64,000 nucleotides of DNA from Elsinoe ampelina (Eukaryota), in the NCBI GenBank assembly GCA_010093995.1, contig ML992508.1, forward strand, positions 840,506 to 904,505, in the 5' to 3' direction. A program made the position numbers and the translations under genes. The notes under the pieces were generated by a model. The model made no database searches, had not been told where the DNA came from, and saw nothing but the letters and a program-made list of their open reading frames with translations. This document shows positions 1 through 64,000 of the stretch, piece after piece. Positions within the stretch are counted from its first letter, which is position 1; each line of letters starts with the position of its first letter.

Positions 1-2013
1 TAAGAAGTCTATAGTGTATTTAAGACTAATAGCGTCTTCTCTAAGTACGTCGTGTAAGTAGATAGTATAGTACTATTCGTAATCTAGATTTATACATTTC
101 TAGAGCGATATATAATATACCTTTCCTTATAGTATACTATAAGAGCTAAAGGTAAGACTACTATATTATTGTATAGCACTTGCGTCCTAATACTTCGTCT
201 TAATAATCGTATATTAGTAATTATTACTAACTATCTTCTAAGGTTAGTTACTATTACTACTAATTATAGAGAGCTCTTCTAGGTTAGGTTCCTAGTCTAG
301 CTATTTCGTTAGTTGCCTACGCTTAGATAGCTTATATAGGAACTAACTAGATCCCTACTTATCTAATAAGTAAATATAATAAGAGTTATTATAATATACT
401 ATCTATAATAGTGTTACGTGTTAGCTTTATTATTTACTATTAGTTATAGAGATGTTAAGTATAATATCTAGAGAGGATTCTACTACCTCTCGAGTTATTA
501 TAGACTTCTTCTATGTTTTCTTGCCTATACTAAAGGTCGTTAGGTCTTCTATAGTAGTGTCGGCCTTTTTTTCTACTAGCCCGGCAACTATTATATATAA
601 TTCATCGGCTAGCGCCCCTTACTAGTAGTCCCTAGCCTAATACCTAGGTCTTTTATACTTAAAACATAGGTTGTCTCGTCTATACTTCTCTCTCTCTTTT
701 CTACTAAGGAACTTTCCTCTATAGCCGCGGCCTTATATCTATAAGGGGTAGCCTTCGCATATAGTATTAAGTTCTATAGAGTCTCTATAGTTTCGAGAGG
801 AACGTGTATATCTAGTGTTTACCTTATATCCTCCGCGACGTTCTATATGTCGTTTATAAAGTTAGTTATTAATAGCAATTATAGTATCTACTAGTTCTTA
901 GAGGCTATTAGGCGGCTCGGGTATTATTTAGTCTTTAACCGAGTTACTTAGTCCTTAGTAGAATACTAAATGTTTAGCACTATTATTCTAGTCTAGGTAT
1001 ATTACGAGTTATTAAAACTAGAAATAGTACTAGGCTATAGACCTACGTTGTTATAGTTGTTAAATCTTTGTCGTAGTAACGTGCTCCTTATTAGATACGT
1101 TAAAGACTTATTTAATCTTTGCCTAAAAGATGTTAAAGCTCTTAAAGATAGCCTTTGTATCTAGGCTTAGTTATCTATCTAGGTAGCTACTTATATAAGG
1201 CTCGAACTACCCGAAGGTAGCGCCTTTAAGGTATATCCCGGCATAGAGGACCTTTACTATGTCGTTAGCGTACTTGTCTCTCTCTAGGGCAAAGAAGGCT
1301 TTAAGTTAAACAAGAAAGTGCCTTAAGTAGGCGCGGTCTCTATAGAAGAGTTCTACTTCTAACTTAGGCTTGCTTTGTCTTTCTATACTAAAAGACCTTC
1401 TATGTTCGCCCGAGGTTAAACTAGTAGTAGACATGTCGTTAATAGTAAGCTTTCCTAGCTTACTAGCGATTAAAGATGCTAATAGTAACTTAGAGCGAGA
1501 GTTACTTATTAACCTTATAGCGTGCTATACTATAGTAAGGGTAGTTAAAATGTCACGAACTGTCTAAATATAGCCTACACTAGTAGTCTAAGCTAAGCTA
1601 AGAATAAGGTAGTTCTACTTCTATAGTAGTATAGCACTAAGGTAAGAGTTAGAGAAGGTATATCTTATAGATAATAAAGTACAATTAGATAGTATTATAA
1701 GGGCTAGCCTTAGCAATACTAGTGTTCGCTATCTAGACGAGGTTAACTATAGTACTTATATAAGGTAAGGACTGCTCCTATATACATATATTCTTCCCTA
1801 TGTACTCTATGTACTCTATACACTCTATAGCGAGAGTTAGGGGCAACATAGAGTATATATCTACTAGTAACCTACGTGCTCTATAGTCCCTAGAGTAGAG
1901 CTACTAGAGAAGATAGAGAACTAGGTAAACGTCGAGCTAGGTTACGTAATAACCTTAGTAGTTTAATTAGTCCTAACGTCCCTACGCTTTAGCTGTCCTA
2001 CTAGTTTGTAACA
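1..2013 (-). mobile_element. Partial Ty3/gypsy LTR retrotransposon (family B, copy A): 5' LTR plus gag; continues off the left edge
   Basis: 1-2013 aligns by eye with ~16355-18360; de-RIPed CCHC knuckle (CFKCKRPGHQARDC) on minus at ~620-680; ends in LTR 1551-2013. Confidence 0.9.
1551..2013 (-). repeat. LTR, family B (463 bp, TG...CA)
   Basis: Starts TGTCACGAAC, ends GTTTGTAACA (short inverted termini); homologous to 11367-11829 and 17907-18360. Confidence 0.92.
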
Positions 2014-2287
2014 CCTTCCTACTATCCCCTAATATACTACACTAGCTTAATATGCCTTTATAATTCCTTTTAATCGAGGGTAATAGGCCTCTTATTAAGT
2101 TCTAAATTATATATAAGTATTATAACTAGCTTAAAGTACTCTAGTAGCTATTAAGGTATAGCTATATACTATTACTAAGAATACTCTAGTGCCTCTTATA
2201 AGGCTAGTAGATCTCTATATATCTAAGGGCACTAGTAAATCCTAAGCTTCTCTATAGCGTAAAGGAGCTATTCTACCTATATATTAG

Positions 2288-2460
2288 TATAAGAGTAGAT
2301 ATATAGCAACGTATAGAACCACCGATATCTATAAGCTAGATAGATAAATAAACTAATAGCTACCTTTGTTCGTGGTAGCTAGAGGCTATATAGAAGGTAG
2401 CTAGAGAGAGTTTATTACGTAATAGACTTAGCTAGAGCTATATATTAAGTCTCTTTTATA
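2288..2460 (-). repeat. 3' LTR, family A (173 bp)
   Basis: Direct repeat of 10512-10684 (tataag..gtatagaaccaccgatatctataagctag..tata). Confidence 0.9.
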
Positions 2461-3846
2461 ATTATTTCCCCTCTATATTTAATTGCCCTCGATTAAACCG
2501 CATCCTTCGTAGGCCTCTAATCGCTATTATAGGCCTCTCCTTTAAGGGTAGATTAGTATTCCTTATATAGAGAAAGAACTTAGCTTCTTTATTTACTCTC
2601 TATATCTATTATATCTTTATTTACTAACAATACTAATATATTAAGGCAAATATAGCTCTCCTCTAATAGCTATTCTTTGTATTATAAGCTAAAGCATTCG
2701 TTGCTTTAAGAAATAACTAGTGCTTTAGCAAATATATAGAATTAGTTTATTTACTATATAGAACTCTCTTAGAGGTCCTAAGTAAGTATTATATATCGAC
2801 ACTTTATAACGTTAATCCTTAATACTACTATCTCCTAGAAGATAGCGACGTATATAGATTTACCTTCTATGTTTATTATGTTATATAGTAAATAGAATAA
2901 TTATCTCCTCTTTATATTTAATTACTCTTAATTAAACTATATTCTTTATAGGCCTCTAATTACTATTATAGGCCTCTCCTTTAAGAGTAGGTTAGTATTT
3001 CTTATATACGTTACAAAAACACTTTTCGTAGGGAATTGTATTAGATTACATTAGATTGTGTTAGAAATAGACCTAGGGGTTTTTTTGCTTAGAAGTGCTT
3101 AGAAGTGAATTAGAACTACGTTTTTCTACTTTCCTGCTTTCAATTTAGAATTTCTTAGCATATATTATATATTATAATAAACTAGAAAAAATTCTACGTT
3201 TTTTGATATATAATTTGCTTATGTAATATAACTAGATTATTTTTAGAATTAGACTTAAAGTTTAAACCCTTATTTACTAGTACTTAGAGTAGTATTATGT
3301 AAGCAAACTATATATCAAAAAATGTAGAATTTTTTCTAGTTTATAATAATATATAGGGAAAGTAAATTTACTCTAAATAGACACGTAAAATCGCGAAAAA
3401 CGCGAAAATAGTACGAAAAATAGTAAGGTAATATAACTCTTTTAGAATTTTCCAACGCAATCCTAAGCAATAAACCTAATTCCCTAACTCCCTACGAAAA
3501 GTGTTTTTGTAACGTAGGGGAAGAACTTAGCTTCTTTATTTACTCTCTATATCTATTATGCCTTTATTTACTAACGATACTAATATATTAAGGCAAATAT
3601 AGCTCTCCTCTAATAGCTATTCTTTATATTATAAGCTAAAGTATTTATTGCTTTAAGAAACAACTAGCGCTTTAGTAAACGTGTAAGATTAGTTTATTTA
3701 CTATATAGAACTCTCTCGAAAGTCTCGAGTAAGTATTATACATCGATACTTTATAATATTAATCCTTAATACTACTATCTTCTAGAAGATAGCGATGTAT
3801 ATAGATCTACCTTCTATGTTTATTATATTATATAGTAAATAGAATA
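2461..3846. repeat. Tandem duplication of a 439-bp unit (2461-2899; 2900-3846, second copy interrupted by a MITE)
   Basis: Both units start atta(t/c)..cc.ct.tatatttaatt and end aatagaata; lengths are equal after removing the 508-bp insertion. Confidence 0.88.
3009..3514. mobile_element. MITE / non-autonomous Tc1-mariner-type element (506 bp)
   Basis: Perfect 26-bp TIRs CGTTACAAAAACACTTTTCGTAGGGA (3009-3034, reverse complement 3489-3514); TA on both sides; the paralogous empty site (~2567-2570) has a single TA. Confidence 0.9.
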
Positions 3847-5399
3847 CGCCTATATAGACACCTCTTACGCTCTAATATATTAGTCCTTTCTATATATAGC
3901 TTCTTAAATACCTTAGTAAGTACTATAGCTCCTAGAGCTTCTCGGGCACTACTACTACGTATTACCCCTTACTACTACTATAGTAACTACATCGGGGATA
4001 TAATTAGTAAGTCTCTAGCACCTTACTAGTAGTTCTCTAGAGGCGCTACTAACATTTACTAGATACTCTCTATAACTACGACCTAGGGGTTACTAAGACT
4101 TATACTTACTATAAGTATATAAAGGTTACTTACTATAACATTAATAACGCTATTCTACTAGACCGCGTTAATAATGCCTATAGCGCTATCTAGTACTATA
4201 ACTATATTTCCTAGAACTCTACTAACCTTATATCTATTAAGAAGTATAACTACTACACTAATAAGTATATTAAGGCTATAAACCTTATTAAGGAACGTAA
4301 GTAGACTAAGGGTATATAGAACACTTATACTAGTACTAATATTACCTCTCTCTAGAGAGAGGACTTAGAGCGTACTAAGGTTACTAAAATATATAGCTTA
4401 TACCTTACTATTAAAAATGTTACTACTATTCTCTATGCTATAGATATTAACCTTATTAAGGGTGTTCTTTACTACTAACTTATCTATAGTACTACTCTAG
4501 TAAGGACCTTTTAGTAGCTTTAACTCTCTTCTACGTAGATATTTATAGAAAGAAGTATAAGGCTAAGAAGACTACTAGGTCTCCGGAGCCTAAGAAGCCT
4601 ATTAAGCCTACTACTTCTAAGAAGCCTAAGGCTAAGAAACTCGCTACCCTAGCTAAGAAGCCTACTATATCCTCTAGTAAGGGCACCTAGGCTACTACGC
4701 TAGCTACCTCTATTTACTACTCTTTCTACTTAAACTATAATACTAATATAGCTAATACTAACGCTAATAGCAATAATAAGAGCTTTATATCTCCTAGTAG
4801 CACTATTAGGCGTAATTTGCCTATAAGTGTCTAAGCCTACAAAGCTTCCGCTAGTAATTTAGTTAGCTTCTATACTAGTTTTATAGTTAACTACTTCGCT
4901 CTCGAGACTTGCTTCCTTACGTTCTTTAGTAGTAATAAGGCTTATTAGCGTTATATCGACCTACTAGCTAAGTCTCTTAAGCTCCCTAAGGGTAGTAACG
5001 CTTATTAGGCTATAGCTAACTACTACTATACTATTAGGTACTTCCTCGTTACTATTCTCTCTATAGATAATCTCTACGCCTTTACTATTAGTACCTACGA
5101 GATGCCTAACTTTAGTAATAAGACTATAGAGAATCTAGTAGCTTACGAGACTAACCTATAGCTAAGGTCTAGAGTAGAGAACTCTATCGTTACTACCTAC
5201 TAGAATATATATAAGAATACTCTCTACGCCGCTAAGTAGAGTAGTACTAAGTAAGACTAGGTAGTTAGTGCCTTAAGCGTAGAGTTAGAGAGTTATAGTA
5301 GATAGATTCTTAAAATATATAGTCTATACTACCTATATTTACCTCTATACTCTCTTTATAACTCTTCTATTAGCCTTCTAGCTAACGTTCGCCTAGTAC

Positions 5400-8300
5400 T
5401 TAGTTACTACCTCCGAGGCATTCTCTAATATCTCTTCTAGTTCCTAGGTTACCTCTAATAGAGTATAGCCTTTCTAGAGCACCTTTAGGAACGTGTCTTC
5501 TTTCTACCGACTATGCTCTAAGATCTACTCTACTTTATATTCTATACTATTATTTACCTCGACTAGCTTAGAATCTACCTTAGTACTCCTATAGAAGTTA
5601 TATAGCTTAAGTAAGAAGATATAGAACACGTTATAGATATAGGACCCCTCTAGTAACTATAACTAGTATACCTAGGCTCCTATAGAATCTAGTACCTTAA
5701 ATAGTCTAAAGTACTTTAGCGCTAGCTTATGTTTTACTACTCTTAGCCTTAGGTTCTTAGTAGATAGAAGAACTCTATCTTCTATATTAAAGAATATTAG
5801 CTTACGCTACTTATTATAGAAGTCCTTCTACTACTTCTAAGCTTACTTCTAGCGCTTCTATAAGCCTTACCTTATCGAGACTAGAGCGGCTATATAATCT
5901 TATATAGCTAGTACTTCCCTCTAAGAGAAATACTCTTAGTCCCTATTCGGATCTCCCTTAGTATTCTTACTAGTGTATATCTTAAATAGGGACATTTATA
6001 ATGTCTTATTCTAGGAGATATTTACTGCGTAAGCTACTATCTTTAACTAGTAAGACTAATCCGATTAGTTCTATACTCTATAATAGTGTAGATACTAGAT
6101 TAGAAATCTATTTTATTATTCTATTTATCTATCTATTTAAGGGTAGAAAGTAGTTAATAAATGCCTTACGAATTGTAATTCGTAGGTAAACGTTTACTAA
6201 TAGGCTATAGTAAAGACTATTCTATAGTCTAATACTACTCCTTCTAGAATACTATACTCTAGTATAATTCGATTAAAAAATAGCTCGGTAAGCTACTAGG
6301 CTATAATTGTCTTCTAGTACGGGATATACTTTACTATCTTAGTAAGTTAATCTACTACTATAAGTACTACGTTATATACTATACTATTTAGCTTACTTAG
6401 AGACATATCTATAATAAAGTCTATTATTAATTCTTTTTATAGCGCCTTAGACATTAGTAAATTTATAAGCTTACTATAAGAGGCATAGGTCCGAGTCTTT
6501 ATAGTTTAGTAAACATAGTACGTCTTAACATAGTTATCGACGTTATAATATATACTAGGCTAGTAGTACTTTCTAGCTAAGAGTTTATATATTTTGTTAT
6601 AAGCGAAGTAACTACTATTAAACTTATCGTAGTGCTACTATAGTAACTCTATATAGAGTGCTATATCTTCTAGTATATATATAGTATTATCCTTATATAG
6701 AAGTTTACTCTTCTAATACTATACTAGGGAGCCTCTATTAGCTCTCCGAATAGGAGAGTTTACGCGCTACTATACTATTAAATTCTACTTCTATAGACTA
6801 TAGATAGCTTCGAGAAGCTAGTTACTAGAACTCTCTCTCTATAGATTTTCCCCTTCTATTACTACTATAGTAGCGATATAAGGCATTAATCTTAGCATTA
6901 TGCCTAATTAGTATAGCCTTACCTCTCTATGCTTTAACTACTTACTTTATAGCTAGTTAGGCTAGTTAGCTTCTAGGGAACTACCCCTAGCGTCCTTAGT
7001 GTCTTCTTTATGTTTAGACTTATTTTCTAGAAACCTCTCGAGGTCTCTCTAGTTCTTATTTATGTCTAAATAACTAGTGTATACTACGTAGATAGTTATA
7101 TCTACGTCTTTTTCTAAAGTAGCGCCCTTTAAGTATTCTAGTAAAGATACGTAGATCCGCTATACTATATTGCCTATAGCTAGCTAGCTAGCCTCTAGCT
7201 TCGACTATAAAGTTAGTAGACTATTTATAAGGCCTGTCTTATCTACTATTAGGTTAGAATAATATAAGGGAGTATCTACTAGGTTCTTAGAGCCCGCGTA
7301 GTACTTAATTATAAAGTTAAATACCTGTAGATATATAGCCTACTAGGCCTAGCGACTATTTAAATACTTAGTCGTTATAAAGTACCTTAGGTTATTATAA
7401 TTAGAGATTACCTAGACTAGGTCTAGAGCACTCTTATAGTAGTGTCTCTACTACTTAAATGTCTCTATAATAGAGAGAAGCTCCTAATTATAGGTCTCGT
7501 AGTTCTATTCTATAGAGAGTAGCTTATAAAACTAGAAAGTAATAGAGTACTATTTACTAGTGTCTCTAACTAGAACTAACTAGGAGATAATTACTTCGAG
7601 CGCTAGCTTAGATACGTTAGTCTCGATCTTAATTAGCCTAGACAGCTCGTAGTGCCTAAGTACTAGCGCCTTAGTAAAGGTCTTCTAGATAGCCTTAAAT
7701 GCCTTTTGTTCTAGAGTAGCTTACTTCTAGAGTACTAATTGCTTTTCTTTCTATAACTCCTTAAATAACGCTATTAAGGGCTCTATAATCTTTAAATAGT
7801 TCTAGATAAACCTTTAATAGAAGTTAGTAAAGCCGAGAAACTACTATACCTTATAGTAACTCCTAGGGGTCGGCTAATCCGTAATTATAGAAACTCTCTA
7901 GAGGTCTATTATAACTCTCTTAGTAGTTACTATAAAGCCTAAGAACTTAACTTCCTTTTTAAAGAAGTTATACTTCTTTAGGTTCGTATATAACGTAAAC
8001 TGCCTTAACCTCTCTAGTACCTTCTCTAGGTGCTTCTTATACTTCTCTATAGAGTTACTATAGATTAGAATATTATCTAAATATACTATATAGAAGTTAT
8101 TAACTAGCCCTATAAGTGCTTAGTTAATATAGGCCTAGAATGTAGCTAGGGCGTTAGTTAAGCTAAAAGGTATAACTATATACTTAAAGTAGCTATAGTA
8201 AGTTTAGAAAGTAGTTTTCTACTTATCTCTAGCCTTAATCCTAATATAGTAGTATATATCCTTTAGATTAAGCTTAGAGTATACTACTACTCTACCTAGT

Positions 8301-10400
8301 CTATTAAGCATCTTACTAATTAAGGGTAAAGAGTGTCGATTCTTAATAGTAATAGCATTTAAGCTATAGTAGTTAACGTATAGGCGTAGACTACTATCTT
8401 TCTTTAGAACGAAAAGAATTAGCACGCTAGCTAGACTCTCTAACCTATAGATCTATCCTTTAGCTAGTATATTATCGAGGTACTTATAGAGTACTATAAG
8501 TTCCTTCGCTAAGAAGTTATAAAGGGGTTAGAAGAGAGGTTATTTCTCTTCTGTTAGATTAATAAAGTACGCTACACTATCTGTAGTATATATATATATA
8601 GAGTTAATAATAAATATATTACTAAACTCTTTTACGTAGGGTAGTAGGTTTATAGCTCTACTAGGTAGTTCCTCCGTAAAGGATCTAGCTACCTTCTAAA
8701 CTATCGTATCTAGTGTTATATCGGACACTACTAGAGTAAATCCTTAGTTCCTAGCAAGTAGAAGGTTTATAAACTCCTTTACTTATACTACTCTAACGCT
8801 AGTAATATTATAGCTATATCTCTACTAGTTAGTATAGCTATCTATTATAACACCTTAGTTATAACGCTATAGCCTACTAAGAATAATAGGAGAGCTAGTT
8901 TCTAATATATAGAAAATGCCTTTTAACTCTTATATTACTCTAGTGTTATCTATAAGGCATAAGTCTACTTCGTAGGCGCTATAATAGTAAGCCTCCTTTC
9001 CCTAGAAGTCTCTTACCTAAGGGTACTCTACGTCTGTCTTTTGTAAGTTATACTAGAGTATAAACGCTAGATTAATAATATTAATATTAGCTATATTATC
9101 TAAGAGTACCTTAACCTCGACCTTACTATCGGGGCTAAGAACTAGGCTCGAGCGAGCCTATACCGGAAGTACTATAGGAGCTCTATAGCTTTAAGATAGG
9201 CTTCTCTAGTATTCTATAATATGTTATATAGGTATAGGTATACTACTCTCTACCTTTATATTTCTAACGTTACTACCTCCCTCGCTACTACTATTCTAGC
9301 TCGAATCTAGCTTCTTAGAATAGGAGTAGGTATAGTGCTCTTTCTTATAATAGTAAAGATACTTACCTATAGGACCTCCTTAAGAATCATTTCCGCCGCC
9401 GGCCTAATAGCTAGCCCTCTAGTAAGTACCTCTCTACTAGCTCTTACTCTTACCCTTACTCTTCTACTTATCTCCTTCTTCGCCCCTAAAGCACTTCCTA
9501 TAATTACTACTAGACGTCTCTAGGGAGGCTCTATAGCGCTTCTATTAGTTGTAGTCTTTACTCTAGATAAGGTTCTTAAGAGTAGAGGCTTATATAATAA
9601 GCTCTATATAAGTAGTTAGTATATTAGAGAACTATAGAATCTACTTATATAGATTAGGTAATAGTTTAGCTAGGTAGTACTAAGCTAGGTACTTACTATT
9701 ATACTTTAGCTTAATTATCTCTTCTAGAGATACTAATTAATTAAAGAACTTCTAGGCGCTCTTATTGTTCTTCTAGTAGTAGCTATAATAGGATAGAACT
9801 ACGTTTATCTCTTAGTTAATAGAGTCTTCTACTTAATTATTAACGAAGCTTAAGAAGTCTCCTTTATATAAGAGACAATACTAGTTTATTAAGTCTAGTA
9901 TATAGAGGCGTTTCTACGTCTTATAGAGAGATAGAGAAAGGTATATTACTATGTAAGTAATACGTTATTAGTCCGAATTCTCCGGATTAGAGAACTACGT
10001 CGGTTCGTAGTTAAAGACTATCTAGAGGCTCCTTCTAAAGGCCTAAGTCTCGGAGATGCTCTTAGCCTTATATAGCTCCGGCTCCTTAGCCTTAGTTAAT
10101 GGCCCCCTAGTTATTAGCGTTATAGATTAACCTATAGTAGGTAGATCTATTAATACTAGCTCTAGAGGTACTAAAGGAACTACTTTAGTAGTTATCTAGC
10201 CTCTAGCTAGAGTAGTACTAGTATATTAAAGTCAATTATAGTCCTATACTAAATTTTTAACTTTATCTAGCCGGGCTATTATTACTTCTAATATAATAGC
10301 TACGTAGCTACTATTACTACTAGTAGGAGTATACCTCTCTCGGCTATCTCTATTATCTTCTAGCTCTTCTAATATTCTTAACTAAGAACGTAAGACGTTC
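5400..10400 (-). pseudogene. gag-pol of chromovirus family A (gag CCHC, protease, RT, RNase H, integrase, chromodomain)
   Basis: De-RIPed motifs: CLHCHKEGHYARSC ~9310-9365; LLD..A.INI ~9080-9110; LRL.V.Y..LN..T.KNR..LPLI 8219-8425; YLD.I ~8070; STAFHPQTDGQTE ~6120-6160; GPF/IHNVFHVSLL ~5600-5720; EYEVEQIL..VLWKGY..TWEP ~5420-5550. Ends approximate. Confidence 0.88.
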
Positions 10401-10511
10401 TTAATAATACTACTATCTATCTAGACAAGTTTCGAATTAGAATAATCTTATATAATTTAATTGTCTATAGTAATAATTCTATAGGCTACGACTAAAGAGA
10501 GCTATTAGAAC

Positions 10512-10684
10512 TATAAGGGTAGGTATATAGTAACGTATAGAACCACCGATATCTATAAGCTAGATAGATAGATAAACTAATAGCTACCTTTGTTTATAGT
10601 AGCTAGAGGCTATATAGAAGGCAGCTAGAGAGAGTTCGTTACGTAATAGACTTAGCCGGAGCTATATACCGAGTCTCCTCTATA
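10512..10684 (-). repeat. 5' LTR, family A (173 bp)
   Basis: Direct repeat of 2288-2460, followed by TSD ATTAG. Confidence 0.9.
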
Positions 10685-11366
10685 ATTAGCTAATAAGAGA
10701 CACTAGATATATTAAAAGAGTAAGGCTTTAAGATATCTTTAGACGTACTAAAGCGCCTATATAAGGAGGTAGGCCTTATCTATCGAATCGATTATAAAGA
10801 GAATAAAATTAAATATAAGCGAATATAGTAGCTATTATAAAGCAAATATAATACTAGTAGTATTAAGAATTAGAGCTTTAGCTATATCTATACTTATATA
10901 AGGTAGAAGTATAGAATTATTAGAAGGTATTATATATTTATAATATGTTCGCTAGTCTCTTTACTAACTACTAACCTAGCTAACGCCTCTACTATACTAT
11001 AATTATAATTAATTCCTTAGCGTTCTAGACTTATAGTAACTAGCGACCTATAGGTTATAGCGTATAAGACGTACTAGAGCCTAACTATACCTAGTCGATA
11101 GATGCCTATTATAAGCTTAAAGAGTATAGTATTAAAATTTATACTATAATTAATAAATTCTTATACTATATCGTTTAGACTTATATAGGCTTCTTAGTAT
11201 AGAAAGTAGTATTAATTATAAAGTAGTATACTACTATTACTATAGCCTATAGCTAGATACTCCTTAAGATCTATATAGATAGAAAGGGTAAGACTATAAT
11301 AGTCTCTTAAGCTTATCTCGATACTTAGTATCTACTTAGTAGTATCTATTTAGACATAGACGAGGC

Positions 11367-11829
11367 TATTACGAACCGTCTAAATATAGCCTACGTTAGT
11401 AGTCTAAGCTAAGCTAAGAACGAGGTAGTTCTACTTCTATAGTAGTATAGCACTAAGGTAAGAGTTAAAGAAGGTATATCTTATAGATAATAAAGTACAA
11501 TTAGATAGTATTATAAAGGCTAGCCTTAGCAATACTAGTGTTTACTATCTAGACGAGGTTAACTATAGTACTTATATAAGGTAAGGACTATTCCTATATA
11601 CTTATATTCTCTATTGTATACTCTATATACTCTATATACTTCGTAGCGAAAGCTAGGGGTAGTATAGAGTATATGTCTACTAGTAACCTACGCGCTCTAT
11701 AGTCTCTAGAGTAGAGCTACTAGAGAAGATAGAGAACTAGGTAAATGTTAAGCTAGGTTACGTAATAACCTTAGTAGTTTAATTAGTCCTAATATCTCTA
11801 TACTCTAGCTGTCCTACTAGTTTATAATA
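11367..11829 (-). repeat. 3' LTR, family B (463 bp)
   Basis: Homologous to 1551-2013 and 17907-18360. Confidence 0.92.
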
Positions 11830-11903
11830 TTACTCTTCTCCTTTAATCGAGTTGTTCTAACAAGTAAGTATTCTTCTCTATCTTTATGCGCTATATACTA
11901 AAT

Positions 11904-12434
11904 ATGCCTCCTAGTTGTCGAAGGTATAGTAAATCTAGTATATCTATACGAAAGAATCTTTCGAAGTTTATTAAACTATTCAGAACTAACATGCTATAGG
12001 CTTATTCTCGTTATAAATCGAAGGGGCTAGACTATAAGGTCTATATTTAGTCGGGTATCTATAGCTAGTGTGTCGTAAGTAACTACTTAGGTTATAATAT
12101 TTAAGTAACAAAATTAGAATAGTAGCGTCTCTAGTCTAAGTATATTTATTTACGAAAGGAATTAGTTATAGCTAAGGCTACTAGAAAGGAAGCTAAAGAG
12201 ACTTATAAAAAGGCAAAAGAGGCTTATTAAAGAGCTATAGGCGATAAGCTTCGCCTACGTAAAGAGATATAGAAATTAGAGAATAAGGTAGAGAAAGTAA
12301 TCTCTCTAGAGGAGACTCGTATTTAAGTCCTAGAGTAGGAGGAAATACTATCGTTAGTAAATCCTGTCCTACTATAGGATTAGTAATTATTTATGCCTAA
12401 CTCCGACTAGGGTTCTCTATTTAGTAACGATTAA
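11904..12434 (+). pseudogene. Antisense extra ORF of retrotransposon family B: Zn2Cys6-like motif plus coiled coil (RIP-inactivated)
   Basis: Single frame from ATG 11904; all stops are TAG/TAA; five TAT and one TGT codons give C-x2-C-x6-C-x8-C-x2-C-x7-C when TpA is reverted to TpG; followed by an E/K/R/L/A-rich helical segment. Confidence 0.65.
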
Positions 12435-12449
12435 GGTACTTCTATTAGC

Positions 12450-15400
12450 TAAGTAACCTTCCTTAGGCATTCTTGTTTTTGTTTAGTATTAGAAGTACTA
12501 GGTCCGTCTAGTTAGTTTACTTAGAATAGGTTCTTATTCTAGTAATCTAGGATTATTTACGAGGTAAAGTGCTTCTCTAGTTCCTATATTACTTCGCTAT
12601 ACTAATGTCCCTTCTAGTAAATAAGGTAGTAGCGTTTTCCTTTAATAAGTTTATAATATAAAACTCTTTTAATCTTATACTATAGCTCCTATATTTCTTT
12701 ATCTAGTTTAATAGGTCTAGGTATAGCATTCTATAGTGCTTTCTCTAGTAGTAATATATAAAAGACTAGATAGATCCTTATATGTCTTAGTAGTTCTAGT
12801 TTGTATATGTTCTTGTTTTTCTTTTCTAGGATCTTAAAGGGTCCTAGTTTAGTGTAGTTAAGTTTCTTACTTAGTCGTTTCGTTTTAATGTTTTTACTAA
12901 GGAGGTAAACTTTCTCTCTCTCCTATAGAATTAGTCTTATAATTCTCTTCTAGTTAGTAAACTTTACTATTCTTTATAATATAAATACTATATTATAGTA
13001 TAGCTAGTTATATAGTTTCTTAATATTAACTACTAGTATATTAGTATCCTTAGATATTAGCTTAATTCCGAGTATGTTATAGTATAGATCTAGGTGTATT
13101 CTATAGTTTACATAGAATAGTAAAATTCTATTTACTAACTTTCTATTGTTAATAGCGAGCTCTACGAGTAGTAATAGTGTTACCTATAAGTCTTACTTAT
13201 AGTTTAGATAGTATTGTAGGTACTACTCTAGTACTTAATTTGCCCGTTTAGTTTGTCTATCCGTTTATAGATAAAAGAAGGTTAATAGCTTATATTTAAC
13301 TCCTAGTAAGTCCACAAATAATTACTAGAATTGTAATGTAAATAGCTTATTCCTATTAGTTGTTAGGTCTCGTAGTACTCTATGTTATAAAACAATTATT
13401 TAGAGAAAGGTAAAGGCTATATTCTCGGTAGTTACTATTGTCTTATATAGTATAAAGTAGTAATACTTCGTAAATCTATCTACTAGAACTAGAATACTAT
13501 TATACTTTACACCTATAAGAGGTTCTTCTAATAGTAGTAAAGGTCCTATAAAGTCTATTATAACTAATTACTATAGTTTATCTAGTGGTAGTAAGGGTTA
13601 TAATAGGCTATATAGCTTGTGTCGTAAGTGCTTAGACTTATAGTATGTATCGTATATAGTGATATACGTCTTAATATTGTTTCGGAGTCCTTTCTAGAGG
13701 TAGTTTTATATAATAAGTTTAATAGTCTTATCGATCCTACTATGTCCTATAGTTAGGTTATTATAGTATATTTAAATAACTTCTTTTTTCTGTTCTTACG
13801 TAAGCTCCTAGATAAGGCTATATAACTACTCTATCTTTAGGTACTTATAGACTAAAGCGCTGTCCTACTACTTTAGTATAGAGGCCTCTATTATTGTTAT
13901 ATTTTTTAAGTAATCTAGCTAGCGGCTAAGAGCGTCTACTCCGTCGTTCTCTAATTCCTTAATATAGTAGATCTAGAAGTTATAGCTTATAAGTGTTTCT
14001 AACTATCGAACCTATTATCTATTAAGAACCTTAGTTATTGTCTAATATAGAAGGTTCTTATAGTCGGTGTAGACTTATATAGGTAAGGTTATCTCTTCTA
14101 AGTATACTCTCTATTCGTAGAACACTTCTATAATTGTAAGTAATTCCTTGTTATATATATTATAGTTAAGTTTAGGTCTAGTTATTTTTTGTAAGTAGTA
14201 TATAATTAGGCAGCGTTGTCCTTCTATATCCTTCTACGCTAGATACGCTCCTATTATAAAGTCTAAAGCATGTATTTCTAGTAGTGCTTATTAGTCTAGA
14301 TCGAAGAGTACTAGAATAGGTACTATTATAAGTCTAAGCTTTAGCTCCTTAAAGGCCTACCTATATCTCTCGTTAAAGACAAAGCTAGTTTTCTTTTTTA
14401 TAAGGTTAGATATTAGCGTAGCTACCTTAGAGAATTCTTTAATAAACTTATAGTAGTAGTTAAAGAACTCTAGTAGCGCTTAAACCTCCTTAACTGTCGT
14501 AGGTTCTAGCTAGTTATTTACTAACTTAATCTTCTTCGGATTAGGTCCGATACTATTAGTAGATATAATATAGCTTAGAAATTATATCTTATACTTATAG
14601 AACTTACACTTAGAGATTTTTACTAGTAGGTCTTTTTCTTTTAGTTTCTATAGTACTTTATAAATATGTCCTATATATTTATTATATATCTTTAAGAAAA
14701 TAATAATATTGTCTAAATATACTAAGATAAAGTTATTAAGGTATTCTTATAGAGTGTTATTAATTAACTCTTAGAAGGTTATAGGAGCGTTAGTTAACCT
14801 AAAGGGCATAACGAGGTACTTATATAGACTCTATTACGTCCTAAAAGCCGTTTTCTACTCCTCGCTCTCCTTTATTTATACTTAATAATAGATATCCTTA
14901 ATGTCAATTACGGTGAACTATTTAGCTCTAAGTAGTCGGTCTTAAAGTTTGTCGATCCTTAGTAGGGGATAGCGATTCTTCCTAGTAAGTATATTAAGTT
15001 TCTAGTAATTAATATATATTTATAACGTTCTATTCTTTTTTAGTATAAAAAGTACTTCGTATATAATTAGTAATTTTAATAGTTGTATAAATCCTTTAAG
15101 TAAGTGCTTATCGATATAGTCCTTAAGGATATTCTCCTCTTGTTTTAATAGTAGTATAAGACCTTAATAGTGTATTAGGGATTTACTTTCTTTAAAAGGT
15201 ATTTTATAATTCTATAGTTTATATTAGAGTAAGGCCGCGATATCTTCTCTTTCTTTAAATAAATCCTCGAAGTCTTTATATTCTAGCGAAAGTACTTAAT
15301 TACTTACGCTAGCGATAGCCCTAACTATTAGTCGTACCTATACTGTCCTTATAGTTAGTATCTATAGAGCCGATTATACTCCCTACGTTCTATAATTATA

Positions 15401-17850
15401 CTTAGGGAATTTAAGTATTTCTTTAATCTAGTCTATGTCTAGATTGTGTTATTAAAGCTAGTCTATACTAAGTACTATATTGTACTATATATTAACTATA
15501 TCGATTAATTGTTTTTCTATATATGTTCTAATTTTAATTATAACGTTTTATAGTTCCTAAGTAACTTTCCTATTCTTCCCTATAGGGGTTCTATCTGCTA
15601 TAGTAAGTAGGTAAGGTAACTCCTTCTAGTATTAATAAGGTTTAAGCTATTTAGTAACTGTTATAGAGACGTAGCTATAGTTAGCTCCTAAATCTATTAT
15701 TACTCTTACCTTATTTCCTTATATCTAGACTTCTAGTATAAAGTAATTTAACATATAGATCTTTATTATATTAAGGCTTTAGCTAGTATTATTATCTTGC
15801 CTTATTAGGCAATAACTAGCTAGTTTTTTGTTATTATAGCTCCTTAGATAAGTAGCTAATCCCTTCCTACGCGTATCTACTATTAGTACTATATCTATTA
15901 AGTAAGTTATGTTTTGTTATTATTTAACATAGTAAGGTAAACTTCTAGTGCTTATATTCCTTAATAACTATAAAGTCTAATAATTCTCTACTAGTTATAC
16001 TAAGTAGTATTATATACTTGTATTAGTATAACTATCCCCTCTAGGTATAGCTAGGCGTTAGTATTAAAGACAAAAGTAAGTTATATAGATTTATCTTATT
16101 ATGTCCTATTCTAGTAGTAGGTGTATATTATTATATAATTCCTCTATATCCCTATAAGGTATACTTTAAGTCGTCTACCTAGTAGTAGTATATCGTTGTT
16201 ATCGAATAAGTCCTTATTCGTATTATTATACTATAGTCGTTCGGTATATTCCTCTTTATCGCTACTACCTCTAGTATAGTTATAGTTACTAAGGCTACAC
16301 TAAGTATACTCTCGTACTTAGCTATAGGGAATAGTACTACCTATCTCAATTACCGAGAAGTTTGTAGTGTATTTAAGACTAATAGTGTCTTCTCTAAGTA
16401 CATCGTATAAGTAGATAGAGTAGTACTATTCGTAATCTAGATTTATACATTTCTAGAGCGACATATAATATGCCTTTCCTTATAGTTCGCTATAAGAGCT
16501 AAAGGTAAGGCTACTATATTATTATATAGTACTTACGTCCTAATACTTTGTCTCGATAATTGTATATTAGTAATTGTTACTAACTACCTTCTATAGTTAG
16601 TTAGTTTTGCTACTAATTATAGAGAACCCTTCTAGGTTAGGTTTCTAGTCTAGCTATTTCGTTAGTTACCTACGCTTAGATAGCTTATATAGAAACTAAC
16701 TAGATCTCTACTTATCTAATAAGTAAATATAATAAGAGTTATTATAATATACTATCTATAATAGCGTCGCGTATTAGCTTTATTATTCGCTATTAGTTAT
16801 AGAGATATTAAGCGTAACATCTAGAGAGGATTCTATCGCCTCTTAAGTCGTTATAGACTTCTTCTATATTTCCTTACCTACGCTAAAGGTCGTTAGGTCT
16901 TCTATAGTAGTGTTAGCCTTTTTCTCTACTAGCCTAGTAACTATTATATATAATCTATTAGCTAGCGCCCCTTATTAGTAGTCTCTAGCTCGATGCCTAG
17001 GTCTTTTATACTTAAAATATAGATTGTCTTATCTATACTTCTCTCTCTCTTTTCTACTAAGAAACTTTCCTCTACAGCTATAGCCTCGTACCTATAAGGG
17101 GTAGCCTTTACGTATAGCGTTAAGTTCTATAGAGTCTCTATAGTTTTAAGAGGAACGCATATATCTAGTATTTACCTTATATCCTCTATAATATTCTATA
17201 CATCGTTCGTAAAGTCGGTTATTAATAGTAATTATAGTATCTACTAGTTCTTAGAGACTATTAGGCAGCTTAAGTATTATTTAGTCCTTAACTAAGTCGC
17301 TTAGTCCTTAGTAGAATCCTAAATGTTTAGTACTATTATCCTAGTCTAGGTGTATTACGAGTTATTAGAACTAGGAGTAGTACTAGGCTATAGACCTACG
17401 TTGTTATAGTTATTAGATCTTCGTCGCGGCGATGTGTTCCTTATTAGATACGTTAAAGACTTACTTAATCTTTACCTAGAAGATACTAAAGCTCTTAAAG
17501 ATAGCCTTTGTATCTAGGCCTAGTTATCTATCTAGGTAGCTACTTATATAAGGCTCGAACTACCTAAAGGTAGCGCCTTTAAGGTGTATCCTAGTATAGA
17601 GGACCTTTACTACGTCGTTAGCGTACTTATCTTCCTCTAGAGCGAAGAAGGCTTTAAGTTAGATAAGGAAGTGTCTTAAGTAGGCATAGTCCCTATAGAA
17701 GGGTTCTACTTCTAACTTAGGCTTACTCCGTCCTTCCCCTATACTAAGAGACCTTCTATATTTGCCTAAGGTTAAACTAGTAATAGATATGTTGTTAATA
17801 GTAAGCTTTCCTAGCTTACTAGTAATTAAAGATACTAATAGTAACTTAGA
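12450..17850 (-). pseudogene. gag-pol of family B (gag CCHC, protease, RT, RNase H, integrase, chromodomain-like end)
   Basis: De-RIPed: CCHC ~16975-17035; MIDSGANYSYV ~15670-15705; EWKTAFRT / YEYLVMPFGLTNAP / VYLDDI ~14700-14865; DSILVLVDRFTK ~13465-13500; YLV....WEP ~12525-12570. Ends approximate. Confidence 0.88.
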
Positions 17851-17906
17851 GCGAGAGTTACTTATTAACCTCGTAGCGTGCTATACTATAGTAAAGGTAG
17901 TTAAAA

Positions 17907-18360
17907 TGTTATAAACCGTCTAAATATAGCCTACGTTAGTAGTCTAAGCTAAGCTAAGAACGAGGTAGTTCTACTTCTATAGTAGTATAGTACTAAGGTA
18001 AGAGTTAGAGAAGGTATATCTTATAGATAATAAAGTATAATTAGATAGTATTATAAAGGCTAGCCTTAGTAATACTAGTGTTTACTATCTAGACAAGGTT
18101 AACTATAGTACTTATATAAGGTAAGGACTATTCCTATATACTTATATTCTCTATTATATACTCTATATACTCCGTAGCGAAAGCCGGAGGCAGTATAGAG
18201 TACATATCTACTAGTAACCTACGCGCTCTATAGTCTCTAGAGTAGAGCCGCTAGAGAAGATAAAGAACTAAGTAAATGTCGGGCTAGGTTACGTAATAAC
18301 CTTAGTAGTTTAATTAGTCCTAACGTCCCTACGCTCTAGCTGTCCTACTAGTTCGTAATA
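17907..18360 (-). repeat. 5' LTR, family B (454 bp; lacks one 9-bp internal repeat unit)
   Basis: Starts tgttataaac, ends gttcgtaata, followed by TSD GAGGC. Confidence 0.92.
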
Positions 18361-20986
18361 GAGGCCTTCTTATTTAGTATAAGTAAGTAGAATTAGCATA
18401 TTAAATCTTAGTAGGCCTAACTTATAAAGAGTACTATAAACCGCTAGTAAAGATAGTTTACTAAGCTAAAGAAGTTAAAGCGCTAGAAGTGTAATTTTAT
18501 TACTTACTAAGTCGCTCTCGTAGCTGTCTATATACCTATCCTTTATAAGGAGGTATAGTAATTTATATAGTAGTAGAACTATTACTAAATCTAGAAGTAG
18601 CCGAGATAACTATATATAATTATAAGAGTGCTAAGGCTACTATATTACTATCTAGGGGTAGTTAGTATATAGGACTATACTATTACTATACTACCTAACT
18701 AGTTCGATAATTTAGACTAGTATACTAGCGGATTTAGTAAGGTATAACTTCTAGTAGTTACTAGTAGCTAATTAAGTAATAGATTATAAGGAATATCTAC
18801 TCTCTAATATACTTAATCTCTATATATTAATTCTCTCCGACGCTAGCCTCTAGCCTTATAATAGCTAAGCAACTAATGCTAGAGATATTAGACTCTACTA
18901 AAGAGCTTATTTCGTGCTCCGTAATATACTAATTAAGTACGATTAATAGTAGCGCTATCCCCTACTATTAGAGTGCTAAAAACTAGATAATTCTTAAGGT
19001 TATTAATTATATATAGAAGTTACTAAGTAAATTATAAACGCTAAGTAAATACACTATAAATATCTAACTTATATATATTAAATCTCTCCCTTTAATATAC
19101 TAGGGCTTTTCTACTCTATTTTCTCTATAGTTTTTGCTTATTACTACTATATTATTTATTTGTCTCTACTAGTAAGATGCCGCTACCTTCTTAGGCACCT
19201 TTTTATAAATATAAAGGTTCTAATTACGTAGTTAAATATAGATATCTCGCTAAGTGTCCTATTTACTATAAGACTAATCTAAACTATTAATAAGTAAGTA
19301 TAGCATTAACGCTAGAAGAGCCTAAGTACTAACCTATATAGGCTAGTCTATCTCGTAATCTAGCTTATAATCTAGCTTATGCCTTATCTTAGGCTAAAAT
19401 AGGCTAACTAGCAACTATAGTAGCAAATATAAAGCGATCTACAGCGCTAGTATTAACTATATATAGTAGTCTCTCGACTAAAGCCGATATAGTAAGGCGT
19501 GCTAGTTACTAGAAGAGTAGAAAGGCTAAAGGCCTAGTAGTACAACTACTATATATAGGATCTCTACTAGTCTCTTAGCATTTATATAAGGATTTACTAA
19601 ACGATTTACTTAATAAAGATTCTCCTAAGGGAGTAAAGCCTAAGAAAGAGTAAAGAATTAAACTTTACCTCTATAGTCTAGCGATTAAGATAGAGTATAA
19701 GCTTAAGTATAGTATACTATATAAGAAGGTTATCTTATAGCTAGAGCTAGCTAAGTAGATAGACTAGATTACGCTCTCTAAGTTTAATACTAAATTGCTA
19801 GAGAGTAACTATTAAAGAATATTCTTCTTATTAAATTTAGTATATAGCTACTACTCTAATTCTACTATCTACGATCTAGAGATAGTAATACCTTACTTTA
19901 CGAAGCGCTATTTTATATTAATAGAGAATAATAAGGCTATACCTATTACCGACAATGTCTTCTAGTAGCTAACTATTTAAAAAAATACTTACTAGCCTAC
20001 TACGTAAGCTAAAGTTAAAGCGTACTACTATTAAGTATCTCCTTTATATCGTAATTAAGCGAGCTAAAGATAATAAGTTAAGGGAATAGTAGAAGCGTAT
20101 AGAGTTTCTATAGAGAGGGCTAGGTTCTCTAAGTTACACTATAAATGCTAATATAAACACGATAATGTCTCTAGCTATAAATACTAAAGCGAATATTAAG
20201 GCTAATTCGTAGTATAAAAATCTTTTTATAGAGGATACTAACTTCTCGTTTTTAAATACTTCTAACAATGTTAATATTAAGCCGGAGCCCTTATTAGTTA
20301 ATAATAAGATTAAGGCCTTAATCGAGGAGCGTATATAGTAAGTTTTAGTAGCTAGAGTAAAGAGGAAAGAGAAGTAGCCTAGCTAGCTAGTCGACAGTAA
20401 GGAGACTATTAACCTAATAGAGTCTTTACTAGCTATATCTACTACTACTATACTAGCTCTACTACTAGAGACTCTACGCTTTAAGCTTTATACTAGGAGT
20501 CTTCTTTTAAGTATACTAACTAGTATAGTTAGCAAGATTAAGTTATTAACTATATAGGATAATCTCTTTAATCTAGATAGTACTACTAAGCCTCTACTAC
20601 TATCTAAACCCCCTTAGTAGCTATAGCGTATAGTACTAAGTAAGGAGACCCTTAGTAGACTAATAAACTTACTATATAGCTCTCTTTTTAAAGCTAAGTT
20701 ATTAGTAGAGGTAGAACAAAGAATTAAAACTAAGGTAACCTCTACCTTTAAGAAGTATTAAGAATAGTATAAGTAAGTTAATAAGCCTAAGTAATTATAT
20801 TAATCTTAAATATATAAGTAAATACGAAGCAATTACTTAGTTAAGGCTAGTAAGCGCTAAAAGACTATAATTAATTCTATAGACTATACTCTCTATAGTT
20901 ACACTAGCTATAAGGCTAAAAGGCCTCGAAAGTCTATACTAGAGGTATAGGCGTTTATTAGTAGTACACTAGTTCGCGGTGTAAAT

Positions 20987-21103
20987 TAGATAGTATAAGC
21001 TAAATAGTATAAGTTAGATAGTATAAGCTAGATAGTGTAAGTTAGATAGTATAAGCTAGATAGTATAAGTTAGATAGTATAAGCTAGATAGTATAAGTTA
21101 GAT
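20987..21103. repeat. Minisatellite: eight 14-bp units TAGATAGTATAAG(C/T) with strict C/T alternation (28-bp higher-order unit)
   Basis: Read directly from the sequence. Confidence 0.9.
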
Positions 21104-22912
21104 CGCTAGTAGTTCGCTAAGTAATTTATAGTATATATAGTTATAATTTAATATTAACTAGAGAAGAAAGTTTAAAGGGGGTAAAATTATAGTCTATAAA
21201 CTCTAGAAGAATATATAGGTATTGTATTTACTACTAGTTTATATCTCTATTTATAAGTTCTATAATTCTATCCCTTAGCTACTATAGTTTAGCCTTAGTA
21301 GTAAGCGTATTATTCTCTAGCGCCTCTACTCTCTACTTAAGCTCCTTTATATAGCCTATAGTTACTAGTATCTAATCCTCTAGCTTCTTCTTTATAAGTT
21401 AAGAGGCGCACCCCTAGCGATAGTAGCGGTAGTAGTAGGTATAGAACTCTATTAGCTTATTAAGGAAGTAAGTATATAGCTTATTTACCTTTATATACTA
21501 TTCGTAGGTATATTTACTAATACTACCTTTGTCTATCTCTATAATATAGCTAATAGTATTATATATATAAAGCGTTATAAAGTTCTTACTACGCTTATTA
21601 CTACTATTCTTATAGGTGTTAATAAGCTTAAACTAGTTAGACTTAGAGATAAACTAAAATCTAGCTAGATTTTTAGTCTTAGAGTAGTAATATATATATA
21701 TAATAGAGTAGCTATACGAATTAGTAGCAAACACTAGCCTAAGGAGCTATAAAGATATATATAGCTTTTCTATTACTAGTAGTTTCCTTAGAGGTATTAG
21801 AGCTATAGGTATTATTATTAATTATAGTGTCTAGCACTTACGGATTATACTTTCTAAAGTGTAAAGTTAGTAGCGAACTAGCTATAAACATGCTATAATA
21901 TATACTTAGTAGAGGCTACTTTAGTAGTGTTAGCTATAGTAAATGTTTAATTAAATTTAATAGAGTTATAATAATATAGTAGAGCTCTAATTAAACTATA
22001 TAGTAACTATAAGCTTATATATATTAAAGCTACTATTATTGTTGCTAGTTTAAATAATAACAATAGTAATAATAGTAATAATATAAAGACCTAAAAGCAG
22101 AAAGGAATAATAAATACTTACTAGATTAAGTCTTACTCTTAGTAGCTTAAATAGAGAATAATAGACATCTATTCTAATAGTATTTATAGTACATTTGCTG
22201 CCGTAGTTGTATATTGTAAGCAATATAAAGGTGTTAGAGGTAGGAGTATAGGCGGAGTGCTAAGCACCTCGCTACCTAGCTGCTATAATAGGTACTAATT
22301 ACACTAGTACTAAAATTAGCTTAAAAAAGATACTTTAACTTACGTAGTAAGCAAACAGACTAAGTTAATTAATTTGGTGTTAATTATATAGAGATACTAG
22401 CGATATTGATAGAGTTAGAGGGGTAAAAACTTTAGTGATTTAGGATTTTGTGTGTTTTGACGTTTTGGCGGAACACACCGTGTGCACGACTGTCTCTTTT
22501 GATTGCACGACGTCTCACGCTTCATGTCGGCTTGTTGGAGCTTGTAGCAGATCGGGTGAAAAGGCTCCTCAGGACCAGAGCTCTCATTCGTACCTTTACT
22601 ACCAGCCCTAATTTACTGGCCTTTGCTCGACAAAAGTAGGGCTGATTGGGCCGCGCCCTTCCGAGGACCATTGGGAGAGGCAGCACCCGTAGCCATCTTC
22701 ATGGACTCGGCATTCTCTGGAATGGATTTGAGCGCCATCGCAGTGCAAATGGAGCAAAGGGAGTCCCGTCTAGTTTTTGGACCACATAGGTGTCTGTTTG
22801 CGAACCTGAGGCGGGCTTATGTGGATAGTAACAAGTGACGAGCCAGCACGACAGGCCGTCCGCTTCAGAGTCAGGCCAGGGCACGGCAGTATTGTGGTGC
22901 CCGGAACACAAG

Positions 22913-22930
22913 TATATATATATATATATA
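22913..22930. repeat. (TA)9 microsatellite
   Basis: Read directly from the sequence. Confidence 0.85.
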
Positions 22931-23161
22931 CTTCTAACACTGAGCAAAGGTACGGCATCAGAATGTGTTAGTACATTGACTTGCCACGACACCATCTCGA
23001 GCACCTAGTATAGTATCCCGCCCTTACCCTTTCGTTCGTATCCTGCCCTAGCAAGATTAAGCACTATGATTAGTGCGCAGTACTCTTTAAATACGCCAGT
23101 GTATCCATACGGATATTGGAACATTCCATCCTTCTAGAACTTGACACAGCCTCTTCCCATC

Positions 23162-24049
23162 ATGGTCTTCCACAAACTTGCAGCTCTCCTCGGGCTGCTA
23201 TCAATCTACACCCTTACTGCAGCGCAACCGCTAGACGGCTCACTGGAGAAGCGACAGGTCTACCTCACTCTCCCACCCACACCATCCCTACCAGCTCCGA
23301 TCAACACTAAGCCTTTCCGCACCTCTGACGGCGTCAACCTCTGGTTCCAGAAATACAACGAGGCAGCAGGCGGCGAACCCCTGGTCCTCATCCACGGCGG
23401 CCTTGGCTACTCCGCTTACTTCGGCGACGTGATCCGTCAGCTCTCCAAGTCCCACTACGTAATCGCCGTCGACCGCCGCGGTCACGGCCGCAGCACCTAC
23501 CTTACCACCGACAAGTTCACCTTTGACCAATTCGCCTCCGAGACCGCCGCTCTTCTCGCAGCCAACGGCGTCAAGAAGGCAAAATGGGTAGGCTGGTCCG
23601 ACGGCGCCGCGACCACGCTCGCCGCCCTTCAGAACGCGGCAATTACGCCTTCCATCTCCCGAGCGTTTGTCTTTGCCGGCTTCCAGAAACCAGAGGATAC
23701 AAACTCCACTTTCACAACGCGAGCGACGTACAAGACATTCGTCACCAGATGTGCCCAGGAGTACGCCGTCCTGCAGCCCAAGGCGAGCTTCTCGGACTTT
23801 GCGACAAAGGTGGGCACGCTGGAGGCGACGCTGCCGCAGTGGAGCGACACGCAGCTGGCGAGGATCCAGGGCAGTAAGGTGACGATTGCGGGGGCCGAGT
23901 TTGATGAGGCGGTGAACCTTGCTGTGCAGCCGCATTTGAACAAGGTGATCAAGGGGAGCAAGTTGGTCATCTTGAAGGGAGTCAGTCATTTTGCGCCGGT
24001 GCAGGATCCGGTCGGGTTTGTGAACGCCGTCGTGGCCTTTGCGAAGTAA
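23162..24049 (+). CDS. Secreted alpha/beta hydrolase (Abhydrolase_1/6 type), intronless
   Basis: ATG 23162; signal-like MVFHKLAALLGLLSIYTLTAA; Kex2-like LEKR; HGG oxyanion motif, D.RGHGRS, nucleophile GWSDG, acid DEA, catalytic SHFA. Confidence 0.9.
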   Translation: MVFHKLAALLGLLSIYTLTAAQPLDGSLEKRQVYLTLPPTPSLPAPINTKPFRTSDGVNLWFQKYNEAAGGEPLVLIHGGLGYSAYFGDVIRQLSKSHYVIAVDRRGHGRSTYLTTDKFTFDQFASETAALLAANGVKKAKWVGWSDGAATTLAALQNAAITPSISRAFVFAGFQKPEDTNSTFTTRATYKTFVTRCAQEYAVLQPKASFSDFATKVGTLEATLPQWSDTQLARIQGSKVTIAGAEFDEAVNLAVQPHLNKVIKGSKLVILKGVSHFAPVQDPVGFVNAVVAFAK

Positions 24050-24335
24050 TCTGGAGGTGTGAGATGGCCTAGCTACTTAGACTTCTTGATTAGTAGAGAT
24101 GACCTCCGGCAAGACGCATATTCCGCAGAGAAGTCCCCGGAACGATGAAGAAGTAGATTATAAGAGGAAACGCTGATGACAAGATTAAAATGGAATTGCT
24201 GATTGAATACATTTGCAGGCCTGACCAGCCTGCTTGACCTCCTCGTAAGGTCGCATACATGCCTGCTCACCATGAACCCCCAACGCCGTCCTTGCATCGT
24301 AAATTCGCGACAAAACCCAGGGTTGCTGATCCGTC

Positions 24336-25362
24336 CTAACCGCCTCGCTGGTAGATACCGACCACCATTGCGTGATCTCTCTCGAAAGGCTCCAGAGTCA
24401 ATTGCTCCTTTGGCTTGATCCTCTCCTCCCTCATCTTCTGCACTTCACGAGCGAAGACGGCTTCTGGCGCTGCGGTAGAGTCGATACAGTTGGCCTTGAT
24501 GGACACGACGATTCCACCACCGACCTTGAGGAAGAGATGTGCGTTGAGAGCGACGATACGGGCTTGATCTGGCTGAGCGACATCGGCGAAGATGCAGTCG
24601 ACCATGCCGACCAACATTCTGTACTTGAGCGGGTGACGGGCGTCCTCGATGATGGGGATGATGTTGGTACGTTTCGTGGCCATGTTGATCAAGTCACGTC
24701 CCGAACGATGCGAGAACTCGACTGCGTAGACTGTGCCAGTGGGTCCGACAATGTCGGCGACGTGTGAGACTGAGGTTCCTGACGCTGCACCAAGGTAGAG
24801 CACCTTGCTGCCGGGCTTCATGTGGATGTCCTCGATACCTCCCAAAATACCTGCGGCCAACTTTGATCGGAAAGGGTTCCATACACGGTACTCGGTCTTC
24901 GTTGTCGCAGCATCGTCCGCATCTTTTGAGGGGTTGTCGATTGCAATTCTCTTCTCGCCGTAGACGGACTCGCCAGGTGTAAGGTTCTTTGTGCACAACA
25001 TGTCTTCCTTGCCGCGGGCGACAAAAACACCAGCGTGACGGTGAGGCTCCTTGGACTTGTTAGTCTCTGTCTCTCAAGCAGTCCTCTTCAAGACATACGA
25101 CGATGGCCTTTTGTCCACCAGCTGCGCCTGGCTTGCCTCCCCTTCCACCACGCCCGCCTCTGGCGCCACCTCGACCACGATCTCCTCCACGACCTCCTCT
25201 AGCACCACCTCTTGCGCCACCACGTCCTCCGCGATCACCGAACCCGCCGCGACCTCCACCACGTCCACCGCGGTCACCAAAACCACCTCTGCCGCCGCGA
25301 CCTCCGAATCCACCACGTCCGCCTCTGTCACCGCCTCCACGACCTCTTGGTGTGAATGCCAT
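24336..25362 (-). CDS. NOP1: Fibrillarin, rRNA 2'-O-methyltransferase (exons 25362-25099, 25049-24336)
   Basis: RGG-rich GAR N-terminus; [36 protein letters not shown]; 49-bp GTATGT..CTAAC..AAG intron. Confidence 0.97.
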
Positions 25363-25648
25363 TGCTGGTAGCTTGTCGTGATACAAGCGGTGGCAAGAAA
25401 AATACTGCGACCGGGGTCTCGTTGGAGGCAGTGGATTAATCTCTATCTCTGGCTGCTCTGCTCCAGAAAAATTTCGAGGTCGAGGTCCAAGCTCCGCAGC
25501 CCGCAGAATAGATTTTTGCCGGCGATTTCCCGACGCACAGTGCCAAGCTTTCGAGCCAACCCACACCAGACCTCAAATTTTGTGAAGGACAAACGACCGA
25601 TCATCACCAAAGGCAGAGGACCATTCCCACCACCCATCAACCGCAATC

Positions 25649-26291
25649 ATGGTCCGTTACGCCGCCACCGAGATTGATAACGCAAAGAGTGCCCGCGCCA
25701 GGGGCTCATACCTCCGTGTCTCCTTCAAGAACACTCGCGAGACCGCACAGGCAATCAACGGCCTTAAACTCCAGAGAGCCGTCACCTACCTCGAGCATGT
25801 CAAGGAGCACAGGGAGGCTATCCCCATGAGGAGATTCGCTGGATCAACTGGCAGGACTGCGCAGGGTATGTAGAAGTCCAAGAGACGCTGGAGGATATCA
25901 CATCGCGGCGCACGAGACACAACAGTATACTGACGCACATCAAGGCAAGCCATTCGGTGTCTCCAAGGCCCGCTGGCCAGTCAAGTCCGCCGAGTTCCTC
26001 CTCGGTCTCCTCAAGAACGCCGAAGCCAACGCCGATACAAAGGGTCTCGATACCTCCAACCTCATTGTCAAGCACATCCAGGTCAACCAGGCACCGAAGC
26101 AGCGCCGCCGCACGTACCGTGCCCACGGTCGTATCAACCCGTACATGTCGAACCCCTGCCACATCGAGATGATCCTCACCGAGGGAGAGGAGGTTGTCCA
26201 GAAGGCGTCGGATTCATTGGAGAGGAAGAACGCGCATCTCAGCAGCAGGCAGAGGGCGTCGAGGGTCAGGCGGGCTATCACCCAGGGTTAA
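25649..26291 (+). CDS. RPL17: 60S ribosomal protein L17 (uL22); exons 25649-25865, 25945-26291
   Basis: [60 protein letters not shown] intron. Confidence 0.97.
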
Positions 26292-26485
26292 GCGATGACT
26301 TGCGGACGAAGGAAAGGCAGCGAGGAGGGGAGGTGGATTCCTGTGGTCAGGGATTGCCAGAAGGATCATTTGCGATGGCGTAAAAAGGATTCTATTCTGA
26401 TCCGAATGTCTATGCTAGATGGTATCTCGCCAACAGCCCAAATGCATGGTCGTCACTGTCTCTGAAAAGCCCGGAAACCATTCTA

Positions 26486-27742
26486 TCATAATCTAGGAGA
26501 ACCCTTGCGATGTGCCGCTTTCTCCTTCTCCACTATGCTATCCGTACCTGGATTGTTGAAACTGTCGGGATCGTTCAAGAAGCTCTCATCTCCGGAGAAT
26601 TTCCTATTCGTCATCATGAGCCTGTTTTCTCCAGCATCATGTCCCGCAAGGCTTTCAAGCAGTCTTCTGAACAGAGGCAGGGGCAGGGGTAGGCACCCTC
26701 TCTTGCTGTGCGGCCAAGGTATCCTCCATGGCAAAGTTCCTGAAACATCAACACCCGAATCTTCCTGACCAAACACAAATAATCGTCATCAAGAAAAGGT
26801 TCAAACTCACCAAGTCCTCTCCTCGCCTTCCTTCAAAAAGCTGCAATCCCCATTCACCACACACTCCCAACCCCCTCCCACCCCCTCCCCCCTCCATCCC
26901 ACATCCGGCACCTCCTCCCCCTCCTTCCACTCCTTCATCCCCCCCTTCGCCTCCCCTCCCTCCCTCCTCTCAAACCTACTAAAAGCACAAGTCCCACACC
27001 TAAAATCCTCCTCCCCCTCCTCCTCAGGCATCCGCCCCGTCAGCGCCCTCCCCGCACAGATCATAACCGCAGCATGCGTGCACAACACCGCAGCCTCCAC
27101 CCCCTCCCCATCCAGCTGCCTGATGATATCCTCCAACGCGTACGCCACCCGATCGTGCAGTCCCGGGATACTCTCGCCGTTCACGCTCGGCCTGATCGCG
27201 CCTCTGTACCCCTCGTCCAGCATCCCGGGGAAATGCGTCGTCAGAACCTCCACGCTGGCGGGGATAGGGTGGTCGAAGCGCGCGAGGCCGTAGAATTCGC
27301 CTATGCCGGTGTCGATGCGGATGGGGAGGGGCGGGAGGGAGGAGGAAGCGCGGATGGCGTTGAGGGATGTGACGGTTGGGGAGAGGGTTTGCAGGCAGCG
27401 GTAGAAGGGGGAGGAGTAGATGGCGCTGATGGGGGGTTGGAGGGAGATGAGGTGGCGGGCCAGGTCGTGGGATTGTTCGACGCCGTGGCTGGCGAGGGAG
27501 GGGTCGGAGGGGATGCCGGTGGGTGTCGGGAAGGTGTGGCTGTAGGCGCCGGTTTGGGGGTTTACGACCCAGTTGGAGCGGAACTTGAGGGGGTTAGTTG
27601 GTGGTGTTGAGGAGGGGTAAGTGGAGGGAGGATTGGAGGGTTTGGAGGGGATGGAATGGCGATACGGAGGTTTTGTATGATTGGGATCATTGAGAATCGT
27701 ACTTACTCCATGTCTGACAATGTATATAGTCTTGAGCACCAT
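26486..27742 (-). CDS. Histidine phosphatase / phosphoglycerate-mutase-family protein (TFIIIC Tfc7/tau55-like), two introns
   Basis: IYIVRHG, YSSPFYRCLQT, GE.YG, LCTHAA, NGDCSFL..GEERTW|KFSGDESF; introns after RHG and at ~26604-26810. Confidence 0.85.
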
Positions 27743-28056
27743 GTTGATGTTGATGTGGTTGTGCCGAGGTTGGGAGAGAAGCCAAAGTTGTGAAAGTCAA
27801 GGTATGAAGTTTGGTACAGAAAGTTTCTGGGGAAGGAGAAATCGCATGTGACGCTGGAACAGCATTTATACGTATTGGTGACATGCAACAATGATTGCTT
27901 GGATTGCTACAGACTTGGATGTCATTGGAGACATGCATGGAGACAAACAATTGACATGCACGGAACATCTGGGGGAGGCTAAACTTTTTGATTGTTTCAT
28001 GCAGGTCATTATGCTGCCTGGGTATCTAGAAGGCAAACGCTACTGCATGCCCCTGT

Positions 28057-28753
28057 CTAGTAGAAGAAACCAATGATCTTGCCACCAGCGTGCTTTCTCC
28101 TGGCCTCCTCGTGGTCCATGATACCGGCGGAGGTGGTGAGCACAACGTAGCCGAATTGACGGGAAGGAAGAAGCTTGACGACCCACTTCTCGAGATCCCG
28201 GAGCTGGACGTTGTAGCGAGGGCTGATGACACCGGTCTTGTTGAGACTGATACACGTCAGTTTGTTAGCTTTCGTCTGCCTTTTCGCATGACTTACCGGC
28301 CGTTCAGCTGGATGACAATCTTGCCGTTCCTGTGGTCGTCGACCTCCTCGAATTCGCCAATGTAACCTGAAAGGGTATCAGTATCGCGGAAAAATAAACA
28401 TGAATCTTCATGGATGATCAGAAAACGTGTAAGTTCTCCGCCAATTTCAATCTTCCGAGCACTTAAAGGGCAGAGGTCGTGTAGTGTTATGAGACCGCCG
28501 CCTAGTTATCAACCCGGGTTTGAGATGTCTAGATGAGCTTCCTCCTCTTGCTGTGCTCCAAGTTCCAAAATATCCCAAGCGAGCTCCATTCGGAACATAA
28601 GAAAACATGGGTTGACTGACCGTGCTTCTGCATGACGCTGAGGAACTTGACAATGACCTTGGAGCTAGGCCTGATCATGACCTGGCGCTTGCCGGCCTTC
28701 TCGGCGTTGTTGATGGACTTGAGCGCATCGTTGAGGACGGAGGTGCGAGTCAT
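28057..28753 (-). CDS. RPS22: 40S ribosomal protein S22 (uS8), two introns
   Basis: [66 protein letters not shown]|..GGKIIGFFY*. Confidence 0.96.
28380..28520 (-). ncRNA. snR44: Probable intronic H/ACA snoRNA, snR44 homologue
   Basis: In the long (~250 bp) first RPS22 intron; minus-strand blocks CCGGGTTGATAACTAG, TTTAAGTG.TCGG, CTTACACG and GTTTATTTTTCC resemble, as I recall them, yeast snR44, which lies in an RPS22B intron. Boundaries approximate. Confidence 0.6.
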
Positions 28754-29302
28754 TTTGACTGATAGAGATTCTCAAAGGCGATGACGGCTTGAGGTATCTG
28801 TTGCGAAATTCTGTTAGCCCTTCCAAAGCCTCGAGCGCAAAGAGTGCCCCCAGGCATAGCCCAAAGGTTCTTCAGCTCATTTCCGAGTGGAGAAGCAGTG
28901 TCAACGCATAAGCGGCGATGAGTGCAGGTCCTGGCTCTCTGAAGGGCACTCAATTGCTGCGTTACATTGTCGACGTACCTCGTAAGGTTGCTGAGATGAT
29001 GTCCTTGGACTTTGCTTGTCGTATGCGCTGGGCTTCTCCGATCTGCTCGGTGAGGTGAACTTTTCGATGGAATCTCGGCGGAATAGATTTTCCGCGGAAT
29101 AAGGTTTGCTTCCCGTCGGACCCTTGTGGAAAGCAGTTTAGCGTCTCGAGGCCAGCATCTCTCCCACCTTTTGCAGTGCCCCGCTCTTCCCGCTGAAAAA
29201 GATTCCAGGTCGGAGACTTGTCCTTGACCGCATCGACTCTGCAGACTTCCAATCAGTCCAACTTTCCGCATCTCAAAAGTAGACTCTCTCTGACTCGGCA
29301 AA

Positions 29303-30025
29303 ATGATTATCTTCAAGGTCCGCTCCCACGTCTGGAAGTCGTTGAGTACGGGGCTGATCTAGGTGCAGGATCTCATCACAGGTGACGAAGTTCTCTCCGA
29401 CTCCTACGACCTCAAGGAGATTGACGGCGTTGTCTACGAGGCCGACTGCAAGAAGATTGCTGTCGGTGGCGAGAACATTGGTACGACTTGAATTGAGAAA
29501 GAGCTGAAGTCTACTTGGACTAATCGTCAATCCAGACATCGGCGCAAACCCCAGTGCTGAGGGTGGAGATGACGAGGGTGCCGACGATGCAACCCAGACC
29601 GTCATTGACATTGTCCACTCTTTCCGCCTGAACGAGACCTCTTTTGACAAGAAGTCCTATCTCGGACATCTCAAGGGTGAGTGGGATCTGCACATGATTG
29701 TGCGTCGAACCAGCCCTGATATCTGCGCAGGTTACATGAAGAAGGTCAAGGAGGCTATGAAGGAGAAGGGTGCCAGCGATGAAGAGGTCAAGACATTCGA
29801 GAGTGGTGCTTCAGGCTTTGCAAAGAAGATTGTCGCCAACTTCAAGGACTACGAGTTCCTTATTGGCGAGTCCATGGATCCCGATGGAATGTGAGTCCAT
29901 CCATTGTCCGTCAGACACTGTGTGTCGCTAATCTTTTCAGGGTCATTCTGCTCAACTACCGCGAGGATGGCATTACGCCATATGTCACTGTCTGGAAGCA
30001 CGGCCTCACCGAGATGAAGGTATAG
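29303..30025 (+). CDS. TMA19: Translationally controlled tumour protein (TCTP), five exons
   Basis: [79 protein letters not shown]; four canonical introns. Confidence 0.96.
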
Positions 30026-30696
30026 GTGGGCTCAAAACTGGCACGAGCGAGGAGCGAATAGATGCATGATGGATGATTACTTTACTACAACAAAGATTTC
30101 TTGCGCCTCTCCGAGCATGTCCCGATTGTGCACCTCACAGACCATCTCAACCTCTCGTATGGTACTCAGCACAGCAAGACACTCCAATACGAGCCTTCAA
30201 ACGACGTGTGCTTGCACTGATTATCTGTCACTCGGCTGAAGAGATTGGCAATGAGCTGTCCTTGTCATGCCCCCCCGGACGATACCTTATGCCTCGTGGA
30301 TAGGCGACGTTGCTGCTAGTCAGCCAGTCTTTACACCGCTATGGCCATTTGAACCCAGTGTGGAGAGATGTTGTGCTCTAGCCATCTGTGGCGTTTCCCG
30401 ATGAACAGCGATAGCCCAGATGGACTGGACATTTGTGTGTGAAGCATAAGCGCAGCGGTATGGATGGTGGTTGCAACCAGTACGGTAGGCTAAAGGTGCG
30501 CCCCGCGCCGAGCCCGTGCGTTTGCTGATCCTGTTTGTCAATGGTAAACTGGAACCTGAGGCATCAACCCGTCCACCTACCATACAATCACAAAAATCGC
30601 AGCGCTGCATATCAATTGGATTTCTTGTTCTCTTCGCCGTTGTGATTTGCATCTTTAGCGTAGCGCTGCATGTTTATTTGATGCGGAACGACTATC

Positions 30697-33600
30697 ATGT
30701 CTGGTACAAGGACGAGCTATCCCAACCATATATCTACACCTCAAGCTCGAAAAGCGAATGCCGAAATTGATGACCTCTTGAAAGACTTGGTGGCCGCTGG
30801 GCTACCGCTTCGAATTCCAGATGGGCCATCTTCTCCCTCTTTGCGAGGTAGGACTTCAACGGATCAGATTATCAACAACATCCGCTTCCTCTTCTTCCAG
30901 GACCACTCAGCATTGATCAAACTCATACTCGAATTCAAGCTCGAATTCTCACAGCAACTTGTTGAATCCGATCCTGTGGAGACATTGGAAACAAGATTGA
31001 AAGACCTCTCACGACTTGTCAAGGACCAGCCTAAAAAACGAACGCCCTTCACAGAACGCCTGCACAACGTCCGAAAGGAACATGCGCAGACCCCTATCAA
31101 ATCCTTCTTCCCTCAAACTATGAAACGGTCCAGTCCCGATAACGAAGAAAAGGATGATACCAATCGCAAGTCACGGCGGTGTAACGATTCCTTCGGTCGT
31201 AGCATCAGCACCACCAGTGCTACTAGTCTGACCGGCCTCAATAGTAGTGGGAACAGCAGTCTGCGAGCCTCCACAGCTGCAACCTCATTCTCAATACACA
31301 ATGATACCGACAACGAGCCTCCGCCGAGCAGCTATGGAAGCGATTTTGGTGACGCCACTCAGAGCTTGCTCCTCGACGGCGTCATGGATCATGCGGTTTC
31401 AAAGTTTTCCGAGAACCCAATACATCGCACTGTATCCGCGGACACGATCGCATCCGAAACCGAGCAGCATCAGCGACAAGACAGTCCCCACAACCAGCTC
31501 ATGGACGAGTTGAAAGAGACTGCTACTCGTGATCGCACACTCTCTGAATCACCTTCGACAAGTGACAGTCCCCGCAAGAAACACTTTCTGATCCGCAGTT
31601 TGGGTCAGGAAAAGATCAACAAGAATGACTTGCCAAACTCAATGGCCAGCCTGCCATTTCACCTTCAATGGTCCATCGCTAGGGTTATCTTGGAGCACAA
31701 ACCGCATACTGATGACCTGGAACGCCGATTGCGGAAATTTGTTGACAGAGCTGTACGAGAGCAGATCACCAAGGATTGGCTGGAAACATGGATACCAGCC
31801 GCTGAACTGCAGAGAACCACCGAGACCTTCTACCGTGCGAAGATGACACTTGATGAAGACGGGATCAACAGATCGTCTGGTCTTGAACGTAGTCTTCTTC
31901 GCTTCGATCCACAGAAACCCGGCGACGAAGCTCTTTGCCGCCTAGAACGTAAATTTGGTGCACAGCGATTTCTGACTGTGACTTACGAAATTGCGCCCAA
32001 AGTCTTGTCGAACTACCCCCTCAAGGCTGATGTACAGGACTTTGAGAAGGGGTTCCGCAAGTTTCTTCGACGGGAACAGGTCATCTACGGGCACACATTC
32101 CGCTGTTTCTACCTGGAGAAAAAGAAGGATGGCGAGGACTTGACTTACCGAGTGCATTACTTTGCTATTGAAGGACCCAAGTTGCCACTCGTACCACTGC
32201 AAGAGTTGTTGGACTGGGCTTTGAATCTGAATGATCATAAGAATCTCAAGATGCTCTTTCCGAAGCTCATGGCCAGGATGGACTTGTACCTATCCCGTAC
32301 CACCGCGGCTTGGACTTTCGAACCGGAACAAGTCCGCTGGTGTGAGTGGCGTACTGAGCTGATTGCCGACGAAACTCCAGAAGCCACGGAATTTAACGAC
32401 CAAAGATTCAAGTTTCCATCTCCGTCAAAGACAGACGGTCCAGTGGTGATGAACGACGGATGCTCACTCATCTCACCTGCTGCTGCTCGCTCAATCTGCG
32501 AGAGACTGAAAATCACTGGCAACCGACCTTCCGCTTTTCAAGGACGTATCAATGGCGCCAAAGGCATGTGGTTCTTATCTGGACCATATGACAGCTCACG
32601 CCAAGATATTACCATTGATGTCGCTCCAAGTCAACGTAAGGTCCATGCCCGAGACTGCGATTTCCGATCAAGCACTGCCGAGCCTGCAAGATGGACGCTC
32701 GACATCGTCAATTTCAGTACCGCACTCAAGTCGTCATCGTTGCACATGGACTTTCTGCCGATCCTCGAAGATCGCGGCGTACCCAGAGGTGTTCTCGTCG
32801 AAGTGGTTAATCACCAATTATCTTTGGACTTTCGCAATTTCATGGAAGCCGTGAAAGACCCAGTAGAGCTTCGGAAATGGATTAGTAGCAACATATCGGC
32901 CAAGGAGATCAGAAACCGCGAGCTTGGTATCGACTGGATAGGCGGCTTACCCTCCGATGACTTGGAGAGCGCCATCTACCTTCTTGAATCAGGCTTTCGA
33001 GCGGATTGTCATGACACACTCGCAGATTTCGTATTCACGATACTAAGAAAGTGGTTGCAAGACATGGTCAAGAAACTCAAGATACGGCTCAACAAGACCC
33101 TGATGCCGTATGGAATTGCAGATCACAAGAGAGTCTTGAAACCTGGAGAAATATTTCTAGCATTTTCTCAACCCTTCACTGATCCAGACACAGACGAGTC
33201 ATGGAGCCATCTTGAGGGTGATGTGTTGGTTGCTAGACATCCAGCCATGCGCAACTCTGATGTACAACGAGTCAGAGCTGTTTACAAACCAGAGCTGAGC
33301 CATTTGCGGGATGTAGTGGTCTTTCCAAGTAGAGGGCAGATACCTCTAGCTCACAAACTGCAAGGTGGCGATTACGACGGTGACACTTTCTGGATCTGCT
33401 TCGATCAAAGGATAGTGCGACACTTCCGGAATGCACCTGCTCCCCAGGGCGAGCCAGATCCCAAGAAGTATGGTATCAGACAGAACAAGGATACTTTGGC
33501 CGATGTGCTCAAGAGCGGCTCTCCTGGTTTCGAGAACATCATTCACAGACTCTTCCGAATTCGTATGAACGATGATCAGCTGGGAAGAGTCACATACGCC

Positions 33601-34572
33601 CATAAACGCGCAGCATACCGATATGGTAGCTTGACCGACAGCAGAGTCAACAAGCTTGCAGACGTCCACGACCTCATCATCGATGCTACGAAGAACGGCT
33701 ACGACTTCGGAGAGGCAGATTTCAAAGACCTCATGAAATCGATACCTGTTCCGATGAAGCTTGACACACCAGCTTATCAGGAAGCCATGGAGGACAGCAT
33801 CGTCAGACCGCGAGTAAGCATGAATCTCAAGGTCAATGAGAAGTCTATTCTCGACGTGCTTGTTATTCGGCACATCCTCCCACAAATTCATACCTTCCTT
33901 CATCAGGTCCGCGAGAAGCTACATATCGTGTCTGGCGAAGCCAAGTCCGCAAAGCTCGGCACACCAGACCCAGACCTACTCAGGCCATGGGAAGACTTCA
34001 AGATGATGTCAAAGACCAACAAGGTTGCGAAACACAATGCTACCCGGCTCCTCGACTCGATCCATGCGGTCTCCAAAGAATGGGGCCAACGATTTGGAGC
34101 ACCCGATGACACGCCCTTGGCAGATGGACAATACCGCAATGCCGTGTCTGCCTGCTGGCCAATGTATACTGCCATAATGCCTGTCGCTTCACTGCCCAGT
34201 ACTGGCGCCTTGACCACTCGTGACGCTGACAGCGCTGCTTCGACCGAGTCACCGGATCTGTCAACAATGGAAGGCATGCTTTTCCACTACCTGATCCATC
34301 GCGATGCGCCGCATACACCGACTAGATGGGAGCTGATCCGTGCTTCGGCGCTCTACCACTATAAGCTTGGTGGGAAGAGTGCGAAGCTTGCGTTCGCCAT
34401 GGGTGGCAAGGAGCTGGGTTATCTGAAGGCGATGAGCAGAGGACAGAATTGGAGAGTGATCACCAAGGAGGCACACGCTGTCATGAAACCGAGGACCACG
34501 AAGAGAGGGAGGATGTGGAAAGGTAAGGTCACGAGTATGAGGAGTAGTGGAGGAAGCGATGATGAAGGATGA
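30697..34572 (+). CDS. RNA-dependent RNA polymerase of the RNAi pathway, QDE-1-like (1291 aa, single ORF)
   Basis: NDGCS.IS, FQGRINGAKGMW, GIAD...LKPGEI, VARHPA, VVFPSRG.IPLA.KLQGGDYDGD catalytic loop. Confidence 0.93.
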   Translation: MSGTRTSYPNHISTPQARKANAEIDDLLKDLVAAGLPLRIPDGPSSPSLRGRTSTDQIINNIRFLFFQDHSALIKLILEFKLEFSQQLVESDPVETLETRLKDLSRLVKDQPKKRTPFTERLHNVRKEHAQTPIKSFFPQTMKRSSPDNEEKDDTNRKSRRCNDSFGRSISTTSATSLTGLNSSGNSSLRASTAATSFSIHNDTDNEPPPSSYGSDFGDATQSLLLDGVMDHAVSKFSENPIHRTVSADTIASETEQHQRQDSPHNQLMDELKETATRDRTLSESPSTSDSPRKKHFLIRSLGQEKINKNDLPNSMASLPFHLQWSIARVILEHKPHTDDLERRLRKFVDRAVREQITKDWLETWIPAAELQRTTETFYRAKMTLDEDGINRSSGLERSLLRFDPQKPGDEALCRLERKFGAQRFLTVTYEIAPKVLSNYPLKADVQDFEKGFRKFLRREQVIYGHTFRCFYLEKKKDGEDLTYRVHYFAIEGPKLPLVPLQELLDWALNLNDHKNLKMLFPKLMARMDLYLSRTTAAWTFEPEQVRWCEWRTELIADETPEATEFNDQRFKFPSPSKTDGPVVMNDGCSLISPAAARSICERLKITGNRPSAFQGRINGAKGMWFLSGPYDSSRQDITIDVAPSQRKVHARDCDFRSSTAEPARWTLDIVNFSTALKSSSLHMDFLPILEDRGVPRGVLVEVVNHQLSLDFRNFMEAVKDPVELRKWISSNISAKEIRNRELGIDWIGGLPSDDLESAIYLLESGFRADCHDTLADFVFTILRKWLQDMVKKLKIRLNKTLMPYGIADHKRVLKPGEIFLAFSQPFTDPDTDESWSHLEGDVLVARHPAMRNSDVQRVRAVYKPELSHLRDVVVFPSRGQIPLAHKLQGGDYDGDTFWICFDQRIVRHFRNAPAPQGEPDPKKYGIRQNKDTLADVLKSGSPGFENIIHRLFRIRMNDDQLGRVTYAHKRAAYRYGSLTDSRVNKLADVHDLIIDATKNGYDFGEADFKDLMKSIPVPMKLDTPAYQEAMEDSIVRPRVSMNLKVNEKSILDVLVIRHILPQIHTFLHQVREKLHIVSGEAKSAKLGTPDPDLLRPWEDFKMMSKTNKVAKHNATRLLDSIHAVSKEWGQRFGAPDDTPLADGQYRNAVSACWPMYTAIMPVASLPSTGALTTRDADSAASTESPDLSTMEGMLFHYLIHRDAPHTPTRWELIRASALYHYKLGGKSAKLAFAMGGKELGYLKAMSRGQNWRVITKEAHAVMKPRTTKRGRMWKGKVTSMRSSGGSDDEG

Positions 34573-35224
34573 CCAACGTCTTCTTTTGGGATTGGGGACT
34601 CCGAGTAAGGATATGTAGGTAGAGCGATGGGAAAGACTGGGGAAGGTAGTTGTCTGCTTCCACATCTGGGAGGCTCGAGACACTTTGGTTCTCTGGACAT
34701 TTCGATTTCTTGGACAGATCAAAGCAACCACACCACAAGCGGAATGTACTATACGAAGACACGATATACGATAGACGACATAGACGACGTTTCTTAGACC
34801 TGTTTTTCCTCCCTCGCTCCGTGCCACGTATGCTGCTTCCGTTCCTCCTCGTCTTTCCTCATGGGTATTCACGTGACACCAGCACTCTTTACCATGCAAC
34901 TAGGGAATATGGTGCTACTGTGAACTGAAACGTTCATGCATCATTACCCTACCCAAAATTCTCTACAAGAAGGAAACACCCCTCGTTGCCTCACCATCGC
35001 CGACCCAAGATTCTATACAATCTCCACACGCAGCCCTTCGGACAATAAGCCCCTACGACCAACACCCCTGTCCAGCCCCCCAAGCACCCTACTCATATCT
35101 CTCCAATCCCCCATAATCAGCCCCGCAAGACCGACTTCCTATCCGTACGCCTCGTCATCCCTATTTATCCCCTCACCCTCCCCCTCCCCTCTCCTCCCAC
35201 CCCAGCACCCACCCCTCCCGGCCC

Positions 35225-37383
35225 TCACCTCTTCTCATCCCTCCCCATCCCCACCCCCTCCCGCTCCCCAGGCGCAGGAGGAGGCGGCTCATACCCCCCT
35301 CTCCTCTGCCCGACCTGCACCGGCGGGAGGACATCAGCGATGGCATCCTCGTAAGTAGGAGGGGCATCGCTGTAGATTTCTCCGTCGACGTCTTGCCTGC
35401 CCCCGACAAGGCCTCCCGTCCCTCCCGTACCGCCTCCCATCCCTCCCCCTGCTCCTGGCCCGGGACCAGGGCCGAGTCCGCTCCCTCCGTACCCTCCGCT
35501 CCCGCCTGGTCCGCCCATTGTCCCCATTCGGCCTATCCCTGCCAGGTTGTTGATGAGTGAGGAAGAGCCGAGAGGGGTCGGAGGGCCGGAGGGGGGGGAG
35601 TAGCCTTGCCATAGCGTTGGGGTGCTGCTTGTGGGGTGTGGTTGGATGAAGCTATACCGTGGTGGACCACTCGATGCTGCCCCTCCTGCTCCTCCTGAGC
35701 TGGAAGTGGGACCGGACCAGTTGCCGGGCCAGGCGCCGGGGATGGAATTCACTGGCGTCCCGGGGATGGGGGAGGTGGAGGCGCTTCCGATACCAGAGCC
35801 AGAGCCGTTGGTCTTCGGACCTGGGTTGAGAGGGCTACTGATGGGGCTGAAGGAGTTGGGTGCACCGGGGCTGGTGTGTTGTGCGTGTAGATTTGGGGAT
35901 GAGGAAGAGGAGGGGGCAGCTGAAGGACGGCGGGCGGGGAGAGGAGGGGCTTTTTGATCGGATGGGAAGGGTAAAGGGGAGACGGGTTTGCGTTTCGCTG
36001 CTGCGAGGACTTCGGGAGGTGGGGCGATGCCGGAGAAGAGGACGAAGGGGAGGCGGAGGTCGAGGTGGGTGTATTGTGGCTGGGCAGGGTCAGCGGATCC
36101 ATAAACAGGAGAACGGAGCAGCAGGGGAAAGGGAAGGGACAGAGGGCTTACGTTGCGTTTCTCGGCTTCGTAGCGGAGAGCGATGCGGACTATGAGCTCG
36201 TAGTCTCTTGCGAGGTTGCAGATTTCGAAAGAGGGAGGAAGGACAGAGGGGACGGGAAGGCCGTACCACATCTCTGGAGGGACGAGGGCTTCGCGCTTCT
36301 CGTTGTCGAATTCTAGGGGGATGTTGAGATTTGATTTGCTGGTGAGAACAGTGCTGGCTTGGTTTCTTCGATGTACCTGGTGTGCGCGGACGTGGGTGTA
36401 GTAGGCGATCTCGATCTGCAGACTTTGAAGGAAGATGGATTCCACTTTGCCACTGAGGGCAGAGCAAAGGATTTTGAGAGGAATGTCTTCGTTCGAGGTC
36501 AGAATCTTCGGTTCCGGAAGTCGGATCTCCACAGATACAAGAGGGGCCTCGTCGGCAGCGGGTGTCGTGATCTTCTCGTCGGACATGGATAGGTTCTTCA
36601 TGGAGAACAGACTACGTTTTCCTTTCAGGCCTGGTTTAGAGTCCGCTTGTGAGGCCAGAGGCGAAGTGAACTGATGTTTTTGCCGCGCATATGCTTCGGC
36701 GCCATGGCTGGGGGCTCGAGGCTCCTCGATTGGAGAGAAGTTGAAGGGGAAGTACGCGCGCACATTTTCCTTGAGGATATTTGGGCGAACGACTGTCGCC
36801 TTGAGAAAGTATCTGATCTCTGCCTCGCCGGGGAAGCCGCGCAGTGTGGGTGGCAAAGGTCGACGAAGGTGTCCTGGAGGTGGCCGTGCTATCTCAACGC
36901 TCATCCCGGCCACACTGATGGCAGGAGCAGCATTCTTATCGAGCGCACATGCGGCGTTGAATGGGATCTATATATATATCAGCACAGCAAAGATCTAGAC
37001 GACTGATTTACCCACCTTGAAGGAGAAAGGGTACTCATGTGTGCCAGGCGGTAAAGTGAAAGAGGCTCTTTCTACCGCGCTTCGTCGGAGTTCAGGTGGA
37101 GGGAAGAGTGTGATGGCCTTGTACAAGATCTGGAAAACATCAACCCTGACATCCTATCGGCTGACAGTCCAGCGCAGACCTTGTGGAATTCTATAGCAGG
37201 TTTCGGCCTCTCATTCGCAGGCGTGGGCGGCGGCAACAGTCTCGTACTACTCTCTCCCTCCAACTTGATTGTGACAACACTGACGGAAAGACTCTTTGAC
37301 GTCCTCACATAGACCTTGCCGCTGACGATATCGAGATTCGTAAAGGTCGAATAATTCTGGTCGAGGGCAATAGACGCACTCAT
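35225..37383 (-). CDS. Alpha-arrestin (arrestin N domain, PPxY motifs), three introns
   Basis: MSASIALD...FTNLDIVSGKV..IKLEGES..HK|ILYK..LPPGTHEYPFSFK|IPF..LPPTL..EIRYFLKATV.RP; PPRY and PPTY in a low-complexity tail. Confidence 0.88.
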
Positions 37384-37843
37384 CGCCGCATCGTCGATGG
37401 GCGGCTGTCGAGAGAAAACGGGTATACCAGACGTCGATATCGCCTCTGATGCAGTTGTGGTTGTTTGTGGGTGGTCCAGTGAGAATGTCAAGCTGAATTA
37501 TGATGTAAGACGACCCGCAAACTGCCGCCTACTTCTTGGGCGAATTGTTTGGTGAGAAATAGGATTGTTTTAGGAGGCTTGTCGAGTGCTTGTCGCTGCA
37601 TCCATCGCTTTCCGTCTCGTACCGTGGCGCAGCAGCTAGGGATACGCGTTCCTTTGGTATCAGTCCACGCTCACTTGTTAGACAGCTTCAACCGAGGATA
37701 TGGACAGGACATTTCAAGCACATGAGAACTGCGCGATTAAGTGCGCGACAATCGTCAATTATATGCGGAGCAAGAAAAGGTAGTGTATACATTAAAGAAT
37801 TCGTAGGATCATTAGAAAAATCCACCACGCCAGTCCCATGCCC

Positions 37844-40001
37844 TTAGTCCGCTTTGATAGCCCCATATATCCGCCTGACAAATGCATATGCAGTGAGAAA
37901 CCCAATGGTGCCCGTCAAGAGCCCGTAGACGGTACATGCCATGAACGAATAAGCAAAGAAGAGAAGGGACGACACAAAGCCCTGAATGTGCAGGTTGTTA
38001 AAGTAGTAGTAGGCCGAGTAGGCGAAGATCCAGAACGCGGAGCTGCCCCCGACGAAGAAGGATTGCCACCACCAGTGGTAGTTCTCGGCGCACAGCTGAA
38101 GGTAGACAGAGACGATGGTCACCTCCATGATGACTGCGACGAGGACAGCGCCAATGACAGCAAGGTAACCAAAGACGTAATAGTAACCGCTTTTGTCTTG
38201 CCAAATGCTTTCGAAGACAAACATTAATTCGATGAAGATGACGGCGAAAGGGATTATGCCGCCGAGTAAGGCGCTGGAAGTGCTTCGGGTGTAGACAGTC
38301 TGGTGAGGGATCTGTCTTGGGATCGTGCTGGCTTTGATCGGATGAGTGTAAGCCCCGACCTTGAGAAACCCGAACCACGAGCCAGCATACACGAGCGGGA
38401 GTTGAACAAGAAGCCAGAGAGCCACTATGCCGAGGAGTGTGCCCAAAGGAAGAGCTGTACTCGAAGCTTGAGCCCAGACAAACAGGTTGAGGATGAAGAC
38501 TGTGGCGAACATGAGACCGGGGAACAAGGTCGCAGTGACGATGCTGTTCTTCCTCCAGTTGGTCCCACCGAATGTCTTGTACACGCGGGCGGAGAAGTAA
38601 CCAGAAAAGAGGCCAGCGACAACGAAGAGAGCCGAGCCAACACTTACATAGCCACCACGGAAGCTAGGATTGAGGACTCCGAAGCACGAGAGGGCGATGA
38701 GACCCAGTGTCATGAAGACCAGCTGCATGCCAGAGCCGACTAGAGGAGCGAGAATGTTGCCGTAGGATGGTGTCCTGAAGACATCGGCGTGAACCAGCTT
38801 CCAGCCGGTGACATCTTCGACAATCTCATCGTCGGAAGCAGACTCGGCTTCAGCTTCGATGTCAGGCCTCTCAAGCAACCCTCCCTTGTCCAAGCTCTTA
38901 CGAGGTGACCTCGTGCCTCTCATCTTCAATCCAAGCTTGCCATCTTCAAGACCGCCATCTCTATAACCCTTGATGTCGCCTCGAATAGTGCGAGCGAGAA
39001 TGACTGCCACGACAGCGGTCAAGAAGCCAGAGATGACCAGTGAGTTGACAATGGCGAGCCAGTGTGTCTTTGAATTGTCGTCCTGGTTCACAAAGTACAG
39101 ATCCCATCTGTTCGCCCATTCAATCTTGTCATCCTCGCGGAAGTAGACAGAGTAGGTGTACGGAATTCGCATCACATCTGCTGTTGCTGCTTCGTTGTCC
39201 TCGGTAGTCGTGTTGGGCTTGCCCATGACCAACTCGAGTCCATTGCGCACATCGTGAATGTCCTCTGGCAGTCCGTCATCTGTTCGGCCCTCGGCTGATA
39301 CGCTCTTCGCGTAGACCTCGAAGCCGACGATAACTTTCTTTCCACGGTCACCGTCCCTTCCCGGGGCTCTGTGATAGCGAATAACCAGCGTGACGTGGTT
39401 GTTCAGGAAGTAGCGAGGCTGCCCAGTGGTAGGAGAAACGTCCGCATAGCCCATCTTGAAACCTGACGCATAATACTTGCGCGACTTGTCCACAGTCACA
39501 AAGCTGGTAGCGCCAGGCAAGTTGTCCACGATCCACTCTGCCACATACCCGTCCCTGATGATCTCTTGCGCCTTCTGCAGGCCGGCCTCGTCTATTGTCT
39601 GGCTGCACAGGTAGTGTATCTCATTGTCCCTTCCCATCTCAAGGTCGTAGTCGGACACGACTATCCTGTCTCCTCGGAGGACTTCTCCCAAGTTGAGCGC
39701 GACATTCGATCCACTGACAAATCCAGGCGCGCGAACTCTACCGGATGGGGGACACACGAAGGGAAGCTCGGAATAGGCATATTGTAACTGGGTGAAGTCG
39801 GAGTAGACCTTGTTGACGAAGAGGGGGATCTTCTCGCCCTCGGCGTAGCTCTTGATTGACCAGCCTGTGAAATAGTCAGTAACCGAGTTCGGTCGGCTGG
39901 GAAGCTTTGTGGATCTTACCTGGTACATAAAAAGCATTCGCAGCGGTCAGCAAAGACGAGGCTGCCAGGAGATAGCTCCAGATCCGAGAGTCTGCGGCCA
40001 T
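37844..40001 (-). CDS. TM9SF / Emp70 (Tmn3-like) nonaspanin membrane protein, one 5' intron
   Basis: Signal peptide ending AFYVPG|WSIKSY; NLGEVLRGDRI, WIVDNLPGAT, GWKLVHADVFR, ENYHWWWQSF, IYGAIKAD*. Confidence 0.95.
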
Positions 40002-40544
40002 GTGCGCGAGAAGAGACAAGAAACGAAAGCGTGAAGGTCGAACGCAGCCAGACAAGACGTTGGTCCAGCCACGCGAAGCTCAGTCGACAATGTGAGGTGG
40101 AGATTAGAAGCCGGTATTCGCGGATAAATTATGTGAAGAAGCAATCTGACAGGCGGATGCTTGCGGGAGATTGGTTGGGACTCGGCTCTCGTGTTCGTGG
40201 AGCTAGATGAATGCCGGTCCTGCAGGCGGGGAAGAAGCAGCTAAACGAGCGGAATTGACATGCGAGTGTCAGAGAATGAGAAGCAAGAGAGGCTGTCGAG
40301 GTGCGCGGCGCCAGCTGCTCCGTGATGGTGTTTGGTGAGGAGCGCAACGTTGAACGACGGTGGTCGGTCACGGTGGTGGAGCGATAAGGAAAAGTGTCGG
40401 ATATTGGGACACCAAAATGCGCCCAAGCGCGGAGCACCCACGAACTGACCCTGGCCTGCCACTTTCAGGAACCCAAAGGTTAATTAAATAAAAGCTTGTC
40501 TCTATCTCATCTGTCGTTCGTCTATTCAGCAATGGCGTCCATCA

Positions 40545-42343
40545 TCATTCGTATATATTGATCGAGCACGGCGGTGGAAACTTCTCCCTGCCCTCTGCGT
40601 CTTTTCTCACAAACACACAACAGCCTTCTGCAGGACAGGTGAACTCGCCATACCCCTGTCTGTCGATCTTTACCTCTTGCGGGCTGTTGCAGAGCAAGTC
40701 TGTCCACACTGATCCCGCCTTTTCCTGTCCTCCCACCGGGAGACGCGCGGTGGTCCCCTCACCTATTGTCATGATCATCACACATCCATCTGGTTTGTCG
40801 CGCGTACCCTGTCTGATGAGTGCGAGTGTTCGCGAGTTCGGGAAGGTGAGATGCTCCTTGCCATAAGCATAGAGCTTTCGGGCCATGATCAGCGAAGGCA
40901 GCTTGCCTCTGCAAGAAGGTCCTCGAGGTGCCGGACCCCCAATGCCGTAGAGGTCGCCGTAGAAAACGCAGGGAGTACCTCTAGCCGTCAACAGGATCAA
41001 GGCGTACGCATGAGTTGTGAAGAGGGGCTCAATGGGAGTGTCCATTGCTTGCCCTGGCTGGGTGTCGTGGTTCGCGACCACAGTCTGGCCATGATTAGTA
41101 TCATACTGTATGGACGCGCTGAATCTTCTCACCACTGCATTGTTTGGGCGGTACTGCGTTAGAGTTCCTTCAAAGATGAGTCGCATGTCGAATGGCGGTC
41201 TGATAGGTCGGCGAAATCGAGACCATCGACTTTGTGGTGGCAGCCTCTTCAGCTGTCCAAAGTTGTTCAACAGCGGAACATCGAATAGCATGGCTTGCTG
41301 TTTCATGAAGTCTACCCAAGCGATCAGCTTGCGGCAATCGGGTTGCCAGAACTCGCCAATGACATCGATGTCCTTGCCACGCTGTCTGCCAGCTGCCTGC
41401 ACACGCTCTATCCACTGAATAGTGAATGCTTGACTGTAATGCTGCACGGCGTCAAGACGAAAGCCATCGATGCCGTCTCCAACATCCTGGACCATCCATT
41501 GACCCCACCTGAGGACATCCTCTCTGACTTCGAGATTGGTGTAATCAATATTGGAGAACATGAGGTAGTCACCATTGCCATTTTCGTCGTCGACATCGAG
41601 TGCCCAATCTTTCGAGCGGCGTGATTGACTGAGCCGCATCTTGTCGTCTGGCGATGGCGGGTTGATGATCTTGAATATGCCATGCTGTTGGCCTCTTTGA
41701 TCCCAATCAGTGCCGTTGAAGTGCTGCCAATGCCACTTCAAAGAACTATATGTATCGCCTCGACCAGGGAAATTGTAGTGGATCCAAGGCTCAATCTCTC
41801 TCGGCTTCGTGGTCTCTATCCGTCGGTCTGAACATATGGAGATAGGTCAGCTTACCTGGTAACTACTTACCATGATCCTCCAGTGCTTGGGAAGAAGACT
41901 GGATGTAGTGACAGAAGAGGAGAGGACAAGAGCATACCCGTCGGGTCAACCTCTACGGCCCAGCAAGGTTCAGTCGCATCGCCTGCTGTCTTGTGGTTGA
42001 GCACAGCATCCCAAATGACTGTGACATTTAGGGCATGAGCAGAGGAGATGAGCCTCAGAAGCTCTTCCTTTGAGCCCCATTTGGTCGGCCGCGTCCATTT
42101 TTGATCAAACTCTCCAAGGTCCCACAGGTCGTAGCAATCATATCCATTGCCCTGAGGACTATTCGCTTTGCAACCAGGAGGCAGCCAGATGGAGGTTATG
42201 CCAAGATCGGTCAGTTGGGGCAGATATTTTGCGAGTCTTGTCCAATGAGGTCCAGGAGTATGCCACTCAAAAGCTTGGAAGAGCGTCTTGTTTACCGGTG
42301 TTGGAGAGTGCATGTGTCGAGCTTGGTCAGCAACGTCTGTCAT
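40545..42343 (-). CDS. Intracellular alpha-amylase, GH13_5 (bacterial liquefying-type / fungal Amy1-AmyD group), about two introns
   Basis: FQAFEWH, NGYD.YDLWDLGEFDQK, DAVLNHK, DGFRLDAVQH, GEFW, VANHDTQ; no signal peptide; start could also be 42313. Confidence 0.9.
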
Positions 42344-43580
42344 GGTTCCTGCCAAACTGTCAATAATGTCAATAATGTCAAAAAAGACAAATTGCCGAGC
42401 CGGCCAATGAATCTACGGGCATCCGTCGGAGGTTCGGTATCAGCCTGCGCCAAGGACGGTGTTGGCGGAATGAGTCGAGGTCGTTATCGAACAAAAGCCA
42501 TGTCTTGATGCCAAGGTCATCTACCACTTGTCAAATGTGACTGAGTTTGTGAGATGTTGAGATACGAGGCACCAGCGCTCGGCACCGTAAATGAGGAGCA
42601 CCGTATCGTTGAGGTTGATGTCGTCGATAGGCGTCCCCAGGTCCGTAGAGCTGCAGTGAGAAATGCCAGCGAGCTCCACAAATGCGCCGGACAAGGCAAG
42701 GCTGAGCAGCTGGGTTAGGGCTTGTTCCCGTTTGATGAGCAGTGATTCGACGGCATTGTTTGCATGTCCCCTACATGTTTTTCTGCCCTCCAAGCTTGTG
42801 TAGGACTTTCAGTGATGGAGACGCGCTCAATGCTATCATCGGACGTCAAATAACGTCTCTGGAAGTGCGGGTAATGCGAGCAGATGATTGACAACGAGTA
42901 TCCCCTGTAGAAATTAGATTGTCTTGCTCTTGGATGTGTGGTCGAGGTGGAATGCGTCACCTTGGCGATGACGATTCCTTTTCTGCGCATCGGAGACGTT
43001 CATACCAAAAACAACCTTAATCTTCTGCTGCTTGCTTACACGCTTGCTGGGCTGCGGCTGTGTTTCTTTTCCGGATGATGATCTTTACGATCGGACGAGA
43101 TCCGCTGACCCGTTCGACTCGTCAGACCAATCATGCGGGTCGAATTACATTCTTCTGGTCCAGCCCTGATCACTTTCCCGCATCAAGACATGCTTCGAGA
43201 CATGCAGCAACCCACCCACGTCCACAGACATTCGGAACCGTGGGTGTCTCGATGCACTCGCGCATCATGCTCATATGCTCGACCCCAGCTGTTGTCTCCA
43301 TGATGAAACCGTAATTCTGAGCCAAGCCACTCATACACTGGACTGCCCTGGCCCGCCCAGCAACGTGTCTACGTAAACCTGGCCGTTTGGCATGATGTCA
43401 ATTGCCATGTCCGTGGTGTGAACAGCAACCAAGGCAAGTGCGTCCAGTCCTGAGGACTTCATAAACTGGACCATTCCACATCGTCTGTTGCCACCCCTTC
43501 TTCACTCCATACATACTATACCCCATTCCACGAACTGCATTACGACTGTCCCACATCAACATTGTTGCTCCATCGTCACA

Positions 43581-44403
43581 ATGGCCGTTGACAAGCGTAC
43601 ACTGTTGTTCGCTCTCGCACTAGGTGAGTACGCCATTCTTCCTTTACGGGCAACACTTACACTCGTCCAGCTGCTACAACATACGCTCAGCGTGGCTCTG
43701 GAAGTTCAGAGGACGCCGAAGATGCCGCAGAAGCACAGCGGGAAAGACAGGAGGCTGCCCGCGATCGCGCTCGGTTTCAGAGCAACATGCTGCTCGCCCA
43801 CGGTGTCATGATGTCGCTAGCATTCGCCTTCATGATGCCGTTCGGCTCGACCCTTATTCGCCTCTTCAAGTTTCGCGGCACCGCCTGGATCCACGGCACG
43901 TGGCAGATTGTCGCTTATCTGGTCGCATTGGGTGGTTTCGGTATCGGTGTCTGGTACGCCTACATTGATGGCTATGTGAGTGACATCCTAGCTCCAGCAA
44001 CTGAATCATGTCCTAATAACCTTAACAGCTCCAGGAGCCACATCCCATCATCGGCATTGTTGTAGTTGGTTTCTTGTTCCTCCAACCCCTCGGTGGCCTC
44101 ATTGCTCATCTCTGGTACAAGCGTAAGCAAAGCCGTAACTTCATGGGTGCTGTCCATCGCTGGAACGGACGCATCTTTGTCACCCTCGGAGGTATCAACG
44201 GTGGTCTCGGCATTCAGCTTACTGGGAGCGATCGCATCTGGGTCATTGCCTACTCTGTTGTCGCCGCATTCTTCTTCGCTCTTTGGTACGGCGTCACGCT
44301 TCTTGATTGGGTTCGCAACAGGCGCCACAGTGGCAAGGTCGTCCGCACGCCTGCTGAGGAGAAGTCTCTTAGCAGGGATGCTCGAGCTAGCGAATCGAAT
44401 TAG
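43581..44403 (+). CDS. Cytochrome b561-domain membrane protein (exons ~43581-43623, 43671-43975, 44029-44403)
   Basis: Four heme-ligand His motifs AHGVMM, WIHG.WQ, HPIIG, HRWNGR in transmembrane helices; canonical introns. Confidence 0.85.
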
Positions 44404-44835
44404 GTCTCTGGCGGGAGGGCATAGTGTTCGTAATATCGTTCTCCAAGGGTTAGACCGGATAGGCATGAATGAATATGAATTATTTATCAAGCGGTCTTCA
44501 CCTGTCGAAGTGACCGGTCTTGTGGCCACTGCATCCCCACCCATTTCCTGTCTAATGTCTTCTTCTGGCCGAGTCCTCAACTTACATGTTCTGTGCGCAA
44601 TAGCATTTGCGTTGAGCTAGTATCCGATTATGATGCTTGGACAGAATACCTTCGCGACACCAGTGTCTTGACGACAATTGTCAAGCCGTTCAATCTTCGG
44701 CCGCTTTTGTGGCAACACGACAACATCCATCGACAAAACCTCACTCTACAAGGATTGACAAATTTGACTGCAATCTGCATCCATTGCGTCCTCAATCATA
44801 TCGGACAAAATAAAATACATTCCTCTCGCCGTTGA

Positions 44836-46230
44836 ATGGTCCGAGGCAGACTCTGCCTCCATGCGGGCAGGACATGGCCGGAACGCCTTCAACCACGCGC
44901 ACCCTCCAATGCCATCAGATTGTTATCAACCTCGAGCGATCCACGGATCAAAGACCTTGGGAAACTCATAGAGGACGATTATGCTCTAATCAGAACTACA
45001 TATGGTGTGATCCACCACGATTGACGCTGGATTTCGGACTGACGATTCCAGACAAACCAAAACATCCCATTGTCCTGGCCCATGGTCTGCTCGGCTTTGA
45101 TGAGTTGCACATTGCCGGGTCAAAGCTGCCAGGTGTTCAATACTGGCGTGGCATCACCGAAGCACTTGGAGCAAGGGGTGTAGAATGCATCACAGCCACA
45201 GTGCCACCATCAGGCTCGATAGAAGCCAGGGCGGAAAAGCTGGCTGAATGTATTGAGCGAAAAGCACCTGGGAAGAACGTTAATATCGTAGCGTAAGTCC
45301 ATTAGCACCTCTGCTCGAATGATGACTGATGGTGGACAGACATAGCATGGTTCGTAAAGTACCGTTTGACTCACTAGGTCAGGCTAACACCTCTAGGGGT
45401 GAGTTGCCACGATGCACCCCTGGTACACGACTGACATCTTCAGTGGACTAGACTCGAGATACATGATTAGCAGGCTCAAGCCGCTCAATCTTAAGATCCT
45501 GTCTTTGACTACCATAGCTTCGCCCCATCGAGGTAGGACAATCTGAAATCACTCGAGTCTCGCCACTCACCAATAATAGGCTCAGCTTTTGCGGACTTTG
45601 TGTTCCAGCAGATTGGACGTATCCAGATCCCTCCTTGTTTTGGTGAATTATTACTGACATGACCAAGCCCTCAACATCCCCAAGATCTACAAGGCTCTCG
45701 AGTTCTTCGGTCTCGAGACCGGCGCTTTCAGTCAGCTGACTCGGACATACATGACCGAGACGTTCAATCCTGCCACACTAGATGACCCTGATGTACAGTG
45801 AGTAGCACCTACCTGTTGAAGAGCTCACGCTGATAACCAAGGTACTACTCCTATGGTGCCGCCTTCGACCCGGACTTATTCTCCGTCTTTCGAGCATCCC
45901 ATCGCATCATCAATCCTGTCGAGGGACCAAACGATGGGATGGTCAGCGTCGCCAGTAGTCAGTGGGGCACATACAAGGGAACCTTGCAAGGCGTAAGCCA
46001 CTTAGACTTGATCAATTGGACGAATCGACTACGGTGGTTCTTATGGGAGCTTGGAGGAAAGAAACGAAAGTAGGCGATAAGCTGGAGACCTCGACCTCGT
46101 GAATGATGCTGACGTGTCTAGCTTCAACGCTGTGGCGTTGTATCTGGATATCGCAGGTTAGTGGTACCCATGACTCGACCTTCTCGGTACTGACTTTGAA
46201 CAAGATATGCTGGCGAAGGAGGGACTCTGA
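44836..46230 (+). CDS. Triacylglycerol lipase, Tgl2-like, ten exons including 10-nt and 2-nt micro-exons
   Basis: PIVLAHGLLGFD, YWRGI..AL, spliced AHSMGGLDSRY, TTIASPHRGS, NDGMVSV.SS.WG, SHLDLINW, LAKEGL*. Confidence 0.9.
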
Positions 46231-46730
46231 TGTGCAAAGCTTTTCCCGAGTCGATGTGACAAGCGAATTGCTGCCCTCAACCTGGTTGCCACCCGATCAT
46301 CACCCAGGTCCCGAAGATCATGACAGTGCTATTGAGGGTGATCTCGAGGGCAACCTGGCCAATGGCAGAATAGAGGGAATATATACAACCATGATGTCAG
46401 TGCTGTGCATAATGGACGGGCGGGAAATGAGGTCTGCGCTGGCAATTGAGGCATGTGATAGCTCGACCAAAACCTTCCCACAACCTCATCTCACGCAAAC
46501 CTTTCCAAAAAACCCTCACAACTATCACCAGCGCAATCACAGATACCACGCGATCAATCAATCACATACATACAATCACGCACGTCGTAGAAGCAATCAG
46601 TCATACCATCCGTAAGTACCTTTTATCATTTCTCACGCCTTTGCCGCCGCCGCTGGACCTCGCCGCTGGAATTCACATACCACACCACTCACATCGGACT
46701 CACCTGAACTCACCTGGACACTCGGACGAC

Positions 46731-47417
46731 ATGGCTACCTCTCCAGACGCCCCTCGTATCGACCTCCCCCTCCGCTCCTCCTCCTTCGGCTCCTGGTACC
46801 GCATCCCGGACACCATCCCGTCCGCCGCTCCTTCCACCCCTCCCGCCACCTCACCACCATCCAACCCGCCCCCCTCCCCCGCCCTCACCTTCCGCACCTC
46901 CTCCTGGCGCACCGCCTCGGGCTCCTCCGCCGTCTCCTCGGTCAGTCTCGACCTGGCCACTCTCCGCCCCTACCGGGCGACCAACTATCCTCCGTTCGCC
47001 GGGGACGAGGAGTTGGGCGGAGAGGGGCACAGAGGCGGGGAGGAGCCGCCGCCTTATTTCGAGGGGTTCGACGGGGGGCCATACGTGAGTGAGGAGGAGG
47101 TGAGCGCGCCGGCGCCAGTGCGGGAGCAGAGAGAGGGGAGGAAGCCGGAGGAGGGCTTGGGCGAGGTGCTGGCGAGGCCGTGGACGAGTATGTCCACTGT
47201 TGCGTTGGGGGAGACGGGGAGGTGGGAGCGGAGGATGAGGGTGAGGGCGGAGGTGGAGGAGGAGTTTAGGAGGAAGCAGTGGGGGTTAAGGGGGAAGGAG
47301 GAGGGGAGGGAGGAGAGGCAGGAGGTGGCGAGGGAGAGGGGGAGTGGTGGGGGGAGAGCGTGGTGGGATGGGAGGGGGAGTGGGTTGGGGGAGCTGGTGG
47401 AAGAGGGGGAGAGGTGA
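46731..47417 (+). CDS. Hypothetical low-complexity protein (228 aa)
   Basis: ATG 46731 in a long open frame; P/S-rich then E/G/R-rich; contains PPPY; no family recognised. The open frame may partly reflect base composition. Confidence 0.5.
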   Translation: MATSPDAPRIDLPLRSSSFGSWYRIPDTIPSAAPSTPPATSPPSNPPPSPALTFRTSSWRTASGSSAVSSVSLDLATLRPYRATNYPPFAGDEELGGEGHRGGEEPPPYFEGFDGGPYVSEEEVSAPAPVREQREGRKPEEGLGEVLARPWTSMSTVALGETGRWERRMRVRAEVEEEFRRKQWGLRGKEEGREERQEVARERGSGGGRAWWDGRGSGLGELVEEGER

Positions 47418-47777
47418 GTGGTGGGCGGAGGGCGAGAGGAGGTGTACGATACCGCTGGGGCGAGCAAGATTCTACCAGATGGCAAGGGGTCTGGTAGTAA
47501 TTGCCGCGAAGAAACTACCACGCGGGCAGCCTTTTTTTCGACGAAATTTGTATACTACCAGGTCATGGGGCAGGCGCGACTTCTGTTTAGCGAACACCGG
47601 CAGGTGCGACTTGAGCACCACTATCAACACTTTTCAGCGGACGAATCTTCGACTTTGAGTCTCTTTCTTCTCAACATTGCATCCGACCATAGTCACTCGT
47701 TTGACTCCGCTTCCTGCAGCATCATCAGACTGAATACCTCCTCCATCGAATACCATCCAGACATCATCACCAGCAAA

Positions 47778-48506
47778 ATGCGTGGATCAATCCTCTTCAG
47801 CTTGGCTGTTTTCGCCGGCTTCGCTGCAACCCAGAACGCTACCATTACCAGAGTCGAGACTACATACACCACGACCACTATCTGCCCAGTCACCACCACC
47901 AGCATCAATGGAGGATCTACCACCGTCGTCACCACTCTTACCACCAGCACTCTCACGGTCACCTCCTGCCAGTCCGGCTGCGATATCGACACCAGCGGTC
48001 CAGAAGCGACAGCCACGGCCAGCAACCCCATCCTCTATCTTCCAGTCCCCATCCCTCGCACCGAGACGTCCATCATCACAGACACCGAGACTCGCACCAT
48101 CACCAACTTTGTCCCCTCCTCCACCTTCGTCACCACCATTGGTCAGAACACCTTTTTCTCCACTTGGGTCAACATCGTCTACAATACCGTCACCGAGATT
48201 GTCACTCGCACAGCGTACGAGACCTTCTTCCCAACACCGACTGTCGTCCCGACGAGCTCCTGCCCTCAAGATGTTGTCTGCGAGACTATCACAGCTTCAG
48301 GTGTCCCTCCAGTTCCTACAGTCACGATCACGGGCAGTTACGAACCAGCGACCAATACTCCCATCCCACCCAACGCCGCTCCGAGCTATCCCATTTCCAG
48401 CTTTCCAACTCCGAACATTTCCACTGGTGGCTTCCCCACCAATCCAGGTCCTATTCCGACAGGTGCTTTTCCTTCTGGCGTTCGACCTCGAGCTTTCTAC
48501 CTGTGA
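47778..48506 (+). CDS. Secreted Thr/Pro-rich (mucin/cell-wall-like) protein
   Basis: MRGSILFSLAVFAGFAATQ signal; YTTTTICPV and TVTSC..GC fungal cell-wall-protein motifs. Confidence 0.8.
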   Translation: MRGSILFSLAVFAGFAATQNATITRVETTYTTTTICPVTTTSINGGSTTVVTTLTTSTLTVTSCQSGCDIDTSGPEATATASNPILYLPVPIPRTETSIITDTETRTITNFVPSSTFVTTIGQNTFFSTWVNIVYNTVTEIVTRTAYETFFPTPTVVPTSSCPQDVVCETITASGVPPVPTVTITGSYEPATNTPIPPNAAPSYPISSFPTPNISTGGFPTNPGPIPTGAFPSGVRPRAFYL

Positions 48507-49039
48507 GCTTCAAGGTCACCTCAACAGCGAGACTTTACGGAGCAGTATCAACATGGCATCGACTATTGGCAGCTCCGGCACTTGTGCAGGAGGTGTGAAG
48601 GACCCCGGAGCATACCTTGGTGATGCTTGAGCATGAATATGGCGAGGATAATGCAGGTGTAATGGAGGAGTAATACAAGCGGCGGACAGAAGGCGACCAG
48701 CCAGCCCAAGAGGCATATTGTGCATAGCTATACAACATGCAATGGACCAATGCTCCACGTCCACTGTCTCCTTCCTTGTGCCTTGTTTTTGCATAGATTG
48801 CTCGAAATGTGAAGCATGAACTCTCCTCCGAGGGCAAGCTCCACAATCGGCGGTTTCGTGTTCTGATTGGTCGGCTGACTCGAGACGCCATTTCCGCCGC
48901 AACAGCAAACACGCACCACAACCTCAACCTCGTACACCATTTTTCCAGCCCAGTCCACCACGCTCGCTTCCAACACTCGCTGACGACTTTCTACTACACC
49001 TGCGCACGTCGCGCTTGATCTTGCAACACGATCGCAACC

Positions 49040-50240
49040 ATGTCGGCCCCCAGCACAGCGCACATCGAGCGCAACCGACTCCCCAACCTCTGGGAAGTGC
49101 TATCACGCACAACCAAAGCCCCCGTCGACCTCTACTCCTTCTACATCTACATGCGCGACACGCAACGGTCCGTCGACTACCTCGACTTCTGGCTCGACGT
49201 CTCCCAACACATGTCGCTGTGCCGACACTACGTACGCGGACTCCGGCGCTCGGTCCTCATCGACACCCCGGACGCCGCCTCGAAACGCTCCTCCGCCATC
49301 CTGGGCGACTACCCGGACACGTCCTACATGGGACCCAGCTACACGGACCGCGGGCGCGACGACAGCGTCGCCGGGCCCAGCACCTTCGAGCGCAAATCCA
49401 CGTCGGACCAACGCCTGTCGGCCTTCCTCCGCGAAAACGGCACCGGCATCAAGCACTCGCCCACCAACTCGCGAGGCAGCGCGAACTCCAACGAACCCAC
49501 TCCCCCCTCGGAGCAACCCCCTCGCCCCTCCTTCATGGCCTCCTCGCAGTCCGGCTCGCCCGCCAACGAAAGCAGTCCCGGCACGTCCAACGTCGGCCGC
49601 GCAGACATTCGCGCTTCGGCGGAGAAGATACTCTACACGTACCTGCTGGCCGGGAGCGAGAGGGAGATTATACTCCCCGTGGGGATACTGGACGATATCA
49701 CAATGGCGATTGAACGGGACGGAAGGGATGATCCCGAGGTGTTTGACGCGGCGAAGGATTACGTGTTCCAGGCGATGGAGAGGGATGCGTTCCCTGGTTT
49801 CTTGAGGATGAAGGCGTTGGGGAACGTGGTGCAGCCTGGGATGTTGCTCAGGTTGATCGCGGGGTTGGTGAGTTTGTTCGCGGCGTTCTGGACGGGGTTT
49901 GTCTTGATTTTTCTGGATTATGGGAGGGGGACGAGGTGTTGGGTAAGTCTGAAATATTCCCGCTGTCTCTCGCTCGAGGGGTTTTCGGACTGACCGGGTG
50001 TAGCTTGTTCTGCCTTTCCTGGCGGGGATTTACTTCCTCGCTTCGCATCAGTACATGCTGGATCCTCTACTCGCCCTGGTTGGGTACTCGGAGTACACGT
50101 TCATGCACTTTCAGCGTGTCAAGGAGCCGTTTGTGCGGAAGCTGCTCAACAAGCGCGCGCTGATGTGTCTGGGAGTCATCTTCTTGATCACGGCTGCGTT
50201 GTGTCTGCTTTTCATATTGGTTCCGGGCAAGAGGCTGTGA
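49040..50240 (+). CDS. RAX1: Rax1, RGS-domain bud-site/polarity protein (exons 49040-49942, 50004-50240)
   Basis: RLPNLWEVL.R.T..PVDL.SFYIYMRD.QRSVDYLDFWLDV; GRDDPEVFD.AKDYVFQAMERDAFPGFL; three C-terminal TM helices ending VPGKRL*. Confidence 0.93.
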
Positions 50241-50650
50241 CACAGCTATGATCGGAGAAGACGAAACAAGGGTTGAGGGCCGGACAGGCTTGCTGTATAA
50301 TTTAGGATATCATCATATGCGGTGCGAGCATGGCGTTTGGACACGGGAATACCTATCTTGATGGATACGGGGATCTTGAGGGCTGGATCTGTTTGCATAC
50401 TATGCAATTAATGACACAATGTGGACATCATCGTGGAGGAAGAAGTGCAAGTGACTGGCACGTTGAGTACCCCGATATAACATTACACAAGCAAAGCCCC
50501 CGAAGGGCTGAAAGGCTACTGTCGCTCACAGCGACCAAAGCGCAAGATGAATTCCTAGAATATCCTCCCAGCAATGCCTTTTGGATCATCCCCAAACGCC
50601 ACGCTCTCTCGACTGGTTCGAGCACTATTAATTGTTTGTCGACAATGAAA

Positions 50651-52421
50651 TCAAAGCTCCGACTGTGCAATTCCCAAGGCAGCTTTGACTGCTTGAGCAC
50701 CTTCCTTGCCCGATCCTTTACCTGCTGCAAGAATACCGAATCGAAGGAAGACTTCAGAGCAGGTGACCAGGATGGAAATGATGATGAGAACGATGATGAT
50801 CCATGTGATTCCTGGAAACGGTTAGACATGGTCAAGGACAGAGATGGGGGGAGATGTTACTGGTCATCTTCGTGTCCGCTATGCTGTCTGATAAGATCTC
50901 GGCGAGGTCAAGGAAGACTCTGCATCGCTCGTTGAGGACTTGAATGCGGGGCTTGATCTCGAGATACTCTCGAACAGCGGCGTAGAGTGGGTGTAAAGTT
51001 GGTTCGGAGTCCCAGAAGAAGTTGGGAGTGTCGAGCATGTTGGACGCTATTGGCGTGTCAGTACTGTCATGAGAAGAGGTTAGGGGATATTTACAGAGGT
51101 TCACGTCCACTCTACCTTCGAATAGCTTGCCGACGAGAGTGACGACTTCGGTCCTGCTCATGCCCAATCTGCCTTCCAGGGCTAGCTTGCGAGGGACGTA
51201 TTGCGCTTCACTCATAGTGCGTGCCATGCGCTCTTCGAAGAAGGAGAGCTTGGTGCTTTGACCAATGGCGTGGCTCATGGCCAGCTTTATCATGTGGTCG
51301 CTTGTTCTGAGCGTAATCATGTCATTGAAAATGCGCGGCTTTTCCACTTCGCGGTTGTATTCGAAGTGGAACTCTTCCGTCTCAAAGTCGGCCTCAGTCA
51401 GAGGTTTCGTCAGGAGTGGTGCCTTCGTCAGACCTGTGTAAGGAGAGTTGCGTAGTTGGTCGAATTTGGCAGCCTGTACGCTGGACGAAGAGGAGAACGT
51501 GAGATCCGCCAGCATGTCCTTCTCTTGGTGCTCGGTAAAGTTCCAGAAGACTGCAACACCATAACTGAAGATGAATAGCTCTGCCGCCATGGTCGCATCA
51601 GGGGCAATGGGAGTTCTCGGTGAAGGATAGTCGAGCGAGCTGGCATTGCTAGGCCGTCGTTCGTCCCTGTCATCGTACTGCTCAGCTTGTCTTTCCGGCT
51701 CTTCCTGGCGGGTCTGATCTGGCGACATTTGTCCCTCATTACCAATGACAGAGTATTCGGCGTGTTCGTCTCGCCATCCTTCCCTGTATGCTCGGCGCTC
51801 GTTCATCTCGATCTGCTCGTCCAGAACACTTTGGCCGCCAGGGTTCTTCAAGACCGGACTGCTTCTTATCCTATAGCCGTCGCTACCCCCTAAAAGTGGC
51901 AGTTGGTAGACGCAGTATAGACAATCGTCGTATAGCTTAGTCTTCGCGCCGTGCTGATCTCGGATAAACTCTGCCGTTGTCCTCAGCTTGAAACTTTGTG
52001 CTGTACAGTATGCTGTGACTCTTGCGAGTTTATCTGCTCGCCTTGCCTTTGGTAATCGTTCAGCATAACTCTTACTCCCATGTCGGCCTTTTCTCTTCCT
52101 TGCAGCAATCTCCTCGTCGTTGGGCGGTGCGCTGTCGTCATCCTCACCAAGCTCTGATCTATCGTCGGGTGGAGATCCAGGGTCGGGGATAAGCACAAGC
52201 TTCTCGCTGACTTTACTTGTTCGGGCAGGAATATGTCCAGAAGGTATGGGTAATGGACGTCCAGAGAGTTTTGGATCCAGAGGATGTCTGCCGCTGGGTG
52301 TTCGGTGGTGGACGAGAGGTCGACTGCCGGGCGTGACTCGTCTTTGCGCCGAAGGAATTTCGGAAGCGTACTGGAGGACATTGTCAACGGATATTATCCT
52401 TGTATTCTGTCGAGTCATCAT
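50651..52421 (-). CDS. RMD1/RMD8 family (DUF155) protein, two introns
   Basis: RVTAYCTA, FIFSYGV.VFWNF, ETEEFHF, PRI.ND.ITL, SHAI.QS.KL..FE, YLEI.PRI.VLNERC, C-terminal TM ITWIIIVLIIISI. Confidence 0.92.
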
Positions 52422-54078
52422 ATTCGAAGGTCGCGGCGGTTGACGCCATGGCGTTTCACGTGCATCCGTTACCTATTTGATTAGTAGGCTGTCCATCTGC
52501 AGATGTTGTTTCCATACCAGCACGGTCGGGCCACGCTTCTTGCCCTGCGGCGCCGACATGTTGGGCACCATGTCTTGTAGCGATTGGGCGCGTGCTATCG
52601 GACACTTGAGAGGATCATGCTGTTGTGTAAAGTTGCAGGACCGGCCGAAGTGCAGAGAGGGAAGAGGGTGAGCTGTCAGTGACACCTTGGCAATCTGCGG
52701 AGGAACTTCCATTGACATCTGCAAATTGACGTCACCCTGCTTGACTTTAAGCAGTGGAGAACCTCATGCTCGCCACGTGGCAGGTTGGAAGGTTCATGGA
52801 CACGGAAATTCAAGTCAACCAGTACACAAGTGCTACTTGATTCTACAAAGTGCAATTGTGATTCGCGTACATGTGTATCTTGCACAGATCCGGCCTTCGC
52901 GTCTTGTGCCGAATGTCGACCTGACCTACCAAAGATTGGAATGGAAGTCGCGTAGCGCAAGGATAGGCCAGGGAACTAGCTACATGCGAGACGAAGAAGG
53001 TGAAGCTACCGAGACAAATGCAAGATCTCTGATGACAGCAAAGTCCATCGTGGTCCTTCTTTCGCAAAGTTACCGTGCCTGATATTCGTCCTAGACGATC
53101 CAAGCAGCAGGATCATAGCTCAGCATCGATCCGATCCTGCCAGCGCGACCTTGGATGACATGTCAACATTAGTAGTGGTCCGAACTGATGGAGATAGAAA
53201 TGTAACACTGACCTGGGAAAAGGGTGACCCAAGTGTAGTCCTCGTCAGAGTAATCGGAATCGAATGGAACCCTTTACCCATGACCAGTCAAGGTCATGAG
53301 CTCAAGGCACGCCGCGTATTGCACTAAAGTATCTTGCCGTAGCAAATACAATCTTCGCACCAGCTCCCATAGGAACCACGACAAGCGTAGTCCTGAGTTT
53401 CTGATGCCGGTAGCGGGCGTGTTCACGCCGTGCGGTCACCCGCAGTGGCCAGTGGCAGCCGGATCCTGGGTAACAGCGAGGGCGTTGCATGGCAGAAGGT
53501 GAAGATTACTCCGAATTTCTCATTTGCTTGAATGACGAGAGCAAGCTCTGTCTGTGTGGGAGCAAAGAAACGCAGCGTTGACGAGGACGACACTTGGGTG
53601 AAGAAGGAAGAGAGAGGTCGGGGTGAAGCTGAAGATTTGATACTGTGCGGAGCGAGTCATGGTCTTGGCAATTGGTCATCGGAGATACACTCGCTCACTT
53701 CGTTGCCTGCTTGTTCTTGACATTGACAATGGCAATCACAATTGATCACAGTCCCCGTCACATCGACCCACCAAGCTGCATCAAGCACATTCTGCATCAG
53801 CGATTGCGACGAGTCTCTGAGAGAATGAGCTGGACTTCATGGGCCAGCATCCCTGGTCGAGCCGGGGTTTCAGGTCCTTCCGTGCCGCCCTCTCCTGCAT
53901 CTCACACTGTCGCGATCCATGTCTTTCCCTGCTCACAGCACGCTTGGTCGACTGCATACTGCACGGTCCACAACCATTGACCGGATGACCCCCGAAGACT
54001 TCGACCAACAGCGGACGCCAGCGGTATCGCTCTGTCCAGGATGACTTCCCCGCAGATTTGGAATCCTAAGATCTTGAC

Positions 54079-54764
54079 CCGAGGCACATTCTCGACCCCT
54101 GGAGATGACAGGACGCCGGATCCATACACCCATACCCCACTGTGGACATGCAGGTGCAGGTGACCGATGGTACCTGTCAAGCATGACCGAATCATGGCTG
54201 ACGCAAGGGGAGCTTGACAGGGACAAGCAATCCAAGCTTTCTAGGCCTCGGTATGTAACGGACAATTCTTTTTGCTTTCCTTCCACTCCTTCTCATGACC
54301 ATCCTTCCCGAGTCTGCATGCTTGACCGCGTGATCAGTGCAATTTGCCAACAACGGACAATGACCCCGCAATTTTCTGCAAGAGCACGACCGAGGACATG
54401 GATGAGCATGCATCTCAGGCCAGACTCCAACTACTTTTGGGATGTGCAGGTTGGCGTCTCCAAGCTTTGTGGAGCCTGATGCGTGACACTGAGTCTTTAA
54501 TATACCTGCAGTGACAGCTTGTGGCTTGCGTGGGGTAGCATTGCTGCATGATGCCTGTTCAGCTTCACTTCCTGAAACCGAGGCCTGCTTCCCATGTGGT
54601 GGTCGGGGTAGTATCTGCTTCAAGATCCCTCGGTATCTTGAGGCCTTTGACAGTATCTACTATTGATCACTGCAGAATGGTCCGACAAGCTGCATGAGGT
54701 CCTCTTATACCGCGGCATGATCGTGTTGGACCATAGCATCGGGCAAGCCTGAGACGTCTATAAA
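54079..54764 (+). promoter_or_regulatory. Cutinase promoter: five CCTCGG/CCGAGG (FarA/CTF1-type) sites, several SYGGRG (CreA-type) sites, TATAAA at ~54759
   Basis: Sites at 54079, 54246, 54390, 54578 and 54628. Confidence 0.6.
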
Positions 54765-54861
54765 GACCGTAGACTTGTCAGCTCAAACGTCTTGCATCTC
54801 AGCATCTCAAGACACTAGCCAAGCTACTTCTCACATCACTTCAACTACCAGTGTCGCCAAC

Positions 54862-55613
54862 ATGAAGTTCACCACCGCTTTCATCGCCCTCTTCGCGGCT
54901 GTCAACGCCATGCCCACCGCCGATGCTGAGGCTGAAGCCGTCGCCGAGTTCTCCAAGCTCGAGCAGCGTGCTCAGCTCGAGACCCGCGCCACCGGCAACA
55001 CTGTCAACGAGCTCGCCAATGGAGCTTGCCGCGCCGTGACCTTCATCTTTGCTCGGGCTTCCACCGAGACAGGCAACATTGTATGTTTCCATCACTTCTC
55101 CTGCTTATCCATTTCTAACAACATCAGGGCTCTTCAGTCGGACCACCAACATGTGACGGCCTCAAGTCTCGCCTCGGCGCCAACAACGTTGCGTGCCAGG
55201 GTGTCGGTGGACCTTACTCCGCCGCACTTGCCGACAATGCTCTCCCATCCGGAACCACGCAAGCCGCCATCAATGAAGCTGCTCGCCTTTTCACTCTCGC
55301 CACCACCAAATGCCCCAATACAAAGATCGTCGGTGGCGGCTACAGCCAGGGCGCAGCTGTCATCCACGGCGCAGCCAAGACACTGTCTTCTGCCGTGCAG
55401 AACAAGGTCGTCGGACTCATCACCTACGGCGATACAAGGAAGGCTCAGGACAATAACCGCATCCCTCCCTTCCCGGCATCCAAGACTCAGATCTTCTGCA
55501 ATGCTGGAGATGGTGTTTGCGTCGGGACTCTGGTCGTCACTGCTGCTCATCTTGCTTACCAGGGATCTGTCAACCCAGCTGTCAACTTCTTGGTTGGTAG
55601 AGTCAACGCTTAA
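54862..55613 (+). CDS. Cutinase (CE5), secreted; exons 54862-55080, 55128-55613
   Basis: Signal peptide; C..V.FIFARASTE.GN, GYSQG, C..GD.VC.G......H..Y. Confidence 0.96.
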
Positions 55614-55891
55614 GCGGCGGTTACCTACCCAAGCCGTGAATGGAAAAGTCTACGATGACCGGTGAAAAATCTCTGATAGCTTCTTGTCTACAAATTGAAT
55701 GAATCCATGTTCGATGCTTGCAATCCAATCCTCTCCCGCCTGTCAATCCCCTCATGCACCAATCCTACCCCTGGTGACAACCTTCCCGTGGCAAAGCCCC
55801 CAACCCCATGATCAATCTTCAGCCAAAACCCCCACCCCTCGCCCTTCAATTCCCCATTTCCCCTCCCTATCCCCCTCACCCCCTCACCCCC

Positions 55892-58402
55892 TCACCCATT
55901 CCCTCCCCCCCCTCCTCCCTCCCTCCTACTCCCCACCATCCTCAACCCCACCTCCAAAGTCCCCGGCCCCTTCAACCCCCTCCTCCCCTCCCCCACCACC
56001 TCCCACCCCTCCGGCACGTTCACCTCAACCTCCGTGCCCCCGGGCACCAAAACCTCCACCCACCCCCCCTCGAACCCCTCCCCCCACTCCACCCTCACCC
56101 CCACTGTACCGGCGACCGTCTCCATCTCCACCTCCACCTTCCTCACCCCCGCCACGACGGGCGCGACTTCCCACTTCTTCCACCCTGGGGACGTGGGGCG
56201 CAGACCGGCGAGGTATTTCGGCAGGAGAAACACGGGGCCAGTGGACCAGCCGTGGCAGAGGGAGGTGTCGTCGTGCGCCGGGACGAGGGTGGGCGTCGAC
56301 GACTCTGGTGTCGTGGGCGAGGTCGAGGACGAGGGGCCGGGAGAGGGGGAAAGGGTGAGCGCTTCCCAGAAACAGCCCGAGTAGTTCGGGTCCGAGGGGC
56401 GGGTCATTGGTTCCCAGACTTTTTTGATGAGGGAGATGGCGTCGGGACCTTTCTGTGTGGCGAAGAGGGCTTCGGCTGCGAAGGAGGAGGTGAAGGGGGA
56501 GATGAGGTTGGGGGGGAAGGGTGGGGTGGAGGGGAAGGCGGGAGGTGGGAAGGGGGAGGTGGGGTTGAGAAGGGGGAGGTGGGACGGGTGAGACGGGAGG
56601 AGGCCGAGGAATAGGGCGTGGGAGAGGGATTGTTGGGTGTAGGAGGGGAGGAGGGTGGAGGGGGTGAGGAGGCCGGTTTTGGGGTTGTGAAGGTGGGTGA
56701 GGATGGAGGTGGAGAGGGTGGTGGCGAGTGCGTTGAATGGAGTGGTGGAGGTAAGGATGCATTCGGACATGTGGTACATCGAGCATAGTGCCTGGTAGTA
56801 GGCGAGGTTGATGTGCGTAGCGGGCCCGAAGATGGGGCCGCCGAGGGGGAGGAAAGTGAGGGAGAGTGGTGGCGGGGCGTCGACAAGACCTTGGTGGTTG
56901 ATATGGGATTGGACAAAGTCGATGAACTTGCAGAGTTTGGGCCAGACTTGTTGGACCGTGTCGTCGTCGCCAGTGTGGAGCCAGTAGTCTTTGATGGCAA
57001 TCACCAGTAAGAGGGCGTACTCGAGCGAGTAGAACGCATAGGTTGGGACCTCTTGATGCTCGTCATGCAGAGGTGCTTGAATAGGACAGAGATTCCCAAG
57101 ATAGCCATCCTTGGTCTGATGACTCGATAACAAGTCGATACTACCCTTCACAGCCTCCATCTGCGCAGTCGAGTATGCTACAGCTTGTCCCAGAATGAAA
57201 AGATCGCCGCCAAACACAGATCGGTCTCGCTTGGCTCCGTCAATCGTGCATGCCACAGTGTTTGTTCCCACACCGAAGTCCAGCATTGTCCTGTCTTGCT
57301 CGGCCGATGTTAGTGGGTTCCTGTACAGCTCATTGCCGTCCAAGCCATGGACGGCGAGATCTCGATAGTCAGTGACCCATCCGGCAGGTCCTCCCAGAGC
57401 AATAGAGCCCGTGTTGTTGGATGCTCCTCCGAGGAGGGGGTGAATGTCTAGGTCGTAAAGTGTTGTGATTGTCCTACCATCAATCACCACAGTCGCTGAA
57501 CTACCAGAAGTCTGCACCAATACCGAGGTCCAGTCCTGAAGACTGATGTTGTAGGGTAATGCCCACTGACCGCGCAATTTCGATGGAAAGACGCTCGATT
57601 TATCCGCCAGTCCTTCAAAGGCTTTAAGCTCTCTGGTAGTGACGTCCAGGCAGAAGATGAGACCATTTGCCACCATGTGGATCCCCCAGCTGGCTCCTCC
57701 CTGATGAATTTTGACCTGGAAACGAACGACTTTGTCTGCCCAACGGGTGCCATGCCGGCATGGAGCCCAATGCTGACCATAGACTCTGGTACGGTCTTCC
57801 AGAAAGTCCCATGCAGGTTGTGTCTGCCCCTTCTCGACTGTACACTTGTCGACAGTACGCAGTCCGTGCTCCCAGATTTGCGTGAGTACAGGATCCGAAC
57901 AACTGAATCGACACTTTGACTCATGTCCAGATCGGAAAGGCATGAGGCCAATAGCGTCGAAGATGAGCGAGCAATGTGTCGATAAGAGTATGATTTTCTG
58001 GTATCTCAAAGAGCCTTGCGAAAATCGAGCTTCATAGTATCGACTTTCGGACGATGTTGGAACGGTGTACTCGATACTACGATAGGTGTCCATCGCATTC
58101 GAAAAGAGGAAGTATGGGCCATCGCCGTCTGCCTTGTCAATCCCCTCTCGTGTCTCGCTGTATACTATTCGGAATTTGATGTGCCGTCGACTATCTGCCT
58201 GACATCGTATACCAAAGACGGGATATCCACCTTCGGCTCGGCCATAGTCAAGAATGATCTCGGACTGGTGACTTGCATTGACGATGGTCAAGCATTTCGT
58301 CTCCGAGACGCTTACCAGGCCCTTGAAAGCCAATATGTCAACCGGTTTTGTGTATGATGCATGTGGTGGCCAACAGGATTTCAAATGCGGCGATAAGATC
58401 AT
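55892..58402 (-). CDS. Alpha-L-rhamnosidase, GH78 (no signal peptide, single ORF 836 aa)
   Basis: ILDYG...GG, F.CSD..L..IW, DGAKRDR, Y...TGD, G.FWE, SLCHGWS.GP. Confidence 0.88.
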   Translation of the reverse strand: MILSPHLKSCWPPHASYTKPVDILAFKGLVSVSETKCLTIVNASHQSEIILDYGRAEGGYPVFGIRCQADSRRHIKFRIVYSETREGIDKADGDGPYFLFSNAMDTYRSIEYTVPTSSESRYYEARFSQGSLRYQKIILLSTHCSLIFDAIGLMPFRSGHESKCRFSCSDPVLTQIWEHGLRTVDKCTVEKGQTQPAWDFLEDRTRVYGQHWAPCRHGTRWADKVVRFQVKIHQGGASWGIHMVANGLIFCLDVTTRELKAFEGLADKSSVFPSKLRGQWALPYNISLQDWTSVLVQTSGSSATVVIDGRTITTLYDLDIHPLLGGASNNTGSIALGGPAGWVTDYRDLAVHGLDGNELYRNPLTSAEQDRTMLDFGVGTNTVACTIDGAKRDRSVFGGDLFILGQAVAYSTAQMEAVKGSIDLLSSHQTKDGYLGNLCPIQAPLHDEHQEVPTYAFYSLEYALLLVIAIKDYWLHTGDDDTVQQVWPKLCKFIDFVQSHINHQGLVDAPPPLSLTFLPLGGPIFGPATHINLAYYQALCSMYHMSECILTSTTPFNALATTLSTSILTHLHNPKTGLLTPSTLLPSYTQQSLSHALFLGLLPSHPSHLPLLNPTSPFPPPAFPSTPPFPPNLISPFTSSFAAEALFATQKGPDAISLIKKVWEPMTRPSDPNYSGCFWEALTLSPSPGPSSSTSPTTPESSTPTLVPAHDDTSLCHGWSTGPVFLLPKYLAGLRPTSPGWKKWEVAPVVAGVRKVEVEMETVAGTVGVRVEWGEGFEGGWVEVLVPGGTEVEVNVPEGWEVVGEGRRGLKGPGTLEVGLRMVGSRREGGGGGGNG

Positions 58403-59084
58403 GACAGCGATTGTGGAGAGAGAGCAGTTCTGGAATGACGGTCGCGCGAAGGGTAGGAAAACATCAACTTACGCATGTCCCCCATTAGAGCCTGACAGTC
58501 GTAAGTTGACCCGAACGACGCGTCCACAAGGCGGCGCTGGGTGAATGAACAACGAGATAATCTAGCCACGCTTAGCTCCATCGGAGGATATGGAGGGAAG
58601 AGAGGGAAACGTTCGAGACGTGGGAAGCGAAGGATGTGGAGGAATGGACTTGGTCCTCGGTATTCTTGTGCCCAAAAATCGCGGGATAAGCTTGGCAAGC
58701 CCTCCGCGAATTTGCGTGACCAGACACCAATTTACCCCCAAACAACACTCCTAACACGGTTTACACCCCCTATGAAGCTGTAATCAAGCTGGATAACTGA
58801 CTAATATAGGATTTGAGGGTGTACTAATGTCCCTATTGACTAATATTTCCACCTAAGCTCGAATTAGCTATTAGCGCGCCCTAAACAGTTTACTTAACTT
58901 CTCTATAGCATTACTACCACTAGACAGCTTAATCGAGAGTTCTAAGCAATCTCTAACTCCTTAGCTAGAGGGTAGTTATAAGATCGACGAAGAGAGGTTA
59001 ACTACATGTCCTGTCTAATACATAATATAATTGTACGCTTCGTTAGCTACTAGAAGGTTATTGCCGCTCTTAAACTTAGAGCAA

Positions 59085-60900
59085 ATACCTACTCCGCTAA
59101 GCGATAGTAACACTCGGTTAAGTACTTAGAACGTTCGATTTCGAGACCCTCTAGCATTAGAGAAGCCTAATAAACACTCTCTAAGCAATTTATATTACTC
59201 TAGCTACTTAATAGCTAGTAAGCTACTATCTACCTTTAAGCCTAAGCTTATCCGTTTAAAACCGCTAACTAGTCGTAAGAGAAGGAAACCTTAAGCTATA
59301 ACTATAGAAACTAGTAAGGAGGAGGACGCGCCGGTTATAAAGGCTATTAAAAAGACTCCGCCGAGACGGCCGAAAAAGGGAGCTAAGAATACTAATAGTC
59401 TAAGAACCTATACTTGCGCTAAGAGTAACCCCCGACAACCTCTTAGCATACTATAAGATAGCGATATAAACAAACGAACACTACGAGGGGCTTTAGGGAG
59501 TCGGAAAGGTGTCTAGCGCTTTATTTCTAACTCCTCTAGTGCTCGTAGTGTTATATCGTCGTCGCCGAGGAGTCGGTAGGTGTTAAGCTAGTAGGAGGCT
59601 TTACTACTAGCCTCCTCGTAGCTGCGGGTTGTTAATTTCCTTTTGCGGTAGATTACTAAACTTAATAGAGGCATAATTAGCAACGTAGAGAGTACTAGAA
59701 ACACTACTAAGAGTCTATTAGGCCTCTAGCTAGATTTAAGCTGCCTTGTTAACCGTACTACTAGCGAGATAGGGGTCGAGTTACGTATTAAGGACTATAA
59801 TGCCGAGCTCTTTAACCGTATAAATACCCTTAAACTATGCGCTGTCTTTAAGGACTTTAGTGCCCTCGACTCTTTCTATTATAGGCTTAAGTAGTAGCTG
59901 CAATTTTATAGCAATATTAAGGTCTAGTACCTTAAGCTTGTTATTAGAGAGTTATAGATTACACCGGCGGTAGAGGTACTAGTTACGCTAGTTACGCTAA
60001 GCGCTCCTCTAGAGGTATTATAATCTTAGTAGTTAGCGCCTCCTCTGCCGACTAAGTACGTGCCACCGGATGCTTAAATAAGCTAGAATAACCTTAGGGA
60101 GGTGCGCACTAACTTAGCACATAATTACTAGGCTAAGATGTACTTCCGAGACTAATTCTAGCTTAATATAAGGAGTTTTTAGAGTTGTACTAGCGTATAC
60201 TATCTAAATAAGTGTCGAGTAGCGTGCTTCTCTATAGATAACGCCGAGTTAATTATATACTATTCTATCACTAAGGACGTGGCTTTTACATAGCGTAAGA
60301 ACCTCCGCGCTAGTAATTCGACTATCTAGTAGCCTTTAAAGTACATAATTAAGCAAATTTAGAAGGCCTATTACCGGATTTAGAAACAACGTAACTAACG
60401 CTAAGGTATTAAAGGCTAGTTCTTCTCCTCTTTCTCCGGGGCTCTACTATACTCTCTCTACCCTCCCTCTCTCTACTAATAATTCTTTATAAATAGCTAT
60501 AGTCCTATAGCACCTCTTCCGACCTCTACTAATACTCCTACTAACCCTTATTATCTAGCTTAACGTAGTTTAAGGTTACTACGCTCTTAAAGTAATAGAT
60601 TCTCCTTGTGCGCTAAGGGACTTAACTCTCTAGCCTACCTCTGCTAATTTTTTAAGTTTCTTAAGCATAAAAATCCAGCTTACTAAGCATAGCTTAGTGC
60701 TACCTTTACGGACCTCGAGCGTAGCTATTAGAACGTAAGGCTGCTTTAAAAGGTATTAAAGGACAATGTTAAAGAGGCTATACTACAATTTAGCCTTCGT
60801 AGCCTTATTTAGTTGTCCCTCCGGAGGTTTATATATAAGCATTTACTACCTATCGATAGAGCACTATAGAACGACGCGTAGCGTAATAATAAGGCTAATA
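59085..60900 (+). pseudogene. Second ORF of the Tc1-like element (unknown function, Cys/His motif)
   Basis: One frame from 59085 past 60400 with only TAG/TAA stops; de-RIPed W-S-C-x4-C-x-N..C..H..W..P at ~60180-60335; 3' end approximate. Confidence 0.6.
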
Positions 60901-60949
60901 TTAAGACTAATATAGATAATAACGAGCTTATATAGTTCTTCTATTAATA

Positions 60950-61918
60950 TTACATATTTACTGTGTAACTCCTAAAGATAGTCTTCTAATCTACGCCGTC
61001 GCTAAACCTATTAGCCGCCTCTTACATAAAGTCTACAAAATCGCTATAATACTCTAGTAACAGCTACTCCGGCGTAAGGTGGCAGTAACGGCGTATCTAC
61101 TGCTTTAATAGGTAGAAGCTCTTCTCTATTAGATTAAGATCTAGTAAATAGGCCAGTAGAAAGATAACAGCGACCCTATAACTACGAGTAATATATATAA
61201 GTACCTAAAGTGTTAGCTTAGCGCTTACTTATATTCGATTTTGCTTACTTCACGCCGGTAAATCGAGTAATTATCTAGTATTACTACTAACCGCAGGCCT
61301 AGAAAAGGTATATACTATAGTATTAGGCAGTCCTAAAACTAATCCTCGAAGATCTCGGCGGTAATTAAGCCTTAGAAGACTATAGGATCCTTTAACTACC
61401 TCTCCTTAGTAATAGCTAGAAGCACTAAGAAGCGCTTACTAATATGCCGGCCTGTTTAATCCGCTACTAGCACGCCTTGTGTAGTATAACCTCGGCGCCT
61501 TATTAAGCACCTTTTACTTACTATAGCCTCGTTAACGAAGACGAGCTAGTTACTCTAATAGTGCTTAACGTCCTTACGCTAAGTACTATATAATCCCTCG
61601 TCTCTCTAGCTAGTAATCTAACCTATTACCTTAAGTAGCAAATCTCGAGAAAGGAGGCTACGACTAATAGTAGATTATAACACTAACACTCCCTATTTAA
61701 GCTTAAGGTACTCTACGTACTTATCTAAGTATATATTAGGCTTATCTATTGTAAGCTACTTAAGATTATTAAGCATCTCGTTAGTAAGGGTCCTTAGCTA
61801 ACCCCTATCTTAGAGGGCTATTAGAAGCTTAATATAGCTAGTATTACGCTAATTTTTGCGCCTCTAGCTAATAGCGCTACGTAAGAGGTAAGGTATAAGC
61901 CTATATATGCTATCTATT
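60950..61918 (-). pseudogene. DDE_3 (IS630/Tc1) transposase, RIP-inactivated
   Basis: De-RIPed PD.YLDE..VS.STISR (HTH), LVFVDE, RSVV.LDNCSIHR, FLPAYSPDLNPIEESF..LK.WIRR. Confidence 0.9.
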
Positions 61919-62312
61919 GTCCTTCTATTCTCAAAAAAGGCTTAGAGATCGCGTTAATCTTAGATAGATAGCTAAGATAGTTACGGCGCTATAAGATAGC
62001 AATCTAGCTCGCGTCTAGTTCGTGATCTAAGATAGAGTCTAATTCGCGCTAGATAGATATCTAACTCGGCCTCCGAGATGGATTAATAGTATAGACCAGT
62101 TCGGCTTCAAATAGATGCGAGATGGATAAATAATTCACGAAATGGGCAAATATTGGTGGATTTTGGTGGGTGCAGCTATCTAAAACGCCAAGCTTATCCC
62201 GCGATTTTTGGGCACAAGAATAGCTGACATGTCGAAAATGAAAGTTCAATCCATTCCTCTCCACTTTCTCTCTTTCTCTGCGGAATCCACTTGACACCTC
62301 TCCGTTCCAGCC

Positions 62313-64000
62313 ATGTTTGCGTGCGATACATGCAACAAATCGTTCAATCGTCGGGAGAATCTTGTCCGACACGAGAAGATTCGTAAGTCTGCCCACATGA
62401 ACGAGACTGCCGATGCGGTCTTTCAATCCGGCTGGCTGCCAATCCTCTGGTCAATATGATCGTACTCCACTAAGGTAGTCGATTGGCAGCACATTGGGAT
62501 TCGGCTAGGAACACTCTTTCCATAACAAGCACGGTCTTCAACTGCAAATTGAGCAACAACAGCTTTGCTTACTAGCATTTAGACAATACGGCACCTGCGT
62601 TTGTCTGCTCCACTTGTGGCAAAGGCTTCTCAAGGAGTGACGTAGCGAGGAGGCACGAAGCACTCATCCATGATGCTAGCTCAGCGACCCCTGAGAGTGT
62701 CACCCAAGGCTCCAAAAAGCGGCGAAGGGTGATAAGGACCGAGAGAGAACCGTCGAACCATGATCAATCGATCAGTACACGTTTTAATGTGCTCCGCTCT
62801 GGTACAAACATCGCTCCTGCAGGCACGCCAGAAGCTGCTCAAACCGAAGCTGTGCCTAACGAAACTGTAACCATGAGGGATGCGGCTCAAGGCAGTCTTC
62901 AAGACCTCTGGAGCAGTATGATCATAGAGGATATTGATATCGACAAGGTCATCAACGAGGACTGGCTCTTTCAGGACCTCTCACCGTCGGTGGATGTGTC
63001 GGCTTGGACTGATTTCGGCGTGCTACCTGCCGCAGACAACAATTCCAATGGACCAAGACCCTGGACTGAACGTGATACTCGTCTGAGTGAGCAGATGCAT
63101 TGCGCTCGACAACCGTTTCAACCTACAACAGACAACGAAGGCGAGGCTGGGTCGAACGTCCTCCCATCCGACCCAGCAGTTCTCAGAAGAGCGGCTTTCG
63201 TTCCGAATCCAGCTCTTCCAGATCCGTCAGATGCACGTGCTCGGATGGCCTCACCGCTAGACGAAACTACAAATTTGGATCATATCCCTTATGCGTGGAA
63301 GGCAGGCTCAGGTAGGCCACAAGGAGATGTTTTTATTGAGTTCGATCCCGAGGATCAGCTCTTCGCTGCACACGACAAAGGACACGATATCTCAGCCGAG
63401 ACGCTCCAGCAGTTGGAGTCTGACCACAGTCACCTGCTCGAACGTACTCACACTACTCAATTACAGATGCCTTCGTTGCGAGTAGTCAATGTGTTGATCG
63501 CTCTTTTCTACCAACACTTCTATCCACAGGCCCCCGCTATCCACAAGACTGTACACAAGGAAGAAATCCTTCGCCGACCGTACCTATTGACTGCAATGAT
63601 TGCAATCGGAGCTACCTATAGTGGTCGAAAAGGCGGTCGTAGGCTCGCCGTTCACCTAGTGGAGCAAAGCCGACGCTGCTTCCAAGCCGCCTTGGAAGAG
63701 GACAATAAGTTAATGCGAGACCCGCTCACGATCTACGCTGGGTACTTGATATGCTTCACTGGTCTATGGTGTGGTAATAAACGAGCCTTTGAATTGGCGG
63801 AAGCCTTTCGAGGGCAGCTTGTCACCTATGTTCGAAGGATACAAGCACATCTCCCTAATATTCCCACTGGTGCAGCCGATCCGGACACTCACTGGCGCCA
63901 CTGGATAGAGATTGAAACACAACGACGAATCTGCTGGCTCATCTACTACTTAGACTCCCAATTCCCAGCCCTGTTACACATACCACCAATGATGTCTGTC
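62313..64000 (+). CDS. C2H2 zinc-finger transcription factor with fungal-specific TF domain (3' truncated; intron 62383-62582)
   Basis: MFACDTCNKSFNRRENLVRHEKI|H..FVCSTCGKGFSRSDVARRHEALIH; later FYQHFYP..P.IH, LLTAM.AIGA.Y, WIE.E..RR..W..Y.LD. Confidence 0.9.

Follow-up and report, generated by a model that had tools for sequence, protein, structure and literature searches.

The question raised by this locus is why the + strand of a 64-kb stretch of Elsinoe ampelina DNA (the window) switches repeatedly and abruptly from C-rich to G-rich sequence, and whether the switches belong to fixed sites on the chromosome or to the genes in which they lie. The first-pass annotation had described these switches and read them as gene-independent replication origins or break/resection hotspots. 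Our analysis confirms the switches and supports the overall interpretation only in part. Using skew, (G-C)/(G+C) on the + strand in 400-bp flanks, we found five strong flips, at 27250 (-0.58 to +0.61), 35540 (-0.45 to +0.40), 47000 (-0.51 to +0.66), 49600 (-0.29 to +0.34) and 56190 (-0.75 to +0.52), together with a weaker one at 23780 (-0.21 to +0.27) and a weak one at about 26180 (-0.09 to +0.13). The five strong flips and the one at 23780 are hosted by GC-rich segments of 1.0-1.5 kb, with a GC content of 0.62-0.70 in the blocks, and of 0.62-0.67 at the five strong flips, versus 0.54 across the gene island. The sign change is completed inside one 100-bp bin (at 56190, for example, from -0.56 to +0.34), the amplitude reaches ±0.9 per 100 bp, and at the lobe maxima one base makes up 64-68% of a 100-bp bin with its complementary base at 2-4%. 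The biggest step in 200 shuffles inside 1600-bp blocks was 0.71; observed steps of 1.27, 1.19, 1.17 and 0.85 are all larger, whereas the step at 49600 (0.63) stays below this maximum. Third-codon-position change points fall at 23771, 27253, 35326, 47007, 49616 and 56185, at most 20 bp from the coordinates annotated before (except in the arrestin gene), and the third-position switch is complete within about ten codons. Six steps of reverse polarity, of at least 0.6, exist as well; four of them are the outer edges of the C-to-G blocks themselves and two (34800, 47570) are junctions of adjacent genes. These data come from 14 usable genes in a single gene island of 36 kb.

Errors in assembly or base calling, or long hairpin or foldback elements formed by true inverted repeats in each block, have practically no probability as the source of the flips, and we rejected both. 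RNA contigs do break and mis-join within the tracts, with two runs fusing 46844 to 56073 and loose contig ends at 47207, 56094-56154 and elsewhere. However, spliced RNA contigs from three independent studies cover the blocks with at least 99% identity, a match with which the artefact reading fails, and a single contig crosses the entire 49600 block with 0-1 differences. Besides, reading frames stay open and Pfam domains are retained through the flips, and the same amino-acid shifts occur in orthologues of independently assembled Elsinoe species. Brief stretches of 70-80% complementarity are present between the arms, but the actual sequence folds little better than arm-wise shuffles of it (five sites, z between -3.1 and +0.8) and the longest arm pair is at most 47 nt at 70%.

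The genes that carry the blocks had been called correctly, as judged by Pfam. On the + strand, the alpha/beta-hydrolase gene (CDS 23162-24049) contains a weak block at 22980-24179, its coding strand being C-rich over 22980-23779 (skew -0.12 to -0.38) and G-rich over 23780-24179 (+0.17 to +0.38). A very weak version is found in the + strand gene for ribosomal protein L17 (RPL17; Ribosomal_L22; 25400-26600, stop 26291), which is faintly C-rich and then G-rich around the stop codon, with +0.16 and +0.27 in its two 150-bp flanks. The strong block of the Tfc7-like histidine phosphatase gene (- strand, 26750-27949, flip 27250-27253) spans almost the entire gene, for which we propose a model with an ATG at 27742, the true stop at 26655 and putative introns at 27584-27706 and 26740-26810; in + strand terms, C-rich 26750-27249 is the G-rich 3' lobe of the gene and G-rich 27250-27949 its C-rich lobe. 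The arrestin/Bul1-like gene (- strand, ORF 35225-36967) has a strong block in its 3' part (34940-36439), where the + strand is C-rich over 34940-35539, including 285 bp past the ORF stop, and G-rich over 35540-36439; here the flip lies at 35540 from all bases and at 35326 from third positions. A low-complexity + strand ORF (46731-47417) is covered by a strong block at 46500-47499 (C-rich 46500-46999, G-rich 47000-47499, flip 47000-47007) with a third-position G fraction (G3) of up to 0.88. The block in the RAX1-like RGS gene (+ strand, ATG 49040, RNA-supported intron 49943-50003, stop 50240) is moderate and occupies 48910-50010 (C-rich 48910-49599, G-rich 49610-50010, flip 49600-49616). The strongest block (55690-57089, flip 56185-56190) comprises the final 1.2 kb of the GH78 alpha-L-rhamnosidase gene (- strand, ORF 55892-58468) together with 200 bp of 3' flanking sequence. 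Its C-rich part on the + strand, 55690-56189, corresponds to the G-rich lobe of the gene, in which the conserved C-terminal domain is encoded; its G-rich part, 56190-57089, corresponds to the C-rich lobe of the gene.

Viewed on the coding strand, all six flips run from C-rich to G-rich. Since a C-to-G junction is its own reverse complement, the shared polarity in + and - genes is uninformative. The flips had been placed mid-gene or near the 3' end, yet all six lie 270-630 bp upstream of the stop codon, and in every case the G-rich lobe has its outer edge between -230 and +285 bp from the stop. The upstream C-lobe is longer than the G-lobe in four of the five strong blocks, with one tie (threshold 0.2), an asymmetry that tracks the orientation of the gene. 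A weak form of the pattern is widespread: of 14 genes, 10 have a coding-strand skew of +0.15 or more over the final 150 bp of the CDS, 12 a positive skew over the 150 bp that follow the stop, and 13 a negative skew 600-900 bp upstream of it. The RdRP, amylase, fibrillarin and RPL17 genes show this weak version at their 3' ends, and the statement that neighbouring genes lack the skew is therefore only partly true. By the criterion of the first-pass annotation, switch points that track a fixed relative position in genes, this anchoring counts against gene-independent initiation sites.

The skew had been expected to persist at silent and intronic sites, and this is what we observe. Across the flips, third positions change from a C fraction of 0.6-0.8 to a G fraction of 0.7-0.88. 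At fourfold sites, C occupies 446 of 700 positions in C-lobes (64%) and G 224 of 340 in G-lobes (66%), compared with 479 C and 271 G among 1409 control sites. Among NNY codons, the share ending in C is 0.91 for C-lobes, 0.47 for G-lobes and 0.62 for controls; among NNR codons, the share ending in G is 0.37, 0.95 and 0.60, respectively. The two putative phosphatase introns contain 7 G and 55 C, and 21 G and 7 C, and the 3' flanks of the GH78 and arrestin genes have skews of +0.73 and +0.75. Thus, amino-acid demand does not drive the skew, which is strongest at fourfold sites and includes introns and 3' flanks. Ten RNA-supported introns outside the blocks have the same default sign on the coding strand (G 68, C 123; A 102, T 101). 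A and T are lost equally in the lobes, and their counts on the G-rich strands agree (998 versus 996). The underlying process acts on nucleic acid rather than on protein and behaves on the coding strand like an "any base to C" pressure upstream of the flip and an "any base to G" pressure downstream, with GC increasing to about 0.65-0.70. The predicted G-quadruplex potential on opposite strands around the flips is also borne out: all 16 clusters of canonical G4 motifs in the window lie inside lobes, eight on the + strand right of a flip and eight on the - strand left of one.

Protein alignments show that the pattern is common to Elsinoe relatives and missing in outgroups, and that it has forced amino-acid replacements. 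For GH78 we used a protein-level index, the G-minus-C content of codons derived from a protein alignment. In the window species and in E. batatas and E. fawcettii it runs at about -0.6 to -0.8 and then switches to +0.8 to +0.9, confirming that the flip position is conserved; E. australis is intermediate and seven outgroups mostly range from -0.3 to +0.45. Scored against the outgroup majority residue, replacements in the GH78 C-lobe are 49 to C-rich versus 6 to G-rich codons, compared with 37 versus 28 in a 5' control region. In the phosphatase, the corresponding numbers are 17 versus 6 in the C-lobe and 4 versus 24 in the G-lobe. Judged from these alignments, the pressure is strong enough to change residues in conserved enzymes. 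The last 110 residues of the arrestin provide weaker, alignment-free evidence: the window protein scores +0.50, whereas three relatives range from -0.07 to +0.24 and the other eight sequences from -0.32 to +0.10. A related species in run X12 has about 90% identity to the flanks and no alignment of at least 85% over 55646-56669 in the strongest block, which indicates fast, indel-rich evolution there.

We consider it probable that the blocks belong to transcription units and represent a known pattern of fungal genes, made extreme in a subset of genes and given a sharp boundary. In fungal genes, the coding strand is described as having a C bias at its 5' end and a G bias at its 3' end, a skew that reaches UTRs and fourfold sites with A and T nearly constant, in a set including two Dothideomycetes (McLean and Tirosh, 2011, BMC Genomics, PMC3315797). 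The species set of that paper contains neither Elsinoe nor other Myriangiales. The blocks match this description in having a C-biased 5' end or body and a G-biased 3' end including UTRs, in affecting fourfold sites and amino-acid usage with hardly any change in A and T, in concerning a subset of genes, and in a positive skew linked to the stop codon rather than the poly(A) site. They differ in amplitude, as the published curves are averaged gene-wide trends and we see up to ±0.9 per 100 bp, with one base taking up 64-66% of fourfold sites. GC rises locally in the blocks, whereas skew and GC content are negatively correlated in the published data, and in long genes the extreme zone is confined to the last 1.2-1.5 kb, unlike in the described pattern. 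Against our explanation, the flips are abrupt (at most 100 bp) and the published pattern is a gradual, linear gradient; such a boundary would fit a point source, a break site or an origin, more naturally. In addition, extremes are confined to 4-6 of 14 genes, in the two long genes the strong C-lobe begins only after 1.3-1.5 kb instead of at the 5' end, and the stop codon coincides with the G maximum in only four of six genes.

A point source is nevertheless unlikely, whether it is a replication origin or a break hotspot; 3'-end anchoring in six of six genes and weak copies in most genes leave fixed, gene-independent sites unsupported. Fixed bidirectional origins with a leading/lagging-strand mutation bias on either side are a very improbable source, even if the flips are sharp and share the negative-to-positive polarity on the reference strand with bacterial oriC, mammalian skew jumps and yeast centromere-linked origins. 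Those switches extend over tens of kb or more, whereas here the skew is transient and baseline is regained within 0.4-0.9 kb without persisting to a next terminus, and the spacing of flips equals the spacing of genes. To our knowledge, all reported eukaryotic replication skews are far smaller than the 0.9 per 100 bp reached here. Replication skew also pairs G with T, in contrast to the equal A and T of the lobes; this equality argues likewise against deamination of resected strands, as both processes predict an AT skew. Fixed meiotic hotspots would combine recurrent double-strand breaks with strand-asymmetric mismatch repair or error-prone fill-in of resected strands, which would raise GC and leave skews of opposite sign on the two sides, each about one resection length long. 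This would agree with sharp, near-symmetric flips, lobes of 0.4-0.9 kb, the GC maximum at the blocks and the rapid, indel-rich evolution at 55646-56669 in the X12 relative; we still regard it as quite unlikely. Exposed single strands are expected from the yeast and human literature to lose cytosine, so resection should leave C-poor 3' tails, but here the 3'-ending strands that it would lay bare are rich in C, contrary to such a loss. Fungal breaks usually occur at nucleosome-free promoters and not in conserved exons, where these blocks lie. In Zymoseptoria tritici, another Dothideomycete, exons do hold 1435 of 2578 hotspots, but GC-biased gene conversion is described there as "extremely weak or absent" and sister species share only 6% and 20% of hotspots (PMC5844332), unlike the family-wide conserved position found here.

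Another reading shares the 3'-end anchoring with our main explanation and takes the blocks as an adaptive signal: selection would keep gene-body RNA poor in G, so that R-loops and local structure are avoided, and would keep the final few hundred bases rich in G; the G-rich end would cause a polymerase pause, an R-loop or a G-quadruplex and thereby termination before a close neighbour, the block acting as a two-way terminator between convergent genes. The CTP-economy idea of McLean and Tirosh is a variant. The next gene is indeed 227-653 bp away from all six genes and convergent in five, a strong block occurs in just one partner of each of these five convergent pairs, all G4 clusters lie inside lobes and the position is kept across Elsinoe relatives. 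An RNA contig that joins the RAX1-like gene to DUF155, its convergent neighbour, suggests overlapping transcripts, although a two-gene contig is no proof of them. Human genes with close neighbours also have terminal GC skew co-oriented with transcription and 3' R-loops (Ginno et al., 2013, Genome Res, PMC3787257). The two cases are alike in their positive skew at gene ends, the enrichment where a neighbour is closer than 2 kb and a G-rich RNA expected to form termination-aiding R-loops. Human skew, however, increases at the annotated 3' end and falls off 1-2 kb further on (PMC3787257); here it starts within the coding region, ends at most 300 bp from the stop and is accompanied by an equally strong opposite lobe upstream. 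Selection for such a signal seems unlikely to us: the pattern overrides the protein sequence of conserved domains (49 versus 6 replacements), which resembles blind pressure rather than a tuned signal, many genes (fibrillarin, DUF155 and ORF 54862-55665) are equally close to neighbours yet have no block, and 66% of one base at silent sites far exceeds the need of known terminators.

In their architecture, a block of about 1-1.5 kb and 65-70% GC with a CpG-rich centre, a mid-block sign flip and G-rich strands running outward on both sides, the segments resemble mammalian GC-skewed bidirectional CpG-island promoters (in part after PMC3787257). Unlike these, they lie in 3' coding exons. Fujimori and colleagues are said to have found, in 2005, a C-rich coding strand at fungal transcription start sites. 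The sign at fungal start sites is likewise given as opposite, with a C-rich coding strand, by McLean and Tirosh (PMC3315797).

For the transcription-linked pattern that we favour, a tentative mechanism would be strand-specific mutagenesis of the unpaired strand, possibly via R-loops. In yeast, Rev1/Pol zeta inserts C opposite abasic sites, and the T>G and A>C changes that result depend on transcription (Owiti et al., 2018, PLoS Genet, PMC6063437). Of the two classes, only T>G, which originates from the non-transcribed strand, becomes more frequent when RNase H is lost. As described there and in work cited there, uracil/cytosine excision followed by C insertion turns "any base to G" when it happens on the non-transcribed strand, and R-loop accumulation boosts the effect on the unpaired strand only. 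By analogy, G-rich RNA would form R-loops, abasic sites on the displaced strand would be bypassed with C inserted opposite, and the displaced strand would thereby gain G, making the RNA more G-rich still; such feedback could push some gene ends to the extreme and sharpen the boundary. The fourfold spectrum of the G-lobes (G up; C, A and T down; A about equal to T) fits this route, although the yeast result comes from a reporter gene in repair mutants and is not an evolutionary footprint. The route alone leaves the C-rich lobes and the ordinary C-bias of gene bodies unexplained, the latter being opposite to the outcome expected from the yeast rule, a gain of G by the non-transcribed strand, if sense transcription acted alone. 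The upstream lobe would have to be a mirror image, produced by antisense or read-through transcription of the close, mostly convergent neighbour, and the model thus requires antisense transcription across the C-rich lobes. In the phosphatase and RAX1-like genes, the G maximum stops at the last intron.

The + strand of the gene island, a 36 kb stretch with a GC content of 0.54 (22400-58800), turns abruptly from C-rich to G-rich at 27250, 35540, 47000, 49600 and 56190, with a step in skew, calculated as (G-C)/(G+C), of 0.63-1.27 between the 400-bp flanks. A further flip at 23780 is weaker and one at ~26180 is very weak. Windowed skew, third codon positions and RNA contigs bear out the recurring switches that had been described in the first-pass annotation of this DNA. 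All statistics are drawn from this one island with its 14 genes. The block around each flip, made up of a C-rich and a G-rich lobe, extends over 1.0-1.5 kb with a GC content of up to 0.62-0.70, and the sign of the skew switches inside one 100-bp bin and, at third codon positions, within ~10 codons. At the lobe maxima one base accounts for 64-68% and its complement for 2-4% of a 100-bp bin. Shuffling of the DNA within 1600-bp blocks (200 trials) yielded a largest step of at most 0.71, which is surpassed by four of the five strong blocks but not by the step of 0.63 at 49600. The asymmetry of the lobes is one of G against C alone, as the G-rich strands of 12 pooled lobes contain 998 A and 996 T (AT skew +0.001). 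All 16 clusters of canonical G-quadruplex motifs in the 64-kb window are located inside the lobes of four blocks, eight on the + strand to the right of the flip and eight on the - strand to its left.

Spliced RNA contigs of three runs, each from a different study, agree with the region at an identity of at least 99%, and one of them covers the entire 49600 block; being unstranded, they have no bearing on antisense transcripts, transcript ends or expression level. These contigs, together with the orthologue evidence, rule out an assembly artefact. An inverted repeat or foldback element is ruled out as well: the arms are complementary in composition only, with best complementary arm pairs of 17-47 nt at 70-90% and folding energies near those of arm-wise shuffles (z from -3.1 to +0.8). 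Homopolymer slippage as the origin of the G-richness was also rejected, given that G runs are no longer than composition predicts (mean run 2.00 versus 2.06 expected; 200 versus 209 expected runs of at least three). The centres of two blocks (27150-27300 and 56150-56330) have both G and C in abundance and are CpG-rich, and it is there that the proteins have their most conserved motifs, GEFYGLARFDHP in the Tfc7-like phosphatase and DTSLxHGWST..LLPxYLAG in the GH78 rhamnosidase.

Silent sites, introns and 3' flanks all carry the sign of their lobe, and the skew is therefore independent of amino-acid demand. Third codon positions show a C3 of 0.60-0.82 and a G3 of 0.02-0.14 before the flip, and a G3 of 0.56-0.88 and a C3 of 0.00-0.32 after it. 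At the fourfold sites of the six flip genes, C makes up 446 of 700 in the C-rich and G 224 of 340 in the G-rich lobes, with A and T declining together; control coding regions contain 271 G, 479 C, 331 A and 328 T at 1409 sites. Likewise, the fraction of NNY codons ending in C is 0.91 in C-rich lobes, 0.47 in G-rich lobes and 0.62 in controls, and that of NNR codons ending in G is 0.37, 0.95 and 0.60, respectively. Translational selection fails for the G-rich lobes, because the controls favour C over G at fourfold sites, and C-to-T deamination is rejected as the chief driver because A equals T. The coding strand of phosphatase intron 1 (27584-27706), which was deduced from canonical splice signals and agrees with the aligned annotated E. 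ampelina protein, has 7 G and 55 C, and that of intron 2 (26740-26810) has 21 G and 7 C. Directly 3' of the stop codon, the skew over 150 bp amounts to +0.73 (GH78) and +0.75 (arrestin). Codon positions 1 and 2 are also shifted, so that the proteins are rich in Ser/Thr/Pro/Leu and then in Gly/Glu/Val/Arg. Hence, the underlying pressure works at the level of DNA or RNA rather than protein, is strand-specific and raises G or C at the cost of the other three bases.

The same polarity in + and - genes had been taken as a sign that the flips are independent of genes. However, a C-rich/G-rich junction is its own reverse complement and looks identical from either strand, which makes this polarity uninformative. 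Along the coding strand, each of the six blocks is C-rich first and G-rich thereafter, and the flips of the hydrolase, phosphatase, arrestin, ORF 46731, RAX1-like and GH78 genes are situated 274, 595, 315, 417, 630 and 298 bp upstream of the stop codon, a closeness that speaks against gene-independent sites in all six cases. For this comparison, stops were corrected for terminal introns (phosphatase 26655, RAX1-like 50240). By a rough estimate based on ~16 stops in the 36-kb island, about one randomly placed point in four would come similarly close to a stop, from which we infer, rather than from a computed test, that six out of six is unlikely by chance. The outer edge of the G-rich lobe falls between -230 and +285 bp from the stop in all six genes, with the G-rich maximum at or near the stop in four and ending at the last intron in the other two. 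Among the five strong blocks, four have their longer lobe upstream and one is a tie (three, one tie and one reversed under a stricter threshold), and this length asymmetry tracks gene orientation. The closest neighbour of the six flip genes is 227-653 bp away and convergent in five cases, the sixth flip gene being located upstream of the promoter of a tandem gene. Only two steps of reverse polarity have genuine opposite lobes, and both are found at gene junctions, exactly as the gene-anchored reading predicts: the one at 34800 separates the RdRP and arrestin genes, which face each other tail to tail, and the one at 47570 separates the end of a + gene from the body of the gene that follows it. 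The pressure is thus anchored to the ends of transcription units.

A weak form of the C-then-G pattern is nearly universal in the genes of the island. In stop-aligned genes, the coding-strand skew of the last 150 bp of the CDS is at least +0.15 in 10 of 14, and the first 150 bp after the stop are positive in 12 of 14, the exceptions being EMP70 and ORF 54862-55665, whose 3' flank is the GH78 lobe. Between 600 and 900 bp upstream of the stop, 13 of 14 genes are negative (all except fibrillarin). The coding strand of ten RNA-supported introns outside the strong lobes holds 68 G, 123 C, 102 A and 101 T.

This fits a pattern that, in the accessible text of its description, has the same sign in most of about 60 fungal genomes, affects fourfold sites and amino-acid usage while A and T barely change, ties the G bias to the stop codon, is significant in a fraction of genes only, and has a cause undecided between mutation pressure and CTP economy (McLean and Tirosh, 2011; PMC3315797). 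As far as this text goes, the Elsinoe blocks share the C-biased upstream part and the G-biased 3' end (six of six), the reach into fourfold sites and 3' flanks, and the near-constant A and T. In contrast, they lack the gradual (linear) change towards a G maximum at the stop, and they differ from the pattern as published there by a higher amplitude, a sharp boundary, a local rise in GC and confinement to the last 1.2-1.5 kb of long genes. Because the change is abrupt and not gradual, we regard them as an extreme variant and not as a plain member. In human genes, co-oriented terminal skew goes along with close neighbours and 3' R-loops, according to the part of the study available (Ginno et al., 2013; PMC3787257), and both the co-oriented 3' skew and the close neighbours of such R-loop terminators recur here for all six G-rich lobes. 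Our search for literature on Elsinoe GC skew, or on filamentous-fungal GC skew with R-loop mapping, retrieved no description, and the word "skew" is absent from the main text of the E. fawcettii genome paper. In sum, the blocks are a family-specific variant, extreme in degree and with sharp borders, of a fungal gene-composition pattern that is known but lacks an explanation.

Relatives provide insights into the age of the blocks. As a protein index, each residue was scored by how far G exceeds C at codon positions 1 and 2. For GH78, which shares 81% identity with E. batatas and 63% with E. fawcettii, this index drops to -0.66 and -0.80 in E. ampelina before climbing to +0.93; E. batatas and E. 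fawcettii are similar and E. australis is intermediate, while seven outgroups range from -0.23 to +0.32 in the C-lobe bins and from +0.11 to +0.44 in the last, G-lobe bin. Counted against the outgroup majority, 49 replacements in the GH78 C-rich lobe are toward C-rich and 6 toward G-rich codons, compared with 37 and 28 in the 5' control part and with 4 and 7 in the G-rich lobe, which has few usable columns. The phosphatase counts are 17 versus 6 in the C-rich and 4 versus 24 in the G-rich lobe, and its shift is common to four Elsinoe/Sphaceloma relatives, with Myriangium being intermediate. Outgroups of the arrestin align to the N-terminal 53-60% only, and an alignment-free comparison gave a weaker result. 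The shared shifts indicate that the blocks have held their position since before the species split, pushing conserved proteins in the direction of the skew, and that the pressure is stable across the history of the family. A DNA contig from a related species with ~10% divergence aligns in the flanks of the strongest block, and 55646-56669 itself does not align at 85% or more. This stretch shows replaced segments and loose ends in that contig, and the GH78 C-rich lobe carries a 20-residue Ser/Pro/Thr-rich insertion in E. ampelina and E. batatas that is absent from nine others. Besides substitutions, the lobes seem to accumulate indels.

As a possible mechanism, transcription-linked lesion bypass comes into consideration. 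In yeast, the available text of Owiti et al. (2018; PMC6063437) reports that Rev1/Pol zeta put C opposite abasic sites, that the resulting changes depend on transcription and that R-loop accumulation raises them on the unpaired, non-transcribed strand only. At fourfold sites of the G-rich lobes, G is up and C, A and T are all down, with A about equal to T, a spectrum that would be the outcome expected from such abasic-site bypass. G-richer RNA could form more stable hybrids and make the process self-feeding, which would leave some gene ends extreme and others weak and would sharpen the boundary. For the C-rich lobe, a mirror process driven by antisense or read-through transcripts may be envisaged, and one RNA contig that bridges a convergent pair hints at overlapping transcripts without proof. 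However, lesion bypass fits poorly with the C-bias of ordinary gene bodies. Taken jointly, these elements would describe "skew dipoles" that reinforce themselves near the 3' end (the last 1-1.5 kb) of some Elsinoe-family transcription units. In each dipole, two zones would lie back to back, with either DNA strand being G-rich toward its own 3' side. Such dipoles might arise through R-loop-linked G gain on the displaced strand where sense and antisense transcription converge, stay at an unchanged codon for as long as the family has existed, serve as two-way terminators and be strong enough to rewrite conserved enzyme sequence. We put this joint reading forward tentatively, as it is unlikely to be right as a whole; evolutionarily fixed break or replication initiation sites within 3' exons would be a less likely alternative to it.

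A selective origin, with R-loops avoided in gene bodies and used for termination at gene ends, accounts for the same 3'-end anchoring but less well for the damage to protein sequence, and we consider it rather improbable. Fixed meiotic break sites at the flips would agree with the sharpness, the symmetry and the GC peak of the blocks, and not with their anchoring to stop codons. Breaks and resection are expected to leave a loss of C with a gain of T on the exposed 3'-ending strands, mirrored about the break. In the blocks, the 3'-ending strands that resection would expose are the C-rich ones instead of being depleted in C, and A and T are equally frequent. Moreover, GC-biased conversion is extremely weak or absent in Zymoseptoria and hotspots are poorly conserved between sister species, as stated in the accessible part of that study (PMC5844332), and both points add to our doubts, so that meiotic breaks appear quite improbable. 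Replication origins match in sign only: the skew should persist toward a terminus and the lobes fade after 0.4-0.9 kb, and G should couple with T, which is at odds with the AT skew of +0.001 on G-rich strands. Origins are therefore hardly credible as an explanation. Of the initial interpretation, the origins and break hotspots are mostly unsupported, and what stands is that the skew is not amino-acid-driven and that G-quadruplex motifs occupy opposite strands on either side of the flips.

Why fungal genes have opposite GC skews at their two ends has been an open question since 2011, when the pattern was described. Whereas most species yield a slight mean trend across thousands of genes, individual Elsinoe genes suffice to reveal it: the boundary can be localized with a precision of a few codons, and at silent sites a single base makes up as much as two-thirds of a lobe. 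This would make Elsinoe a natural system for determining which process, be it transcription, R-loops, lesion bypass or recombination, imprints strand asymmetry on genes. The blocks also show a non-adaptive or nucleic-acid-level pressure that replaces dozens of residues in conserved enzymes, a point to bear in mind when protein evolution and low-complexity tails of these plant pathogens are interpreted.

On the practical side, the tracts seem to upset gene prediction and transcript assembly in Elsinoe. The public GH78 model of the window ends ~30 codons ahead of the ORF stop (55892-55981), the E. ampelina phosphatase model (26807-27050) is without 14 residues (the WKEGEEVPDVGWR region) and the last exon, and the arrestin model is labelled "partial" with 57% of the ORF (35225-36904); gene callers seem to be tripped by the skewed tracts. 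In two runs, RNA contigs join the C-rich lobe of ORF 46731 (46844) directly to that of GH78 (56073), and many contigs break within lobes, with loose ends at 47207, 47296, 56011-56154 and 56518. The low-complexity tracts have words in common with each other and probably also with further such tracts elsewhere in the transcriptome. One contig (48956-52469) runs from the RAX1-like gene (+) via 50003-50810 into the convergent DUF155 gene (-), an arrangement suggestive of transcripts that overlap at their 3' ends, a two-gene contig alone being no proof.

Regarding the gene content of the island, Pfam confirmed the earlier gene calls: an alpha/beta hydrolase (+), fibrillarin (-), ribosomal protein L17 (+), the Tfc7-like histidine phosphatase (-), an RNA-dependent RNA polymerase (RdRP, +), the arrestin/Bul1-like protein (-), EMP70 (-), an alpha-amylase (-), the RAX1-like RGS protein (+), DUF155/RMND1 (-) and the GH78 rhamnosidase (-), which are accompanied by a low-complexity ORF (+) and a Thr-rich ORF (+). 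The gene at 47778-48506 encodes a small protein that is rich in Thr and Ser, has a hydrophobic segment at the N-terminus (MRGSILFSLAVFAGFAA...) and returned no match in a Pfam search. Its coding strand is C-rich throughout (third-position skew about -0.5 to -0.7), and the CDS has no G-rich lobe. The island is bordered by AT-rich blocks at 1-22400 (GC 0.31) and 58800-62400 (GC 0.39), in which TpA/ApT is 2.0 and (CpA+TpG)/(ApC+GpT) is 0.18-0.42, compared with 0.57 and 1.24 in the island. Measured against the usual thresholds of these dinucleotide indices, the AT-rich blocks carry the signature of repeat-induced point mutation (RIP), which points to a sexual history of the fungus.
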